Assembly: GCA_001768735.1 (NCBI GenBank)
Contig: MEMB01000007.1
Location: forward strand, 23,612-87,611
Reading direction: 5' to 3'
Length of the DNA stretch: 64,000 nt
Source of the DNA: Alphaproteobacteria bacterium GWF2_58_20
GTDB taxonomy: Bacteria; Pseudomonadota; Alphaproteobacteria; UBA1247
A program made the position numbers and the translations under genes. This document shows positions 1 through 64,000 of this stretch, one piece after another (the first letter of the stretch is position 1; each line of letters opens with the position of its first letter). The notes below the pieces were generated by a model. That model was not told the origin of the DNA and did no database searches. It saw nothing but the letters and a program-made list of their open reading frames with translations.

Positions 1-8
1 GCCAGCCG

Positions 9-224
9 GTGTCGAAGGAAACTTTCCTGCGCCAGCAGGTGGCCCAGGCCGAGGCGGAACTTTCGCTGATCGACCAGGAAGGGCAGATTGTCGGTTACAT
101 GGCGCGTCTGGTGGCGCTTGATGCCATGGCGCTTTCGGAAGCCGTGGCGGGGGAAGACCTGCCGGAAAACCTTGAGGGGATGGATGGGCTGGCGGATGCC
201 GTGAGCCTGTTTGTGCCGGAATGA
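9..224 (+). CDS. small acidic hypothetical protein; first gene of a coupled operon (overlaps next ORF)
   Basis: ATG ORF of 71 aa, acidic, no recognisable motif. 3' end overlaps the next gene, which suggests coupling. Confidence 0.3.
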   Translation: MSKETFLRQQVAQAEAELSLIDQEGQIVGYMARLVALDAMALSEAVAGEDLPENLEGMDGLADAVSLFVPE

Positions 225-624
225 GATGGGGAAGAAAATGACAATGCGGAAAACCGTCCTGATGGCTTGCCTTGGAATAACGTTCCTGGCCAGTCCTGCC
301 TTTGCGGGCAGTGTGGAAAATCTTGAGCGTGAGCGGGCAGAGCTGGTGGCAACCATGCTGGATCCCGGCCTTTCGGCTGCCGAAAGGCAGGAGACGCTTG
401 CGGCGGGTGCGCGACGCCTGGTGGATTTTGAGCGCATGGTGCTGCGTGACCGTACCCTGCCTGGGCGTGAAACCCCGGCGGTGAAGATGGCTTTTGCCAA
501 TGATGACCTGACGTTCCTTGTGCTGGCTTCCGGCGAAAAAGGCTTGTGGATTGTCGATCACTGGCTGGACCATATGGGGCTCTCGAGCGCCTCGCTGGAA
601 ACCGCGCGCCGGGGGCGGAGATGA
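211..624 (+). CDS. secreted hypothetical protein (signal peptide)
   Basis: N-terminal signal peptide LMACLGITFLASPAFAGS. Its stop overlaps the next start (ATGA at 621-624). Confidence 0.45.
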   Translation: MCRNEMGKKMTMRKTVLMACLGITFLASPAFAGSVENLERERAELVATMLDPGLSAAERQETLAAGARRLVDFERMVLRDRTLPGRETPAVKMAFANDDLTFLVLASGEKGLWIVDHWLDHMGLSSASLETARRGRR

Positions 625-1142
625 AAGGCCTTCCGGGCTTTGCATCTTCCGGTCTTGCCTTGTCCATCTTGCGGGGGGGAAGCGCCCTTCTGGGAGGCGT
701 TGTCCTTGCCCTGGCGCTGGCCTCAGCGCTTTCCGGGCAGGGGCCGGATGCGGTGCTGCGTTGGGCGTTCGACATTCTGGGGGGTGGGTTCATTGTCCTT
801 TTGTTGACGTTGTCGCTGGTGGCGCTGACCGCATGGGCGCGTCCATCAGGGGCCGCCGATGCCCGCTGGTGGGCGGAAGCCGGCATGCAGGCCACAAATG
901 GCATTGCCGCCCTGGCGCTGACCTATACCCTGCTTGGCATCAGCCTTGGGATTGAAAGCCTGGCAGGCCAGCCGCTGGATGCCCATTCGGCCCCCGTCCT
1001 CATCATGGACCTCACACGCCGTTTCAGCATGGCTTTCATGACCACTGTCATTGGCTTGCCCTTGTCCACCTTGTTGCGGTCGATGCTGCTGGTGAGTGCC
1101 GCCCGCTCGAAACCTGTATCAAAAATGGGAGATCCCTCATGA
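621..1142 (+). CDS. polytopic membrane protein, distantly MotA/TolQ/ExbB-like
   Basis: Four hydrophobic helices. The C-terminal pair (LGISLGIESLAG ... FMTTVIGLPLSTLL) resembles the conserved channel helices of the MotA/TolQ/ExbB family. ATGA overlap at both gene ends. Confidence 0.4.
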   Translation: MKGLPGFASSGLALSILRGGSALLGGVVLALALASALSGQGPDAVLRWAFDILGGGFIVLLLTLSLVALTAWARPSGAADARWWAEAGMQATNGIAALALTYTLLGISLGIESLAGQPLDAHSAPVLIMDLTRRFSMAFMTTVIGLPLSTLLRSMLLVSAARSKPVSKMGDPS

Positions 1143-1795
1143 AATTCCTTGTCTTCAATCTCGCGGTCATCGCTGCTCTGGCCTATCTGGTGATGGCACA
1201 CGGGCCCGGATTTCCGGGGCTGGTGCAAACGGCGCAGGAGGCGGTTGCCGCTGTCCAGCCGTCCATGCCTGCCGGGGAAACGGCGGCCAAAAGGGAAAAC
1301 GATTCCCCCATGCCGGAGCAGGACGCGGAAGGGGAAGCATCCGGTTCCCGCATGGCGCGATTGGAAGAGGCCATGGCGTCTCTTGCCAGAACACAGCAGG
1401 AGCTTGCCGTGGCCATGGAAAAGCTGGCCCGGTTGCCTGAAGCCGCATCCTTTCCTGTTGAAATGCCTGCCCGTGTGGCGGATATGCCTCCCCCTGCCCT
1501 TGCCGGGGCGGACGTGGAAAACCCGGAAACTTCAATGGCTGAATCCTTGCCCGTGGGGTTGGACCTCTCCGGGCCGCGTTCCCTGCTGCCTTCTTCCGCG
1601 CAGCTTTCTCCCCCCGCGCTTCCCATGCTGATGGATGCCTTGCCTGTGTCGCCGGTGGTTGTTGCCGATGACATGGATTTTGGGTTTGCTGACAAGGAGG
1701 ATGCTCCGGGTCTTTCTGTCCGTGATCGGCAGGTGGCGCTGGGCGCGATGGCTGAAGACATGGAAATGCTTTACGCCCGCAAACTTGGGGAGTGA
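1139..1795 (+). CDS. bitopic membrane protein with coiled-coil and acidic low-complexity region
   Basis: N-terminal TM helix (FLVFNLAVIAALAYLVMA), then a coiled-coil-like and Pro/Ala/Glu-rich segment. Start overlaps the previous stop by 4 bp. Confidence 0.4.
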   Translation: MKFLVFNLAVIAALAYLVMAHGPGFPGLVQTAQEAVAAVQPSMPAGETAAKRENDSPMPEQDAEGEASGSRMARLEEAMASLARTQQELAVAMEKLARLPEAASFPVEMPARVADMPPPALAGADVENPETSMAESLPVGLDLSGPRSLLPSSAQLSPPALPMLMDALPVSPVVVADDMDFGFADKEDAPGLSVRDRQVALGAMAEDMEMLYARKLGE

Positions 1796-1801
1796 GGCGG
1801 C

Positions 1802-2783
1802 CATGGCAGGATGGCGCACGCCTGACAGGGTGTCGGTGGGTGTCTCCCTCCTGCTGGGGGGCATCGCCTGTGGCGCTTTGGTCCTGCAGGTTCCATCCCC
1901 TGAAAAAACGATGCCGGACGTGCCTGCAGAAAGGGAAATATTCCGGCCCGCGCCGCCCCTGCTTGCGCAGGAGGGGGTGCAAGCGGACGTGTTGCGCTTG
2001 CCTCCACCGCCGGAACGGAGCTTGCCACCGCCTGATGCTCCATCTGTCCTTTCTCCTGCGGTCTTTCCTGTGAAGGTTGCTGCGCCCCCCTTGCCAAAAG
2101 GGAAGGAGATTGCAAAACGGCGTCCGTCCGTCTTGCCTCCCCAAGAAAAGCCGGCATCCCCGCCTTCCCTGCCTGTCCATTCCCTTCCGCGTCCGGAAAG
2201 GAACATGAGGCCCGATCCGGCCCCTGTTTCACCGCCTGTTCCGGAGATCGACCTGGCCCGGACAGCGGCGCCCGAGGTGGTGTCCATGGCGGCGGAGGGA
2301 CGTGTCCTCCTGCGGTTGCTGGAACAGGATGCGGGGCCGGAGGTGGAGATTGCCTGGCCCGATGATGCTGGCGCGCGTGAACGGCTGTACCAGATGCTGG
2401 CCGGGCGGATGGGCATGCGGTCCGGTCTGCTCGATGTGACCACCGGAATTTTTTATGATGCCAAGGGAAGTGGCCCGCTTGACCTTGACCGTTACAGCCG
2501 GTTTGTCCGCTATCCGGAAGGGGCGGGAATTGTGGGCGAACAGCAAGCCTTGCGCATGGTCCGTGCGCAGGGGGGCGCGGGCATGGCCCAGCCTGTGCGG
2601 GTGTTTCCGCGTGCGGCGGATGCACTCCTGCTGGGGGGGCTTGCCCGTTTGGTGGGGAAAGGTTTCGGGCGGGCGCAGGTCTTGCGTGCCCGTTATCGTT
2701 TTTCACCGGAAGGGGTGCTGGTGGGGGATATTGTGGCTGATGGGCGTTCCGTGCCCGGGAATATCCGCCTCATCCGTCCATAA
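1802..2783 (+). CDS. TonB/TolA-like bitopic protein: TM anchor, long Pro-rich spacer, C-terminal globular domain
   Basis: Internal ATG at 1802 with a GGGGAG-like RBS. TM helix VSVGVSLLLGGIACGALVL. About 150 aa extremely Pro-rich (PPPPERSLPPPDAPS...PASPPSLPVHSLPRPE), then a ~200 aa C-terminal domain. Confidence 0.4.
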
Positions 2784-2836
2784 AACCGCATGAAGGGCCG
2801 GATGGTTTGGCCCGCATGGCCTTGAGGGAGGTTTTG

Positions 2837-3745
2837 ATGTCCTTGTCCAAACATGTGACCATTCTTGGCGTATTGCTGGCGCTTTCTGCACCTGCCCATG
2901 CCCAGCGCACGGCCTTGGTTGTGTTGTCTGGCCCGCAGGAAGAAGCGCTTGCGCGGGCGGAACGCATCCAGGCGGTTTTGCTGGATGAGCGGCCATTTGA
3001 CCAGGTGGATGTGAAACTCGATGTTGAACCGGCGGAGACGGGTGAGGTCCTTGCGGCTTTTCTTTCCGCGCCCGGAGAGTCCGATGATTTTCGCATGGCC
3101 CTTGTGCTGGCACCGGAAGCGGGGCTCTGTCAGGGGGATGATGTTGCGCCAGTGGTTTCGGCGGTTCCCTCCCTTGTGCTGGCACCGGAATGCCTTGTGG
3201 ATCGCATGGCCTTTCCCGCATCGCCCGCGGTGTATGACATGGATCCCAGCGGTCTTTCGCGCGACCTTTCCGGCGATCCGTGGTCGGGCGAACTTTTTGC
3301 TGGCGACATGGCCTTTCTTGCCATTCCTTTTGCGCAGGACATTCTTGCGCCGGAAGTGGAAGGGCTGCTGCTCCAGATGCTGGCTGCGGGCGGCGATGTC
3401 TCTCCGCTGGGCCTTTTGGAGATGTTCCGGTTGGGCCTTTCCGGGGATGGCAGTGATTTTACCCCTGTCCTTTATGCCACCCGCGATCTTGTCGCGCGCA
3501 CGGTGATCCTGTCCGGAAGCCCTGGAATCGGAGAAGATTTCCGGCAACGCAGACAGGTCTGGCCGCAGGTATTGTCCCTGGATGTCTATGCCGCGCCCAG
3601 TCTGGCAGAAGGGGCGGTAGCCCAGCTTCATGGAGGGTACAGGATAGAGCCCCTGCGCCGCGACCATAGTGGCCGCATGGTATATGTCCGTACCTTTTCC
3701 GGCCATTATGGCTGGGTGCGCGTGAGGGATCTTGGGCGTTCCTGA
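2837..3745 (+). CDS. secreted hypothetical protein
   Basis: ATG at 2837 preceded by GGGAGG. Signal peptide ILGVLLALSAPAHAQ. C-terminal segment SH3-like (GRMVYVRTFSGHYGWVRV). Confidence 0.45.
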   Translation: MSLSKHVTILGVLLALSAPAHAQRTALVVLSGPQEEALARAERIQAVLLDERPFDQVDVKLDVEPAETGEVLAAFLSAPGESDDFRMALVLAPEAGLCQGDDVAPVVSAVPSLVLAPECLVDRMAFPASPAVYDMDPSGLSRDLSGDPWSGELFAGDMAFLAIPFAQDILAPEVEGLLLQMLAAGGDVSPLGLLEMFRLGLSGDGSDFTPVLYATRDLVARTVILSGSPGIGEDFRQRRQVWPQVLSLDVYAAPSLAEGAVAQLHGGYRIEPLRRDHSGRMVYVRTFSGHYGWVRVRDLGRS

Positions 3746-3774
3746 CGGGGATTCATAATTCCCTTGTATGAAGG

Positions 3775-3812
3775 TATGAAATGGTCATATGCTGGTTTAT
3801 GACGGTTTCATA
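3775..3812. promoter_or_regulatory. two tandem inverted repeats TATGA-N5-TCATA upstream of the MarR gene; putative MarR operator
   Basis: tatgaAATGGtcata at 3775-3789 and tatgaCGGTTtcata at 3798-3812, 23 bp centre to centre, 20-55 bp upstream of the MarR start. Confidence 0.45.
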
Positions 3813-3831
3813 GCCATGACAGGGGGGAAAG

Positions 3832-4305
3832 ATGCAAGACCTGCTTGGAAGATATATTGGATTTGTGCTGAGCGATGTTGCGCGGTTGCTGAAGCATGAT
3901 TTTGACAGGTATGCCGCAGACCTTGGCGTGACCCGGGCGCAGTTCCGGGTTCTTGTTTGCCTGTGGTTTCAGGACGGGGTGCGGCAAAAGGAACTGGCCG
4001 ACATTCTGGAGATTTCCCCGATGACCCTTGCGCGCCTGCTGGACAGGCTGGAAACCTGGAAATGGGTTGAACGCAGGCCTGATCCTGGTGACCGCAGGGT
4101 GCGGCGGGTTCATCTCGTGGGCGATCATCCTGAATTGCGTGGCAAGATGCTCTTTTTTGCGGAAAACATCCAGGCCAAGGTTTTTGGCGGAATTTCCGAG
4201 ACGGAAAAGGAAAACATGTTTGATGTGCTTCAGCGCATGCGGGCCAATCTGGGAAATCCGGGCCTGATGCCGGACAGCATGTGTGGGGCGCGGCTTAGCG
4301 CCTGA
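3832..4305 (+). CDS. MarR family transcriptional regulator
   Basis: Winged-HTH MarR signature region (RAQFRVLVCLWFQDGVRQKELADILEISPMTLARLLDRLE ... DRRVRRVHLV). 157 aa. Confidence 0.8.
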   Translation: MQDLLGRYIGFVLSDVARLLKHDFDRYAADLGVTRAQFRVLVCLWFQDGVRQKELADILEISPMTLARLLDRLETWKWVERRPDPGDRRVRRVHLVGDHPELRGKMLFFAENIQAKVFGGISETEKENMFDVLQRMRANLGNPGLMPDSMCGARLSA

Positions 4306-5185
4306 GGAAAATGAAATCTCCACCATCATGCCCGGCTGCGGGAATGTTGGCATATTCAGGCTCTTGGCCTGCCGTGTCCATCCTGCCTGTGGCGGAGAGG
4401 TAGAGCTGGGTTCCGGTGAGAGGCCCACGGCCCTGCTGCCCGAGGGTTTCCAGAAGCGCTGAAGCAAAGACGGAATGTCCGCCCCGGCCATCGCTGACAG
4501 GTTCAAGGCCGCCAGAGGTGAGGGCAATGCGGGAGCGCTGGCGCAGTTTCTGCCCCAGGATTCCGGAAATGTCCGCAGGGTCATCTTTCACGGTCCGGGT
4601 CATGGTGCCCGCATAACAGCTATCCGAGATGACCAGGATCTTGCGGGCCGCACTCTGTTCCAGCAGGGCGGTAATGTCTGAAATGGAAATCCAGCTTTCC
4701 GGGGAATCCGCATGGGAATCGCGGGGCAGCCAGTAGCCTCCCCCGTGATCCCGTATGCCATGCCCCGCATAGTAGATGACCAGATTGTCGCTGGCTCCGG
4801 CGCTGGCGGAGAATTTCCGCAAGGCTGTCATCATCTCCTGCCGTCCGGGATCCGTAAGCAGGCGGGTTTCAAATCCATAATCCTTTTCCAGCTGTCGGGC
4901 CACCGCACGCGCATCGTTGCCGGCATTGGCCAGGCGCGGGACAGATGTGTAGGCATCAATGCCAATGGACAGGATGCGGAATGGCCCCAGCTGTTCCGGC
5001 GTCAGCGATGCCGACAGGTCAAAGGCCGGACGGGCGGCAAGGGTTCCATCTTCCCGGCCCGTCTCCCCCGTCTCCTGCCGTCCGCCGCTGCCCATCATGC
5101 CCCCAAGGCTGCCCCACTGGGCGTGCGCTGGCCATGCCACGGCCATCATGAGGAGCAAAAGCGGGACAAGTACGGGCTTTGACAT
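4295..5185 (-). CDS. secreted caspase-like cysteine peptidase (peptidase C14 / orthocaspase)
   Basis: Signal peptide LLLLMMAVAWPAHAQ. Caspase catalytic His (VIYYAGHGIRD) and Cys (ILVISDSCYAGTM) motifs are present. Convergent with MarR, 11 bp overlap. Confidence 0.75.
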   Translation of the reverse strand: MSKPVLVPLLLLMMAVAWPAHAQWGSLGGMMGSGGRQETGETGREDGTLAARPAFDLSASLTPEQLGPFRILSIGIDAYTSVPRLANAGNDARAVARQLEKDYGFETRLLTDPGRQEMMTALRKFSASAGASDNLVIYYAGHGIRDHGGGYWLPRDSHADSPESWISISDITALLEQSAARKILVISDSCYAGTMTRTVKDDPADISGILGQKLRQRSRIALTSGGLEPVSDGRGGHSVFASALLETLGQQGRGPLTGTQLYLSATGRMDTAGQEPEYANIPAAGHDGGDFIFLRR

Positions 5186-5205
5186 GATGCGCTTCCTTTC
5201 CGGCC

Positions 5206-6156
5206 TTATTTGCAGCCCGGTGTCCCCTTGATGTAGTCATTCAGGGTGCATTGTTTCTGGGGCGGCGTGGTTGGCTGGGTGGGCTGCACCGGCGGTGGTG
5301 TCGGTTTGTCCGGCTTGGTTGGCTTGTCGGGTTTTGTGGGTTTTTCGGGCGGGGGCGTGACGGTGGTGGTGCCGTTGTCCTGTCCAGCCTGTGAAACAGT
5401 CACCACATCCACTTCCACCTGCGGGGTCTGGACATAGGTCTGCCCCTGCTGGCTGACCCTGATGGGGGTCTTGGCCTGGCTCATGACGCCAATCCAGGTG
5501 GGGTTGTCGCGCGCGCCCTGTTCGTGCAGCGCGCCGAGGAAGTTTATGGTATAGCGGCCACCATTGGTATCGTCGCCCCAGGAGTATTCACCGGGGCTGG
5601 AACCGGAGGCGGCAATGAAGCCCTTGTAACCCAGGAACAGGGTACGGTAGCTGGAGGCCTTGGGCTGGCTGGCCCGCGGAATGGCCCGGTTGCGGCCCTC
5701 ATCGACAAAACTGTTGCAGGAATCGGACGTGGCGATGACGAGGCGCGCGCCCTTTGTCCGCAGCTTTGCCAGAATGTCGGAAAAATCCATGGGCTGGTCC
5801 TTGATGTACATCATGGGCCATTTGGTGGGGGTTTGCTTGGTGCGGTACCCGTGCCCGGAATAGTAGAAAAACAAGACATCGTCCTTGCCTGGACTGGCAT
5901 CGGCAATGGCGCGGGTGATGCCGGCGTTGGTCATCTGGCTTCCCACCAGCTCATTGATGTTGAGGGTCATGCCGGTGGCCTGCGCGATGTTGCGCAGTTC
6001 ATCCTTGATGTTGCCGGCATCAATAGCCACCGAAGTTCCAATGGAAGAGTCACTGGTGTCGGCGATGACGATGGCGTGCAGGCTGGCGGCGTGTGACATG
6101 CCGGACAGGCACAGGGCTACAAGCGCGGAAAGGAGGGGGCGAAGATGTCTGGTCAT
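5206..6156 (-). CDS. secreted caspase-like cysteine peptidase (C14) with C-terminal Pro/Thr-rich linker
   Basis: Signal peptide ALVALCLSGMSHAAS. His motif FFYYSGHGYRT and Cys motif LVIATSDSCNSFVD. C-terminal KPTKPDKPTKPDKPTPPPVQPTQPTTPP repeats. Confidence 0.75.
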   Translation of the reverse strand: MTRHLRPLLSALVALCLSGMSHAASLHAIVIADTSDSSIGTSVAIDAGNIKDELRNIAQATGMTLNINELVGSQMTNAGITRAIADASPGKDDVLFFYYSGHGYRTKQTPTKWPMMYIKDQPMDFSDILAKLRTKGARLVIATSDSCNSFVDEGRNRAIPRASQPKASSYRTLFLGYKGFIAASGSSPGEYSWGDDTNGGRYTINFLGALHEQGARDNPTWIGVMSQAKTPIRVSQQGQTYVQTPQVEVDVVTVSQAGQDNGTTTVTPPPEKPTKPDKPTKPDKPTPPPVQPTQPTTPPQKQCTLNDYIKGTPGCK

Positions 6157-6168
6157 GTTTAAAACCTG

Positions 6169-6660
6169 TCAGTTCTGGGGGAAAAGTTCATCAAGAAGGG
6201 ATTTCATGGTATCTGCGGCAGGATCAAAATCCTCGATGATCGAGCGGTCTTTGTCTTCAAAACGCCATAGGGCGCAGCCGGGCGCGACAAGGATGGAAAA
6301 GCTTTCCGCATTCCGCGTGAGGCGAAAGCCATATGTGGGCAGGAAAGGGCAGCGTTTGGAAGCGTCGAGGACATAGCTTGTTTCCGAAGATGCCATGAAG
6401 GCAAGCCGGTGGGCCTGTTCCGTGGAAAGGATGGGGCCGGCCTGCAAGACGGTGTGTTCCCCAATTTTCTGTGGGGCATTTTCGTCCATTTCGGCAGATA
6501 TCCTGAAACTTTCTATCCGGTCGGGCGCTTGCAGGATGCCGGAAATTTCCGGGCCAAGCAGCTTTGCGATGCTTGGCGAAAGGGCCGATGGCGCGCCCGC
6601 GCATCCCGGGAGCAGCATGCAGGAAACGAAAAGGCAGCAGAGGGAGGCATGTTTTTTCAT
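6169..6660 (-). CDS. lipoprotein, unknown function
   Basis: Start MKKHASLCCLFVSCMLLPGCAG, a lipobox-type signal. Within the same-strand gene string. Confidence 0.5.
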   Translation of the reverse strand: MKKHASLCCLFVSCMLLPGCAGAPSALSPSIAKLLGPEISGILQAPDRIESFRISAEMDENAPQKIGEHTVLQAGPILSTEQAHRLAFMASSETSYVLDASKRCPFLPTYGFRLTRNAESFSILVAPGCALWRFEDKDRSIIEDFDPAADTMKSLLDELFPQN

Positions 6661-6675
6661 GGGAGCATGAACCAC

Positions 6676-7266
6676 TTAACGGAATTTGATGCCATCGCCG
6701 CCCCGTGTTCCGGTGGCAGCGGGGGAAGCCTGCGGACGGCCCAGATTGGTGATTTCCACGCGGCGGTTGACGCCGGAGGCCGGATTTTCTGGATCCTTGA
6801 GTTTTTCGGATCCCCAGCCGACTGTGGTCAGGCGTTCGGGATCCATGTCAAACGTTTCCACAAGATAGGTCTTGACCGATATGGCGCGCGCCAGCGAGAG
6901 CCGCTTGTTCAGATCGGCCGGGCCTGTGGCGTCGGTGTGGCCGGCGATTTCGATTTTGGCGTTCGCAAGGGTTTCCGAGACCAGTGCCATTCCCAGCTCG
7001 CCCAGCTGGATGGTGGCATCCGGTGACAGTTCGGCCGAGCCGATGCGGAACCGGATGTCGAGATCAATCGCCTGCCGGATGTCCTGTCCGGGCCGGTTGA
7101 TGGGAGCGAGACTGCGGATGATGGTGTTGAGGTCGGCCACGCCCGGCTGGACATTGCGTGGGGTGGTGTCCGCCGGTGGGGTGCGGGTTTGCGTCAGGAA
7201 GCCTTGCGCGTGGGCCGCCGGGCTGGCCAGCAGGCACATCAGGGAAAAGGCAATCATGCGTTTCAT
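6676..7266 (-). CDS. OmpA-family peptidoglycan-binding protein
   Basis: Signal peptide MKRMIAFSLMCLLASPAAHAQG. OmpA C-terminal-like signature (FRIGSAELSP ... IEIAGHTDATGPADLNKRLSLARAISVKTYL ... NRRVEI). An alternative start at 7293 would give a 4-bp overlap with the upstream gene. Confidence 0.75.
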   Translation of the reverse strand: MKRMIAFSLMCLLASPAAHAQGFLTQTRTPPADTTPRNVQPGVADLNTIIRSLAPINRPGQDIRQAIDLDIRFRIGSAELSPDATIQLGELGMALVSETLANAKIEIAGHTDATGPADLNKRLSLARAISVKTYLVETFDMDPERLTTVGWGSEKLKDPENPASGVNRRVEITNLGRPQASPAATGTRGGDGIKFR

Positions 7267-7289
7267 GTCAGGTGTCCTTGTGCAAAGGG

Positions 7290-8630
7290 TCATGCGTCAT
7301 CGAACAGGTCTTCGGCTTCGTCGGGGGTGACGGTGCCGTCCTGCACGAGGGCGCGCTTTTTCTGTTCGTCGCTGGGCTGCGGAATCTTGTTTTCCTGCAT
7401 GTAGTCGCCCAGCATCGACATCCAGTTGCCGGCCTTTTCAATGTGCGAGGGCAGGCCGGTGAGTCCCAGGTCAAGGACGGTGCCCAGCTTGTCGGCATTC
7501 ATCAGCATTTCGGCAAGGTTGGGGCCCTTCCTGAACATTTTCTGGGCCATGTTGAACGCCTTGATGTCGGCATTGACGGCAAGGCCGACCCGGATCCACG
7601 AATTGACCATCTGCACGCCCCCCCTTTCAGCGGGAACCTGCGCAAGGTCCTCACGGCTGATGGTGGACTGGTCGATGACCGCAAAGGCCTTCTTGTAATC
7701 CTCGGAGGTGGCTGTGCCGGTTTCTCCGCCGCGCTTGAGCGATGCGGCCTGCGCCATGATCTGCTCGGCCAGTTCCTTGTTGCCGGTGGCCGCCTGCATG
7801 TTGGCCAGTGCCTTGAGCAGGTTGACCGTGCCGATGTTCATGTTGCGGATGAAGGCATCCGACTGGCCGCTGAAGGTCTGCGGAGCGCTGTCATCCTCGG
7901 TGAAGGCAGAAAACAGGGAGCCAAAGGCCAGGCCGTCATCTGCGGTGTTTGTGTCGCGGGCATCGTCCTGAGGGGCTGTCATGCTCCCCAGAAACGCCGC
8001 AAAGGGGTTGAAGTCACTGGAAGGGGCTGACGATCGCGATGGCATGGGCGCGTTGCGTCCGGTGCCCCTGCCGGATGTCATGGTGATGGGTTCGGATATA
8101 TGGAACTTGTCCTTGGGGGCCCAGCATTCGTTGGCGGAGATGCGTGTGCCACAATCTATCTGGTACCAGTCGCCCTGTTCCGCCACAATGTTTACGGCAT
8201 CGCCGCCGCGCAGGTCGCCTACACGTCCGCTGCCGGGCTTGTTCATCACCATCACGCTGCTGCGGGCCTTGCCGCGCAGGTTGATGTTTTTTGATGCCTG
8301 TATTTTTGGCTGGCTGAGGAGTTCACTGCTGATCCAGCCGGTTTTTCCGGAATCGAGGCAGTTGACCTGCGTCCAGCCCTTTTTCTGTCCAAGGACCGTG
8401 ACTCTCGCGCCAGCGGGAAGAATGGCAATGGCCGCATTTTCACGCCCCGGGCCGCTCCGCAGGTTGGAGGCCTTGGCAACGGTTGTGCCGGAGGCGGCAG
8501 TGCTGTTGCCAAAGTCCCCAAAGCTGGAAAGGGAGAACTGTTCATTCATTTCAGGCGTACAGGCCGCCAGAAAGCCAAGGGCGAGGAGGGCAAGAATGCG
8601 TTGCGTGTTTTTCATTGTCTGGAACCTCAC
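7290..8630 (-). CDS. lipoprotein with two bacterial SH3 (SH3b) domains and an unknown C-terminal domain
   Basis: Lipobox LALGFLAACT. Two SH3b-like segments (NLRSGPG ... VTVLGQKKGWTQV and NLRGKA ... DAVNIVAEQGDWYQI). 4-bp overlaps at both ends. Confidence 0.6.
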   Translation of the reverse strand: MRFQTMKNTQRILALLALGFLAACTPEMNEQFSLSSFGDFGNSTAASGTTVAKASNLRSGPGRENAAIAILPAGARVTVLGQKKGWTQVNCLDSGKTGWISSELLSQPKIQASKNINLRGKARSSVMVMNKPGSGRVGDLRGGDAVNIVAEQGDWYQIDCGTRISANECWAPKDKFHISEPITMTSGRGTGRNAPMPSRSSAPSSDFNPFAAFLGSMTAPQDDARDTNTADDGLAFGSLFSAFTEDDSAPQTFSGQSDAFIRNMNIGTVNLLKALANMQAATGNKELAEQIMAQAASLKRGGETGTATSEDYKKAFAVIDQSTISREDLAQVPAERGGVQMVNSWIRVGLAVNADIKAFNMAQKMFRKGPNLAEMLMNADKLGTVLDLGLTGLPSHIEKAGNWMSMLGDYMQENKIPQPSDEQKKRALVQDGTVTPDEAEDLFDDA

Positions 8631-9448
8631 AGGGCGTTGGCCTTGGCATAGGAGACAAGGCTGGTGTTGACTTTCTGCAGGAAACGCTGGGATGCCTCGG
8701 TGATGAGCCTGGTTTCCAGCTCGCGTTCAAGAATGTCGGGATTGGTTCCCGGAATGGAGGATGAAACAGAGACAACCTCGGAAGCAAGGGTTTTCTCCGT
8801 GGCGATATCCGTTTCAAGGAACAGAAGTTCAAAGGCGATGTCAAGTCCGCCTTCCTGTTTTTTTGTGAACTTGTTGTACTTGAAACCGACAAAATCCACG
8901 GCATTGACGGTAATGACAAAGCCGCGCGGCATGTTGGCCCTCGGGTCAAGGACAGTCAGGCTGTGGCCATAGGTTTCAAAATCGCGGCGCATGGTGGCAA
9001 TGAGCTTTTCATGCCGGGTGTCGCCGGGGGAACGGACCTGGAGGGAGAAGATTTCGTGCAGGCCGGTATCTTCCTTGATCATGCCCATGAGTTTGCGCAC
9101 ATCGGCGTCAATGGCGGCAAACTTGATCTCGGCGCTCACCACGCAGCGGAAGCCAATCACCTTTTTTTCCTTGCAGTTCATGTCGAAATCCGACGTGAAA
9201 TAGCGATCCCTTATGGTTTCGGGATCCCTGGCATACTTGGCCATGAAGCTGTCGCCAATGTCGCCAGCGGCCTGGTCGCCCGCTGCGGTTTCAATGGCCT
9301 GGACCAGAAGGTCCCTGAAGGCATTGTCGAGCGCCTGCTCTTCGGTTTTCCCGGTGGCAACGGTTTCCACCATTTCGGTCTTGCTTGTCTGTGCCAGGGC
9401 CGGAAAGGCGGAGGCCAGGATCATCAGGACGGCAAAAAAGCTTTTCAT
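8627..9448 (-). CDS. secreted hypothetical protein (273 aa)
   Basis: Signal peptide FFAVLMILASAFPALAQT. No motif recognised. Translationally coupled to the downstream gene. Confidence 0.5.
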   Translation of the reverse strand: MKSFFAVLMILASAFPALAQTSKTEMVETVATGKTEEQALDNAFRDLLVQAIETAAGDQAAGDIGDSFMAKYARDPETIRDRYFTSDFDMNCKEKKVIGFRCVVSAEIKFAAIDADVRKLMGMIKEDTGLHEIFSLQVRSPGDTRHEKLIATMRRDFETYGHSLTVLDPRANMPRGFVITVNAVDFVGFKYNKFTKKQEGGLDIAFELLFLETDIATEKTLASEVVSVSSSIPGTNPDILERELETRLITEASQRFLQKVNTSLVSYAKANAL

Positions 9449-9455
9449 GGGGACC

Positions 9456-10802
9456 TCAGCGGTTGGAGATGGGATCGTCGGCGATGATTTGCATCAGCGC
9501 CACAATTTTGGGGGCAAGGTCGTGTGCGGCGGCCCGAATGGCATCCATGGCGATTTCACGGGTGGTTGGGCGGATCACCCCCGTCACGACCTCAAACGCC
9601 TTGGCCCCTGAAGCGGTCGGCGTTTTGGCAGCCTTGTTCTCAATGGTCGTTGGCATCAGCTTGGGTTTTCCGCCAGGATTGGGGCGCTGGATGCGGGCCG
9701 CAAGGCCTGCGCTGAATTGCATCTGCCGTCCCAGCTTGTTTTCCGCCAGCACGGATGTGCCAGCCTTGGCGAGTCCTGCGGAAATGGTATAACCCAACAC
9801 CTGGCTTTTGCCTTTCATGCGCAGGGTTCCGGTTTCCTCAAGCGTGGAATCCACATAAAACCGCATCGGTTGTCCGTTGTCCATGCGGCCCATGCCCATG
9901 CGGTTGGCCAGCAGGCTGCCCACATTGGCCTGTGCCCATGGCGATGGCGGTGACATCAGGGCGATGCTGGAAAGGTTTTGCCGCCGCAATTCATCGGAAA
10001 CAAACTGGTGCAGGGTGTGCAGGAGTTCCAGTTTGAAGCGCTCGGTTTCCCAATTCCTGGCATCATCGCTTTCGGCACGGCCTTCGGCGCCGATGGCGCT
10101 TTCAACGAGCTGGCGGATTTCCGCAGGAGGGCCGGAGGACGGGAAATTGAAGGCGGTGAACTGAAAAACGGCATCCGCCGCATCCCGGTCCCATGTCCTG
10201 TCCGTGGCCACCCGGATGGCCAGCTCATGCAGGGTCTTTGCAAACAGGTCGCGGTAAGCAGTGGCAAGCTCGCTGCTGTTCATGGCGTGGTCGGTTACCA
10301 CGGACTGTTCGCCGACGAACAGTTTTGAGTAGATGGATTCCAGGCGGCGACGCTGGCTCATGGCCGCCTTGTCGGTAAAGATGTCCATGGTTAGCGCCAC
10401 GGAAAAGACGGTGAGGAACTGGCTTGGTGTGCCGGGGGCGGAGTAGGTCAGGGTTTCGTGTTGCGCGCGGGAAAGGTAAACGGCCACCGGATTGCCCTTC
10501 ATGGCCAAGGCGTCGGAGGCATCTGTCGGGGCCAGGACAAGATGCAGCTTTTTGACCAGATCCGTCTCCCGGGAAAGCAGGGATTGGGCCAAGGGAGTCA
10601 TTTCATCCCCGGCGAGTTCTCCGGCAACCTTGCTGACGGGCCGGACAAGGTATTTGGTCAGCTGGTTGTCGCGTCCCGGAGGCAGGTCAAAAAATGCCCC
10701 TGCGAAAAAGGTCTGTGAAATATCGGTGTTTCCGGCAGCGCGTGCCGAAAGGGGCAGGGCGAGGCTCAGGGCGAAGATCAGAGAGGCCAGACGATGTCTC
10801 AC
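9456..10802 (-). CDS. secreted hypothetical protein (448 aa), first gene of the operon
   Basis: Signal peptide LIFALSLALPLSARAAG. No motif recognised. Upstream intergenic region is divergent from the glycine-zipper lipoprotein gene. Confidence 0.5.
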   Translation of the reverse strand: MRHRLASLIFALSLALPLSARAAGNTDISQTFFAGAFFDLPPGRDNQLTKYLVRPVSKVAGELAGDEMTPLAQSLLSRETDLVKKLHLVLAPTDASDALAMKGNPVAVYLSRAQHETLTYSAPGTPSQFLTVFSVALTMDIFTDKAAMSQRRRLESIYSKLFVGEQSVVTDHAMNSSELATAYRDLFAKTLHELAIRVATDRTWDRDAADAVFQFTAFNFPSSGPPAEIRQLVESAIGAEGRAESDDARNWETERFKLELLHTLHQFVSDELRRQNLSSIALMSPPSPWAQANVGSLLANRMGMGRMDNGQPMRFYVDSTLEETGTLRMKGKSQVLGYTISAGLAKAGTSVLAENKLGRQMQFSAGLAARIQRPNPGGKPKLMPTTIENKAAKTPTASGAKAFEVVTGVIRPTTREIAMDAIRAAAHDLAPKIVALMQIIADDPISNR

Positions 10803-10934
10803 AAACAGTCTCCTTGGAAGATGGTCGCAGGTGTTTGTCCTCCCCCTTCATAACAGATGGAGAAAAAACTTTCACCCCCGTTCATATGCATGGATGAGGC
10901 TAAAAAGATCCGAGCGACAAAAAAAGAAGGAGAA

Positions 10935-11264
10935 ATGAAGATGACAAGGCATGATTTCAGGAAGGTTTCCATGGCTGTGGCGGCCTGCGCCCTGCTGGCA
11001 GGATGCGTGACCAGCGGCAACCAGCCCGGGAGCGCCATGGTTGGCGGCGTTCTGGGCGGGCTTGCCGGATCGCAGTTTGGTTCAGGAGAGGGACGGCTGG
11101 CAATGACCGCAGCCGGGGCCGCTCTCGGGGCTCTGGCCGGACAGTCTGCCGGGGAATCGCTTGACCGGGCGGATGCGGTTTATTATGGGCAGCAAGCCTA
11201 TCGCAATGAACGGCAGGACTACCGCTCCCACCACCATCCATCCAGGACATATCGGGCCTGGTAA
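10935..11264 (+). CDS. glycine-zipper outer-membrane lipoprotein (17-kDa antigen / SlyB-like)
   Basis: AAGGAGA RBS. Lipobox LLAGCVTSG. Gly-zipper GGVLGGLAGSQFGSGEG ... GAALGALAG. Confidence 0.65.
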   Translation: MKMTRHDFRKVSMAVAACALLAGCVTSGNQPGSAMVGGVLGGLAGSQFGSGEGRLAMTAAGAALGALAGQSAGESLDRADAVYYGQQAYRNERQDYRSHHHPSRTYRAW

Positions 11265-11370
11265 CAAAAAATGCGTCGGGGCTTGCCGAAAGACTCCGGC
11301 GCTGGCAGAATGAAGGGTATCCGCCACCATGGTGTGCGGATGCCCTTTTTGTTTTCACGGGATGGACATC

Positions 11371-11763
11371 ATGCTTGTCAGGATGCGTTTTTTCTTTTGT
11401 TGCGCGGTTGTTTTGGCGCTTTCGGCATGTGCGGTGCCGGATCAGGGTGCAGGCAGCATGGCGGGGTCTCCGATGGAAAATTCCGGGGGATCCGCGGTTT
11501 CGTTTCGTCATTATGCCATAGACTTTGTGGATTTTCGCGGCGATGAACTGGCCGAGGTTTCCTTCCGTCTTGAACAGCTCCCCGGTTATCGCAGCCTGCG
11601 CATTGCGGAGAGTACCGGCGCCACCTTGCGGATATGGTATGAAACCACCCTGCCTGCTCCGGTCCTGCGGAGCTTCATCAGCCGCATCATGACGTCCATG
11701 GGCCGCAATGTGAATATCCACATGGAAGGCGCTGATCATATCAGGGTGGAAACCCTTTATTAA
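11371..11763 (+). CDS. small lipoprotein, unknown function
   Basis: Signal/lipobox MRFFFCCAVVLALSACA. The start among the in-frame ATGs at 11329, 11371 and 11383 is uncertain. Confidence 0.45.
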   Translation: MLVRMRFFFCCAVVLALSACAVPDQGAGSMAGSPMENSGGSAVSFRHYAIDFVDFRGDELAEVSFRLEQLPGYRSLRIAESTGATLRIWYETTLPAPVLRSFISRIMTSMGRNVNIHMEGADHIRVETLY

Positions 11764-11778
11764 AGGAGAAGAACCGGC

Positions 11779-13104
11779 ATGAACGGGATCAGGCATTTGT
11801 GGCGACAGGGGTTTGCCTTGCTCCTGCTGGCGCTTGTCTGCCTTCCGGCGCAGGCCGCGCCTTTCGTGTCTGGGGTGCGTTTCGGCCAGCATCCCGACAA
11901 GTTGCGCATTGTTCTGGATGTGGGGGAAAAGGCCGGATTCCAGCCGGCCGTTTTTGAAGATCCGTGGCGGGTGGTTGTGTCTTTTGATGGCATGAAATCG
12001 GCCCACTTGCCGGCCACCCTTTCAGGGAAGGGGGCTTTGCCGGTGCTCCGCTATGGCGCGGATGAAAAAACCGACAGCCTGGTTTTTGAAACGCAAGGGC
12101 CAGTGCAAATCCTTGACAGTTTTTTCCTTCCCGGCGAAGGAGAAAAGTCTCCCCGCATTGTTCTGGACATTGCATCCCTTGCCAGCCTTTCCTCTGGAAA
12201 AAATGTCCTGTCTCCTGCCGCAAGGGGAGGGGAATCCACATCTTCGTCCCTTTCGCAATCCTCCGCGGGAGATGCCGCTGCGCTTTCGGCCATCATTGGC
12301 GGACTGGTGGATGGAGGAAAAGGCCAGGAGAAGACATCCCCGCCTGAACAGGAAGTGGTTCCTGCGCCTGCGGGTCAGGCCAGCATGCCTCCTCCTGCTC
12401 CGCGCGCGCGCAAGGTGGTGGTGCTGGATCCGGGGCATGGCGGACGCGATCCGGGCGCCATCGGAGCGGATGGGACATTTGAGAAAACCATTACGCTGGC
12501 CGTGGCGAAGTCCTTGCGGACGGAACTGGAGAAAAGCGGCAAATACAAGGTTCTTCTGACCCGCGAGGATGACCGGACGCTGCGCCTGTCAGACCGGGTG
12601 AAATTTGCCCGGAATGCCAAGGCCGACCTGTTCGTGTCGCTGCATGCCGATTCCATTGAGGCCGGACAGGCCTCCGGGGCTTCTTTTTATACCCTGTCCG
12701 ACAAGGCATCGGACGGGGCGACCGCGCGGCTGGTGGCCCGCGAAAATCGTGCCGACATCATTGCCGGGCTTGACCTGAGCGAGGAAAGCGCCGACGTGGC
12801 GGGCATCCTGATCGATCTTGCCATGCGCGAAACACAGAACCAGTCGCACCTGCTGTCGCGTCAGGTTGTGTCTGCCATGACGTCGGCGGGCATTACGCTG
12901 CTGGAAAACCCGCAACGTTCTGCGGGATTTGCGGTTCTCAAGGCGCCGGATGTGCCTTCGCTCCTGGTGGAAATGGGATATGTGTCCAGCCGCAAGGAAG
13001 TGGCGCTTTTAAAAAATCCCAAGCACCAGCACCGTCTGGCCGGGGCCCTGCACAACGGGCTTGATGGATATTTCTCCTGGCTGGAAGGGGTCAGTGGACG
13101 ATGA
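11779..13104 (+). CDS. amiC: N-acetylmuramoyl-L-alanine amidase with N-terminal AMIN domain
   Basis: Amidase_3 core (VVVLDPGHGGRDPGAIG ... ADLFVSLHADS) after a signal peptide and an AMIN-like domain. Confidence 0.85.
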   Translation: MNGIRHLWRQGFALLLLALVCLPAQAAPFVSGVRFGQHPDKLRIVLDVGEKAGFQPAVFEDPWRVVVSFDGMKSAHLPATLSGKGALPVLRYGADEKTDSLVFETQGPVQILDSFFLPGEGEKSPRIVLDIASLASLSSGKNVLSPAARGGESTSSSLSQSSAGDAAALSAIIGGLVDGGKGQEKTSPPEQEVVPAPAGQASMPPPAPRARKVVVLDPGHGGRDPGAIGADGTFEKTITLAVAKSLRTELEKSGKYKVLLTREDDRTLRLSDRVKFARNAKADLFVSLHADSIEAGQASGASFYTLSDKASDGATARLVARENRADIIAGLDLSEESADVAGILIDLAMRETQNQSHLLSRQVVSAMTSAGITLLENPQRSAGFAVLKAPDVPSLLVEMGYVSSRKEVALLKNPKHQHRLAGALHNGLDGYFSWLEGVSGR

Positions 13105-15539
13105 GGGTCCGGGATTTTTTCCTTTCCGCAATGTCCTGGGGATTGCTTTGCCTTATCCTGGTGCTGGCCACGGGGTGGTTTGTGCTGGCGCGTTTCACCA
13201 GGGACATTCCCGATTATCGCCAGCTTGTAGGGTACCAGCTTCCGGTGGTTACCCGGGTACATGCCGGGGATGGCCGACTCATGGTGTCCTTTGCCAAGGA
13301 AGACCGGGCCTTTGTGCCGATTTCCGCCATTCCGCCGCTGGTACGGCAGGCCTTTATTTCCGCCGAGGACAAGAATTTCTATCACCATGCGGGCGTGGAT
13401 CCGACAGGAATCCTGCGGGCGGTGGCCACCAACCTGAAGCACTTGGGCCAGGCGCGGCGTCTGGTGGGGGCTTCCACCATTACCCAGCAGGTGGCCAAGA
13501 ACTTTCTCCTGACCAGCGAAGTTTCGGTGGAGCGAAAGGTCAAGGAAGCCATTCTGGCTTTCCGTATCGAGCAGGCGCTTTCCAAGGAAACCATCCTCGA
13601 GCTTTATCTCAACAAGATTTATCTCGGGGCGGGGTCTTATGGCGTGGCAGCGGCAGCGCTGGACTATTTCGACAAGTCGCTGGATGAACTGACCATTGCC
13701 GAAATGGCCTATCTGGCGGGGTTGCCCAAGGCACCCAACAACTACAATCCTGTCCGTAACCATGATGCCGCTGTCATCCGCCGCAATTATGTGGTTGACC
13801 GCATGCGCGAGGATGGGGCGATCAGCACGGAAGCGGCAGAGGAAGCCAAGGTCCAGCCGCTGGGCGTGAAGCCACGCAAGGGGGCGGATACCGTGGAAGC
13901 GGGCTATTTCCTGGAGGAGGTCCGGCGCGAGCTGATGGATGCCTATGGGGAATATGGCCTTTATTCCGGAGGACTGTCCGTACGGACCACGCTGGATTCC
14001 CGGCTGCAGGATGTGGCCGATACGTCCCTCGCATGGGGACTTGAGGAATATGACCGTCGGCGCGGGACATGGCGCGGACCTGTGGCGCGTCTGGCTAGCC
14101 TCTATGATTGGCAGCCTGCGCTGGCCCAGATGGTGGTGCCGCCAGGAGGGGAACGTTTTGCGCTGGCCGTGGTTCTGGAAGTGCGTGCCGACCATGCGTC
14201 CATCGGCCTGGTGGACGGAAAAACCGGAAACATTCCGCTGGAGGAGGCCAAATGGGCGCGCCGCCTGAACCGGGATGGAACGCGCGGGCCTGTTCCTTCC
14301 AGCATGGACGATGTGCTTTCGCCCGGGGATATCGTGTATGTGCGGGCTGTGGAAGGCAAGCCGGAACAGTTTTCCCTGCGGCAGGTTCCACGGGTGGAGG
14401 GGGCGATTGTGGCACTGGATCCACATACCGGGCGCGTCCTTGCCATGAGCGGCGGCTGGAGCTACCGGGTCAGCCAGTACAACCGCGCCATCCAGGCCAG
14501 CCGGCAAACAGGGTCTTCCTTCAAGCCGTTTGTATTTCTGGCTGCGCTGGATGCCGGGTTGACGCCTGCAACCCTGGTGCTGGATGCGCCGCTGGAAATG
14601 GATCAGGGGCCCGGGCTGCCCATGTGGGCGCCGAAGAATTACCATGATGAATACCTGGGGGCCGTTCCCTTGCGCGTTGGTCTTGAAAAATCGCGCAACC
14701 TGATGACCGTGCGGCTGGCCCAATATACCGGCATGGAGAAGATTGTCGATTACGCCAAGCGTTTTGGCGTGGTGCGGAACATGCCGCCCCATTATGCCAT
14801 GGCCCTGGGCGCGGGGGAGAGCACGGCGCTGCGCATGGCCAGCGCTTATGCCGTGTTTGTCAATGGCGGCAAGCAGATTGTTCCCACCCTGATTGACCGG
14901 GTGCAGGACCGGAGCGGCCATACACTTTACCGGCATGACCAGCGGCCCTGCCCGAATTGTGACGATGTGTCGTGGGGGCGGCAGAATGCTCCGGAAATTC
15001 CCGACATGCGGGCGCAGATCGCCGACCCGGTGTCGGCCTACCAGATTGTTTCCATGCTGCAGGGCGTGGTGCAGCGCGGTACGGCCGCTTCGGTGGGCTG
15101 GAAGCTGAAACGTCCGCTGGCGGGCAAGACCGGCACCACGAATGACAGCCGCGATGCCTGGTTTGTCGGTTTTTCTCCCGATCTCGTCGTGGCCACCTAT
15201 ATCGGTTATGACGCCCCGGAATCCCTTGGCAAGCAGGAAACCGGTTCTTCGGTAGCCGTGCCGGTGTTTGCGCGGTTCATGGAGGCAGCGTTGGCGGATA
15301 CGCCAGCCACGCCCTTCCGGGTGCCGCCGGGGGTGCGCATGGTCAAGATCAACCATGATACGGGGGAACTGGCCAGGCCGGGAGACAAGACGGTGATCTG
15401 GGAAGCCTTCCGCAGCGGAACCGAGCCTGGCGCCGATTCGCCACAGGGTGTTCTTGGGGAAGAAGGATTCATGGTGCCGCAAAAAGGCCATCCCACCATG
15501 CGTCCGGATGCAACCACCGGTACGGGCGGGCTTTACTGA
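13101..15539 (+). CDS. mrcA: penicillin-binding protein 1A (bifunctional transglycosylase/transpeptidase)
   Basis: Glycosyltransferase motifs (ISAEDKNFYHHAGVD, ITQQVAKN) and transpeptidase motifs (SSFKP, SRN, KTGTT). 4-bp overlap with amiC. Confidence 0.9.
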   Translation: MRVRDFFLSAMSWGLLCLILVLATGWFVLARFTRDIPDYRQLVGYQLPVVTRVHAGDGRLMVSFAKEDRAFVPISAIPPLVRQAFISAEDKNFYHHAGVDPTGILRAVATNLKHLGQARRLVGASTITQQVAKNFLLTSEVSVERKVKEAILAFRIEQALSKETILELYLNKIYLGAGSYGVAAAALDYFDKSLDELTIAEMAYLAGLPKAPNNYNPVRNHDAAVIRRNYVVDRMREDGAISTEAAEEAKVQPLGVKPRKGADTVEAGYFLEEVRRELMDAYGEYGLYSGGLSVRTTLDSRLQDVADTSLAWGLEEYDRRRGTWRGPVARLASLYDWQPALAQMVVPPGGERFALAVVLEVRADHASIGLVDGKTGNIPLEEAKWARRLNRDGTRGPVPSSMDDVLSPGDIVYVRAVEGKPEQFSLRQVPRVEGAIVALDPHTGRVLAMSGGWSYRVSQYNRAIQASRQTGSSFKPFVFLAALDAGLTPATLVLDAPLEMDQGPGLPMWAPKNYHDEYLGAVPLRVGLEKSRNLMTVRLAQYTGMEKIVDYAKRFGVVRNMPPHYAMALGAGESTALRMASAYAVFVNGGKQIVPTLIDRVQDRSGHTLYRHDQRPCPNCDDVSWGRQNAPEIPDMRAQIADPVSAYQIVSMLQGVVQRGTAASVGWKLKRPLAGKTGTTNDSRDAWFVGFSPDLVVATYIGYDAPESLGKQETGSSVAVPVFARFMEAALADTPATPFRVPPGVRMVKINHDTGELARPGDKTVIWEAFRSGTEPGADSPQGVLGEEGFMVPQKGHPTMRPDATTGTGGLY

Positions 15540-15677
15540 AAATTTCCCTTTTCCTGACGGGAAATGCCGGCAATGTTTTCCGGCATGATTCGACGGGCCG
15601 CGCGTTTTTCCGGACGTCCTTTCTTTGGCGGCAATGTCAAGAAAAAATTTTCAAAAAAAATGCTTGCAGCGGGCATC

Positions 15678-15730
15678 ATGGCATATATGATGTGTATATC
15701 AACTCTTTTGCCATACAACATATAGTAGGT
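15678..15730. promoter_or_regulatory. two NrdR-box-like AT palindromes upstream of nrdD (weak)
   Basis: atggcATATATgatgt (15678-15693) and acaacATATAgtaggt (15715-15730) resemble the ACACwATATATwGTGT NrdR box. Spacing of 37 bp is atypical. Confidence 0.25.
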
Positions 15731-15848
15731 CGTGCAAGCGACGGAAAACTGGAAACCCTTGTTTCCTTATGGTGAATCCCAGACGTACGGGATGCCTTGG
15801 TTCCAGTTCTTGTATGTCCGGACAGACGAAGAAGGAGAATCAGGGGTC

Positions 15849-17903
15849 ATGGAAACAGGCGAGCAGGCACTTCTTTTCCAGTTGCCGGAAACCCCGCTTC
15901 CCGAGCTTGTTGTCAAGCGTGACGGAACCAAGGTTGTTTTTGATGAAAGCCGAATCCTTGCCACAATCCGCAAGGCGGCTTTTGAGACCCGTGAATTTGG
16001 CGAGGAAGATGCCAACATGCTGGCCGCGCAGGTGGTCAAGGTGGTGCGGCATCGGTTTACCGGACGCCAGCCATCGGTTGAGCAGGTGCAGGATGTTGTC
16101 GAGCAGTGCCTGATTTCCGCCAACCACATGGAAACCGCGCGCGCCTTCATCGTTTACCGCGAGCAGCACAGCCGCCTGCGCGGTGAGCGCAAGGTGCATG
16201 TCGATGCGGTGGCATCGGTCAATGAATATCTCGAGAGGATCGACTGGCGGGTGAACGCCAACGCCAACCAGGGCTATTCCCTTGGCGGGATGATTCTCAA
16301 CGTGGCGGGCAAGGTGACAGCCAATTACTGGCTCAGCCATGTCTATCCGCCCTATGTGGGCGAGGCGCACCGCAATGGCGATGTGCATATTCATGATCTC
16401 GACATGCTGTCGGGCTATTGCGCGGGCTGGTCGTTGCGCAACCTTCTGAATGAAGGCCTCAATGGCGTGCCCGGAAAGATCGAGGCCAAGCCACCCAGCC
16501 ACCTGTCAAGCGCGCTGGGGCAGGCCGTCAATTTCCTGGGGTCGCTGCAGAACGAATGGGCGGGCGCGCAGGCCTTCAGTTCGTTCGACACCTATCTTGC
16601 GCCCTTCGTCCGCAAGGACAAGATGTCCTATGAGGAAGTGAAGCAGAATATCCAGGTGTTCATCTACAACATGAACAGCCCGTCGCGCTGGGGCACGCAG
16701 ACACCGTTCACCAATCTCACCCTTGACTGGACCTGTCCCGAGGACGTGAAAAACCAGGTTCCGCTCATCGGCGGCAAGGAAATGCCGTTCACCTATGGTG
16801 AATTGCAGGCCGAGATGGACATGATCAACCGCGCCTACATCGAGGTGATGACTGCGGGCGACGCCAAGGGCCGCATTTTTACCTTTCCCATTCCCACTTA
16901 CAACATCACGCCCGATTTTACCTGGGATTCGGAAAATGCGAACCTGCTGTTCGAGATGACGGCGAAATACGGGCTGCCCTATTTCCAGAATTTCCTCAAC
17001 TCCGACCTCGCGCCCAACATGGTGCGCTCCATGTGCTGCCGGTTGCAGCTGGACCTGCGCGAGCTGCTCAAGCGCGGCAACGGCCTCTTTGGTTCCGCCG
17101 AGCAGACAGGCTCCGTGGGTGTGGTCACCATCAACTGCGCGCGTCTTGGCTACCTCTATTCCGGCAATCTTGACGGCATGCTGGAACGTCTGGGCGAACT
17201 GATGGACCTGGGCAAGGTCAGCCTCGAGATCAAGCGCAAGACCATCCAGCGCGGAATTGACATCGGCCTGTACCCGTTTACCAAGCGGTATCTTGGCACG
17301 TTGCGCAACCATTTCTCGACCATTGGCATCAATGGCGTCAACGAGATGATCCGCAACTTCACCAAGGATGCCTATGACATCGCCACGGTTGATGGCAAGG
17401 CCCTGGCCGAGCGTGTTCTGGATTTCTGCCGCGAGCGGCTGGTGGCCTATCAGGAAGAAACCGGCCATCTCTACAATCTTGAAGCGACGCCGGCGGAAGG
17501 CACCACCTACCGTTTTGCGCGCGAAGACAAGAAGCGTTATCCCGACATTCTGCAGGCCGGTGAGCCGGATGCGCCCTATTACACCAATTCTTCCCAGCTT
17601 CCGGCGGGATTCGGGGATGATCCGATCGCTGCGCTCGACCATCAGGAAACCCTGCAGCGCAAATATACGGGGGGCACCGTGTTCCACATGTTCCTGACCG
17701 AGCGGGTGACGGATTCTTCCGCCTGCAAGGCGCTGGTGCGCCGGGTACTGGAGCGTTACCGGATTCCCTACCTCACCATCACCCCCACCTTTTCAGTTTG
17801 TCCGCGCCACGGCTACATTGCGGGCGAACACAAATACTGCCCGAAATGCGATGCCGAGCTGATTGCACGCAAGCGGGCGGACATTGCAGCAGCGAGTTCA
17901 TGA
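15849..17903 (+). CDS. nrdD: anaerobic ribonucleoside-triphosphate reductase large protein (class III RNR) lacking the C-terminal glycyl-radical motif
   Basis: ATG at 15849 with a GAAGGAGAA RBS; the track ORF runs from 15732. N-terminal ATP-cone (VVKRDGTKVVFDESRIL). The ORF ends right after a Cys/His zinc ribbon (CPRHG ... CPKCD), with no RVxGY motif. Confidence 0.85.
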   Translation: METGEQALLFQLPETPLPELVVKRDGTKVVFDESRILATIRKAAFETREFGEEDANMLAAQVVKVVRHRFTGRQPSVEQVQDVVEQCLISANHMETARAFIVYREQHSRLRGERKVHVDAVASVNEYLERIDWRVNANANQGYSLGGMILNVAGKVTANYWLSHVYPPYVGEAHRNGDVHIHDLDMLSGYCAGWSLRNLLNEGLNGVPGKIEAKPPSHLSSALGQAVNFLGSLQNEWAGAQAFSSFDTYLAPFVRKDKMSYEEVKQNIQVFIYNMNSPSRWGTQTPFTNLTLDWTCPEDVKNQVPLIGGKEMPFTYGELQAEMDMINRAYIEVMTAGDAKGRIFTFPIPTYNITPDFTWDSENANLLFEMTAKYGLPYFQNFLNSDLAPNMVRSMCCRLQLDLRELLKRGNGLFGSAEQTGSVGVVTINCARLGYLYSGNLDGMLERLGELMDLGKVSLEIKRKTIQRGIDIGLYPFTKRYLGTLRNHFSTIGINGVNEMIRNFTKDAYDIATVDGKALAERVLDFCRERLVAYQEETGHLYNLEATPAEGTTYRFAREDKKRYPDILQAGEPDAPYYTNSSQLPAGFGDDPIAALDHQETLQRKYTGGTVFHMFLTERVTDSSACKALVRRVLERYRIPYLTITPTFSVCPRHGYIAGEHKYCPKCDAELIARKRADIAAASS

Positions 17904-17922
17904 CATTCAAGGGAGAAAAAAC

Positions 17923-18108
17923 ATGACACCACCCAACCAGAATGGCGCGGTCGAGATTATCCTGAAGGACGAGGAACGCCAGCCCTGTGAAATCTGGACG
18001 CGTGTGATGGGTTATCATCGCCCGGTGTCGGAATTCAATATCGGCAAGAAGGCGGAGTTCCGCGAGCGCGTGGCCTTCCGCGAGAGCCGTTGTGAAACCA
18101 GCGCCTGA
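17923..18108 (+). CDS. stand-alone glycyl-radical domain protein (NrdD C-terminal module encoded separately)
   Basis: Own RBS AAGGGAG 8 nt upstream of ATG 17923. Contains RVMGYHRPVSEFNIGKKAEF, the glycyl-radical loop of class III RNRs. 61 aa. Confidence 0.65.
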   Translation: MTPPNQNGAVEIILKDEERQPCEIWTRVMGYHRPVSEFNIGKKAEFRERVAFRESRCETSA

Positions 18109-18763
18109 ACTGCTGGTTGGCGGGCTCGTTCCGTTTACCACCATTGATTTTCCGGGGCGGCTGGCCGCTGTGGTGTTCTGCCAGGGGTGTCCGTGGCAGT
18201 GCGATTACTGTTATAACCGCCACCTTTGGCAGGCTTCGGGGGAGAACATGATCCCCTGGGCTGAGGTTCTGGCTTTTCTGGAAAAGCGGCAGGGCATGCT
18301 GGATGGTGTGGTTTTCAGCGGGGGCGAGGCCAGTGTCCAGCCGGGTTTGCCAGAAGCGCTGAAGCAGGTGCGGGCGCTGGGATATGCCACGGCCCTGCAT
18401 ACCAATGGCGTGGTGCCGGAGCGGCTTGAAACCCTGTTGCCCCTGCTGGACTGGGTGGGGCTCGACATCAAGGCGCCCTTTGACCTTTATGAAAAAGTGA
18501 CAAAGATTCCCGGCTCCGGACAGAAAGCCCGCCGGGCGCTGGATATCCTGTTGCGTTGGGGCGGGGCGTTTGAAACCCGAACCACGGTGGATCTCGCCCT
18601 GCTTTCGGCGCAAGACCTTGAAGCCATGGCCCGCGACCTGTCGGAAAGCGGCGTGAAAGCGTGGGCGTTGCAACCCTGCCGCCGGGATGATGGAGTGGCG
18701 GTGCTGGATGAAGGCCTGCTCGCAGGGGCACGTGCCTTCATGCCGGATCTTGTTATCCGCTAA
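18092..18763 (+). CDS. nrdG: anaerobic ribonucleotide reductase activating protein (radical SAM)
   Basis: CQGCPWQCDYC radical-SAM cluster motif. GTG start that overlaps the preceding small gene by 17 nt. Confidence 0.8.
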   Translation: MKPAPELLVGGLVPFTTIDFPGRLAAVVFCQGCPWQCDYCYNRHLWQASGENMIPWAEVLAFLEKRQGMLDGVVFSGGEASVQPGLPEALKQVRALGYATALHTNGVVPERLETLLPLLDWVGLDIKAPFDLYEKVTKIPGSGQKARRALDILLRWGGAFETRTTVDLALLSAQDLEAMARDLSESGVKAWALQPCRRDDGVAVLDEGLLAGARAFMPDLVIR

Positions 18764-18776
18764 GGGGTGATGGCGC

Positions 18777-19616
18777 ATGCCCGAGCTTCCGGAAGTTGAA
18801 ACCATCAGGCGGGGGCTTGTGGCGGCCCTTTGTGGCCAACGCATCCTGTCGGCTGAGTTGCGGCGGCATGATTTCCGGCGCAAGGCGCAGGCCGATATGG
18901 AGGGTCATCTTTCGGGACGTGGGCTTTCCGGCATTTCCCGGCGCGGCAAATACATGATCTTCCATTTTGAAGACGGAGGCGAAGCCCTGCTGGCGCATCT
19001 GGGGATGTCAGGGCGCTTTTTGTATTTTCCGCCGGGTGCCGGTGGTGGAGATGGGCGGCACGACCATCTTGTCCTGCATATGTCCGGCGGGGGGCGTGCC
19101 GTATTTTGTGATCCGCGCCGGTTCGGTTTTGTGGAACTTGTTCCGGAAGAAAAATTGCCAACGCATCCGGCGCTGGCGGTTCTCGGGATGGAGCCATTGT
19201 CCGGGGATTTTACGCCGCAGGCGCTGCTGCGGGTTCTCAAGGGGCGGACGTCCATCAAGGCGGCGCTGCTGGACCAGGGGCGCATTGCGGGCCTTGGCAA
19301 CATCTATGTGTGCGAGGCCCTTTTTGAGGCAGGGATTTCCCCGTTCCGCATGGCGGGAAGCCTCGGCAAGGCGGAAGGGGACAAACTGCATGCGGCGATT
19401 CGGGCGATTCTGGAGAGGGCGATTGCCGCCGGAGGCAGTTCTCTGCGGGATTATGTGCATGCGGATGGGAGTGTCGGACGCTTTCAGGAGCATTTTTCGG
19501 TTTATGGACGTACCGGGCAGCCGTGTCCCCGTTGCCATTTGCGGCGCGGAGGGGTAGTTTCACGAAAGGTCCAGTCGGGACGCTCGAGTTTTTTCTGCCC
19601 CTCATGCCAGGAGTGA
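18777..19616 (+). CDS. mutM: formamidopyrimidine-DNA glycosylase
   Basis: N-terminal MPELPEVE catalytic Pro2/Glu3 motif and a C-terminal zinc finger (CPRCHLRRG ... FCPSCQ). Confidence 0.9.
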   Translation: MPELPEVETIRRGLVAALCGQRILSAELRRHDFRRKAQADMEGHLSGRGLSGISRRGKYMIFHFEDGGEALLAHLGMSGRFLYFPPGAGGGDGRHDHLVLHMSGGGRAVFCDPRRFGFVELVPEEKLPTHPALAVLGMEPLSGDFTPQALLRVLKGRTSIKAALLDQGRIAGLGNIYVCEALFEAGISPFRMAGSLGKAEGDKLHAAIRAILERAIAAGGSSLRDYVHADGSVGRFQEHFSVYGRTGQPCPRCHLRRGGVVSRKVQSGRSSFFCPSCQE

Positions 19617-19624
19617 AACGGAAG

Positions 19625-19996
19625 ATGCGCTTTGTTGTTCTTGTTGCTTGCGGAATTTTGTTGTCCCTGTCACCGGTTAGGGCTGGTGAGACGGCTTACC
19701 TGTCCACCATGGAAGATGTTCCCCTTTTGCCGGGACTTTTTGAAGTTCCGGAAGAAGGCATGGTGTTTGACCAGCCGGAAGGGCGGATTGTTCTGGCTGT
19801 CGCACGCTGCGAATCGTGCGGGGAAGAGGTGGCATCCTATTATGGGGGGCTTTTGCCAGCCCTTGGATGGCAGACAGAGGATGCTTCGGGCGGGCTTGTG
19901 TTTCTGCGGGATGGAGAGCGCCTTGTCATTGATGTGCAGGCCGCCGTGGATGGGGGCAGTGTGGTTTCCTTTACCTTGGCGCCGGGGGGCATGTGA
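19625..19996 (+). CDS. secreted hypothetical protein
   Basis: Signal peptide MRFVVLVACGILLSLSPVRAGE. 4-bp overlap with the downstream gene. Confidence 0.45.
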   Translation: MRFVVLVACGILLSLSPVRAGETAYLSTMEDVPLLPGLFEVPEEGMVFDQPEGRIVLAVARCESCGEEVASYYGGLLPALGWQTEDASGGLVFLRDGERLVIDVQAAVDGGSVVSFTLAPGGM

Positions 19997-20772
19997 TGTC
20001 TGAAGAAATGGTGGTTCTGGAAAAGCATGGCCGGGTTGGTTCTTTGGAAATGAGCCGGACGCAGCAGGGTGGACAGGTTTGTCTCGAAATGTTGCAGGGG
20101 CTGGTGAAGGCTTTTGCCGATTGCGATGCCGATCCGGATATTGGGGCCATTTTGCTGACCGGTTCAGAAAAGGCGTTTGCCACCGGTCCTGATGCGGCAG
20201 AAATGCTGGCGGTGGATTTTGCGTCCGGGCTTGTGCGGGATGAGGTCTCTGACCTATGGCAGGCGCTTGCGTCACATCGCAAGCCCTTGGTGGCCGCAGT
20301 TTCTGGCTATGCCATGGGGGCTGGATGCAGCCTTGTCCTTCTTTGTGATGTTGTGGTGGCTTCTGAAACCGCGCGTTTCGGGCAGCCGGATTTGACCATG
20401 GGATCATTGCCTGCGGTGGGAACCCTTAATCGTCTGGCGCGAATCGTTGGGCGAATCAAGGCCATGGACATGGCCTTGACGGGCCGGATCATGACGGCGG
20501 ATGAAGCGGAACTGGCGGGTCTTGTGAGCCGGATTGTCCCGGCGCCGGATCTGGCCGATGAGGCCCGGGAACTGGCGGAACGCATCGCCTCCATGTCGCT
20601 TCCCCTGGTTCTCATGGCCAAGGAATCCATTGACAAGGCTTCGGAAACCGGCGTTTTGGAAGGGCAGGTTCATGAACGTCGCCTGATCGAGGAATCCCGT
20701 GTCCTTGATGACCACCGGGAAGGCCTTTCTGCGGTTTTGGAAAATCGGCAGCCCGCTTTCCAGAATAAGTGA
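19993..20772 (+). CDS. enoyl-CoA hydratase/isomerase (crotonase) family protein
   Basis: Crotonase fold motifs (AAVSGYAMGAGCSLVLLCDVVVASETARFGQPD). Confidence 0.8.
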   Translation: MMSEEMVVLEKHGRVGSLEMSRTQQGGQVCLEMLQGLVKAFADCDADPDIGAILLTGSEKAFATGPDAAEMLAVDFASGLVRDEVSDLWQALASHRKPLVAAVSGYAMGAGCSLVLLCDVVVASETARFGQPDLTMGSLPAVGTLNRLARIVGRIKAMDMALTGRIMTADEAELAGLVSRIVPAPDLADEARELAERIASMSLPLVLMAKESIDKASETGVLEGQVHERRLIEESRVLDDHREGLSAVLENRQPAFQNK

Positions 20773-20773
20773 C

Positions 20774-20803
20774 TTGACTTGCGCGGCAACCACCCTGTAT
20801 AAG
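20774..20803 (+). promoter_or_regulatory. sigma70-type promoter for rpsT
   Basis: TTGACT (20774-20779), 18 nt spacer, TATAAG (20798-20803), about 70 nt upstream of the rpsT ATG. Confidence 0.5.
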
Positions 20804-20873
20804 CCCCCCCTGTCGCCGCCTTTCAATGTGTGCGGCGGAGTTTTTGGATTCATCTCAGCTATCAAGGGTCAAC

Positions 20874-21137
20874 ATGGCTCAACATCAGTCAGCAAAGAAG
20901 CGGGCACGCCGCACCATCCGGGCAACGGGCGTCAACAAGGCGCGTGTGAGTCGTATCCGTACCTATGTGAAAAAGGTCGAGGAAGCCATCACCAAGGGTG
21001 ATAGCGCCGCCGCCAAGGCAGCCCTGCAGGTTGCCCAGCCGGAAATGCATCGTGGCGCCCTCAAGGGTGTCTTGCATCCCAATACGGTTGGACGCAAGCT
21101 TTCCCGTCTTGTGGCCCGCATCAAGAAGCTGGGCTAA
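20874..21137 (+). CDS. rpsT: 30S ribosomal protein S20
   Basis: [39 protein letters not shown] is a canonical S20 N-terminus. Confidence 0.9.
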
Positions 21138-21249
21138 GGCGTCTTTTCGCCAAAGTGGCGTTTTGCGGAATCCGCGGCACACGCTTGCGTGTGTGCCGCG
21201 ATACGCATTTAAGTTATTGATAAAAAAATCAAAAAATCACTTGCCTGCC

Positions 21250-21258
21250 TGTGGATAA
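21250..21258. promoter_or_regulatory. consensus DnaA box (TGTGGATAA = complement of TTATCCACA) in the dnaA leader
   Basis: Perfect 9-mer 60 nt upstream of the dnaA ATG. An AT-rich stretch TTATTGATAAAAAAATCAAAAAATCAC lies just upstream. Confidence 0.6.
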
Positions 21259-21317
21259 CTGTTTTATGACCTTTCTTGTCTCAATTTTTTCGGGCAGGTG
21301 TTTAGGGGGTCTCTTTC

Positions 21318-22703
21318 ATGCAGGAAACCATCAGGGCGGAATGGCGGCAGGTCTGTGACCTCATGCGCAGGGACATTGGTGAAAGTGATGTCCGCTTTTG
21401 GCTTGAGCCGTTGGAAATTGCCCCCGTTGAGAATCAAGATGGCCACCTGAAAGTTGTTCTGCTGGCACCCAATACGTTTGTGCGTGATTCGGTGGACCAG
21501 AAGCATGGAGACCAGCTGGGACGTATCTGGCGCAACATCAATCCGGAGGTGGTGCGCGTGGCGTTTGGGGTGCGCGATGCAGGTGCCAGCCCGGATGAGC
21601 TTGGCAAGAACAAGAAAAAAGCCCAGCCTGCCGGGAAGAAGGGTTCCGCATTGGCGGATCAGAATGATGGTCTGGAATCCTTCGGGATTCCGGTGGATCC
21701 CCGATATACTTTTGCCAATTTTGTGGTTGGGAAACCCAACGAATTTGCCGTTTCTGCCGCCCGGCGCGTTGCCGAATCGCCCGAGATCAAGTTCAATCCC
21801 CTGTTTCTTTACAGCGGCGTCGGCCTTGGCAAGACGCATCTCATGCATGCCATTGCCGATTCGGTTCGTCAGCAGACTCCAGAACGTCGGGTGCTTTACA
21901 TTTCCGCCGAGAAGTTCATGTACCACTACGTGCATGCGCTCCGCTCCAACAGCGCGCCGGATTTTCGGGCCAAGATGCGCAGCGTGGACGTTCTGCTGGT
22001 GGATGACATCCAGTTCATCTGCGGCAAGGAAGCCACACAGGAAGAATTTTTCAACACCTTCAACGATCTGGTGTCGCGCAACCGGCAGATCGTCCTTTCG
22101 GCCGACCGCAGCCCGTCCGATCTCGACCAGCTCCAGGAGCGTGTCAAATCCCGCCTCAACTGGGGCCTTGTCGCCGACATCCACAAGACCACCTATGAAC
22201 TGCGACTGGGTATCCTTGCCGCCAAGGCGGATGCGCGCAGCGTTTTTGTGCCGCAGGATGTCATGGAATTTCTGGCCCACCGGATTGATTCCAACGTCCG
22301 CGAGCTGGAAGGGGCCCTCAATCGCATCATCCATTACGCTGACCTCATCGGACAGCCGATAGCCCTCTCCACCTGTGAGGAGGTTTTGCGCGACCTGCTG
22401 CGGTCCAGCCAGAGGATTCTGACCATTGAGGATATCCAGCGCAAGGTGGCGGAGCATTACAGCATCCGGATTGCCGACCTGTCTTCAGACCGGCGTGCGC
22501 GGGCAGTGGCCCGGCCCCGGCAGGTTGCGATGTTCCTGTGCAAGGCGCTCACCTCCCTCTCCCTGCCCGAGATCGGGCGCAAGTTTGGCGGCCGTGACCA
22601 CACCACGGTCCTGCATGCGGTTCGCAAGGTTGAGGAGTTGATGGAGCTGGATCAAGTCATGGCCTCGGATGTCGCCATGCTGCGTCGAACCCTTTCAGAC
22701 TGA
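21318..22703 (+). CDS. dnaA: chromosomal replication initiator protein DnaA
   Basis: AAA+ Walker A ([14 protein letters not shown]), Walker B (LLVDDIQF) and C-terminal DNA-binding domain ([11 protein letters not shown]). Confidence 0.95.
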
Positions 22704-22824
22704 CGTAAAGCCGTTCTGGATACATGTCGCCAGAATTTTGGACGCGCATGGAAACATTTCCTGCCAGGCTGGGGATGTTTTTTCTGGGGTGCGTGGGGGA
22801 ACCGGATCCGGGATCAGGATTTTA

Positions 22825-24039
22825 TCAGGCCTTTACGGCCATGACGGCGGGATCTTCGGGCTGCTCATGTCGCCGGGCAAAATCCACAACCTTTTCCCGC
22901 ATGTCGGGCCAGCCTTCCATCAGCGTATCAAAATCATCCAGATCCAGCACCAGAAGCCGGCAGGGACGGGTGGCCGTCACGTTGCGGGAGCGTTTGGCTT
23001 CGCGGTCGATCAGGTTGACATCCCCGAAGAAATCGCCTTCGTGCAGCAGGGTGGTGTGTCCGCCGGGCAAATCGATTTCCACCTCGCCGGCGGTGATGAA
23101 ATAGACGGCTTCCGGTGTTTCACCGCGCCGGATGATGACGTAACGGGCGGGGACGACCAAGGGTTTGAGAAGGCCGGTGATCTGGGTGAGACGGCTGGCA
23201 TCCAGGTCGGCGAACAGGGGGACGCGGGAAACAATGCTGAAGGTGACGATGAAATTCTGCTTGCCGATCTCGCGGGCGAAACCGGTGGCAAGAATGGCGG
23301 CTGGCAGGGAAATCATGCTGACGCCGGCAATGGAGACTATGCCGCCCAGGATCTTGCCCAGGGGCGTGATGGGAACGATGTCGCCATAGCCCAGGGTGGT
23401 GATGGTGCTGACGGCCCACCACATGGCATTCGGGATGCTGTTGAAGGCCTTTGGCTGGGCACGGCATTCCAGCCCCCACATGAGGGTGGCAGATGATATC
23501 AGGATGGAAACCATGATGAAGCTGGCGGCGATGACCGTTCGGCGTTCGGCCCTGATGACGTCGCCCAGGGTGCGCAAGGCGGAGGAATAGCGGGCCAGCT
23601 TGAGCATGACGAAGATATGGCTGGTATAGGCAATGATGGTGTGTCCAGGCAGGAAGATGGCACAGGCCAGGGGTGTCAGGGCCAGCAGGTCAACCAGGGC
23701 CATGGGGGTGATGAGGTAATGGAGGCGCCCGGTTGTACGCCGGTTGAAGCGCCTGGAACGATCTTCCGGTGCGCTCCACAGGCGCAGGATGTATTCCAGC
23801 GTGAAAACGGTCATGGACATGCTGGAGATGAGGCGGAACAGGGCCTGCCAGATGCCGCCAAGAGCATCGGATGTGCCGATGATCATGGTGGAGATGTCCA
23901 CAAAGATGAAGGAAAAGATGATGCCTGTCAGTCCCCATTCCAGCGGTGTCTCAATGCTGGTGGGGTCCAGGAGTTCAAAAACCCTGCGTCTCAGGCGTCG
24001 TTTCATGGCGCCGACTTTGGAAAAACGTGCATCATGCAA
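22825..24039 (-). CDS. cyclic-nucleotide-gated potassium channel (pore TTLGYGD plus C-terminal cNMP-binding domain)
   Basis: Voltage-sensor-like helices, the K+ selectivity filter TTLGYGD and a CNBD (FGDVNLIDREAKRSRNVTATRPCRLLVLD). Located between dnaA and dnaN on the opposite strand. Confidence 0.8.
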   Translation of the reverse strand: MHDARFSKVGAMKRRLRRRVFELLDPTSIETPLEWGLTGIIFSFIFVDISTMIIGTSDALGGIWQALFRLISSMSMTVFTLEYILRLWSAPEDRSRRFNRRTTGRLHYLITPMALVDLLALTPLACAIFLPGHTIIAYTSHIFVMLKLARYSSALRTLGDVIRAERRTVIAASFIMVSILISSATLMWGLECRAQPKAFNSIPNAMWWAVSTITTLGYGDIVPITPLGKILGGIVSIAGVSMISLPAAILATGFAREIGKQNFIVTFSIVSRVPLFADLDASRLTQITGLLKPLVVPARYVIIRRGETPEAVYFITAGEVEIDLPGGHTTLLHEGDFFGDVNLIDREAKRSRNVTATRPCRLLVLDLDDFDTLMEGWPDMREKVVDFARRHEQPEDPAVMAVKA

Positions 24040-24085
24040 CGATTTTTGCCCTATTTTCCGCCACTTGTCCAGACTTCTCCGGAAA

Positions 24086-24176
24086 TGTGGAAAAAAAAGT
24101 GGTTTGAATGTGGAAAATCGTAGGCTTTTGATGCGGGTGTGCTATAATGGCAAACGTTAAGGGATGTTATTCACTA
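24086..24176. promoter_or_regulatory. dnaN upstream region: two TGTGGAAAA DnaA-box-like repeats, extended -10 TGcTATAAT, weak TTATTCACT box
   Basis: TGTGGAAAA at 24086-24094 and 24109-24117. TATAAT at 24144-24149 with TG at -15/-14. TTATTCACT at 24167-24175. Confidence 0.4.
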
Positions 24177-24240
24177 ACATCCTGTAAAACAAAGATAAAA
24201 GACCTTCTTTTCTGGATTGTGACATTCAAGGTGACACAGC

Positions 24241-25356
24241 ATGAAAATCACGATTGAACGCGAAGCCCTTCTCAAGGCCCTTGGCCATGCCCAGAGCGTT
24301 GTTGAACGCCGGAATACCATTCCGATCCTTTCAAACGTCCTGCTTCGGGCAAATGGGGAAAAGCTGGCCCTGACCGCCACCGATATGGATATCGAGATTG
24401 CCGAGGCGGTTTTGTCTCAGGTGGATGAGGCGGGAGAGACGACGGTTCCTGTCCACATGCTTTACGACATTGTCCGCAAGCTGCCGGATGGTTGCCAGGT
24501 TGGCCTGGAAGGTGATGACGCGCATGGCATGAAGATCAAGTCCGGCCGTTCCAACTTCCGTCTTGGGTGTTTGCCGGTTGCGGATTTCCCGCAGATGGCA
24601 GGCGGCGAGATGTCACACAGTTTTGTGCTTGCGGCCACGGAACTCCGGGCGCTCATTGATCGCACGAAATTCGCGATTTCCACCGAGGAAACGCGCTATT
24701 ACCTCAATGGCATCTACCTGCATGCGGCCACGGGCGGGGAATTCCCTGTCCTGCGGGCGGCGGCCACGGACGGCCATCGCCTTGCGCGTGCGGAAAGCCC
24801 CTTGCCGCAGGAAGCTGCGGGCATGCCGGGCATCATCATTCCGCGCAAGACCATTCAGGAATTGCGCAAGCTGGTGGAGGATGCCGGGGGAGAAGTGACT
24901 TTGTCCCTGTCGGAAACCAAGATCCGCTTCGCTTGCGGGGATACGGTGCTGACATCGAAACTGATTGATGGGTCGTTTCCGGATTATGAACGGGTCATTC
25001 CGACAGCCAACGACAAGCAGGTCGAGCTGGATCCGAAGGTGTTTGCGGCGGCAGTGGACCGTGTGGCCATCATTACCTCCGACAAGTCCCGGGCGATTCG
25101 CATCAGCCTCGATCCGGGGCTGCTGGTGATTGAGGCAACCAGCGCGGAAAATGGCAGCGCCCGCGAGGAAATCGACATTTCCTATGATGGTTCGCCCCTG
25201 CAGATCGGGTTCAATGCCCGCTACCTGCTGGAAATCATGCAGCAGGTGCAGGGGGATGTGTGCCGCCTGTCCATGGCGGATGCTTCCATGCCGACCATCA
25301 TTCAGGATGTTGCGGACGAAAGCGCGGTTTATGTCCTGATGCCGATGCGGGTTTAA
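24241..25356 (+). CDS. dnaN: DNA polymerase III beta sliding clamp
   Basis: Typical DnaN N-terminus (MKITIEREALLKAL ... VVERRNTIPILSNVLL) and length (371 aa). Confidence 0.95.
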   Translation: MKITIEREALLKALGHAQSVVERRNTIPILSNVLLRANGEKLALTATDMDIEIAEAVLSQVDEAGETTVPVHMLYDIVRKLPDGCQVGLEGDDAHGMKIKSGRSNFRLGCLPVADFPQMAGGEMSHSFVLAATELRALIDRTKFAISTEETRYYLNGIYLHAATGGEFPVLRAAATDGHRLARAESPLPQEAAGMPGIIIPRKTIQELRKLVEDAGGEVTLSLSETKIRFACGDTVLTSKLIDGSFPDYERVIPTANDKQVELDPKVFAAAVDRVAIITSDKSRAIRISLDPGLLVIEATSAENGSAREEIDISYDGSPLQIGFNARYLLEIMQQVQGDVCRLSMADASMPTIIQDVADESAVYVLMPMRV

Positions 25357-25365
25357 GAAACCGGA

Positions 25366-29003
<3,638 letters not shown>

Positions 29004-29036
29004 TTCAAAACGGGCTGGTTTGTGACTTGCAAAAAA

Positions 29037-29075
29037 GGGGAGACGGCTTGCGGGCCATCTCCCCTTTTTGTTTTC
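29037..29075. terminator. bidirectional rho-independent terminator between convergent gyrB and the FGE-like gene
   Basis: Stem GGGGAGACGGC/GCCATCTCCCC with one mismatch, flanked by an A6 tract upstream and TTTTTGTTTT downstream. Confidence 0.6.
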
Positions 29076-29092
29076 TTTTAGCGCAGGTTGGA

Positions 29093-30106
29093 TCAGGGCG
29101 TGTCCAAGTGGCTCGCTTCATCCGGCGTTGGTGGGTTGTTCAGGGCGCAGCGGCAACCCGCGCTTGTTACGGCATAATCGGCTGTGAAGGCGAAAATGCC
29201 GCGGGAGGCACTAATGCCGCGGGTGATGTAGGCATAAAAACCTGCTGCAGTGCATGTTGACCGTTGATAGAAATTGCCAGCATTGTTGGCAGTTGTATAG
29301 CTGCTGGAAGGTTTGCAATCTGTCGTGGAGGGAGTGAAGGGAACTGCGGATGTTTCCTTTGTGGTGGCTACTGTATTGGAATAGCAGCGGCAATTGTATC
29401 CGGTGTAATAGGTGGAATCAGCCACACATCCTGTGCTGGCGTTGTTGATGCCGACCCGGATCTGTCCGGTGCCCGTAGCTCCGGTACGGCCATCGTCGGC
29501 GTAAGTCCATTCGCCCCGACCGCCAGCGATATCCCAGAGGACTTCGCCGGTGGAAGTCACCATGGTGCGGCGGTTGAACTGGTCATAGCCTGGTGTGGGT
29601 GCATTGTGGTAGCCATTGACGTCATTAGTCGAGGAAGCTTCCGCGGTGGACAGGCCATAGAAGAGCTTTCCTGAGCCAACGGCACCTCCGCTCCAGTTGG
29701 CGGGCTGATCCACAATATCCTGGGTGATGCGGTTCCATTGGCTTTCCTTGATCATGTCATAGCCGGGACCGATGGCCTGGCAGGCGCTGCGGCAGCTGGC
29801 CCAGCTATAAGTGTCCGAAAGCTGGCCGGCGGCAGGTGTGGCAGGGGAGGTGCCGGACATTTCATATTTTGAGACGGCAAAGGCGGGCACGGTAAAGCCA
29901 CTGACGTTGCTTTCCGGCAGATACACCCACTCGGAGTGGGTGGGGGTGGTGACTGTCAGGGTGTAAGCCTGTTCAGCGGATTGTCCCAGCTGGTTGGAGA
30001 CCCGCAGGCGGACGGGAAAGGTTTCCTGCGCAAGGGCGGGCAAAGCCGCCATGGCGATGCAGAAGGTGCTCGCAGCGAGAACGCTGGAACGAAGCCGATG
30101 GGACAT
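29093..30106 (-). CDS. secreted FGE/SUMF1-like (C-type-lectin fold) domain protein
   Basis: Signal peptide AASTFCIAMAALPALAQE. FGE-like motifs (FAVSKYEMS ... SWASCRSACQAIGPGYDMIKESQWNRI ... GRGEWTYAD). Confidence 0.55.
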   Translation of the reverse strand: MSHRLRSSVLAASTFCIAMAALPALAQETFPVRLRVSNQLGQSAEQAYTLTVTTPTHSEWVYLPESNVSGFTVPAFAVSKYEMSGTSPATPAAGQLSDTYSWASCRSACQAIGPGYDMIKESQWNRITQDIVDQPANWSGGAVGSGKLFYGLSTAEASSTNDVNGYHNAPTPGYDQFNRRTMVTSTGEVLWDIAGGRGEWTYADDGRTGATGTGQIRVGINNASTGCVADSTYYTGYNCRCYSNTVATTKETSAVPFTPSTTDCKPSSSYTTANNAGNFYQRSTCTAAGFYAYITRGISASRGIFAFTADYAVTSAGCRCALNNPPTPDEASHLDTP

Positions 30107-30121
30107 GGGACAATCTCCTGT

Positions 30122-31522
30122 TTATTCGACCGTGATGGTGAAAATTTGTGTGGCAGTGGCACCGGATGCGTCGTGGATCGTCAGGACAACCGAATGGCTT
30201 CCGGCCGGGGCATTGTTGCCGGAAAGGGTTCCCGTGCGCAGCCAGTTGCCGTTGTAGGTAAAGGAAAGCCATGCGGGCAGGGTGGTGGCTTCCATGACCA
30301 CAACGTCCACGGTGTTGTCGTCCTCGGCGCTGGCCGTATAGTTGAAATCGCTGCCAATGGCAACGGTGCTGGATGGCGCGGAGCTGGTGAAAGTGGGCGC
30401 GGTATTGGCCTCGGGCGGGGTGGGGGGAACACCGGCGATGACCAGCTTTCCAGCCTCGTTGAAATCATGCGCGAAGCTTTGCTGGATACCCAGCCATTCC
30501 GGCGCTTCAACGAGGTTGGCCATGAGGAGGATGTCGGCGTGGCCGGCATTGGCCGTGAAATCATATGTGTATATTCTGCCATGCTGTGCGGCGGTGGGCG
30601 CGGATGTTGTGATGGTGGGGGCATCCGTTCCGACAAAATTGCGTTGGGGGATTCCCGAAATTACGAAGTTCCCGGATTCATTGAAATCACTTCCGAATGT
30701 CTGCTGGATATGGAGCCATTCCGGTGCTTGTACCAGTGTCGGGAACAACATGGCGGAGGTGCTGCCAGCATCGGCCGTAAAATCATAGTTGTATGGCATG
30801 CCTTCCTGTGCAGCGATGGGCGCGGATGTTGTGATGGTGGGAGGGGAGAGGGTGAAGGGCACAGATGGGTAGGAGCCGGAGAGCTGTGCCGTCCAGTCGC
30901 CGTTGTCGATGAAGGTGAGCCATGGAGGGAAATCGAGCGCTTCAAGGGCCAGGATGGCAGCTGGGTTTCCGGAATAGGCTTCAACCAGATATCCATAGGG
31001 AAATCCGGTATAGGCCACGGTTTGCGGTGTGGAGGCAAACATGATTCCGTCTTCCGCCAGTGTGGAGACCAGCCATGTTGCGGTAGTGCCGTCGCCAAGG
31101 TGGAAAAGGATGGTGAAGCTTGTGCCTCGCGTGTCGGGGCTGGTGGCTGTCAGCATGACTACGGATGATTCCGTAATATCCACCGGAGCATCCCCTGCTG
31201 CGTACAGTGTGCCATCCAGAAGGAAGGTGGCGGTGGCTTCGGCAGGGGCTTCAAGCCAGGCTGTGGTCGGTGCGGCAAGGCCGGTCAGATAGGTGTTTTC
31301 AGAGGAGACAATGCTGGAAGGAGTGGGAGATATGGCCGGTGGGAAGACAAGCGCGAATCCTTCATCCTGTGTGTTCCCGGCACTTTGTGGGCAAACAGAA
31401 TCCGTATTGTAATCACAGATCTTTTTGCGGATGCGATAGCGCAGGGATGCGGCTTCTGATGGTGTGGATAATGCTGCGGAGAGCAGAATGATTATCAGCA
31501 CGGCCTTGAGTGAAGATTTCAT
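30122..31522 (-). CDS. secreted protein with three tandem Ig-like (putative Ig / cadherin-like) repeats
   Basis: Signal peptide. Three ~75-aa repeats (PTITTSAP.AAQ.G..Y.YDF.A ... APEWL.IQQ.F...FNE.G..VI.G.P). Confidence 0.55.
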   Translation of the reverse strand: MKSSLKAVLIIILLSAALSTPSEAASLRYRIRKKICDYNTDSVCPQSAGNTQDEGFALVFPPAISPTPSSIVSSENTYLTGLAAPTTAWLEAPAEATATFLLDGTLYAAGDAPVDITESSVVMLTATSPDTRGTSFTILFHLGDGTTATWLVSTLAEDGIMFASTPQTVAYTGFPYGYLVEAYSGNPAAILALEALDFPPWLTFIDNGDWTAQLSGSYPSVPFTLSPPTITTSAPIAAQEGMPYNYDFTADAGSTSAMLFPTLVQAPEWLHIQQTFGSDFNESGNFVISGIPQRNFVGTDAPTITTSAPTAAQHGRIYTYDFTANAGHADILLMANLVEAPEWLGIQQSFAHDFNEAGKLVIAGVPPTPPEANTAPTFTSSAPSSTVAIGSDFNYTASAEDDNTVDVVVMEATTLPAWLSFTYNGNWLRTGTLSGNNAPAGSHSVVLTIHDASGATATQIFTITVE

Positions 31523-31623
31523 GCAACTCCTCCCATCTGTGATGGAAATCATAGGAGGTTTCCAAGAAAATCACAAGCGATGAAAAACATGGCGGAAATG
31601 ATCACGCAAGAAAAAAGGGAGCC

Positions 31624-34116
31624 TCAGGTCTCATCCTTCTTTTCGCGGGCTTTTTTGGTTTTGTCGGCAGGCTCTTCGCGGCCGGAGAGTTCCGATGACA
31701 TCATGTCGGCCAGAGCCTGGAGTTGGGCCTCGATTTCCGGGGCAAGTCCGGCGTCTTCTGCCGGACGTGATGTGGACGGTTTTTCCGACGGTTCTGTTGT
31801 TTCCTGCGCGGCAAAAAAGTCTTCAGGTGCAGGGGTTTCTTCCGAAGGCGCGGGCTGTGCGTTTTCCTTTGGCGCAGGCGCGTCTCCGGTTTCCGTTTCG
31901 TCCTCTCCGGTTTCCTCGTCCGTATCCGCATCATCCATGGAGGCGCCCAGCAGTTCGGCCCAGTTCAGGGGACCGCCTTCCAAAACGGGTTTCGGTTCAT
32001 CCTTCATGGCCGCCCCCATGATGTCGGCCCAGCTCAGGCTGCCCGCCGGGGTTTCCGCGGCAAGGTTGGCGCTGGCTTCCGCCAGGGCGTCTTCAATCCC
32101 CGGCTTTTCGGTGCCGGCATGTTCTTCCGCCTTTTTGTGGATCATGTGGCTGACCGATGCCACCGAAAGGGCACCACATGTCAGGGCACCTTCTCCGGCC
32201 TTCTGTCCCGCCTGGAAGCCTGAAATCAGGGTTTCGATGATCTCGTTTTCCGGGGTTTCCGGGCCTGATGCCGCCACACTCCAGCGGGGGTTGTGCATGT
32301 TGCGGTCAAGCTGGTCAATGGTTGGCGAACTCGGCTGGACGCGGACATCATTGGGAGAAATGCGCAGGTAGTGCTGGACACGCAGGGCCTTCACCTTCTT
32401 GGGATCGGAATAGAAGATGTTGGCAGCCCATGAAGAGCCGTTGAACAGCAGGATGATCTCGCCCTGCTTGAGTTTTTTGAGGTCGCTGTAACCAAAGGCC
32501 GTGATGCTGCTGACCGAAGTGGCTTCATCCTTCAGGTTGTAACCGCCAAAGGTGCCATCGCTGAAGGCGTAACTCTTGGTTTCTGCGATCTTGATGTTGT
32601 TGACGGACTTTTCAAAAAATTCGCGGGTGGAGCGCGGATCCTCGATCTTGCCGAAAATCTTGAGGTTGCAGTTGGCGGCGATGGAATAGGCTTCTTCCTT
32701 GATGCGCTTTTCCATGGCGGCCATGTCCTGCGCGGCGAAAATGAGCGAGAAGCCAAGGCTTCGCGCCTGCGCCGCCATGACGCCCATGCCGGAGACGGTA
32801 TAGTAACCGACTTCGTCAAACACGGTCATGAACGGGGTGGAGGCGTTGGTGGGCTTGTTCTCGATGACCGATCCCCACTGGCCTTCCACCGAATTTCCGA
32901 GGGTGGATCCCATCATGCCCTTGAGCGAAGCGACAGCAATCTTGCCAAGGTTGGCGGCCTCGTCGCCCGATTTTTCCAGCGCCGGGATGAGGACGACCAG
33001 GAGGCGGCGGTTGAGCACCACGTCGGTCATGTCGATGTCGGCGAGCTGGATGTTGAAGATGTAGCCGTAGTCATCCGCCAGCGATCCCAGCGAGCGGGTG
33101 AACTGCATGGACAGGTAGCCATGCTGCTGGCTGGGCGTGGACATGTCCATCATGGGTTCGCCCGGGCCGGCCGGCTTCTGGTTGCCTTCGTCGTCATAGG
33201 CCTCGTCCACATAGCCCGGCAGGGTGTCGAGATAGCCGTGCAAGGCGCGGCGAAGGCGCTCCGGCAGTTCCTGATCACGCGAGAGCTTGATGATGGCAGG
33301 CAGGGACAGGTGGTCGCGCACCACGCCCACATCCAGCAAAACGCCCTGGTTGTCACGTTTCCAGGTGAGGGCGGGCATCATGGCGCCCATGAGGGCCACG
33401 GCGCGCTCTTTCCACATGGCGTTGTCGCCCTGCACTTCCGGCATCAGGCTGACCATCATGTTGGTGAGGTAGGAAGCGGAGCCCGAGGAAAACGGGTTCA
33501 TGGTGTTGGACATGGCCGGCATGTCGCTGTTCGCGGTCATGTAATTGAGGACCAGAAGGTCGTCGTCACGGCCAAAGCGGCGGGCCAGGGCGTAGAGGGA
33601 AGCCCACAGGTTGGTATCGGCCTTGCCGTCGATGTAGATGAATCCGCTGCCCCAGGTCATGGCGTTGGTGACAAGGGATTTGAGGCCTTCGGTTTTGCCG
33701 GCGCCAGTGGTGCCGAAGAAGAGGATGTGCGTGCGGGCATCGCTGTTGGAAACCCACATTTCCGTCTTGTCATCGCTTTCATTGCCGAGGAAGAGGATGC
33801 CATCAGGCTTCTTTTTGTCGGCGTTCTTGCGTTTCATGAAAGACGGCATCTTGAGGGGGATGCCGAATTTCTGTTTCATGATCCAGCGGAAATAGAGCAG
33901 GCCGATGAAAAACAGGACATCGGCGATGCGGGCCATAACATCAAGATCCTGCAGCAGGCTGGTGCCAAGGAGCAGGCCGCCGGTGGCGCCAAGGGCGACC
34001 GTGGCGTTCTGGGGCTGGGCGATGGACTGGAAGAATTTTGTTGTTGATGAACGGGTGTCGCGCATGAGCGCGTTGCCCTTGACATGATATTTCTTCTCAA
34101 CGCCTGGCATGGTCAA
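31624..34116 (-). CDS. type IV coupling protein family ATPase, DotL/IcmO(TrbC)-like with acidic C-terminal tail
   Basis: Two N-terminal TM helices, Walker A FFGTTGAGKT, Walker B VFDEVG, ~830 aa with a Glu/Asp-rich C-terminal extension. 4-bp overlap with the upstream DotM-like gene. Confidence 0.55.
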   Translation of the reverse strand: MTMPGVEKKYHVKGNALMRDTRSSTTKFFQSIAQPQNATVALGATGGLLLGTSLLQDLDVMARIADVLFFIGLLYFRWIMKQKFGIPLKMPSFMKRKNADKKKPDGILFLGNESDDKTEMWVSNSDARTHILFFGTTGAGKTEGLKSLVTNAMTWGSGFIYIDGKADTNLWASLYALARRFGRDDDLLVLNYMTANSDMPAMSNTMNPFSSGSASYLTNMMVSLMPEVQGDNAMWKERAVALMGAMMPALTWKRDNQGVLLDVGVVRDHLSLPAIIKLSRDQELPERLRRALHGYLDTLPGYVDEAYDDEGNQKPAGPGEPMMDMSTPSQQHGYLSMQFTRSLGSLADDYGYIFNIQLADIDMTDVVLNRRLLVVLIPALEKSGDEAANLGKIAVASLKGMMGSTLGNSVEGQWGSVIENKPTNASTPFMTVFDEVGYYTVSGMGVMAAQARSLGFSLIFAAQDMAAMEKRIKEEAYSIAANCNLKIFGKIEDPRSTREFFEKSVNNIKIAETKSYAFSDGTFGGYNLKDEATSVSSITAFGYSDLKKLKQGEIILLFNGSSWAANIFYSDPKKVKALRVQHYLRISPNDVRVQPSSPTIDQLDRNMHNPRWSVAASGPETPENEIIETLISGFQAGQKAGEGALTCGALSVASVSHMIHKKAEEHAGTEKPGIEDALAEASANLAAETPAGSLSWADIMGAAMKDEPKPVLEGGPLNWAELLGASMDDADTDEETGEDETETGDAPAPKENAQPAPSEETPAPEDFFAAQETTEPSEKPSTSRPAEDAGLAPEIEAQLQALADMMSSELSGREEPADKTKKAREKKDET

Positions 34117-35246
34117 GCCCTCCCGGCTGCAGCCAGAGGCGGCAGTTTGATTTCAGGGTCTTTCATGTAGCCCTGCATGGCGATGATGGCCGCATCGAGT
34201 TTTGGATTTGGCAGGGGGCGGCCGGATTTCTGCTCCGCCATGAAGTGGGTGACGGAAGCGGCTGCTTCGGCATGGAAGGAATGGCGACCGAGGTTGTTGA
34301 GCGGATACCAGAGTGGACGGGCAACGGCCCGCAGCCAGAGGAACTGGGCAGGCGCGAGGACGCCGCCATTGGATCGGGCCCATTCCAGCACGGCCATCAT
34401 GGCTGTGGTGAGGTAAGCATGGGTGGCGGCAATCTTGAGGGCCTTGCCACCCACTTCCGGATCCTTGAGGATTTTGGTGATGCGGCGGCGCAGGTTGCCA
34501 GGAACGGAAAGTCCTTTTTCCGGCGACCAGCAGGCGGAGATTTCACCCAGCAGGTCATCACTTTCCTGACGTTTGCAAATGCCCTTGAGCGCGAATGCGG
34601 CCAGCAGGCACTGGGCATAAAGCGGCATGCGTTCCGGGCCGCGCCAGCGGGGGCCAATATCGCGCAGCATGGCCGTGCGCATGGCATCGGGATCAGGTGT
34701 GTTGCCCATCATGGGGATATGGTTGAAAACCAGCCATTCTTCCGGGGAAAGGGCTTCCGCGAAGGGGGGGAGGACATCCGGCACCGGGGAGCCTGGCGAA
34801 CGGGCGTTCTTGTCGCCGGGATTGAACTTGAGGATGGGGGTGATGATCGGGAAGGCATCGGCCTGCTGGGAAATGAAGCTTTCAATGCCATACTGGCGGC
34901 GCAGCAGGTTTCCGGGCGCGCGGAAGGTTGCCATGACAGCCATGCCGATCAGGGCGAGGCCGATGGGCCAGCGCAAGACATTGCCGACGATGAGCGAGGC
35001 TTGGCCCAAAATGGTGGTGGTGAGGGCGCGGGAGGGGATGGTGGACAAGGTATCGGCCATCTCGGCGTATTTTGGCGAGAAAAACCCCAGCATCGACAGC
35101 TCGCCGACCTTGAGCCAGCGCAGGGCATTGAGGATTTGTTCATGGCCAGTGAGCCAGATGGCCCATGAACCACCGACAATGACAATGAACAGGAGAACGA
35201 TGATCATGATGGTATCATCGCCTTTTTTGCCGGATGAGGGCGCCAC
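34113..35246 (-). CDS. DotM/IcmP-like inner-membrane partner of the coupling protein (inferred)
   Basis: ~377 aa with N-terminal TM helices and a large cytoplasmic domain. Position and size match the dotM-dotL (icmP-icmO) pair of type IVB systems. No diagnostic motif verified. Confidence 0.35.
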   Translation of the reverse strand: MAPSSGKKGDDTIMIIVLLFIVIVGGSWAIWLTGHEQILNALRWLKVGELSMLGFFSPKYAEMADTLSTIPSRALTTTILGQASLIVGNVLRWPIGLALIGMAVMATFRAPGNLLRRQYGIESFISQQADAFPIITPILKFNPGDKNARSPGSPVPDVLPPFAEALSPEEWLVFNHIPMMGNTPDPDAMRTAMLRDIGPRWRGPERMPLYAQCLLAAFALKGICKRQESDDLLGEISACWSPEKGLSVPGNLRRRITKILKDPEVGGKALKIAATHAYLTTAMMAVLEWARSNGGVLAPAQFLWLRAVARPLWYPLNNLGRHSFHAEAAASVTHFMAEQKSGRPLPNPKLDAAIIAMQGYMKDPEIKLPPLAAAGRA

Positions 35247-35413
35247 CGCTTCAATCTCCGTATAAATTAATCCAGTGTTTCATTCTCATAAACGATTTTG
35301 GGTCTGGATGGCAATGATTTTTGCATGTTGGCCGCGGCTTTTCCTGCCGGCGGTTTCCCTGCCGGACAAAAGAGGCTTGCCTGACGGCTTTTTTCGGGGT
35401 ATTGCAGGCGTGT

Positions 35414-35489
<76 letters not shown>

Positions 35490-35573
35490 TTTTTTGCGCA
35501 TTTGTTGCCATTTGGGAAAAATCCATATAGAATGTAATCTGTCATACCGGGGCCTACCTTTCAGGGAGTTTTT

Positions 35574-37271
35574 TTGCGCATGTCCGTTTTTGTTTGCCGC
35601 CGTAGCGGGGGAGTTTTCTGGGGTGTGCTGTTTTTGTCATGCCTTGCCATTCTTTCCTTGTCCGGATGCTCCGGGGTTCATGATCCTGAACTTGGCCTGA
35701 ACCGGGACGCCTATCGCAACATGACCGATCCTGTGCCGGATGCGTTCAAGACATCCCGCAAGGAAGCGCCTCCCATTCCGGATTTGTCCCCAACGATTGC
35801 CCGCCCGGCGATGCCGTTGCTGACGCCAAACCGCACGGTCAGCCTTTCCGTGACAAGCGCATTGTCCCTCAAGGATGTCATGTTTGAGCTTGCCCGCCAG
35901 GCGGAAGTGGATATTGAAATTGACCCGCGGATTGCCGGGGGGGTGGATTTTTCCGCCCACAACCGGCCTTTCCTGGATGTGATTGATCGCCTGTGTGACC
36001 TTGCCGGCCTGCGTTTCCGTATCCGCAACAATGTGGTCCGGGTGGAAATTGACGATCCCTATGTTTTCAATTATGAAGTTCCTTACCTGTCCATCATCCG
36101 CCAGACCCGCAGCAATATTGGTGTTTCCACGGATGTTGTGACGCCTGGCAGCAGCGCGGGGAGCGGGGATACCCGTTCAACGGCAAGCATCAGCGGAGAA
36201 TCGGATTCCAATTTCTTTGGGGAACTGGAAACCGGTCTCAAGGCCCTTCTGGCCAACACCACTCCGGCCGGCCTTTCTGCAACGCGTCCGGCAGACCAGC
36301 CAGCGGTTGTCCTGCACAAGCAGACAGGTATCATTTCGGTTTTCGGAACCCTCAAACAGCATCAGGCCGTGGCGGAATATCTCAAGCCACTGGTGGAAGC
36401 CTCCATGGCGCAGGTGCAGATTGATGCCCGGATCATCGAGGTCAATCTGGATGACCGTTACAAGAGCGGTGTTGACTGGACTTTTGTCATGCAGCAGGGG
36501 ACCATTTATACGCTGGGGTCAACCCTGACCAACTTCAATGACCCGAGTCCGCTCAACAACACATTTCAGGCGACGATTGACGGTTCGGATGTGGATCTGC
36601 TGGTCAACCTGATCCAGAAGTTTGGCACCACGCGCACCCTGTCCAGTCCGCGCGCCACGGTTCTCAACAACCAGTCCGCCATTCTCAAGGTTGCCCGGAA
36701 TTATGTGTATTTTGATGTGCAGGTGGATCGTGAAACCACGACGGATACCACGACCAGCAACAACCTGCCCCTGCTGACCGTCAGCAGTGACATCCGCACC
36801 ATTCCAATTGGTCTTGTCATGGCGGTCCAGCCTTCGGTGGATATGCGCACCAATGAAATTGTCCTCACGGTGCGTCCCACGGTGACAGAACTGGATTCAA
36901 CCGTCTCGGATCCGGCCGTGCAGTATATCAACAGCACGCTTGATCCCAATGCGGTGCGTGTGGAATCCCAGATCCCGGTCGTGCGCGTGCGGGAAATTGA
37001 CAGTGTGCTGCGCCTCCAGTCCGGAGAGGTTGCCGTTCTGGGCGGCCTGATGCAGGACAAGAGTGTCCTGGATGACGAGGGGCTGCCCGGTCTGGGAGAA
37101 ACCCCGGTTCTGGGCGATCTGGTCACCAAGCGTGAAAAGCTGCGGGATACCACGGAAATGGTGGTGTTGCTCAGGGCCCAGGTCCTGAAGAACGCATCTT
37201 CTGGAGTGACCGATGCCGACCGCCACCTTTACAAGACATTTGTCCGCGATCCGCGTCCGTTCAACTTTTAA
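35574..37271 (+). CDS. type IV pilus lipoprotein secretin (MshL/PilN-type)
   Basis: Lipobox LSLSGCSG. Secretin C-domain (VLRLQSGEVAVLGGLMQD ... GLPGLGETPVLGDLV ... TEMVVLLRAQVL). Confidence 0.8.
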   Translation: MRMSVFVCRRSGGVFWGVLFLSCLAILSLSGCSGVHDPELGLNRDAYRNMTDPVPDAFKTSRKEAPPIPDLSPTIARPAMPLLTPNRTVSLSVTSALSLKDVMFELARQAEVDIEIDPRIAGGVDFSAHNRPFLDVIDRLCDLAGLRFRIRNNVVRVEIDDPYVFNYEVPYLSIIRQTRSNIGVSTDVVTPGSSAGSGDTRSTASISGESDSNFFGELETGLKALLANTTPAGLSATRPADQPAVVLHKQTGIISVFGTLKQHQAVAEYLKPLVEASMAQVQIDARIIEVNLDDRYKSGVDWTFVMQQGTIYTLGSTLTNFNDPSPLNNTFQATIDGSDVDLLVNLIQKFGTTRTLSSPRATVLNNQSAILKVARNYVYFDVQVDRETTTDTTTSNNLPLLTVSSDIRTIPIGLVMAVQPSVDMRTNEIVLTVRPTVTELDSTVSDPAVQYINSTLDPNAVRVESQIPVVRVREIDSVLRLQSGEVAVLGGLMQDKSVLDDEGLPGLGETPVLGDLVTKREKLRDTTEMVVLLRAQVLKNASSGVTDADRHLYKTFVRDPRPFNF

Positions 37272-37286
37272 AGAGAAGGGGCGGAG

Positions 37287-38051
37287 ATGCTGCCGACACT
37301 GCGCTATCTCTTCCTGACGGCACGTCGTGACCGGTTGTTTCTGGCCATGATGGCGGCTTTTGGCCTTGTTGCCCTGCTGGGGAGCTTTATTGGCGACCAG
37401 TCCGTGATTGAGGGGCGGGAAGCGACAGCGGCGTTTGTCGCATTTTCCGGGCGCATGGTGCTGGTTTTCGGCATGGTGCTTTTTGTGGCAACCCATATTC
37501 GTCGCGCCTTTGAAAGCCGCGAAATCCTCATGATCCTGTCCCGGCCGGTGTCCCGCCATGGGTTTGTGCTGTCCTGCTGGGCAAGCTTTTCCATCATTGC
37601 CATCCTCCTCCTGGCTGTCTTTGGGGGGCTTCTTTATGTTGTTGCCCATCCGCCAGCGATGGGGCTTGTGTTGTTCATGGCCGGAATGCTGCTGGAAACC
37701 ACCCTGATGATCGGTGTGGCCCTGTTTTTCTCCCTGGGCATGGAAAGCGTGGTTGGGGTTGTGTTCTCCAGCTTTGGTTTTTATATGCTGGCCCGCATGA
37801 TGGGGGTTCTGGTTGCCATCGCCAATTCCGAATTCCGTGGGGTTGAATTGCCCATGGCGCTGGCGCTGGACCAGGTTGCCAACCTGATGTCCTTCATTTT
37901 TCCAAGGCTGGACCAGTTTGGCCAGTCGTCATGGCTGGTGTATGGCCGTGGACTTGACCTGTCTCTTGCGGGCATGGCCCTGCAGGTTGGGCTTTATACT
38001 GCCCTGGTGCTTGCTGCCGCGATTTTTGATTTCCGGCGCAAGCGGTTTTGA
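37287..38051 (+). CDS. ABC-2-type transporter permease-like membrane protein
   Basis: Six predicted TM helices, 254 aa. Immediately downstream of the secretin gene, with a 4-bp overlap to the next gene. Confidence 0.45.
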   Translation: MLPTLRYLFLTARRDRLFLAMMAAFGLVALLGSFIGDQSVIEGREATAAFVAFSGRMVLVFGMVLFVATHIRRAFESREILMILSRPVSRHGFVLSCWASFSIIAILLLAVFGGLLYVVAHPPAMGLVLFMAGMLLETTLMIGVALFFSLGMESVVGVVFSSFGFYMLARMMGVLVAIANSEFRGVELPMALALDQVANLMSFIFPRLDQFGQSSWLVYGRGLDLSLAGMALQVGLYTALVLAAAIFDFRRKRF

Positions 38052-38746
38052 TGGTTTTTCGCATGCGGTCATCGGGGAATGTTGTGTTGGGCTTCCTGCT
38101 GGTGGCCCTGACTGTGGCGCAAGGGGGGCTTGGATACCTGCTGCGCAAGGTTCCGCCCCATTACCACACGTTGTCTGCGCCTCCGGGGCATCAGGCCTTC
38201 GTGGCGCAAACCCTTGGAGATCCACAGTTCGGTTTTCGCATGGCCGGCTTGCGCCTTCAGCATGAGGGAAACCTGGATGGACGGATTTTGCCGTACAAGT
38301 CCATGGACTACAAGAGACTGGCGGACTGGTTTTCCTTGCTGGACAGGATGGATGCCACTTCCAGCGTGACGCCAACCATGGCGGCGTTCCTGTTTGTTTC
38401 ATCACAAACTCCGGAAGACACCCGTTACCTTGTGGATTACCTTGAACGGCATGCCATGCGCGATCCCCAGCACAAATGGCGCTGGCTGGCCCAGGCTGTG
38501 CATATTGCCTGGTATCGTCTTGGGGATCGGGACCGTTCCCTTGGCCTGGCGAAGGAACTGGCCGATCTTCCAGTGTCCGACCTGCCTTACTGGGCGCGCC
38601 AGATGCAGGTGTTTATCCTGATGGATTTGGGGGAAAAGCCGTCCGCGCGGGCCATTCTGGAAAAAATTGCCGAAACAGACCATAACCTGCCGGAAAATGA
38701 ACGGTTGTGGATGCAGCGGTTCATCCAGCGCCATCTTTCAGATTGA
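38048..38746 (+). CDS. membrane-anchored hypothetical protein
   Basis: N-terminal TM helix (VVLGFLLVALTVAQGGLGYLL) and a soluble domain with no motif recognised. Confidence 0.4.
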   Translation: MMVFRMRSSGNVVLGFLLVALTVAQGGLGYLLRKVPPHYHTLSAPPGHQAFVAQTLGDPQFGFRMAGLRLQHEGNLDGRILPYKSMDYKRLADWFSLLDRMDATSSVTPTMAAFLFVSSQTPEDTRYLVDYLERHAMRDPQHKWRWLAQAVHIAWYRLGDRDRSLGLAKELADLPVSDLPYWARQMQVFILMDLGEKPSARAILEKIAETDHNLPENERLWMQRFIQRHLSD

Positions 38747-38750
38747 GGGA

Positions 38751-39854
38751 ATGATGGAAGGGCTGCTCAATCTTGCAAACGGCCTTCAGGTCGCCGGACT
38801 TCTGGAAGGGTTGGTCCTGCTGGCTTTTATCCTGCGGCGCATTTGTGACCGGCGTCTCCTGGTTTTCCCTGTGGCGTATGTTGTTGCGGTTTCGGCGGGG
38901 TTCCTCATGCCGCTGTCGCAGCGTATCGACATGCAGGTGCCGGAAGCCGTCCTGATTGTCCTGAATGCCACCCTGTCGGGGTTCGGGTACCTTTTCATTC
39001 TCCAGCTTCTGGATGGACAGCCGCCGCGTCGCCTGCACCTGCTCGTGCTGATTCCGGCCTTGCTGGTTGTTCCTGGGGCGCTGGTAACTGCGGCCTCAAA
39101 GGGGCAGATGATGTGCTGGGGCGATGTCTGCATCATCCCGGCCGATTTTCTTCGGGTTTATGATGTCCTTGCAGGGGGGATGCTGCTTTTGGCCCTGCTG
39201 CTGGTTGCCGGGCGTCGTCTGGAAGCGCTGGTGGGGCGTCCCATGGGGCGTGAAAAACAGGCCTTGGTTTTGGCCATTGCCATGATGCAGGCCGCCCTGC
39301 TGGGGTTGGGGCTCGTTTTCCTTTCCGGCAGGATCGACCGGGCTGAAGCCGAAGTGGTGGATGCCATCTTGCGCCTGACCTTCCTTTATCTTCTGGCGTC
39401 TTCGGTGTTTCGCGTGTTCCAGTCGGCGTTTGACTTGCCGGAGCTTTCGGGGAACGAAAACCAGGAACATGCGCCGGGCCTGTCGGATGAGGATCTCAAG
39501 GTCATGGATGCCATCAGGGCGCTGATGACCATGGACAAGCTTTATCAGGAACAGGGGTTCAGCCGTGCGGACCTTGCCCGTGAACTCGCCCTTCCCGAAT
39601 ACCAGGTGAGCCGGATCATCAATGCCGGATTTGGGCAGACTTTTTCCGAAATGGTAAACGGGTATCGCCTGGACGAAGCGCGCCAGCTCCTGAAGGAAAC
39701 GGAGCAGCCTGTTGGCAGCATCGCTTTTGATGTCGGGTTTAATAGTCTGGCCTCCTTTAACCGGGTTTTCAAGGTGGGCACAGGCCAAAGCCCCACAGCC
39801 TTCCGGCAGGGCATCAAAATGGAATCGAAAATGGAGACCCCGGGTAAGTCTTGA
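38751..39854 (+). CDS. membrane-embedded AraC-family transcriptional regulator (about 7 TM helices plus C-terminal AraC HTH)
   Basis: Seven hydrophobic helices, then the AraC HTH (FSRADLARELALPEYQVSRIINAGFGQTFSEMVNGYRLDEARQLL ... SIAFDVGFNSLASFNRVFK). Confidence 0.7.
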   Translation: MMEGLLNLANGLQVAGLLEGLVLLAFILRRICDRRLLVFPVAYVVAVSAGFLMPLSQRIDMQVPEAVLIVLNATLSGFGYLFILQLLDGQPPRRLHLLVLIPALLVVPGALVTAASKGQMMCWGDVCIIPADFLRVYDVLAGGMLLLALLLVAGRRLEALVGRPMGREKQALVLAIAMMQAALLGLGLVFLSGRIDRAEAEVVDAILRLTFLYLLASSVFRVFQSAFDLPELSGNENQEHAPGLSDEDLKVMDAIRALMTMDKLYQEQGFSRADLARELALPEYQVSRIINAGFGQTFSEMVNGYRLDEARQLLKETEQPVGSIAFDVGFNSLASFNRVFKVGTGQSPTAFRQGIKMESKMETPGKS

Positions 39855-39966
39855 AAAGCGTTGGTTGCAAGAGATTTTGGGATATCCTCAGGCCGTGGTT
39901 TTCCGGTAGCCTTGCGGGTATGGCGAGGGGTGTCGCGGGAAAGAGCGCAGGGAAGGGAAGAAGGAC

Positions 39967-40755
39967 ATGAATCCGTTGAATTTGGCTTGGGGCGCGGCCT
40001 TTGCCCTTTTAGGTATGGTTTTTGGGAGTTTTTCCAGCCTTCTGTCCTATCGTCTTCCGCGCGATCTGCCGGTGGGCATGACCCGCTCGGCCTGTCCCTC
40101 CTGTCATCATGTCCTTGCCGCCCGCGATCTTGTCCCTTTGCTGGGATATGTTTTCCAGCATGGGCATTGCCGCTGGTGCCAGAAGGCGATTTCGCGCCGC
40201 TATCCCCTGATGGAACTGACCTGTGCGCTTCTTTTTGTCGTGGCATTCATGGCGTTCGGGGCGTCCTTGTCCGGGGTGCTTTTTGCGGGGCTGTCTTTTG
40301 CCCTTCTGGTGGTTGTGGTCAGTGACCTTGAAACCTATATCATTCCGGATACCATGGTGATTCTGGTTGGTGTGCTGGGGATCCTGTGGCGCTGGAAAGT
40401 TGTTCCAGGCTTTGGGGATGCGTTTCTCGGGGCTTTGTTGGGGGGAGGGTTGACCCTTGGGTTGCGTGCCTTGTTCCTGCTGCTGCGCCGCAAGCAGGGG
40501 TTGGGGCTCGGAGATGTGAAATTTATTGCGGTAGCCGGGATCTGGCTGGGATTTGAAGCCCTTCCATGGCTTCTGGTTCTGGGCGGGAGTTTCGGCGTGG
40601 TGTTTGGCATGGCATGGCAGGCGCGCAACAGGCTGTGCAGAAAGAAGCGGACATCCCGTCGCAAGCTGCCATCTTATTTCCCGTTTGGCCCCGCCCTTGC
40701 TTTTGCGCTTTATCTTCTGGTCCTGATCCAGCAACGCGGTTATCCATGGTTTTGA
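39967..40755 (+). CDS. pilD: prepilin peptidase (A24 family, PilD type with N-terminal zinc-binding CxxC pairs)
   Basis: CPSCHHVL ... CRWCQKAIS. Polytopic, with the catalytic Asp region (VVVSDLETYIIPD) and GLGDVKF. Confidence 0.85.
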   Translation: MNPLNLAWGAAFALLGMVFGSFSSLLSYRLPRDLPVGMTRSACPSCHHVLAARDLVPLLGYVFQHGHCRWCQKAISRRYPLMELTCALLFVVAFMAFGASLSGVLFAGLSFALLVVVVSDLETYIIPDTMVILVGVLGILWRWKVVPGFGDAFLGALLGGGLTLGLRALFLLLRRKQGLGLGDVKFIAVAGIWLGFEALPWLLVLGGSFGVVFGMAWQARNRLCRKKRTSRRKLPSYFPFGPALAFALYLLVLIQQRGYPWF

Positions 40756-40988
40756 AATCCTTTTTCCACACCGTGTGGCAAGGTTTTTTTTGAGGGAACT
40801 TTCCAAGGGAAACCGGTGCAGCCTGCATTCCTCATCTTGTAAAATGACGGATTTGGCACGCATTTTCCCAAGACAGCCCCGTTTTTTTGCGATATGATGC
40901 GGCCAGATTAGGTTTTGTGCGCAAGCGTGCGCATGGCGTTTGTGGGTATGCGGGGCCTTTCTCCGCAGAACATTTTGAGGAGAGTAAC

Positions 40989-41699
40989 ATGACGACAAAT
41001 GGCAAGCAGACACAGGCTGGTTTCAGTCTTGTCGAACTGGCAATCGTGCTGATCATCATCGGTCTGATTGTTGGTGGCGTTCTGAAGGGGCAGGACCTTG
41101 TGGAAAGCGCCCGCGTGAATTCCATCCAGACACAGCTGAACGAAGTTCGTGTCGCATCTTCGACCTTCCTGAACAAGTATGATGATCTGCCGGGCGACAT
41201 CAGCGCTGCGGATGCGGTGCTTGTGCAGGCGGGCCTCAGCAGCACGGGTGACGGCAATGGCCGCGTTGGTGGCACGGGCGTCAATCGTCTTGGCTCCACG
41301 GCAACGGAACCCACCTGGTTCTGGCAGCATCTGCGCGCCGCCGGTCTTCTTGGCGGCATTGCCACGGAATCTACGGGCGTTCTTCCGGCGTCTTCCGGCT
41401 TGCAGAGCCGCGTGGGTGGTCTTTACACCATCAATTATGAAACCATCAATGGAATCAGCAGCCACTGGATCCGTCTTGGAACCACAACGGGTGCGGCGCC
41501 GACCGACAACAATGTTGCGGTTCTCTCGCCCAACCAGCTGCGCAGCGTCGACACCAAGGGTGATGATGGCCTGCCGAACACCGGCAAGGTGGGTGGCGCA
41601 GGTTCAGGTACCGCTTGCGCGACAGGCGTGACCTCCACCAGCACCTACCAGACCACCAATCCGGATACGGTTGCCTGCTGGGGTCACTTCCAGCTCTAA
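40989..41699 (+). CDS. type IV pilin (probable major pilin), short leader
   Basis: MTTNGKQTQAG|FSLVELAIVLIIIGLIVGG class-III signal with Glu5. C-terminal Cys pair. Followed by a strong terminator. Confidence 0.8.
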   Translation: MTTNGKQTQAGFSLVELAIVLIIIGLIVGGVLKGQDLVESARVNSIQTQLNEVRVASSTFLNKYDDLPGDISAADAVLVQAGLSSTGDGNGRVGGTGVNRLGSTATEPTWFWQHLRAAGLLGGIATESTGVLPASSGLQSRVGGLYTINYETINGISSHWIRLGTTTGAAPTDNNVAVLSPNQLRSVDTKGDDGLPNTGKVGGAGSGTACATGVTSTSTYQTTNPDTVACWGHFQL

Positions 41700-41732
41700 T
41701 CGTTCTGTTTCCTGAACAACAGGAATGGGAAA

Positions 41733-41768
41733 GGGCCCTGCAAATGCAGGGCCCTTTCTTGTTTTTTT
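41733..41768 (+). terminator. rho-independent terminator after the pilin gene
   Basis: AAGGGCCCTGCAAATGCAGGGCCCTT hairpin, then TCTTGTTTTTTT. Confidence 0.7.
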
Positions 41769-41903
41769 CGGGAATCCTTGCAAGGATAAGGAATCTTCCT
41801 GCCGGATGTTTTGGGTTCCCCCTTTTCAAGGGCAGACATTCAGGGTAGAGTAAAAATGTGATATTGTGCGAAACTTGTGAATGGTTTGTAATGGGGGGAT
41901 GAC

Positions 41904-44300
41904 ATGAAAGAATTTCAAAGGCGCGGGCGTGATGGGATCGTTTTCCTGTTTGCGGCAGGTGTGGTGATTGCTGTGGGGGCGATGGCCCTTCTCGGACGCA
42001 CGGCATTGGACCAGGCACGCCAGGAAACATCATCCCGCATTGTGACTTCCAAGGACATGTTGCGCATTCAGGATGCGATGCGCCTGTTTGTCAAGCGCAA
42101 CCAGCGCCTGCCTTGCCCGGCTGACGGGGCGGAATCCCTTTATTCGGATAATGGCAGTACGGAACGCTGGACGGCGGGCTACCGGAAATGCACTTTTGCC
42201 AGTGGCCATGACATGAGTTATGGTACCTTGCCGTGGCGGACGCTGGGCCTTCAGCCTGAGGATGCGCTCGACCGTTGGGGCCGACGCATTTCCTATCGCG
42301 CCTATGATGGCGATGGGGCTGGCATTGGCAGTTTGACATACGGGGAAGACATTTCCCCGACCTCCATCAAGCGGGGCATGAATTTCCTGGCGTGTGCCAA
42401 GGAAACCCTGGTGAGGGATCCTTCCCAATCCCCCACCTCCTCATTTAATACAACCATGCCGCCCACCAGCCACTGCGCCCAGGCGGCCATGACCGTTTAT
42501 ACAAATGATCTGGACAATCTTGACTTGTCCCTGCCGGCAACGGATCCCAGCTACGATGCGACCGGCTATGGCTGGCTTTACAACGAATTCCAGCGGCAGG
42601 AACTGATTGTTCCGCAGGTGGGGGGGCATGTCATCATCGGGACGGATGACCTGACCAGTGGAACGGAAGCCAATGATTACCGGCCCGCACTCGGCACCGG
42701 CACCGCCTACATGCTGATCTCGCATGGGGAAAACGGTCGTGGGGCCTGGCAGACATCCGGTGGGCAGAACAAGATGCCGGATTCTACGGATGAAAGCGAA
42801 AACGTGAATGCGAACACGGATTATATCGATCCGGGGTTCCGGGCCATCCACACCCTCAATGGAACGCAGGCGTTTGATGATATTGTGTTGACGGTTTCCG
42901 TTGAAAACCTGGCCAAGGAAGCTGGTCTCTGGATCAGCGATACTTATGATCCGGATGAATGGTCGCAGGCCATGCTGGACTATCTGGAAAGTGGTGGTGG
43001 GCCACAATATTTCGAAGACATGGATTTTGTGTATTTCCGAAAATCGGGTACGGCAAAGTCCGACCAGATCTCCTTCAATGAGAGCACCAGTCCGGAGGAG
43101 AACTTTATTGATTTTGGTTCGCCGACCACCGTGGGAACCAGCAATGACGGAATTGGCAGCGAGGTGATCCTGCGCAATTACCAGAGTGGCTGCGTGTGGC
43201 TGGACTTTCCTTTCCGCTGGACCCGGCAAACCATGAGGGCTTACTGGGAATTCCGGGTTTATGGTGGATCGGATTCGGCTGACGGTTATACCTTTGTCAT
43301 GGTGCCGGGAACAACAGTGACAACACCGGATGATTCGCCGTGCGGCAATTCCAAGGAAGGTGCGCTGTTTAGTTATTCGGATTATGTCAATGGCCTCATA
43401 CCGCCGGATTATGATCCCGCTCCTCCGGGCTATTCCTGGCCACACAAGCCGGTTGGTACCGATCTTGGTGCGATTGGTGCCAAGCCGTCAGATCCCCGCT
43501 ACAGTCCGCTTTATGAAGACAAGTTTCCCCAGCGGAAGATGGGGGTGGAGTTTGACTTTTACGCCTATGGCAATATTCGCAATGACCCGGCGAACAACCA
43601 CATCGCCGTGTTCCGGGAAAACTCCAACATCCATGGCAATCGCCTGTGCAGTGTGAATGCGCCTGGTTCGCCGCCGCAATCCTGCACGAATGACTGGACC
43701 TGGCAGGAAATATGGGGCACCAATCCCACCTGCTCTTTCGTCAGCAGTACGCCAGGGCAGCGCGGATGCGATATCGGCAATAATACCACCTGGATGGAAG
43801 ATCGTGATTATTGCAACATCAGTACGGATTTTTGCTGCATGCCGGGCACGGCAGGGAATAGCTGCAGGCACGATCATCCCAGCTGGGATGCCTGCAATTG
43901 CTGCATGGAGGACGATACTGCCTGCATCAATTATTTCAAAAGCCTGCGTCGTCCGCGTGTGACGCCGGACATCAGCGAATATCCCTACCGGGTGCGCATT
44001 GATGCCGACCGCTATTGCAACAGCAATTGCACGGTGTGCGGCGGCAGTGGCGGAGAATATGTCCATTTCAAATTGTGGACGGATTGCTCCACGGCAGCAT
44101 GTGCAGACATCCATACCCCTGCCAGCGCGTCCTTCGACAGTATTCCCGGCGTCAAGAGGCTGGATTATTGTTTCCGCGATCCGGGGATGGATGATGGCAA
44201 CATCAACCTGTTTGACACAGTCAAGGTCGGCTTTACCTACGGGACGGGTGCCAATATCAGCGGCATGCAGCTCAGCGGATTCAAAGTGGGGTCTGAATGA
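41904..44300 (+). CDS. large pilin-like / pilus-associated protein with Cys-rich C-terminal region (adhesin candidate)
   Basis: Hydrophobic pilin-like N-terminus. A shared domain with the next pilin (RLPCPADG ... LPWRTLGL). About 25 Cys in the C-terminal 300 aa. Confidence 0.55.
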   Translation: MKEFQRRGRDGIVFLFAAGVVIAVGAMALLGRTALDQARQETSSRIVTSKDMLRIQDAMRLFVKRNQRLPCPADGAESLYSDNGSTERWTAGYRKCTFASGHDMSYGTLPWRTLGLQPEDALDRWGRRISYRAYDGDGAGIGSLTYGEDISPTSIKRGMNFLACAKETLVRDPSQSPTSSFNTTMPPTSHCAQAAMTVYTNDLDNLDLSLPATDPSYDATGYGWLYNEFQRQELIVPQVGGHVIIGTDDLTSGTEANDYRPALGTGTAYMLISHGENGRGAWQTSGGQNKMPDSTDESENVNANTDYIDPGFRAIHTLNGTQAFDDIVLTVSVENLAKEAGLWISDTYDPDEWSQAMLDYLESGGGPQYFEDMDFVYFRKSGTAKSDQISFNESTSPEENFIDFGSPTTVGTSNDGIGSEVILRNYQSGCVWLDFPFRWTRQTMRAYWEFRVYGGSDSADGYTFVMVPGTTVTTPDDSPCGNSKEGALFSYSDYVNGLIPPDYDPAPPGYSWPHKPVGTDLGAIGAKPSDPRYSPLYEDKFPQRKMGVEFDFYAYGNIRNDPANNHIAVFRENSNIHGNRLCSVNAPGSPPQSCTNDWTWQEIWGTNPTCSFVSSTPGQRGCDIGNNTTWMEDRDYCNISTDFCCMPGTAGNSCRHDHPSWDACNCCMEDDTACINYFKSLRRPRVTPDISEYPYRVRIDADRYCNSNCTVCGGSGGEYVHFKLWTDCSTAACADIHTPASASFDSIPGVKRLDYCFRDPGMDDGNINLFDTVKVGFTYGTGANISGMQLSGFKVGSE

Positions 44301-45184
44301 GGATACGTAAACGCAAGGATGCAGGGTTTTCGCTGGTTGAACTGGCGGTGGTGCTCATTATTGTCGGTATCCTGACCGGTATGGGCATTACCAGCCTTTA
44401 TGCCTATATGGAACGGGAAAGCCGGGCCACCACCTTTGTGCGTCTGGATGCTGTTGAACAGGCCTTGTACCTTTATGCGGCCCGCAACAAGCGCCTGCCC
44501 TGTCCGGCAGATGGATCGCTTGCGGAAACCAATGCCAGTGCGGGGATTGAACAGCGCAGCGGCAATGTCTGCACCTCCGGTCTCCAGTACAGCACGGTTC
44601 CGTGGCGGGATCTGGGTCTTGCGCAAGGCGCCAGCTATGACGGCTGGAACCGCAAACTGACCTACCGGGTGTTTTATGATGCCACGGGAACGCCTGCGGG
44701 CCAGCGCGGGCTTGTGCGGCCGGGCGGAATGGACATGTCGCAGTGTGTTGCCAGTGCGGCCGACGATGGTGGGGCCATCACGGATTGTGCATCTGATGGC
44801 AGTACAGCCCCCATTGAGTTCCTGCGCAACAAGGGGTTGACCATACGCACCAATGTTGCACCGGCCGGTTCGGTCATTCGTTCGTCATCCACACCGGAAT
44901 ATGGTGGGGGGGCGGCTTTTGTCCTTGTCAGTCACGGGAAAAACGGCACTGGGGGGTATATCAAGTCGGGTGCCAATCCGGGACGGTCGGAATCCCCGCC
45001 GCTGAGTTCCCTGTCAGGGTATGTGATGGAGCTTGAAAATCTCGATTTTACAACGGATGACATTTACATTGATAGCCGCATGAGTGATGCACAAAATGCC
45101 GTGCCGGCGAATTTTTTCGATGACATCATCCGTGCCCCCAGCATTCACTGGGCGTCCGACAAAGCCAATTTGGGGCCGCAATAA
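44297..45184 (+). CDS. minor type IV pilin
   Basis: RKRKDAG|FSLVELAVVLIIVGIL prepilin signal. Paralogous to the previous gene (KRLPCPADG, VPWRDLGL). ATGA overlap. Confidence 0.75.
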   Translation: MRIRKRKDAGFSLVELAVVLIIVGILTGMGITSLYAYMERESRATTFVRLDAVEQALYLYAARNKRLPCPADGSLAETNASAGIEQRSGNVCTSGLQYSTVPWRDLGLAQGASYDGWNRKLTYRVFYDATGTPAGQRGLVRPGGMDMSQCVASAADDGGAITDCASDGSTAPIEFLRNKGLTIRTNVAPAGSVIRSSSTPEYGGGAAFVLVSHGKNGTGGYIKSGANPGRSESPPLSSLSGYVMELENLDFTTDDIYIDSRMSDAQNAVPANFFDDIIRAPSIHWASDKANLGPQ

Positions 45185-45513
45185 TGAAATGTCTTCTTGC
45201 CATGGTGCTGACGCTCCTGGTTCTGGAATCTGCCCCGGCCGTGGCCCTGGATGCGGGCATGGTCTGGGATGTGGCGCATCGCTGCTTTCGTCAGAAAGAT
45301 GGCGATGGCTCAAGCTGTGGTCTGACATGGCATGTGGATGTGCGGAACTATAGCGGGGACGAGGTAAAAATCACGCCACCGGAAACCGCCAAGGATATAG
45401 GGGCGCGTCTGGATGCCCAGATGGCAACCGAACAGAAACAGGTTGAAACGTTGCAGAAAAATGAAAATGTGGAGAAGGTCCGGGTATTGTTTACCGACGA
45501 AAAAATGCCATGA
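45184..45513 (+). CDS. small secreted protein
   Basis: Signal peptide LLAMVLTLLVLESAPAVALD. 109 aa. Confidence 0.4.
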   Translation: MKCLLAMVLTLLVLESAPAVALDAGMVWDVAHRCFRQKDGDGSSCGLTWHVDVRNYSGDEVKITPPETAKDIGARLDAQMATEQKQVETLQKNENVEKVRVLFTDEKMP

Positions 45514-45606
45514 GGCGGGATGGGGTTTCGAAGAAAAACAAGAGTGGATTTTTTTACGAATTTGCTTTAGATTTCAAAAGTTGAGCCATGATGGGATTGG
45601 AGACTC

Positions 45607-46971
45607 ATGAGTAGCCTTTTTGATGCCTTGGAAAAGTTGAAAAGAACCGGAAGCCGGGAGGAAACAAATATTTCCTCTCTGGATTATGACCGGCAATCGG
45701 CTGCGTCCATGGCGCTTAACATCACGCCAGAACCCCTCGCGCGCCTGAAATGGCGGCGGCGAATCCTGGTCCTTTTGCTGTTTGTCATTGCCCCCGTGAC
45801 GGTTGCCTATGTGGCGCATGTTTATGATGAAACCCTTCGTCGCCCAGGATCGCCGTCCCTCATGAACCGGATTGTTGCATTTGTCTCCGGAGAAGATGGG
45901 GTAAAGGATTATGTCCGCCAAGGCGTTGATTCGGCCAGAAGTGTCGCTACAGGAGTGGTTGGAAACCTTGACAAGCTGGTGGATCCCTATGGAAACCTGC
46001 CGGTTTCTGATACCTCTGTTCTGGTTCCGAAACCTCCAGCGCCTTCCGCAGCAGATGTTGCCGTGCCGGAGTTTGTTGTCCAGGAAGTTGGCGTCCCTGT
46101 CCAGAAATTGCCCGCGTCTTTCCAGAATGTCACGGCATCCTCCAATGATGGCGCTGCCTCTTCGATGGCGGGACCGTCCCTGAAGCCTCCTGTCCTTCCC
46201 GGCACAGCCAATCTTGACATTGACCGGTTGATTGGGGATCTTGCTCCGGCAGAAGATGGATCCGCTTTCGTGCCCACGATGACCGGGGTGCCTTTGCCGG
46301 ATGCCTATTCTCCCGTTCCGGATCATGTGGAACTGAAGCGCGGAACGGTTCCGGCCATTGGGGGCGAGGATGCTTCCCTTTCCGTTTCCTACCAGAAATC
46401 GATTGCCATGCGCGGTCTTTACGAAAATGCACAGGCGGCACTGGATGCGGGGGACAACCTGCAGGCGATGGATTTGTTCTCCCGGATCCTGGAACGCAAC
46501 CGGGATGATGAAGTGGCGCTCTTTGCGCTTGCGGTTTCGCAGCAAAAAGCGGGCATGCGCAAGGAAGCCATGACCTCTTATGCGCGCCTGCTGTCCTTGG
46601 AACCACAGAACCTTGATGCGCAGGCGAACAGGCTGGTCTTGCTTGGCCAGGAGAATCCCGTTGAAGCCACCGCCCGCCTGGAAATGCTGGTCAAAGGGAA
46701 CCCGGACTTTGTCTCCGGCTGGTCACAGCTTTCCGACCTTTATGCCCAGCAGGGGAATTTTGGGGCCGCCATTGCCGCTCGGCGACAGGTCATGTCCTTG
46801 CGTCCCCAAAGCCTTCCTGACCTTTATAACCTTGCTGTCCTTTATGACCGCAACAATGACCGTGATGCGGCCATATCCGCTTATCGGGCCGTCCTGAGGG
46901 CGGCGGGACGTGGGGGAGACGGATTGCCGCTGACCGAAATCCGCCAGCGTCTTGGCTATTTGGTGCAATAG
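45607..46971 (+). CDS. TPR-repeat pilus biogenesis protein (MshN-like)
   Basis: TM helix (ILVLLLFVIAPVTVAYVAHV) plus C-terminal TPR repeats. Directly abuts the ExeA-like gene. Confidence 0.6.
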   Translation: MSSLFDALEKLKRTGSREETNISSLDYDRQSAASMALNITPEPLARLKWRRRILVLLLFVIAPVTVAYVAHVYDETLRRPGSPSLMNRIVAFVSGEDGVKDYVRQGVDSARSVATGVVGNLDKLVDPYGNLPVSDTSVLVPKPPAPSAADVAVPEFVVQEVGVPVQKLPASFQNVTASSNDGAASSMAGPSLKPPVLPGTANLDIDRLIGDLAPAEDGSAFVPTMTGVPLPDAYSPVPDHVELKRGTVPAIGGEDASLSVSYQKSIAMRGLYENAQAALDAGDNLQAMDLFSRILERNRDDEVALFALAVSQQKAGMRKEAMTSYARLLSLEPQNLDAQANRLVLLGQENPVEATARLEMLVKGNPDFVSGWSQLSDLYAQQGNFGAAIAARRQVMSLRPQSLPDLYNLAVLYDRNNDRDAAISAYRAVLRAAGRGGDGLPLTEIRQRLGYLVQ

Positions 46972-47826
46972 ATGCTTTATCTTGATCACTTCCGCCTGAA
47001 ATCCGAGCCTTTTGGCCTGACCCCCAACCGTGCGCTTTATTATCCTGAAAACCATGCCCAGATCCTTGCTGCGCTGATGTATGCGATTGAGCGCGGAGAA
47101 GGGATCGTGAAGGTTGTCGGTGAGGTGGGAACCGGAAAAACCATGCTCTGCCGCCTGCTGTTGCAGGCTTTGGATGATTTTGCCGAAGTGGCCTACATCA
47201 CGGCGCCGCGCACGGATCCCCTGGCCATTGTCAAGAATGTTTGCAAGGATTTCGGAATCAAGGTTTCAGGGCATCAGGATCCGTTTGACCTCCTGTCTCA
47301 GCACCTCATTGATGTGCGCAAAACCGGGCGCAAATCCATCCTCGTGGTAGATGAATCGCAGGCGCTGGGCGCCCGTGGGCTTGAAGCGGTCCGTCTTCTC
47401 ACCAATTATGAAACGGATGATTCCAAACTTTTGCAGGTTGTCCTGTTTGGCCAGCCGGAACTGGATGACCTCCTGCGCCAGCGCGATTTGCGCCAGCTGG
47501 CCCAGCGCATCACCTTCAGCCTTTATACCCGCGCCTTTGACCGGGATGCCGTTGGCCGCTACATCCACCACCGGGTTTCCCTCTGCACCTATGCGGAATC
47601 GCCGCATTACCTGTTTTCCAAGGTGGCTCTTGACATGATTGCCCGGGAAAGCCGTGGGGTGCCGCGTGTCGTCAATATCCTGGCAGATCGTTCCTTGCTG
47701 GCCGCTTATGCCGAAGGGGCCAAACAGGTGCAGCGTCGCCATGTGCGTGTGGCGGTTCAGGAAGGCATGCTGTGGCCCGAGTCTCCGTCCTTCTGGGCCC
47801 GCATGGTGGAAGCCATCCTGCCCTGA
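46972..47826 (+). CDS. ExeA/GspA-like AAA ATPase (MshM-like)
   Basis: LYLDHFRLKSEPFGLTPN ... VGEVGTGKTMLCRLL is the ExeA family N-terminus with Walker A. Confidence 0.8.
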   Translation: MLYLDHFRLKSEPFGLTPNRALYYPENHAQILAALMYAIERGEGIVKVVGEVGTGKTMLCRLLLQALDDFAEVAYITAPRTDPLAIVKNVCKDFGIKVSGHQDPFDLLSQHLIDVRKTGRKSILVVDESQALGARGLEAVRLLTNYETDDSKLLQVVLFGQPELDDLLRQRDLRQLAQRITFSLYTRAFDRDAVGRYIHHRVSLCTYAESPHYLFSKVALDMIARESRGVPRVVNILADRSLLAAYAEGAKQVQRRHVRVAVQEGMLWPESPSFWARMVEAILP

Positions 47827-47859
47827 CGGGGAATTTCCCCTTGCTCTGGAGGTAAACCC

Positions 47860-48972
47860 GTGTTTGCACTTAATGACATCCTGCGTGAAGCGGTTCGGCA
47901 AAAGGCATCGGATATCCATCTTTCCAGTGGAAATCCGCCGATCCTGAGACTGGATGGCTTGCTTTCACCAATGCCCGGCGTGTTGGCGCGAACAGATGTC
48001 ATGCAGGCGCTCAAGGAAGTGGCGACGACACAACAGCTGGAAGATTTTGAAGGTAAGGGCGAGATTGACTTTTCCTTCGATTTTGACGGCCTGATGCGGT
48101 TCCGCGTGAATGCGTTTGAGACGCTGGAAGGCCCGGCCATGGTCATGCGGCTCATCCCCATGTCTCCGCCGACATTGCAGCAGATTGGTGCTCCGGCTGT
48201 CCTCAAGCAGATGGCGCATTTGCGAAAAGGGCTGGTGCTGGTGACAGGCCCAACGGGGTCGGGAAAATCCACCACGCTGGCCGCGATGATCAACTACATC
48301 AATGATGTCCTGCCCAGCCATATCCTCACGATCGAAGACCCCATAGAATACATTCACAAAAGCCGGCGTGCGCTGATCAACCAGCGGGAAGTGGGCCGGC
48401 ATTCCAGTTCTTTCCATAATGCGCTGCGTGGGGCATTGCGTGAGGATCCCAACGTGATCCTTGTCGGAGAAATGCGGGATCTTGAAACCATTTCGCTGGC
48501 GCTTACGGCTGCGGAAACCGGACATCTTGTGTTTGCCACCCTGCATACATCATCGGCTGCCAAGGCGGTGGATCGCATCATTGACGTTTTCTCGGCCAAT
48601 GAAAAGGCGCTGATGCGTACCATGGTGGCCAGTTCCCTGCAGGCGGTGGTCGCGCAGACACTTCTGCCAAGGGCAGGCGGTGGGCGCGTGGCGGCTTTCG
48701 AGGTGCTGGTTGCCAATCAGGCGGTGCGCAACCTCATTCGTGAAAACAAGATTTTCCAGATGGAAAGCATGATCCAGCTGGGGGCCAAGCATGGCATGCA
48801 GGGCATGAAGGAATCCATTCAGGAGCTGGTATCTTCCGGACAGGTGCGGGTTGAGGATGCCGAGGATCTCCTGCACGAGATAGAAGCTGACAAGAACGCC
48901 GGAGATGACGCCGGGGGCCGTGCGGGCGGATTGCATCAGCATCATCCAATGTCTGGGATGCCGCATCGCTAG
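47860..48972 (+). CDS. pilT: twitching-motility (retraction) ATPase PilT
   Basis: PilT N-terminus (NDILREAVRQKASDIHL), Walker A GPTGSGKSTT, His box and the AIRNLIRE-like motif. Confidence 0.85.
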   Translation: MFALNDILREAVRQKASDIHLSSGNPPILRLDGLLSPMPGVLARTDVMQALKEVATTQQLEDFEGKGEIDFSFDFDGLMRFRVNAFETLEGPAMVMRLIPMSPPTLQQIGAPAVLKQMAHLRKGLVLVTGPTGSGKSTTLAAMINYINDVLPSHILTIEDPIEYIHKSRRALINQREVGRHSSSFHNALRGALREDPNVILVGEMRDLETISLALTAAETGHLVFATLHTSSAAKAVDRIIDVFSANEKALMRTMVASSLQAVVAQTLLPRAGGGRVAAFEVLVANQAVRNLIRENKIFQMESMIQLGAKHGMQGMKESIQELVSSGQVRVEDAEDLLHEIEADKNAGDDAGGRAGGLHQHHPMSGMPHR

Positions 48973-49069
48973 AGCCTTGAGCGTTCATCTTGAATACCCC
49001 TGTTGCCTTGCGGCGGACTCATCCCAAGATCAACAGGAATTGTTCCATCCAAATGTTAAAGGCTTCAGC
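48969..49069. repeat. MITE-like element, short (internally deleted) copy
   Basis: Shares both ends (AGAGCnTTnAnCGTTCATCTTGAATACCCCTGTTGCCTT ... CATCCCAAGATCAACAGGnATTGTTC ... GTTAAA.GCT) with the element at 63595-63761. Confidence 0.6.
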
Positions 49070-49289
49070 GCTTCCGTTTTTCACATTTACGGGATTGACA
49101 GCCTTGCGATCATGCATGTTATGCTGATGGCCATGAACATGCATTCAGCAATATCCCTTGCCGGTTTCGGCATGGCGAAGATCTGGTGGGCCTTCTAACA
49201 GGCTCGCTGCTTTTGGACGTGTGTACGAATGGCTGCGGGAGATAAAAATTCCGCAGTCTTTTTTTATTTAAAATCAAAGGGAGGTCAGG

Positions 49290-50489
49290 ATGATGTCCGG
49301 AAAGAAAGAACAGGTTGAACATGGGTATTTTGGCGCCTACGGGGGGAAATTTGTTCCCGATGCGTTGGCTTCCCTGCTGGAGGGCCTGGGGCAGGTTTTC
49401 ACCGGAGCCATTGCAGAGGACTCCTTTCGGGAGGAACTGCAGGAGCTGCTGAAAGATTATGTCGGACGGCCATCCGCCCTGACCGAATGCCGCAATTTGT
49501 CTGAAGAATGTGGCGGGGGACGCCTTTTCCTGAAAAGGGAAGACCTCAACCATACAGGGGCACATAAAATCAACAATGCCCTTGGCCAGGCATTGTTGGC
49601 AAAACGGATGGGCAAGAAACGTCTGATTGCGGAAACCGGGGCGGGCATGCATGGCACAGCCACCGCAACGGTTGCTGCGCTCATGGGGATGGAATGCGTT
49701 GTGTATATGGGCGCTGTGGATGTGGCCCGGCAGGCGCCCAATGTGGCCCGGATGCGTGTTCTGGGAGCCAGGGTGGTTGCGGTTCATGATGGGCAGGGAA
49801 CCTTGAAGGAAGCGGTGGATGCTGCCTTGCAGGCATTCATTCAGGATCCGGAAGCCTTTTACCTGTTGGGTTCGGCGGTTGGTCCTGCGCCTTATCCAGA
49901 GATTGTCCGGTATTTTCAGAGTGTCATTGGAAGCGAGGCGCGGGCCGAAATCCTGCGACGGGAAGGGCGTCTTCCCGATGAGGTGGTGGCGTGTGTGGGC
50001 GGGGGCAGCAATGCCATTGGGTTGTTTTCCGCCTTCATGGATGATCCGGGGGTTGTCATGACAGGGGTTGAACCTGCCGGGAAAGGGCTCCAGTTTGGGC
50101 TTGGCGCACATGCGGCGACACTTTCAGCGGGTGCGCCCGGCATCATTCATGGTTTCCGGACGTATGTTCTTTCCGATGCGGACGGTAATCCTGCGCCCGT
50201 TCATTCTGTGGCTCCGGGGCTGGATTATCCCGGCGTCGGGCCGGAACATGCGTACCTCAAGGATATTGGGCGGGCGCAGTATGTTTCCGTTACGGATGCC
50301 GAGGCGCTGGCGGCTTTTTCACGCTTGTGCCGGAAGGAAGGGATCATCCCTGCGCTGGAGAGTGCGCATGCGCTGGCATATGCCCTGAAAGTGCTGCCGG
50401 AAATGAAAAAGGACCAGATTCTGCTTGTGAACCTTTCCGGTCGTGGCGACAAGGACCTGGAAACGGTACTGCCCATGCTGGGTCTCTGA
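49290..50489 (+). CDS. trpB: tryptophan synthase beta chain (stand-alone)
   Basis: GYFGAYGGKFVPD, the PLP-lysine motif HTGAHKINN and GGGSNAIG. No trpA adjacent. Confidence 0.85.
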   Translation: MMSGKKEQVEHGYFGAYGGKFVPDALASLLEGLGQVFTGAIAEDSFREELQELLKDYVGRPSALTECRNLSEECGGGRLFLKREDLNHTGAHKINNALGQALLAKRMGKKRLIAETGAGMHGTATATVAALMGMECVVYMGAVDVARQAPNVARMRVLGARVVAVHDGQGTLKEAVDAALQAFIQDPEAFYLLGSAVGPAPYPEIVRYFQSVIGSEARAEILRREGRLPDEVVACVGGGSNAIGLFSAFMDDPGVVMTGVEPAGKGLQFGLGAHAATLSAGAPGIIHGFRTYVLSDADGNPAPVHSVAPGLDYPGVGPEHAYLKDIGRAQYVSVTDAEALAAFSRLCRKEGIIPALESAHALAYALKVLPEMKKDQILLVNLSGRGDKDLETVLPMLGL

Positions 50490-50544
50490 AAAAGAAGGGG
50501 TGGGGCACGACAGGAGAAGATGGCGCGCTGCCCCATCCGCCGTT

Positions 50545-51270
50545 TCACTCCGGCGTTTTTTCCGAGATGACCTTGAGAAAGGCGCGTTCCAGCGTGGGTT
50601 CCCCATGCATGGTGCGCAATTCATGCGGACTGCCAACATAACGGATGCAGCCTTCGTGCAGAACGGCAATGCGGTCGCAGAGTTCTTCCATGTCCGCAAG
50701 AATATGGGAGCTGAAAAAAATGCTGTGGCCGGCATTTCGATAGCTGGTGAGGGCATCCTTGAGACCAATGCGGACCAAGGGATCAAGGCCACTCATGGGT
50801 TCGTCAAGAATGAGGAGAGGCCGTTTGGTCATCAGGGTGCCGATGAGGCCGATTTTCTGTCCCATTCCCTTGGAGAACGTGGTGATCTTGCGGGAAAGGG
50901 CCGTCTCATCCAGTCCCATCTTGTGTGCAAGGGTGATGGCGGCATCACGGTCGAGTGGCAGATGGTAATAGGCAAGGGTCAGCTGCAGGAATTCCCAGCC
51001 CCGCAAGTGGAGGGATGGCAGAAACTGTTCAGGCAGGAAAGCAAGGTTTTCCCGGCTCTTCTGATCTTCTGCGCTGTGGGAAAAGACGGAGATTTTTCCG
51101 GAATCAATGGCGTGGAGACCTGTCAGGGTTTTGATCAGGGTGGTTTTCCCTGCACCATTCAAGCCAACCAGGCCAAAAATTTCTCCGGGCATCACCGCAA
51201 GGTTGACATCATGCAGGATGCGTTTGCGGCCATAACCAGCCACAACATTTTCCATGGACAGGATGCTCAT
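50545..51270 (-). CDS. ABC transporter ATP-binding protein (last gene of the pilus assembly operon)
   Basis: Walker A GLNGAGKTTL, ABC signature LSGGMGQKIG-like (FSKGMGQKIGL) and Walker B LILDEP. ATGA overlap with the upstream PilP-like gene. Confidence 0.8.
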   Translation of the reverse strand: MSILSMENVVAGYGRKRILHDVNLAVMPGEIFGLVGLNGAGKTTLIKTLTGLHAIDSGKISVFSHSAEDQKSRENLAFLPEQFLPSLHLRGWEFLQLTLAYYHLPLDRDAAITLAHKMGLDETALSRKITTFSKGMGQKIGLIGTLMTKRPLLILDEPMSGLDPLVRIGLKDALTSYRNAGHSIFFSSHILADMEELCDRIAVLHEGCIRYVGSPHELRTMHGEPTLERAFLKVISEKTPE

Positions 51271-51830
51271 GGGGTGGGAGCCCCTGCTGTCGTTGTGTCT
51301 GCGGCGGCGCGGGCATCACCATCCACGATGGCGTCCTGATCGGGCAGGAAAGTCTGCCGGGGCCGCAGGACAAAATGATAGATGCCACGGTACATCACGG
51401 GCTTCCAGATCAGTTCCACGCCATGGCGGTTGATGGATACGATTTCAAATTCCCCAATGGGATGGCCGCTGCGCAGACGGGTGTCATTAAGCCAAAGGCT
51501 CCAGGTTTCCGGGCCTTCATAAGACATCCCGGCCAGGAAAAGGGGCGGAGGGAGCTGAAGCTCGCCTGGAGCCAGCGGTTTTCCCTCTTCCGACATCGAT
51601 CCTGCGGGTTCAGTGTAGAGATCCGGGCTCAGGGCATGGTTGATGGCCTGGCGTTCCTGTTCCGTGAACATGAAGTGAAGTCCGGCAAGGGGAACAACCT
51701 GCGGGAAAACGATTTCACTGTTGCCATGCCGCTGCGCATTTTCCATCAGCTGCTCATCAAGGGTTTGCTGGGCGAAAGCGGAACTTGTGGCCAGCAGGGC
51801 TGCCATGGGCAGGAGGAATTTCCGTGTCAT
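51267..51830 (-). CDS. PilP/MshK-like periplasmic pilus assembly protein
   Basis: Signal peptide, 187 aa. Sits between the PilO-like gene and the ABC ATPase, with 4-bp overlaps. Confidence 0.45.
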   Translation of the reverse strand: MTRKFLLPMAALLATSSAFAQQTLDEQLMENAQRHGNSEIVFPQVVPLAGLHFMFTEQERQAINHALSPDLYTEPAGSMSEEGKPLAPGELQLPPPLFLAGMSYEGPETWSLWLNDTRLRSGHPIGEFEIVSINRHGVELIWKPVMYRGIYHFVLRPRQTFLPDQDAIVDGDARAAADTTTAGAPTP

Positions 51831-52519
51831 GGCGCACCTCCCGTTCCGGGTTCTCTGGGGGTGCCTTCGTTTGCGGCCGGATAGGCTGCGATGGTGGACC
51901 AGTCCAGAACCGCCCGCGCCTCTATGATGGTTGGCCGCTGGCCCCGCATGATGCTGCGGATGGCTTCAGAGATGTCATTGCCGATGCGGTTCAGGGTCAG
52001 GGACCGAATGGTAATGAAACCTTCTCCCTGTTTCCTCAAGGCATCAATGAAAGTGAAGACGTCTTCATCTGTCAGGGCTTCGATGTTGAGGGTGAGGGGA
52101 ACGGTGGAAAGCATGACGCGCGTATCTTCGAGGGCGTTCATGCGGATTTTTTCTTCCATGCCGAATTCATAGGACATCTTGTTGATGGCATATTTGACAG
52201 AAAGGCTCTTGATGGCCTGGGTCGCTGTCAAGCGGCTCAGCGGCGTGAGGATGCCCTGGGTCTTGATGGCCATGTAATCCGGGATCTTCTGTTTGAAAAT
52301 TTCGGAATTGGCGCGGAGATTGCGGATCTCCCGTGTCAGGTCAAGGGTTTCAGCCTGCAGGTTCTGGGCCGTTCCGGTATCGTTTTCCAGCCGGGTACGG
52401 GTATAGAAAAGAAGGGGCAGGAAAACCACCAGGACGATGATCATCATGCCGCCGGGCACGATCAGGCGCTTGAAAAGACGGGAGTAGGACCCGAGGGTGA
52501 TGTGAATGTCCATGCTCAT
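51827..52519 (-). CDS. PilO/MshJ-like bitopic pilus assembly protein
   Basis: N-terminal TM helix (MMIIVLVVFLPLLFY), a coiled-coil segment and a periplasmic domain. 230 aa. Confidence 0.5.
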   Translation of the reverse strand: MSMDIHITLGSYSRLFKRLIVPGGMMIIVLVVFLPLLFYTRTRLENDTGTAQNLQAETLDLTREIRNLRANSEIFKQKIPDYMAIKTQGILTPLSRLTATQAIKSLSVKYAINKMSYEFGMEEKIRMNALEDTRVMLSTVPLTLNIEALTDEDVFTFIDALRKQGEGFITIRSLTLNRIGNDISEAIRSIMRGQRPTIIEARAVLDWSTIAAYPAANEGTPREPGTGGAP

Positions 52520-54153
52520 GGCTGTGGCCCCGTCAGTGTGTATTCAGCTTCCACGAAACTTGGCAGGCTGTTGACGTTGCGGTCAATGTCCAGGCCTACA
52601 GATCCCTTGAGGAGTTGTCCTGCCGCAAAGGAAAAGGGGATTTGGCTGAGGATGACCTGGTATTTTGGCAGGGTTTCCTGAAGTTTTAGCAGCAGGGTGT
52701 TGAATTTTTGTTCGGTGGCTTCACGGCTGGAAAAGGGACCCGGCAGGTAAATCTTGAGGGAGATTTTCATGGGGGTCTGGGGAGGGGCATCTGTCCAGGG
52801 CAGGTTTTGCTCATTGCTGAAGAACCGCGCAGGGATGCTGCCATCTCCATCACTTGTTCCGATGTTGACGCGGGTAATGCGCATTTCCTGGGGAACCAGA
52901 AGGCTGAATTCGGCCAGCACATTGCCAAATTCCGGCGAAATCAGGCGGAGCCCATCATAAACATTCATGACAGCATTCAGTTCGGATGGGGGGACCTCAA
53001 GGGATCCGACATCGATCCTGAGTTCATCGCGGGTGACGATCAGGGATGTACGTTCCGCTTCGTCGCGGGTGATGAGGCTGTCCTGTTTCTGGATCTTGTA
53101 CCAGTTGATGGCGATGGAAAACATTGTAAAGAGGAAAATGAGGCTTGCCATGGCGTAAAGGGCGCGCGGCAGCAGGTGGATCAGCCGGCTTTGCCGCATC
53201 TGGGGCGTGTCAATGACCAGTTTGGGTCGCATGCGGCCGGCAAACCATGCCGCGCACAGGACATCGCTATCGCCATCATTCGGATCTACCGCATGCTCAA
53301 TGCCAAGGTGCTGGGCAACGTCATATGGCGAGACCGCCCGCAGGGTGCGGATGCGCAGGCGTCGTGGATCTATGCCCTTGCAGACATCCGGCTCGGCAAT
53401 GATGAGAAGTTCAATGCGGTCCGCTTCGCTGAAAGACAGGCGCCGCAGGTAGCTCACGGTGGAGGCAAATTCCCGCTCAATGTTTTCAATGATGGTGGCG
53501 AGCGGAGCCCCTTCTTCCATGCCCGGTGTCAGGCGGGTGAAGACCAGGCGATTGTTGTTGATGATGATTTGCCGGAAGCCGCTGGTGCGGTTGTGCATCA
53601 GCAACAGCTTCCATTGGTGGCCATGGCTGTCTGTCTGACGGGTGGGAGAGGGAACGTTTTGGGAGCCGGTATCGAGGGCCGCACTGAGCGCAACGGTTTC
53701 CACCGGCAGGAGGGACATGCCGTCAATCGGATTGCCGGCCCGGTCCAGCACATCAAGCCAGAAGGTAATGGCGGCGCTGCCCGGAACGGCAGCCACGAGA
53801 AAATGCTGTTCGTTCGAGTCACCGCCGGGTTCATCAAACGGAATGGATCCGGTCAGGGGTTCATCCGGAAAGGTGAGGGCGATTTTGCGGCGCAGAACTT
53901 TTGGGCGGTCCAGCATGTTGACGCTGGGGAGTTCGATTTCGCGGTATTGCTGTTCCAGCACATCCACCAGCACAAAGACCGGGCAATGCGGATCTTCGGC
54001 CAGCATGTTGAGGACTTCCGTGTCCGATTCTGGTGCGGACATCCGGACAAAAAGCCTGCGGGCCACGGTTTTGCCAGTCATGAGGAGAAGGAGAAGGCCT
54101 TCGTCCCCAATCATTGCTACAAATTTTCTTCTTCCAAAACGCAGGTTGAACAT
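52516..54153 (-). CDS. PilM-PilN fusion-like (MshI-like) pilus assembly protein
   Basis: ~330-aa cytoplasmic N-domain, central TM helix (LYAMASLIFLFTMFSIAINWY) and a periplasmic C-domain. Positioned between the PilC-like and PilO-like genes. Confidence 0.5.
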   Translation of the reverse strand: MFNLRFGRRKFVAMIGDEGLLLLLMTGKTVARRLFVRMSAPESDTEVLNMLAEDPHCPVFVLVDVLEQQYREIELPSVNMLDRPKVLRRKIALTFPDEPLTGSIPFDEPGGDSNEQHFLVAAVPGSAAITFWLDVLDRAGNPIDGMSLLPVETVALSAALDTGSQNVPSPTRQTDSHGHQWKLLLMHNRTSGFRQIIINNNRLVFTRLTPGMEEGAPLATIIENIEREFASTVSYLRRLSFSEADRIELLIIAEPDVCKGIDPRRLRIRTLRAVSPYDVAQHLGIEHAVDPNDGDSDVLCAAWFAGRMRPKLVIDTPQMRQSRLIHLLPRALYAMASLIFLFTMFSIAINWYKIQKQDSLITRDEAERTSLIVTRDELRIDVGSLEVPPSELNAVMNVYDGLRLISPEFGNVLAEFSLLVPQEMRITRVNIGTSDGDGSIPARFFSNEQNLPWTDAPPQTPMKISLKIYLPGPFSSREATEQKFNTLLLKLQETLPKYQVILSQIPFSFAAGQLLKGSVGLDIDRNVNSLPSFVEAEYTLTGPQP

Positions 54154-54163
54154 GAAGATCCAC

Positions 54164-55372
54164 TCAGATGGGCAGTTGCGAGAAGCTGTTGTAAACCGGG
54201 CCGAGAACCGAAACGATAATCCAGATCATGACGGCGCCAACCACAATAGTCAACAAAGGCTGGATGCTGGCCACCATGCCATCCACCGCCTCGTTGACGT
54301 CACGGTCATAGAAATAGCTGATATTGCCCAGACTTTCGCCCAGGTTGCCGGTTTCTTCACCAATCCGGATCATGCGCAGGATGAGTTCAGGGAATTCCCC
54401 GGAGCTTTTCATGGCGTTGGTGAGGGAATTTCCGCCTTCAACCATTTTGCGGACGATGTCAAGCGAAGTGGCCAGCGAGCGGTTGGCCACCACCCGGCTT
54501 GAGGTTTCCAGGCACTGCAAAACGCCGATGCCGCTCTGGAACATGATGGAGAAGAAGTGGGAAAACCGGGAGAGGGCAATTTTGCGCGCCGTGGGGCCAA
54601 TCAGGGGAATGCGGTACATGTAATGATCAAACGTATAAGCAGCGGTGGGGCTGAAACGGTACAGCAGGCGCGCCCCGATCACCACGACAAAAGGCAGCGA
54701 AATCACCAGCCACCAGTACGACTGGATGAAATCGGAGGCCTTGATGAGGATGCGGGTGGAAAGCGGCAGTTCAAGTCCGATGGTGGACAGGAAGCTGGTG
54801 AGCTGCGGGACCAGGAAGAACATCATCGACATCATCATGGCGAACATGGTGACAAGGAGGAAGAGGGGGTAACGGACAGCCTTCTTGATTTTCTTGCTGA
54901 TTTCATCGTTCCACTTGAGGTGGTGGACGAGATGGCCGAAAGATTCCGACATGTTTCCGGTTTGCTCGCCGGCAGCAATGAGGCCAACGAAAACCTGGTT
55001 GAATACAGCGGGATGCAGGGCAAAGGCTTCCGAAAGGAGTTTGCCGTTGCCCACATCACGGCAGACATCATTGAGGACGTCCCGCATGCGCGGGCTTTCC
55101 GTGGAATCCCGGATGTCCGAAAGGCTGTCCAGAATGGGGACGCCAACTTTTTCCAGTTGTTCAAGGTGTATGCACAGTTCAATGATGTCGCGTGTGCGGA
55201 TGGGGCGCGAGAGAATGGTCAGAAGGCGGTTTTCCTTGACTTCGCCGGCATCGACAAGGTCAAGGCCAATCTGCTTGAGCTGGAAATAAAGGTCGGTTTC
55301 ATTGACAGCCGTGATCTGTCCGCTGAGTTTGCGTCCGGCGGCGTTCATGGCCCGATAACGGTAACGTGCCAT
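54164..55372 (-). CDS. pilC: type IV pilus platform protein (GspF/PilC family, MshG-like)
   Basis: Two T2SS-F repeats, polytopic, ~400 aa. Confidence 0.8.
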   Translation of the reverse strand: MARYRYRAMNAAGRKLSGQITAVNETDLYFQLKQIGLDLVDAGEVKENRLLTILSRPIRTRDIIELCIHLEQLEKVGVPILDSLSDIRDSTESPRMRDVLNDVCRDVGNGKLLSEAFALHPAVFNQVFVGLIAAGEQTGNMSESFGHLVHHLKWNDEISKKIKKAVRYPLFLLVTMFAMMMSMMFFLVPQLTSFLSTIGLELPLSTRILIKASDFIQSYWWLVISLPFVVVIGARLLYRFSPTAAYTFDHYMYRIPLIGPTARKIALSRFSHFFSIMFQSGIGVLQCLETSSRVVANRSLATSLDIVRKMVEGGNSLTNAMKSSGEFPELILRMIRIGEETGNLGESLGNISYFYDRDVNEAVDGMVASIQPLLTIVVGAVMIWIIVSVLGPVYNSFSQLPI

Positions 55373-55374
55373 TG

Positions 55375-57255
55375 TCAGAGCCTCTCGACCATGTTGATGG
55401 TGCCAATGAGTTCCTCAAGGCTTGTTTCGCCTCCCAGAACCTTGCGCAGGCCATTCTCCTGCATGGTTTCAACGCCCTCATTGCGTGCCTGCTTGAGAAT
55501 GGTGCCGCGGGTGGCATTTTCCGAAACCAGTTCATCGAGGGCGGACGTAAAGGGAACCACCTCCACAACGGCCGTCCGGCCCTTGTAACCGGTGTTGCGG
55601 CACTTGGGACATCCAACAGCCTTGTAAAGGGTTGGCGGGGTTGCCGCATCCACCCCGATGATTCCGCACTCCCGTGCGTCTGCCGTGTAGGACTGGCGAC
55701 AATCCCGGCAGAGCCTGCGGATGAGGCGCTGGGCCATGACCAGGATGATGTTGCCCGCCAGCATGGGGGGCGGCAGGCCAAGGTCCACAAGGCGGCTGAT
55801 GGCGGAAATGGCATCATTGGTGTGCAGGGTGGTGAAAACCTGATGGCCGGTCATGGCGGCGCGCAGGGCCATGGTGGCGGTTTCCGTGTCACGGACTTCG
55901 CCGACAAACACGATGTCAGGGTCCTGTCGCAGGATGGAACGGACGCCTTCCGAAAATCCCATGCCGCCCACATCGCGCACGTCCGACTGGCGAATGAGCG
56001 CAAGCTGGTATTCGACCGGCTCTTCGAGCGTCATGATGTTGACGTCCATCGAATTGAGGTAGTTGAGGATGGAATAGAGCGTGGTGGTTTTACCGGAACC
56101 GGTAGGACCCGTGACGATGATGATGCCTTCGGGCCTCAGGAGCTGCTTCTTGAGCAGGGCTACAATGCTTTCATCATAGCCGAGGGTCTCAAGCGGCACC
56201 AGGGACTTGGCCTTGTCCAGAACGCGGATGACAATGTTTTCGCCATGGATGGTGGGGTGGGAAGCCACGCGGAAATCCACCTCGCGGGAGCCGACATTGA
56301 AGGAAAAACGGCCATCCTGCGGGTTCCGGGTTTCCGCGATATTCATGCCTGCCATGATTTTGAGGCGCACGCAGACGGAAGCCCAGTAATCCTTGTGAAA
56401 AGTGCGGATTTGCGTCATGACGCCGTCGATGCGGTAACGCAGGCGGACAAACATGGCGTCCGGTTCAAAGTGAAGATCGGATGCGTTGGTCTTGATGGCG
56501 TCAAGGATGAGGGCATTGACGAGGCGGACGGTCGGGTTCACGAACCCTTCCTCGCCGGTCATGACGGCGGAGGCCGCATCGCCCTTTTCAATTTCCCTGA
56601 GCAACCCGTCAATCGACATTTCGTAGCCGTAATAGGTGTCGATGGCGTCGGCGAGTTCGGTGTCGGATGCGACCAGCGGGATGATTTCAATGCCCTTGGG
56701 GAAGTAGCGGCGGGCCTGGTCAATCGCCAGCACGTTGAACACGTCGGCCATGGCGAGGCGAACCTCGCGCTCGGTCAGGGCCACGGGCAGGATCTTGTAG
56801 CGTTCGGCGATCTGGCGCGGAATGATCTTGACGATGTCGGCATCCAGCACGGAATGCCGGAAGTCAAAGCGTTCAAGGCCGCTGCTTTCGGAAAGGGTGG
56901 CGGCCAACGCATTTTCGGTGATGAACCCAAGGTCCACCATGACTTCGCCGAGCAGTTTCTGGGTGCGTTTCTGCTCCAGCAGGGCGACTTCAAGCTGGTC
57001 TCCGGAAATGAGGCCTTTCTCCACCAGCCATTCGCCGATGCGGATTTTCTGGCCCTGGGCGCTGACCAACCCATGGGGGGGCGGCATGTGCCCTGTGAGC
57101 GTATGGGGCGTTGGGCGTGCGGCTGCCTGTTGGACATCCTCAATCGAAACAGGAGAAATGTGTTCCCGTTTTTGCGCGCCAAGGCTATTGAAAAGCGATG
57201 GTTTTGGGGCATTTCCCGGCGGTTTGCCCGGGGGCGGCGGAGGGGTCATGGCCAT
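55375..57255 (-). CDS. pilB: type IV pilus assembly ATPase (GspE/PilB family) with MshEN-type N-terminal c-di-GMP-binding motif
   Basis: Walker A GPTGSGKTTT and a tetra-Cys zinc motif (CRDCRQ ... CPKCRNTG). The N-terminal RIGEWLVEKGLISGDQLEVALLEQ matches the 24-residue MshEN motif RLGxxLVxxGLIxxxxLxxxLxxQ. Confidence 0.85.
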   Translation of the reverse strand: MAMTPPPPPGKPPGNAPKPSLFNSLGAQKREHISPVSIEDVQQAAARPTPHTLTGHMPPPHGLVSAQGQKIRIGEWLVEKGLISGDQLEVALLEQKRTQKLLGEVMVDLGFITENALAATLSESSGLERFDFRHSVLDADIVKIIPRQIAERYKILPVALTEREVRLAMADVFNVLAIDQARRYFPKGIEIIPLVASDTELADAIDTYYGYEMSIDGLLREIEKGDAASAVMTGEEGFVNPTVRLVNALILDAIKTNASDLHFEPDAMFVRLRYRIDGVMTQIRTFHKDYWASVCVRLKIMAGMNIAETRNPQDGRFSFNVGSREVDFRVASHPTIHGENIVIRVLDKAKSLVPLETLGYDESIVALLKKQLLRPEGIIIVTGPTGSGKTTTLYSILNYLNSMDVNIMTLEEPVEYQLALIRQSDVRDVGGMGFSEGVRSILRQDPDIVFVGEVRDTETATMALRAAMTGHQVFTTLHTNDAISAISRLVDLGLPPPMLAGNIILVMAQRLIRRLCRDCRQSYTADARECGIIGVDAATPPTLYKAVGCPKCRNTGYKGRTAVVEVVPFTSALDELVSENATRGTILKQARNEGVETMQENGLRKVLGGETSLEELIGTINMVERL

Positions 57256-57337
57256 GTCAGGTACCGTTTTTCATGCAGCATCATGTGAATATCATACTCG
57301 AAAATCCTTATGGAAACAAAACGTTTTTCCATATGGG

Positions 57338-61594
<4,257 letters not shown>

Positions 61595-61674
61595 GGCTGT
61601 CCCCGTCCGCCGGCAGGCGGATGCAGCGTGGAAATGTTCCTGTTGCTGCGGCATGCCATCCGGTTTGGATTCCT

Positions 61675-62493
61675 TCAGTCCAGAAGGGAATCAAGGGTCT
61701 TGCGAACCCAGGATTTGGGTTTTGGTGGTGCGCCCTTTTCCACCAGCAGGCGATAGCTGTCCTCATACCATGTGCTGCCGGGGAAATTGTAGCCAAGGAC
61801 GGCGGCCACCTTGGCAGCTTCCTCCGTCAGGCCGAGGGCCAGGTTGGCCTCCACCAGGCGGTGCAGGGCCTCAGGAACGTGGCTTGTGGTCTGGTAATCG
61901 GCGATCACGCGGCGGAAACGGTTGATGGCGGCCGCATAATTGCCGCGCTTGAGGTAATAGCGGCCAATTTCCATTTCCTTGCCGGACAGATGGTCATGGG
62001 CAAGGTCAATCTTGATCTGGGCATCCCTTGCATAATTGGTTTCCGGGAATCGCCGGACAATGTCGGTCAGGGCATTCACGGCCTGGCGGGTTATTTCCTG
62101 GTCCCGGTGGATATCGGTGATGCGTTCATAAAGGCAGAGGGCCCGCAGGTAATGGGCATAAGCGATGTCGGGATGCCCCGGGTGCAGCTGGATGAAACGG
62201 TCAAGCGCCAGCAGGGCGTCATCATATTTGAGGGCCTGGTACTGCGCATAGGCCGCCATGAGCTGGGCGCGTGTCGCATAAGGGGAATACGGATGCAGGC
62301 GCTCCACATCATCAAAGAGGATGGCCGCGTCGGCGTATTTGCTCGCTTCCAGTTTTTGGGAGGCTTCGGTGAACAGGGCATCAGCCGGACGGTCCGGCAG
62401 GTCCTTCACGGGAGCAGGTTTGAAGATGCCGCACGCGGCGATGAGCAGGGTGGCGGCAAGGGCAATGGCGCGCAAACATGTTTTCATGTCCAT
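61675..62493 (-). CDS. bamD: outer membrane protein assembly factor BamD
   Basis: Lipobox LLIAACG and TPR-like repeats. Conserved position between lpxC and recN. Start at the internal ATG 62493. Confidence 0.8.
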   Translation of the reverse strand: MDMKTCLRAIALAATLLIAACGIFKPAPVKDLPDRPADALFTEASQKLEASKYADAAILFDDVERLHPYSPYATRAQLMAAYAQYQALKYDDALLALDRFIQLHPGHPDIAYAHYLRALCLYERITDIHRDQEITRQAVNALTDIVRRFPETNYARDAQIKIDLAHDHLSGKEMEIGRYYLKRGNYAAAINRFRRVIADYQTTSHVPEALHRLVEANLALGLTEEAAKVAAVLGYNFPGSTWYEDSYRLLVEKGAPPKPKSWVRKTLDSLLD

Positions 62494-62539
62494 GCTATAG
62501 CATGAGATGGCCCACAAGGAAACCCGGTTTTGATGAAAA

Positions 62540-63430
62540 TCAGGCGCAGGCGGCGAGGGGTGTGGAAACCTTCGGGCAGTCCACCAGATGCCACGCATCT
62601 GGTCGGGAGAACAGGGTGCGCACCAATTCGTTGTTGAGGGCGTGTCCTGATTTCCATCCATGATAATGGCCAATGATGGGGTAACCAGCCAGGTAGATGT
62701 CGCCCACGGAATCGAGGATCTTGTGGCGGACAAATTCATCCGGGAAACGCAGGCCATCCTCGTTCATCACGCCTTCATCGCTCAGGACAATGGCGTTGTC
62801 CATGGTGCCGCCGCGGGCCAGGCCCATCTTGCGGAGTTTCTCGATGTCGGACAGGAAGCCGAAGGTGCGGGCGCGGCTGATTTCTGCCCGCAACGCTCCG
62901 GTATCGCGGCGCACGGACTGCGATTGGCGTCCGATGGCGGGATTTGGGAACTCGATTTCAAAGCTGAAACCGCTTTCCACGGAGGGACTGAGGCTGGCGG
63001 TCTTTTCCGCATTGCCCACAGTAACCGATTTCAGGATCTTGATGGCTTTGCGTGTGGCTTTCTGGGGCACGGTGCCTGTGCATTCGATGAGGAACAGGAA
63101 AGGTTCCGCGCTGCCATCCATGATGGGGACTTCCGGCCCGTCGATTTCAATGCGGGCATTGTCGATCTCGCTGGTGGACAGGGCAGCCATGAGATGTTCG
63201 ATGGTGGCCACCGTGACGCCATCCCCATTTCCGATGACGGTGCAGAGGCGGGTATCCACGACATGGTCATACCGGGCGGGAATGACATTGTCCCGTCCGG
63301 AAATGTCCGTGCGGACAAACACTACGCCGGTATTCGGCTCGGCCGGATGCAGGGTCATCGACACCCGCGCGCCACTGTGCAGGGCGATGCCTGAACAGGT
63401 GATCCAGCTCTTGAGGGTGTGTTGCTGCAT
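62540..63430 (-). CDS. lpxC: UDP-3-O-acyl-N-acetylglucosamine deacetylase
   Basis: MQQHTLKS ... GIALHSG N-terminus, the HKILD ... GD motif and HALNNELV. Confidence 0.95.
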   Translation of the reverse strand: MQQHTLKSWITCSGIALHSGARVSMTLHPAEPNTGVVFVRTDISGRDNVIPARYDHVVDTRLCTVIGNGDGVTVATIEHLMAALSTSEIDNARIEIDGPEVPIMDGSAEPFLFLIECTGTVPQKATRKAIKILKSVTVGNAEKTASLSPSVESGFSFEIEFPNPAIGRQSQSVRRDTGALRAEISRARTFGFLSDIEKLRKMGLARGGTMDNAIVLSDEGVMNEDGLRFPDEFVRHKILDSVGDIYLAGYPIIGHYHGWKSGHALNNELVRTLFSRPDAWHLVDCPKVSTPLAACA

Positions 63431-63594
63431 GGCGTGAAAGGGTTTTCCGGCTGGTGGACAAAAGAATGCACAAGATGTTTACCAACTGGATTCTTTCAGG
63501 ACAAATCACGAATTGTTGCAAATTGTAACAAAGGGTTTGTTTTTCAAGGTTTTCAGGGAAAAAAGGCATAAAAAAACGGGATACCGGAGGCAAT

Positions 63595-63761
63595 CTAGAG
63601 CATTTAACGTTCATCTTGAATACCCCTGTTGCCTTTTGATGGCCATCCGCCGCGCGTTCAAACCTTGGACGATGCCCGCATCGCCCTGCGGTTTGTGCCT
63701 TGCGGTCTGGCGCATCCCAAGATCAACAGGCATTGTTCAATCTAAACGTTAAATGCTCTAG
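63595..63761. repeat. MITE-like element (full-length copy) with 17-bp perfect terminal inverted repeats
   Basis: CTAGAGCATTTAACGTT ... AACGTTAAATGCTCTAG termini with subterminal imperfect IRs (TTGAATACCCCTGTTG / CAACAGGCATTGTTCAA). Intergenic between lpxC and ftsZ. Confidence 0.7.
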
Positions 63762-63908
63762 TTTTGAGGATAATCCGTTTTATGTCAATGGGTTGGTTGA
63801 GATTGAGAAACAGGGCGTGGGGAGTCCGTCATGAAGACGGATCTCCCCGCCGCTTGCGGCAGGCCGCGGAGGCGCCTGCCGAAGGGTGTCCTGTTTTTCC
63901 TGTTTCGT

Positions 63909-64000
63909 CAGTTGGCCTGACGACGCAGGAAGGCCGGGATGTCGAGCGTGTCGTCATCGGCCCGCGCGGGCTTGGCGCTTTCCATCGGTTCAATGGAAAG
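63909..64000 (-). CDS. ftsZ: cell division protein FtsZ (3' end only)
   Basis: Minus-strand translation ends DTLDIPAFLRRQAN*, the conserved FtsZ C-terminal peptide. Lies upstream of lpxC as in the dcw cluster. Confidence 0.8.

Follow-up and report, generated by a model that had tools for sequence, protein, structure and literature searches.

A predicted type IV pilus of an MSH-related class, with a conserved ABC-2 module, in an alphaproteobacterial metagenome-assembled genome

Gene Content and Layout of the Locus

The window analyzed here is a stretch of 64,000 nucleotides (contig MEMB01000007.1 of GenBank assembly GCA_001768735.1, positions 23,612 to 87,611) from a metagenome-assembled genome (MAG). 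The 18 proteins of a single type IV pilus machine are encoded at positions 35574-57255 of the window. Their genes form two convergent blocks, which are separated by trpB and a short repeat element (Table 1). Every gene named in the initial annotation of this DNA is present in the open reading frame list at the same coordinates and on the same strand. Pfam and NCBIfam models back the secretin, AraC HTH, PilD, minor pilin, TPR, AAA_22, PilT, TrpB, ABC ATPase, T2SSF, and T2SSE with MshEN assignments. Start and stop codons overlap or abut at 38048/38051, 44297/44300, 45184, and 46971/46972 in the plus-strand block and at 51267/51270, 51827/51830, and 52516/52519 on the minus strand. The plus-strand junction at 46971/46972 translationally couples the MshM-like AAA_22 ATPase to the transmembrane (TM) TPR protein resembling MshN.

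Table 1. Features of the pilus locus, in window positions, with the evidence for each assignment.
Feature	Position	Strand	Evidence
MshL-type lipoprotein secretin, signal LSLSG↓C	35574-37271	+	Pfam Secretin E 3e-27; lipobox read from sequence
ABC-2-type permease, 254 aa, ~6 TM helices	37287-38051	+	Weak by sequence; TM profile
Single-pass membrane protein, 232 aa, helical, weakly TPR-like domain	38048-38746	+	Unannotated family; ABC-module accessory
AraC-family regulator, membrane-embedded, ~7 TM helices and HTH_18	38754-39854	+	HTH_18 E 1.5e-20; TM profile
Prepilin peptidase PilD	39967-40755	+	A24_N_bact E 1.4e-26; Peptidase_A24 E 3e-14; two CxxC pairs in sequence
Major prepilin, 236 aa	40989-41699	+	N_methyl in called gene; class III signal
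798-aa modular pilin-like protein	41904-44300	+	Pilin-like N-terminal module and Cys-rich C-terminal module
Minor pilin, 295 aa, G↓FSLVE	44297-45184	+	N_methyl E 2e-6; TIGR02532
Small secreted protein, 109 aa	45184-45513	+	Signal peptide read from sequence
MshN-like single-pass membrane protein, C-terminal TPR repeats	45607-46971	+	TPR families; TM helix ~residues 49-74
MshM/ExeA-like AAA_22 ATPase	46972-47826	+	AAA_22 E 1e-25
Retraction ATPase PilT	47860-48972	+	TIGR01420 451 bits (cut-off 319); Walker A GPTGSGKS; AVRNLIRE motif
Short TIR-flanked repeat, MITE-like; overlaps pilT stop codon; outside the machine	~48969-49066		
TrpB	49290-50489		Pfam/NCBIfam
ABC ATPase, DrrA/NodI/GldA type (partners of ABC-2 permeases)	50545-51270	-	ABC_tran E 2e-24; DrrA 139 bits, GldA 119 bits
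PilP/MshK-like periplasmic protein	51267-51830	-	Position and topology only; signal peptide
PilO/MshJ-like bitopic protein	51827-52519	-	Position and topology only; one N-terminal TM helix
PilM-PilN fusion (MshI-like)	52516-54153	-	Fold and profile match; TM helix residues 324-352
Platform protein PilC/MshG	54164-55372	-	T2SSF E 4e-48, two stretches
Extension ATPase, MshE/PilB type, N-terminal c-di-GMP-binding MshEN domain	55375-57255	-	T2SSE E 9e-125; MshEN

Secretin, Motor, and Alignment Complex

The secretin is best matched, by far, by the MshL model (TIGR02519) at 197 bits, below the cut-off of 250 bits; GspD reaches 92 bits (cut-off 351) and PilQ 60 bits. The extension ATPase carries an intact c-di-GMP motif, RIGEWLVEKGLISGDQLEVALLEQ, at residues 72-95 and scores 67 bits against the MshE-type motif model NF053729 (cut-off 38). 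Against PDB structures, it scores 424-433 bits to PilF/PilB, 340 to GspE, and 38 to CpaF. The secretin match, the preference of the ATPase for PilB/PilF over GspE and CpaF, and the MshE-type motif sustain the initial reading of an MSHA-like type IV pilus over a Tad or type II secretion system. The MshM-like (ExeA-like) and MshN-like genes cited for that reading are present and fit it. The AAA_22 ATPase shares 40-59% identity with the ATPase encoded beside MshL-type secretins in related loci, and the conserved TPR gene of relatives neighbors either that of the AAA_22 ATPase or pilT.

The proposed PilM-PilN fusion has no Pfam match and is confirmed by fold and by profile. The top Foldseek matches of its AF2 model (pLDDT 77.8) are PilM structures (5eox, 5eou, 2ych, 3jc8_Ma; E ~2e-9), and positions 325-435 match the profile of Myxococcus xanthus PilN (E 1e-4). 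The assignments of the PilO-like and PilP-like proteins hold for position and topology but not for homology: the former has no convincing PDB or profile match, and the latter has no PDB or Pfam match. In alpha- and gammaproteobacterial loci, homologues of the PilO-like protein are encoded after PilMN, and the PilP-like protein has a conserved C-terminal region, W..WLN..V.L.W.

In the proposed mechanism, PilD would cleave the pilins, and a hexameric, c-di-GMP-activated MshE would polymerize them on PilC. The PilMN, PilO-like, and PilP-like proteins would link the motor to the secretin, the assembly of which may be assisted by MshM and MshN, by analogy with ExeA. PilT is expected to retract the fiber.

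Pilins and a Lectin-Like Module

The major prepilin begins MTTNGKQTQAG↓FSLVELA..., an 11-residue leader with cleavage after Gly11, and has a Cys pair at its Ser/Thr-rich C-terminus. Two open reading frames of the mechanical list, of 150 aa and 270 aa, were rejected as the major pilin in favor of the called gene with N_methyl. A 30-nt inverted repeat at 41729-41758, 3' of the pilin gene, forms a hairpin; the initial annotation described the pilin gene with a terminator. Upstream, the AraC-family regulator gene (called start 38754, alternative start 38667) has the same position in two related loci (L004 and L015), and its 7-TM product probably controls transcription of the adjoining pilin genes. 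The 109-aa secreted protein has no homologue in any related locus compared, and its membership in the pilus system is uncertain.

The 295-aa minor pilin, homologues of which occur in alpha- and gamma/betaproteobacterial MSH-type loci, contains a domain with RLPCPADG, SHG.NG.G, and FDD motifs that is common to the 798-aa protein. The two proteins are paralogues. In the 798-aa protein, described with the help of a family alignment, the pilin-like module spans residues 1 to ~340 and lacks Glu5. The remainder contains a probable lectin-type domain with long Cys-rich insertions; the protein has 24 Cys in all. Legume lectins make up all of the top 50 Foldseek matches of its model (best E 4e-7, for a model with pLDDT of only 51), and family members give weak, sub-threshold matches to Lectin_L-type_dom and Lectin_legB in Pfam; a profile search gave the assignment no support. 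ADG, VEFD, and C-terminal strand motifs are collinear, and the domain resembles legume (L-type) lectins with the ADG, VEFD, and NH motifs. The C-terminal module is probably an L-type (legume-lectin-like), sugar-binding domain, as judged from the model, the weak Pfam matches, and these motifs.

A modular minor pilin is known from Streptococcus sanguinis, in which PilC carries a ConA-like lectin module that superposes on the human galectin Gal-7 (PMC9934059). Both proteins fuse a pilin-like N-terminal module to a lectin-type beta-sandwich, a probable one in the present locus, with a proposed tip position and glycan binding. In contrast to the Gal-7-like module of this monoderm, the module described here is legume-lectin-like, has the Cys-rich insertions, and is joined to a ~340-aa pilin module that a second minor pilin also contains. 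Both of these paralogues may prime the filament and remain at its tip, where the 798-aa protein, lacking Glu5 as tip pseudopilins do, would expose a metal-dependent L-type lectin domain. With such a domain at the tip, the pilus would act as a retractable adhesin that binds glycans.

The ABC-2 Module

The identification of the 254-aa protein as an ABC-2 permease stands, but only weakly by sequence. The window protein alone matches ABC2_membrane_4 with an E of just 0.011; six of the 11 family members match, the best with E 8e-6. Its gene lies directly after the secretin gene in all relatives with that region visible. The 232-aa protein has no significant Pfam, NCBIfam, or PDB match and belongs to a family of at least 520 homologues, all labeled 'hypothetical' and without a Pfam domain; in MSH-like loci, this family always adjoins the ABC-2 permease and pilin genes. 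In nearly all alphaproteobacterial relatives, the gene after the PilP-like one encodes the ABC ATPase. This synteny, with the ATPase gene after the PilP-like gene and the permease and 232-aa genes after the secretin gene, is kept in ~30 alphaproteobacterial MAGs, and the same module adjoins the pilin gene in gamma- and deltaproteobacterial MSH-type loci. In this pilus family, the ABC-2 module (ATPase, permease, and 232-aa accessory) is conserved and belongs integrally to the system.

In M. xanthus, pilin export and pilus assembly reportedly depend on PilG, PilH, and PilI (PMC3724824, PMC6060248). The gene content is alike: beside the pilin gene, a type IV pilus cluster encodes an ABC ATPase together with an ABC-2-type permease and one small accessory protein. 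The host system of PilGHI, however, is a type IVa pilus rather than MSH-type, and the three ABC genes of the present locus are distributed over two operons, that of the secretin and that of the alignment complex. By analogy with PilGHI, the transporter most likely acts at the inner membrane, where it would help to handle pilins or to build the pilus; this is the weakest step of the proposed mechanism.

Glycans, lipids, or drugs are the more usual substrates of ABC-2 transporters. The module could serve the export of a small molecule, be it a glycan, a lipid, or another compound, that shares no more than its regulation with the pilus; a donor for pilin glycosylation and a matrix polysaccharide are examples. 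The ATPase falls in the DrrA/NodI/GldA-like group, which serves ABC-2 exporters of non-protein substrates, and the Ser/Thr-rich C-terminus of the pilin could be glycosylated. Against this stand the interleaving and translational coupling of the three ABC genes with the secretin and PilP-like genes, their association with this pilus family in alpha-, gamma-, and deltaproteobacterial lineages, and the absence of glycosyltransferase and polysaccharide genes from the locus in Pfam/NCBIfam domain searches. An export function is a serious but unlikely alternative to a role in pilus biogenesis.

Relation to Known Pilus Systems

The MSHA pilus of Vibrio cholerae has the gene order mshHIJKLMNEGF / mshBACDOPQ and seven pilin-like genes. 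The present locus shares with V. cholerae MSHA and the MSH class an MshL-type secretin as best match, an MshM-like AAA_22 ATPase, an MshN-like TPR protein, an MshE-type ATPase with the c-di-GMP MshEN motif, an MshG-type platform, an MshI-like PilM-N fusion, and the gathering of all components in one locus. It differs from V. cholerae in gene order, in having three pilin-like genes, and in containing the ABC-2 module and the 7-TM AraC regulator. PilD and PilT are also encoded here, whereas MSH loci are reported without a prepilin peptidase (Denise et al. 2019, PMC6668835). The system is not canonical MSHA, because its secretin scores below the MshL cut-off, the locus includes PilD and PilT, and the ABC-2 module is integral.

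The inclusion of PilD and PilT also raises the possibility that the pilus is of the ordinary type IVa kind (PilABCDMNOPQT), serves twitching or DNA uptake, and resembles MSHA only superficially. PilT passes the type IVa PilT/PilU model, the extension ATPase scores best to type IVa PilB/PilF structures and slightly higher to PilB (TIGR02538) than to GspE, and MshEN c-di-GMP domains occur in PilB/PilF as well (8pfa, 9g1w). This reading is improbable given the low PilQ score of the secretin relative to MshL, the absence of separate PilM and PilN genes, the existence of MshM-like and MshN-like genes, the confinement of everything to a single locus, and the closest non-alphaproteobacterial relatives, which have MshL-passing secretins and the gene order M-L-N-E-G. 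A type II secretion system or other pseudopilus machine that exports proteins without a surface pilus is highly improbable: the platform has GspF as its best NCBIfam match (299 bits, below cut-off), the minor pilin N-terminus matches GspG (NCBIfam), and the PilM-like domain resembles the GspL cytoplasmic domain at lower Foldseek rank, but the locus encodes a PilT retraction ATPase and a large pilin (236 aa) with a C-terminal disulfide pair, its ATPase matches GspE with a score ~90 bits below that for PilB, its secretin is far below the GspD cut-off, and the GspC/L/M and GspH-K sets are absent from Pfam/NCBIfam searches of the locus. The locus is likely to encode a retractable type IV pilus that is complete and self-contained and that represents an alphaproteobacterial branch within the MSH class.

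Relatives and Distribution

The nearest relatives outside the Alphaproteobacteria are loci with secretins above the MshL cut-off (252-267 bits). These Gamma-, Beta-, and Deltaproteobacteria MSH-type loci, including those of Methylophilaceae ME-M6 (L073), Teredinibacter (L043), and Pseudomonadales (L041), encode an MshE ~50% identical to that of the window. They share MshM, the secretin, the TPR protein, PilC, a ~545-aa PilMN, PilO- and PilP-sized genes, and an RLPCPADG-type minor pilin; some also contain the ABC-2 permease, 232-aa protein, pilin, and ABC ATPase. In contrast to the present locus, their MshM is often longer and ExeA-like, PilD and PilT are absent within the stretches seen, the genes are collinear rather than convergent, and the MshE tree places these loci in a clade of their own.

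MSH systems have been reported in Gammaproteobacteria, Chrysiogenetes, and Epsilonproteobacteria, and Alphaproteobacteria are never named there (PMC6668835). The initial description of the class as uncommon in alphaproteobacteria agrees with this literature but not with genome data. The same architecture is found in ~30 species-level MAGs of Rhodospirillales, Rickettsiales, and Midichloriaceae, and it is therefore not rare in uncultured Alphaproteobacteria. MshE of the Rickettsiales and Midichloriaceae MAGs has 50-61% identity to that of the window, which comes from a Rhodospirillaceae-labeled MAG rather than from Rickettsiales. Where flanks are visible, the MshE-PilC-PilMN-PilO-PilP-ABC ATPase block of the window recurs in these Rickettsiales and Midichloriaceae MAGs, along with a convergent PilU-PilT. 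For pili of Rickettsiales (Mitibacteraceae, Athabascaceae, Deianiraeaceae, and Midichloriaceae), adhesion to host cells has been proposed (PMC9352585, PMC10847448); the relevant passages of these papers name the pili generically as 'T4P' and mention neither an MSH relationship nor the ABC module.

The comparison with relatives also bears on the junction between the blocks. The repeat noted earlier as a MITE copy between pilT and trpB is real: it is TIR-flanked, and a second, longer copy lies at ~63599-63765. The initial annotation described two halves split around trpB, and trpB does lie between the blocks, but it has no organizing role, the convergent layout being the norm of the family. Relatives have a PilU paralogue at the convergent junction where trpB sits here, and both PilU and trpB are missing from the closest relative; trpB is therefore a lineage-specific insertion.

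Class of the pilus system

Denise et al. (PMC6668835) modelled the MSHA-related (MSH) class of pili with an MshL-type secretin, MshE, MshM, MshG and MshA as its mandatory parts. Within the group of type IVa (T4aP) and MSH systems, the secretin of the pilus locus, the c-di-GMP motif of its MshE/PilB-type ATPase and the adjacent MshM-like and MshN-like genes point, at the level of sequence, to the MSH class. The best model for the secretin is TIGR02519 MshL, which is matched over positions 2-290 of 290 with 197 bits, below the 250-bit cut-off. Alphaproteobacterial secretins reach 197-227 bits against this model (210-227 in the relatives), and the gammaproteobacterial and betaproteobacterial relatives, at 252-267 bits, pass it. 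Annotation pipelines and MSH models tuned to Gammaproteobacteria are likely to under-call this pilus family.

The MshE/PilB-type ATPase carries T2SSE and MshEN domains, and its 24-residue c-di-GMP motif, RIGEWLVEKGLISGDQLEVALLEQ, is intact at residues 72-95 (NF053729, 67 bits against a cut-off of 38). It also matches the N-domain of Vibrio cholerae MshE (5htl) with 62 bits, a domain that is found in some PilB and PilF proteins as well. A c-di-GMP-gated motor, as predicted from this motif, would be a concrete target for study. The motif is preceded by a proline-rich, low-complexity N-terminal extension of ~70 residues, and most relatives align with the protein only from residue ~60-73 onward. 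The MshM-like AAA_22 ATPase (E 1e-25) is 40-43% identical to ATPases encoded beside secretins that pass the MshL model, and the MshN-like TM-TPR gene adjoins its gene. The two-domain T2SSF platform protein and the prepilin with its G/FSLVE sequence are generic features of type IV filaments and are not specific to MSH.

A canonical type IVa pilus would have PilT in common with the locus, which encodes a genuine one (TIGR01420, 451 bits, above the cut-off of 319; AVRNLIRE motif), but family models find in it neither a PilQ-type secretin nor separate PilM, PilN, PilO and PilP. The secretin reaches 60 bits against TIGR02515 PilQ (cut-off 284) through its C-terminal 120 residues only, PilM and PilN occur as a fusion, and family models and profile searches recognise neither the PilO-like nor the PilP-like protein. 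The initial annotation had proposed the MSHA class, against which assignment to a type II secretion system (T2SS) or to Tad/Flp would speak. The T2SS assignment is unlikely: the ATPase scores 340 bits against GspE structures and 424-433 against PilB/PilF, stays below the cut-off of the NCBIfam GspE model (489 against 630), and belongs to a locus with a secretin of 92 bits for GspD (cut-off 351) and with the PilT retraction motor, while GspC and GspM gave no match in Pfam and NCBIfam scans of the locus. A Tad/Flp system is excluded on the ATPase scores (~38 bits for CpaF structures; 60 for the TadA family, cut-off 373), and the major pilin of 236 residues has a canonical type IVa-like signal. 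Like the MSH loci described by Denise et al. (PMC6668835), the MSH-type system favoured here is encoded in one locus; according to that paper those loci lack a prepilin peptidase, whereas the window's locus holds PilD, PilT and an ABC transporter.

Gene content and genomic setting

The gene list of the initial annotation is borne out at its coordinates by the ORF list and domain scans (table below). The pilus genes form operons, as many neighbours overlap or directly adjoin at their stop and start codons. The locus is real and complete and probably functional; it is well accounted for in outline, and a few of its parts are truly uncharacterised.

Features of the pilus locus and its borders (window coordinates)
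Feature	Position	Strand	Basis or remark
tRNA-Thr, anticodon TGT	35414-35489		85 bp upstream of secretin gene
Secretin	35574-37271	+	ORF list, domain scans
254-aa polytopic protein	37287-38051	+	ORF list
232-aa single-pass protein	38048-38746	+	ORF list
7-TM AraC regulator	38754-39854	+	ORF list, domain scans
PilD	39967-40755	+	domain scans
Major prepilin, 236 aa	40989-41699	+	leader MTTNGKQTQAG, then FSLVELA
Hairpin 3' of major prepilin gene	41729-41758
798-aa protein	41904-44300	+	ORF list
295-aa minor pilin	44297-45184	+	ORF list, domain scans
109-aa secreted protein	45184-45513	+	ORF list
TM-TPR protein	45607-46971	+	ORF list, domain scans
AAA_22 ATPase	46972-47826	+	ORF list, domain scans
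PilT	47860-48972	+	ORF list, domain scans
trpB	49290-50489		3' of short TIR-flanked repeat
ABC ATPase	50545-51270	-	last in minus-strand transcription order
187-aa protein (PilP-like)	51267-51830	-	fifth in transcription order
230-aa protein (PilO-like)	51827-52519	-	fourth in transcription order
545-aa protein (PilM-PilN fusion)	52516-54153	-	third in transcription order
PilC	54164-55372	-	second in transcription order
MshE/PilB-type ATPase	55375-57255	-	first in transcription order
179-aa protein	57338-57877	-	between ligA and MshE gene; resembles TerB weakly (E 1.6e-4, sub-threshold)

The locus is bounded by the tRNA-Thr gene, the sole RNA family match within the window, and by the gene for the 179-aa protein, of which the related pilus loci contain no homologue. 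Beyond the latter lie ligA, recN, bamD, lpxC and ftsZAQ. GC content is slightly lower in the locus (0.55-0.58) than in its flanks (0.57-0.62). The adjacent tRNA gene and the lower GC hint at a genomic island, a reading that was set aside as the closest relatives have the same architecture and the drop in GC is small.

The dnaA-dnaN-recF-gyrB cluster lies ~13 kb from the pilus locus, at window ~21318-29003, and the window is therefore near the chromosomal replication origin; the anaerobic ribonucleotide reductase genes nrdD and nrdG are further upstream. Just upstream of the pilus locus, the minus strand of 31624-35246 encodes a 377-aa DotM_C protein and an 828-aa TrwB/TraG-type coupling protein (DotL-like), followed by a 466-aa He_PIG-domain protein and a 337-aa protein. 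The DotM_C and DotL-like proteins suggest that the source MAG may encode a Dot/Icm-type type IVB secretion system.

Components that escape family models

Scans of Pfam and NCBIfam at E <= 0.01 gave no match for the three alignment-complex proteins (545, 230 and 187 aa), nor for the permease, the 232-aa, the 798-aa and the 109-aa proteins. The 545-aa protein is, on its predicted structure and family profile, a PilM-PilN fusion, as the initial annotation had guessed, and is detectable by fold or profile only; a Pfam scan of 17 orthologues returned noise only. Its AlphaFold model (pLDDT 77.8, built on 19 homologues) finds PilM as the best fold match in the PDB (5eox, 5eou, 2ych and 3jc8_Ma; E ~2e-9), with FtsA and the cytoplasmic domain of GspL ranked lower. 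A TM helix spans residues 324-352, and the family profile matches Myxococcus xanthus PilN (3jc8) at positions 325-435 with E 1e-4.

The 230-aa protein has an N-terminal TM helix, and the 187-aa protein combines a signal peptide with a C-terminal region that is conserved; each agrees in topology and position with PilO and PilP, respectively. These putative identities derive from topology and position and not from homology. Profile searches of the PDB with both families and with the 232-aa family gave no credible match, and an hhalign comparison of the PilO-like family with the portion of the PilMN family that corresponds to PilN was unusable at 14% probability. The 254-aa protein has ~6 TM helices, and as 6 of 11 orthologues match ABC2_membrane_4 (best E 8e-6), the label of ABC-2 permease is reasonable. 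Current family models miss three components: the fusion of PilM and PilN, the 232-aa protein, and, taken together, the putative PilO and PilP counterparts.

The 798-aa pilin-like protein

Residues 1 to ~340 of the 798-aa protein and the 295-aa minor pilin are paralogues, and both proteins have the motifs RLPCPADG, ISHGENGRGA and FDDIV. The N-terminus shows the Gly-hydrophobic signal without Glu5. Full-length homologues number 7 in a collection of 5.8 billion proteins, and the C-terminal 399 residues match only 22 cluster representatives among 1.84 billion. The C-terminal module holds 20 of the 24 cysteines.

L-type lectins are marked by a beta-sandwich, an Ala-Asp-Gly loop, a (V)EFD metal site, Asn/Asp-Pro and His ligands, and C-terminal VxxGFSxxTG strands. 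In collinear order, the C-terminal module contains SADGYTF (458), DLGAIGA (520), MGVEFDF (546), NIRNDP (557), NNHIAV (564) and VKVGFTYGTG (773). Read against pea lectin (a reference sequence identical to PDB 5t7p_A), these motifs appear to match the signatures of the sugar and metal sites, and the final strands, of legume lectins. The C-terminal module probably adopts an L-type lectin fold. Two of five pea-lectin segments beat shuffled controls, at 20/1000 and 5/1000. Legume lectins make up all of the top 50 Foldseek matches of an AF2 model (E down to 4e-7, TM-target 0.54-0.63); as the confidence of this model is poor (pLDDT 51), these matches are supporting evidence only. Three of the seven family members weakly match Lectin_L-type_dom (E 0.011); among ten more distant relatives, three match Lectin_legB (E ~5e-4) and one Lectin_L-type_dom, all below curated cut-offs, and one carries an N_methyl signal. 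Laminin_G_3 was found in one homologue. A profile search of the PDB with the module gave no match, and hhalign aligned only the ADG motif with pea lectin, at 4% probability.

A precedent for a pilin with such a predicted module is Streptococcus sanguinis PilC, a modular pilin whose ConA-like lectin module is proposed to lie at the tip of the pilus (PMC9934059). A lectin-bearing tip pilin, if the prediction holds, would imply a glycan receptor. A comparable pair of a large and a small pilin occurs in a gammaproteobacterial MAG (L086, GCA_034522055.1), where an 877-aa protein is followed by a 304-aa N_methyl pilin at 839-4383 of its locus and the pilus genes are interspersed with a guanylate-cyclase-domain gene and a GGDEF gene.

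Relatives and family layout

A scan for the ATPase across genomes returned alphaproteobacterial MAGs first (50-76% identity), then gamma-, beta- and deltaproteobacterial loci (~50%) with the order MshM-secretin-TPR-MshE-PilC-PilMN-PilO-PilP-minor pilins. A neighbour-joining tree of the ATPases, unrooted and without reference T4aP and T2SS sequences, has three clades: a Rhodospirillales-type clade with the window and its closest relative, L001; a Rickettsiales clade; and a gamma/beta/delta clade of MSH type, from which the alphaproteobacterial ATPases are set apart.

In the relatives, two blocks converge, MshE-PilC-PilMN-PilO-PilP-ABC ATPase and PilU-PilT-TPR-minor pilins, and secretin-permease-232-aa protein-(AraC)-pilin is found upstream. 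The two opposed halves around trpB that had been described are thus real, but as relatives show the same convergent layout they are the family norm, and trpB is specific to a lineage. PilT with a PilU-like paralogue is usual in relatives; trpB occupies the place of PilU in the window's lineage only, and L001 (76% MshE identity) has neither. PilD lies inside the locus in several alphaproteobacterial relatives as well, and the 7-TM AraC protein is at the same place in the related loci L004 and L015.

The loci found in Rickettsiales and Midichloriaceae MAGs and that of the window are members of one family. In the passages searched of two papers (PMC9352585, PMC10847448), Rickettsiales pili are named only by the generic term 'T4P' and are called ancestral, probably for host attachment. 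As the window's locus shows, the T4P of Rickettsiales and their relatives form part of an MSH-related branch that has a peptidase, a retraction motor and an ABC transporter of its own. Searching the literature for MSHA in connection with Rickettsiales gave nothing relevant, and neither the MSH relationship nor the ABC module nor the lectin pilin is described in the limited literature searched, in which absence is no proof.

The ABC-2 module and the predicted working of the pilus

In almost all alphaproteobacterial loci the gene of the PilP-like protein is followed by that of the ABC ATPase, and the permease and 232-aa genes follow the secretin gene wherever the secretin region is visible. Homologues of the 232-aa protein number at least 520; those listed have no Pfam domain, and their source names are all 'hypothetical protein'. 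Two distant homologues, on a deltaproteobacterial contig (L085) and a gammaproteobacterial chromosome (L086), lie in MSH-type loci beside an ABC-2 permease and a pilin gene. The whole module is present in some gammaproteobacterial loci (L033, L041 and L059), and in L076 only the permease is visible, at the locus end. In the 10-kb flanks of the loci of Teredinibacter sp. ISS155 (L043) and Methylophilaceae ME-M6 (L073), the ABC module was not seen.

The closest precedent is PilGHI of Myxococcus, an ABC transporter in the T4aP cluster that is described as essential for inner-membrane pilin translocation (PMC3724824, PMC6060248); the proposed likeness to the window's module is one of function. By this analogy the module may work like PilGHI, and it may generalise the poorly understood PilGHI requirement. 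A broader reading, tentative and on balance doubtful, is that the module (ATPase, 6-TM permease and 232-aa single-pass protein) would be an obligatory, unrecognised PilGHI-equivalent subsystem, which handles pilin at the inner membrane, of a large MSH-related family in alpha-, beta-, gamma- and deltaproteobacteria, with an alphaproteobacterial branch, including the pilus thought ancestral to Rickettsiales, that would bear a legume-lectin-like tip pilin to attach to host or prey glycans.

In the proposed mechanism, MshE would extend the pilus on PilC in a c-di-GMP-dependent manner, with PilMN and the PilO-like and PilP-like proteins serving for alignment. The fibre would exit through the lipoprotein secretin, helped by MshM and MshN, and would be retracted by PilT. 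The two RLPCPADG-type pilins may form a tip complex that exposes the predicted lectin, the ABC module would have a role in pilus biogenesis, and the 7-TM AraC protein may control pilin expression.

A possible trpB leader and a short repeat

The trpB gene stands alone, with neither trpA nor trpF beside it. In the region before it (49112-49289), a 28-codon ORF (MHVMLMAMNMHSAISLAGFGMAKIWWAF*) that has two neighbouring Trp codons close to its end precedes a strong hairpin with a T-run (49231-49258), and an RBS lies immediately ahead of trpB; this arrangement looks like a Trp leader-peptide attenuator. A short element bounded by terminal inverted repeats (CTAGAGCATTTAACGTT for the long copy) occurs twice, at ~48969-49066 and ~63599-63765. 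The interior of the copy after pilT lacks ~67 bases, and the stop codon of pilT comes from the terminal repeat of that copy.

Follow-up and report, generated by a model that had tools for sequence, protein, structure and literature searches.

A probable PilG/H/I-type ABC module encoded by divided genes in the MSH-like type IV pilus cluster of Alphaproteobacteria bacterium GWF2_58_20

The type IV pilus cluster of Alphaproteobacteria bacterium GWF2_58_20 includes genes for a three-part ABC machine comprising an ATPase, a membrane permease and a membrane-anchored helper. The three genes probably specify a single PilG/H/I-type machine that would belong, as an integral accessory, to an MSH-like type IV pilus. 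These genes are divided between two operons in the two halves of the cluster, which lie 12.5 kb apart on opposite strands (Table 1). All positions refer to the window, the whole 64,000-nt stretch of contig MEMB01000007.1 that was analysed. The rest of the 64-kb window contained no further ABC ATPase and no further permease of this family, and within the locus the ATPase and permease are each other's only candidate partner.

Table 1. Features of the pilus cluster and of the ABC module, with positions in the window.
Feature	Position	Strand	Basis
MshL-like secretin with lipoprotein signal	35574..37271	+	PF00263 3e-27; LSLSGC lipobox; immediately upstream of permease
ABC-2 (type V) transmembrane subunit, PilI-like, 254 aa	37287..38051	+	Predicted fold; family profile
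Accessory protein, PilG-like, 231 aa	38051..38746	+	N-terminal membrane helix; TPR-like alpha-solenoid
Membrane-embedded AraC-type regulator	38748..39854	+	HTH_18 1.5e-20; multiple transmembrane segments
Prepilin peptidase	39967..40755	+	A24_N_bact 1.4e-26; Peptidase_A24 3e-14
Major pilin candidate	40887..41699	+	N_methyl 1.8e-5
TPR protein (MshN-like), AAA_22 ATPase (MshM/ExeA-like) and PilT retraction ATPase	45607..48972	+	Pfam
ABC ATPase, nucleotide-binding subunit (NBD), PilH-like, 241 aa	50545..51270	-	PF00005 2e-24
Secreted 187-aa protein, PilP position	51267..51830	-	Signal peptide in translation
Bitopic 230-aa protein, PilO position	51827..52519	-	One N-terminal transmembrane segment
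545-aa protein, PilM-PilN position	52516..54153	-	Position; topology
PilC/MshG platform protein	54164..55372	-	PF00482 T2SSF 4e-48
PilB/MshE assembly ATPase with MshEN domain	55375..57255	-	PF00437 9e-125; PF05157 MshEN 3e-16

The permease gene starts 15 nt past the stop codon of the secretin gene and has a GGAG-type ribosome-binding site. The initial annotation had described its product as an ABC-2-type permease and had named a lack of ABC-2 similarity as the finding that would speak against this; such similarity was found at the levels of fold, profile and family Pfam matches. The window permease alone gave no Pfam or NCBIfam match at default thresholds, its best Pfam score (PF12730, 16.2 bits against a cutoff of 27) leaving it below every gathering score. 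Members of its family did match ABC2_membrane_2, _4, _3 and _5, with 15 of 59 matching ABC2_membrane_2 (PF12679, best E 4.5e-7) and 13 of 59 matching ABC2_membrane_4 (PF12730, best E 1.8e-6). The only solved protein matched by the family profile was PmtD (1.5e-5, 27.7 bits). The AlphaFold (AF2) model of the permease (pLDDT 93.4) places helices at residues 2-14, 17-37, 43-76, 79-85, 90-120, 124-151, 155-182, 189-204, 215-219 and 227-251. It shows the six-TM architecture of ABC-2/type V subunits, for which three features were taken as diagnostic: an amphipathic helix at the N terminus, a short coupling helix on the cytoplasmic side linking TM2 to TM3, and re-entrant helices that separate TM5 from TM6. 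The top PDB matches of the model in Foldseek were NosY (TM 0.67-0.70), followed by ABCG25, ABCG1, ABCG5/8 and PmtD, all of which are type V transmembrane domains. As judged by model, family profile and Foldseek together, the predicted fold of the permease is that of an ABC-2 (type V exporter) subunit. The cytoplasmic helix between TM2 and TM3 is conserved (FESREILMILSRPVSR), and three charged residues, R56, E137 and R170, are invariant within the predicted membrane helices. Several homologues of the permease carry the JGI label 'multi-copper enzyme maturation permease'.

The ATG of the accessory gene overlaps the stop codon of the permease gene (TGATG). No Pfam family was found for the accessory protein. 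In its AF2 model (pLDDT 89.5), 10 helices come after a long helix at the N terminus, and Foldseek returned only weak TPR-type matches, including YfgM, MamA, PilF and BamD. The membrane topology is ambiguous from the sequence, and the placement of the domain in the periplasm is an assumption. This third component, a 231-aa anchored TPR-like protein (38051-38746), was missing from the initial annotation.

The ABC ATPase is encoded by the final gene of a tight operon that begins with PilB/MshE and continues through PilC, 'PilMN', 'PilO' and 'PilP', the first two junctions being gaps of 2 and 10 nt and the remaining three being 4-nt overlaps. The last of these is an ATGA, in which the ATG of the ATPase gene (51270-51268) overlaps the TGA (51269-51267) of the upstream gene for the 187-aa protein, the minus strand reading ...CCC ATG AGC.... 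This agrees with the earlier description of the gene as the last and translationally coupled member of the assembly operon. The start given in GenBank lies 5 codons further downstream (P0121, 236 aa). An AGGGG sequence is found 10 nt upstream of the ATGA start, homologues begin to align at residues 2-4 counted from that start, and an identical 4-nt overlap is present in the homologous loci L006 and L007. The best NCBIfam neighbours of the ATPase are the DrrA, lantibiotic-protection, RbbA and GldA ATPases, and its nearest solved relatives are ABCA3/4/1, NosF (2e-36) and Rv1218c. The Walker A motif, the signature (F/Y)SKGMGQK, the Walker B glutamate and the H-loop are almost always conserved among the 120 homologues closest to it (Walker A in 120, the SKGM signature in 119 and the H-loop in 118). 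By its sequence, the ATPase is thus assigned to the NBD class that matches ABC-2 permeases (DrrA/NosF/ABCA), with catalytic motifs intact. The DrrA, lantibiotic-protection, RbbA and GldA ATPases all pair with ABC-2 permeases.

The products of the three genes between PilC and the ATPase were compared with known families. There was no Pfam, NCBIfam or PDB match for the 187-aa protein in the PilP position, no significant Pfam or NCBIfam family match for the 230-aa protein in the PilO position and no family or PDB match for the 545-aa protein in the PilM-PilN position. The 187-aa protein has a conserved C-terminal block that is common to its orthologues in L001, L006, L007 and L013. The 545-aa protein comprises a cytoplasmic part, a single transmembrane segment near residues 331-349 and a periplasmic part, and has orthologues in the same position in L007, L008 and L013. 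The labels pilMN, pilO and pilP, which had been given to these genes previously, did not find sequence support in Pfam, NCBIfam or PDB, and are used here as names derived from gene position and membrane topology only.

The MshL-like secretin, the MshEN domain and the MshM- and MshN-like genes suggest that the pilus is MSH-like. For the secretin, the best NCBIfam model was TIGR02519 (MshL), at 197 bits, which is below the cutoff of 250. The MshEN domain matched at 3e-16, AAA_22 and TPR genes are present, and the proteins in the MshI/J/K positions are unrecognisable. The cluster shares with the Vibrio MSHA locus (mshHIJKLMNEGF-BACDOPQ) the MshL-like secretin, the MshE-type ATPase with an MshEN domain, the MshM-like AAA protein and the MshN-like TPR protein, but differs from it in containing a PilT gene and in that no similarity to known families could be detected for its MshI/J/K-position proteins. 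The canonical MSHA locus is not known to include ABC transporter genes.

The neighbourhoods of 24 related loci were examined. In all 24, a homologue of the permease gene lies directly 3' of the secretin gene and is followed by the accessory gene, and in these alphaproteobacterial loci the stop and start codons of the secretin, permease and accessory genes often overlap. The ATPase gene directly follows the PilP-position gene in the window and in L001, L004, L006, L007, L008 and L013. Both placements, of permease and accessory genes after the secretin gene and of the ATPase gene after the PilP-position gene, are conserved across Alphaproteobacteria. This bears on whether the ATPase and permease are partners at all, or whether each pairs with a protein encoded elsewhere in the genome and is found in the pilus locus incidentally. 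Their separation by 12.5 kb on opposite strands would fit such an arrangement, as would the many related contigs in which only one of the two occurs within 10 kb; in L002/L003 and in loci from metagenome-assembled genomes (MAGs) labelled 'Rickettsiales', the ATPase gene does not lie within 10 kb of the permease gene. However, both positions are conserved in diverse Alphaproteobacteria, and the permease and ATPase genes occur together in L001, L004, L007 and L013. In L007, a single strand carries the genes for secretin, permease, accessory protein, pilin, MshE, PilC, 576-aa, 214-aa and 150-aa proteins, and the ATPase. Each half also points independently to the same ABC class, the ATPase to NosF and the permease to NosY, and contiguous homologous accessory-ATPase-permease triads exist beside pilA. 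A chance association of unrelated subunits is thus highly improbable, and the split genes quite probably encode partners in a PilGHI-type pilus ABC module.

An ABC module within a type IV pilus cluster is also found in Myxococcus xanthus, where the operon MXAN_5783-5780 contains pilA, pilG for an accessory factor, pilH for an ATPase and pilI for a permease (PMC3546991). The M. xanthus proteins PilG/H/I (MXAN_5782-5780) are needed for type IV pili and S motility and comprise the same three parts as the window module, with a permease of ~250 aa. A ΔpilGHI strain is without S motility and EPS (PMC5544727), and according to a passage in PMC3724824 that cites Wu 1998, pilin requires PilGHI for its translocation across the inner membrane. 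In the M. xanthus-type clusters, the three genes adjoin one another, are co-transcribed with pilA and belong to a T4aP system, whereas those in the window are split and belong to an MSH-like pilus.

To assess the relationship, pilA-linked clusters were gathered from metagenomes with a pilin motif, and uncultured clusters with the M. xanthus gene order served as stand-ins for the M. xanthus proteins in the homology comparison. In 21 metagenomic loci, genes for pilin, an accessory protein (~291-313 aa), an ABC ATPase and a permease (253-271 aa) were found in succession, and several of these run on into PilD. The resulting order, pilA-accessory-ATPase-permease-pilD, is the published pilA-G-H-I order of M. 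xanthus. L083, for example, contains a sigma54 regulator, Pilin_PilA, a 291-aa protein, ABC_tran, ABC2_membrane_2 and a prepilin peptidase in that order, and its permease, a profile-level relative of the window permease, passes the ABC2_membrane_2 model at 65 bits (cutoff 27.2). Comparison of the family from the window with the PilI-like family by hhalign gave 98.9% (E 2e-17, 238 columns) for the permeases, and comparison with the PilG-position family gave 93.5% (E 2.4e-7, 162 columns) for the accessory proteins. Controls, which included reversed alignments, swapped pairs and the window accessory family against an unrelated TPR family, gave 0.1-1.3%, and the PilG-position family against the unrelated TPR family gave 20.4%. 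In addition, the accessory HMM directly matched the accessory protein of L137 (4e-8), and scores between the window permease family and PilI-like permeases reached 62.7 bits. The ATPase of the window is 36-44% identical to the pilA-linked ATPases and has the same SKGM variant of the signature, but other ABC-2-class NBDs reach at least this level of identity, and the ATPase by itself is therefore insufficient to establish the link. The window proteins are also shorter, at 241 aa against ~300-314 aa for the ATPase (314 aa in L083) and 231 aa against ~291-313 aa for the accessory protein.

On these alignments, the permease and accessory protein are assigned as homologues of their counterparts in the pilA-linked G/H/I-type clusters, and the last step, to PilI and PilG of M. 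xanthus themselves, is inferred from synteny. The parallel with M. xanthus drawn in the initial annotation consequently holds. Its proposal of an 'analogous, independently organised' arrangement is retained for the organisation, which does differ, and is replaced for the relationship, where the hhalign values point to homology rather than mere analogy; the module would thus be a PilGHI homologue that differs in gene organisation alone.

The constant position of the permease and accessory genes behind the secretin gene (24 of 24 loci) could also mean that it is the secretin, rather than the pilin, on which the module acts. The permease and the accessory protein would then form an ATP-driven pilotin or release factor, helping the MshL-like lipoprotein to leave the inner membrane or to assemble in the outer membrane. 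The secretin has a lipobox, some TPR lipoproteins, PilF for instance, are established pilotins of secretins, and the weak Foldseek matches of the accessory protein include PilF and BamD. These matches (E ~0.06-0.09), however, represent generic TPR similarity, and two other products of the locus, the ExeA/MshM-like ATPase and the TPR protein, would already be available for such a role. Moreover, the homologous pilA-linked clusters place the module between pilA and pilD, away from the secretin gene, and the M. xanthus literature, in the passage cited above, assigns a pilin-related defect to the mutants. A role dedicated to the secretin is distinctly unlikely.

For the PilG/H/I-type module, a tentative mechanism can be drawn. 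An NBD dimer would dock on a permease dimer via the conserved TM2-TM3 cytoplasmic helix, ATP binding and hydrolysis would move the permease, and this movement would be passed to the TPR-like domain of the accessory protein, assumed to be periplasmic. The module may then act as an extractor or mechanotransducer at the inner-membrane/periplasm interface, where its target would be a pilus component anchored in the membrane, with pilin subunits the likeliest candidates. By analogy with M. xanthus pilG, pilH and pilI mutants, it would be needed for pilus assembly. While this specific mechanism is possible, it is put forward with low confidence. With one part of the module encoded in the secretin operon and the other in the alignment-complex operon, its production would be tied to both halves of the machine.

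Such a module would be more like NosDFY or PmtCD than a solute pump. NosDFY, which functions in nitrous oxide reductase maturation, provides the best structural match of the permease (NosY, with 16-19% sequence identity) and one of the closest relatives of the ATPase (NosF). Both are ABC-2 modules with a dedicated extracytoplasmic partner, that of the window being predicted, but the partner in NosDFY is the beta-helix protein NosD and in the window an anchored TPR-like protein. There are no nos genes nearby in the window, and the setting is a pilus rather than copper-enzyme assembly. PmtCD, the phenol-soluble modulin exporter of Staphylococcus, takes amphipathic helical peptides from the membrane, a conceivable parallel to the handling of pilin N-terminal helices. 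PmtD matches the permease by profile and by fold, but the likeness is remote (27.7 bits, weaker than that to PilI-like permeases), and PmtCD has neither a TPR accessory protein nor a link to pili.

These same neighbours leave room for a true exporter of a small molecule, lipid or lipid-linked glycan that is needed for pilus function, for example a compound for pilin modification or a matrix or trigger compound, with the genes linked to the pilus by co-regulation and not by a physical role. Export of lipids, polymers or peptides is the function of most characterised ABC-2/type V systems, and the neighbours found here by structure and sequence include ABCG, ABCA and PmtCD. The invariant R56, E137 and R170 in predicted membrane helices may mark out a genuine route of translocation, a reading more in keeping with a transporter than with a mechanotransducer, and PilHI of M. 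xanthus is annotated as an 'efflux ABC transporter'. Against this, the loci examined showed, beside the module, no gene for a glycosyltransferase, for lipid synthesis or for any other supply of a substrate, and the top fold match, NosY, is from a system that functions together with a periplasmic partner. The conserved anchored TPR-like partner and the tight translational coupling to structural pilus genes better fit a component of the machine, and an exporter of this kind is considered unlikely.

GldA/GldF/GldG of Bacteroidota are a further ABC-2 ATPase-permease-accessory trio tied to a surface-motility apparatus, with no known substrate. In NCBIfam, the window ATPase has GldA as one of its better matches (3.5e-34), though at 119 bits against a model cutoff of 403, and no GldF or GldG match was seen for the permease or accessory protein. 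The machinery served by GldA/F/G is also different (T9SS/gliding).

Two gene starts in the secretin half of the cluster were assigned. Translation of the major pilin candidate probably begins at an internal Met ahead of ...QAG/FSLVELAIV, and the AraC-type regulator likely begins at MMEGLL. A gene for an AraC-type regulator also lies 3' of the accessory gene in the Rhodospirillales-type loci L001-L005, L009, L010 and L015.

The gene arrangement described in the initial annotation, with the permease gene following the secretin gene and the ATPase gene translationally coupled to the end of a PilB-PilC operon, was borne out by the sequence (features in the table below). The start codon of the permease gene lies 15 nt 3' of the secretin stop codon and is preceded by GGAG. 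On the minus strand, the genes from PilB/MshE onwards are tightly packed: the first two gaps measure 2 and 10 nt, and the next three junctions are 4-nt overlaps, the last of these being the ATGA shared by the stop codon of the 187-aa gene and the start codon of the ATPase gene. In GenBank the ATPase is annotated as P0121 (236 aa), with a start five codons 3' of the overlapping ATG, so this coupling is not visible in the public annotation. The ATGA start is preferred as the probable start because AGGGG is found 10 nt upstream, homologues align from residues 2-4, and the 4-nt overlap recurs in two related alphaproteobacterial loci (L006 and L007).

Features of the pilus locus and of neighbouring genes in the window
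Feature	Position	Strand	Remarks
Caspase-domain protein; bacterial SH3-domain protein	5206-6156; 7290-8630	-	Peptidase_C14 at 1.7e-13 (caspase domain)
Several ORFs without family match	8627-15491		around the caspase-/SH3-domain genes
Two predicted secreted proteins	29093-31552	-	between gyrB and DotL-like gene
DotL/IcmO-like coupling ATPase (830 aa)	within 31624-35246	-	NF041447 TrbC_conju at 4e-111, below cutoff
DotM/IcmP-like protein (377 aa)	within 31624-35246	-	PF23127 DotM_C at 2e-43
MshL-like secretin	35574-37271	+	lipobox
Permease (254 aa)	37287-38051	+	directly after secretin
Accessory protein (231 aa)	38051-38746	+	start overlaps permease stop (TGATG)
AraC-type regulator, membrane-embedded	38667/38748-39854	+	HTH_18 at 1.5e-20
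Prepilin peptidase		+
Pilin		+
798-aa protein	within 41904-45184	+
Second pilin-like protein		+
109-aa ORF		+
TPR protein		+
AAA_22 ATPase		+	MshM/ExeA-like
PilT		+
TrpB-like PLP enzyme	49290-50489	+	PF00291 at 4e-44
Hairpin with T-run	50538-50555		in 55-nt gap between TrpB-like gene and ATPase
ABC ATPase (241 aa)	50545-51270	-	last gene of operon
187-, 230- and 545-aa proteins	51267-54153	-	PilP, PilO and PilMN positions
PilC		-	follows PilB/MshE
PilB/MshE	55375-57255	-	MshEN domain

Searched alone, the permease returned nothing at normal thresholds in Pfam and NCBIfam. It is 100% identical to hypothetical protein DCW68_03690 from a Rhodospirillaceae metagenome-assembled genome (MAG), and tblastn against the PLSDB plasmids gave no match. 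A first search recovered 139 homologues, and a full-library profile search with the family raised this to 435 representative clusters with E ≤ 1e-30, or 2048 when the limit was relaxed to E ≤ 1e-3. When 59 family members were scanned singly, ABC2_membrane_2 was matched by 15 and ABC2_membrane_4 by 13, with others matching ABC2_membrane_3, ABC2_membrane_5 or ABC2_membrane; the window permease itself scored 16 bits against a Pfam cutoff of 27. The family profile also matched the solved permease PmtD (1.5e-5, 27.7 bits). An AlphaFold2 model built on the family alignment (pLDDT 93.4, pTM 0.90) has an N-terminal surface helix and six long helices, with a short helix at residues 79-85 between TM2 and TM3 and further short helices between TM5 and TM6. 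Foldseek comparison of this model with the PDB found almost only membrane domains of type V ABC exporters, NosY being first (TM 0.67-0.70), followed by ABCG25, ABCG1, ABCG5/8 and PmtD. Because the Pfam matches of family members, the PmtD profile match, the model and the Foldseek result agree, the permease is assigned a predicted ABC-2 fold of the NosY-like kind, and the ABC-2 similarity that the initial annotation had supposed is thus seen at the level of both family and fold. The best-conserved stretch of the family, FESREI..LSRPVSR, falls on and around the 79-85 helix, which in an ABC-2 fold would contact the ATPase. Three charged residues in the predicted membrane helices, R56, E137 and R170, are invariant; these would suit a true exporter, which the module could possibly be.

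The ATPase matches PF00005 at 2e-24. Among NCBIfam families it lies closest to DrrA, lantibiotic-protection, RbbA and GldA, and the most similar proteins of solved structure are ABCA3/4/1, NosF (2e-36) and Rv1218c. These place it, as judged by sequence, in the class that serves ABC-2 permeases, such that the ATPase and permease halves point independently to the same class of ABC transporter. Among the 120 closest homologues, Walker A is conserved in all, the (Y/F)SKGMGQK variant of the signature in 119 and the H-loop in 118, and the Walker B-Glu is dominant. Retention of these catalytic motifs argues for an active enzyme.

The transporter had been described initially as having two parts. The ATPase and permease stand, but a third component, the 231-aa accessory protein encoded directly after the permease, is also present. 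It has 29 detectable homologues and matches no Pfam family, and single-sequence searches of Pfam and NCBIfam were uninformative. Its model (pLDDT 89.5) starts with a single long helix, after which come ten more, and Foldseek returned weak, generic TPR-type matches (E 0.01-0.1), among them designed TPRs, YfgM, MamA, PilF and BamD. The accessory is taken to be a membrane-anchored TPR-like protein on the basis of this model, and its TPR-like domain is assumed to face the periplasm, the topology being ambiguous from the sequence.

Related loci were gathered via homologues of the permease and ATPase and by scanning one genome per species with a five-sequence permease alignment, and their ORFs were labelled by BLAST against the window proteins. 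The one-genome-per-species scan gave 17 matches, all in alphaproteobacterial MAGs. The order secretin-permease-accessory is found in all 24 permease-containing loci. In the window and in six further loci (L001, from the cultured Limimonas halophila, L004, L006, L007, L008 and L013), an ATPase gene comes after the PilP-position gene, with 49% identity to the window ATPase in L001 and 44% in L004. In L007 a single strand carries the whole set, arranged as secretin, permease, accessory, pilin, MshE, PilC, proteins of 576, 214 and 150 aa, and ATPase. ATPase and permease genes are present together in only about five loci; in those labelled 'Rickettsiales', and in L002 and L003, an ATPase operon would lie over 10 kb away from the permease or on a different contig. 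No further ABC ATPase and no other permease of this family was found within the 64-kb window. Given this absence of other candidates and the conserved synteny, co-location of the ATPase and permease by chance is therefore very unlikely. The alphaproteobacterial carriers of the trio include Rhodospirillales, one Micavibrio MAG, L. halophila and probably MAGs labelled Rickettsiales, and a close ATPase homologue suggests Telmatospirillum siberiense as a second cultured carrier.

That Myxococcus pili depend on PilG, PilH and PilI has been recognised since 1998; what the three proteins do has yet to be explained, and they tend to be regarded as a peculiarity of myxobacteria. As a stand-in for the M. 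xanthus PilG/H/I sequences, metagenome contigs were scanned for a DNA pattern encoding GILAAIAIPNF, which we take to be the N-terminus of PilA. The loci identified include 21 in which a pilin gene is followed, in this order, by genes for a protein of ~291-313 aa with an N-terminal hydrophobic anchor, an ABC ATPase and a permease of 253-271 aa, and several run on into a prepilin peptidase gene. Across many uncultured bacteria (L026-L145) the set comprises pilA, the accessory, the ABC ATPase and an ABC2_membrane_2 permease, often with pilD; the accessory belongs to no Pfam family and shares an FGFRN.LAD..WL motif near its N-terminus. One such locus, L083 (5560-9686), encodes a sigma54 response regulator, Pilin_PilA, a 291-aa protein, ABC_tran, ABC2_membrane_2 (65 bits, above threshold) and a prepilin peptidase. 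This is the order of M. xanthus, where MXAN_5783-5780 form one operon for PilA, PilG ('accessory factor'), PilH (ATPase) and PilI (permease) (PMC3546991). The pilI gene is 250 codons or longer, and S motility and EPS are both missing from a ΔpilGHI strain (PMC5544727).

The ATPases of the pilA-linked clusters are 36-44% identical to the window ATPase and carry the same SKGM signature variant. The window permease HMM scores 27-63 bits against the pilA-linked permeases, as compared with 27.7 bits for PmtD. In profile-profile comparisons, the two permease families matched with 98.9% probability (E 2e-17, 238 columns) and the two accessory families with 93.5% (E 2.4e-7, 162 columns), as against 0.1-0.2% for reversed alignments and 0.1% for swapped pairs. 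An unrelated TPR family used as a control gave 1.3% with the window accessory family and 20.4% with the PilG-position family. The window accessory HMM also matches the pilA-linked accessory of L137 directly (E 4e-8). From the permease and accessory matches and the clean controls, it is concluded that the window trio is probably homologous to the PilG/H/I-type trio, the metagenomic clusters being equated with M. xanthus PilGHI by gene order, not alignment. The parallel drawn initially with Myxococcus thus holds, as homology to clusters in M. xanthus gene order.

The trio is found in two very different pilus classes and phyla, pilA-linked in the M. xanthus order with T4aP, and split and secretin-linked with MSH-like pili in Alphaproteobacteria. 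While the module adjoins pilA and pilD in the former, in the window its genes are divided: the membrane part and its helper accompany the secretin gene, and the ATPase belongs to the PilB-PilC-alignment operon. The window ATPase, at 241 aa, is shorter than the pilA-linked ATPases (about 300-314 aa; 314 aa in L083) and lacks the C-terminal extension of ~60-70 aa apparent in these; the helper is likewise shorter (231 aa versus about 291-313 aa).

These linkages bear on what the module may handle. Pilin is suggested by the pilA linkage of the homologous clusters and by the M. xanthus literature, in which a passage of PMC3724824, citing Wu et al. 1998, describes PilG/H/I as essential for pilin translocation across the inner membrane. 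The secretin is suggested by its invariant linkage in the alphaproteobacterial loci, where it is always the neighbour of the module and pilD often lies just upstream; only 8 of 21 loci have a recognisable pilin gene in the 4 kb downstream. A role as extractor or mechanotransducer is favoured over solute export because NosFY, the closest structure to the window module, acts through a periplasmic partner, a dedicated helper is always present, and no substrate-supplying genes accompany the module. Export of a glycan or lipid tied to pilin modification was rejected as the leading idea, given that biosynthetic genes do not accompany the module. In an extractor or mechanotransducer, an ATPase dimer would sit on a permease dimer, and the conformational change would be relayed to the TPR-like helper, which would act on a membrane-anchored pilus component. 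More broadly, though it is rather doubtful, the PilG/H/I-type trio might be an old and widespread means by which type IV pili draw on a second source of energy, a NosDFY-like ABC mechanotransducer in which cytoplasmic ATP hydrolysis drives the helper domain, assumed to be periplasmic, to pass membrane-anchored pilus parts (pilins or the lipoprotein secretin) on to the assembly complex. If the mechanotransducer reading is true, the textbook parts list of type IV pili misses a recurrent component.

PilGHI homologues are discussed only within Deltaproteobacteria in the literature found (PMC6060248), and literature searches retrieved no description of an ABC module in MSHA/MSH-like or alphaproteobacterial pili. 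The finding is rated as real and conserved, and as a lever on the old question of the role of PilG/H/I, not as a new principle. Conservation of a homologous trio in a different pilus class in Alphaproteobacteria offers independent lineages for testing, and the predicted NosY-like permease fold and TPR-like helper provide a concrete, testable model of the PilG/H/I-type module. The permease, with its 435 representative clusters, and the accessory represent two sizeable protein families not yet in Pfam.

The names pilMN, pilO and pilP given in the initial annotation fit by position and topology: the protein of 545 aa has a single membrane helix between a cytoplasmic and a periplasmic domain, that of 230 aa is bitopic, and that of 187 aa has a signal peptide. 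A sequence match was not obtained for any of the three, singly or as small profiles, in Pfam, NCBIfam or the PDB, and likewise for their orthologues in L007, L008 and L013. In the PDB, the PilMN-like and PilP-like proteins yielded only chance matches, whether searched singly or as small profiles, and the labels therefore remain positional. The proteins may be very divergent members of the alignment complex, or something else.

The DotL- and DotM-like genes lie directly upstream of, and divergent from, the secretin gene. This pairing is not seen beside the pilus in L001 or L004, so the pair is probably unrelated to the pilus. No further Dot/Icm genes were recognised in the scanned parts of the window. 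Of the two adjacent predicted secreted proteins, that of 337 aa has no family match and that of 476 aa has putative Ig (He_PIG) repeats.

The TrpB-like gene, located between PilT and the ATPase and converging on the latter, interrupts the pilus cluster and is absent from the same position in other loci. The 798-aa protein, which has no Pfam match, has an N-terminal hydrophobic helix, without the canonical G/F...E5 prepilin motif, and a long Cys-rich C-terminal part. Over 137 residues it is 36% identical to the adjacent 295-aa pilin-like protein, in which the canonical motif is present, and it could be a giant minor pilin or else a tip adhesin. The N-terminal domain of the AraC-type regulator spans ~250 aa and contains some six or seven membrane helices. 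The regulator is found 3' of the accessory gene in Rhodospirillales-type loci (L001-L005, L009, L010 and L015) but not in those of 'Rickettsiales' type, and could control the pilus as a membrane-sensing regulator.
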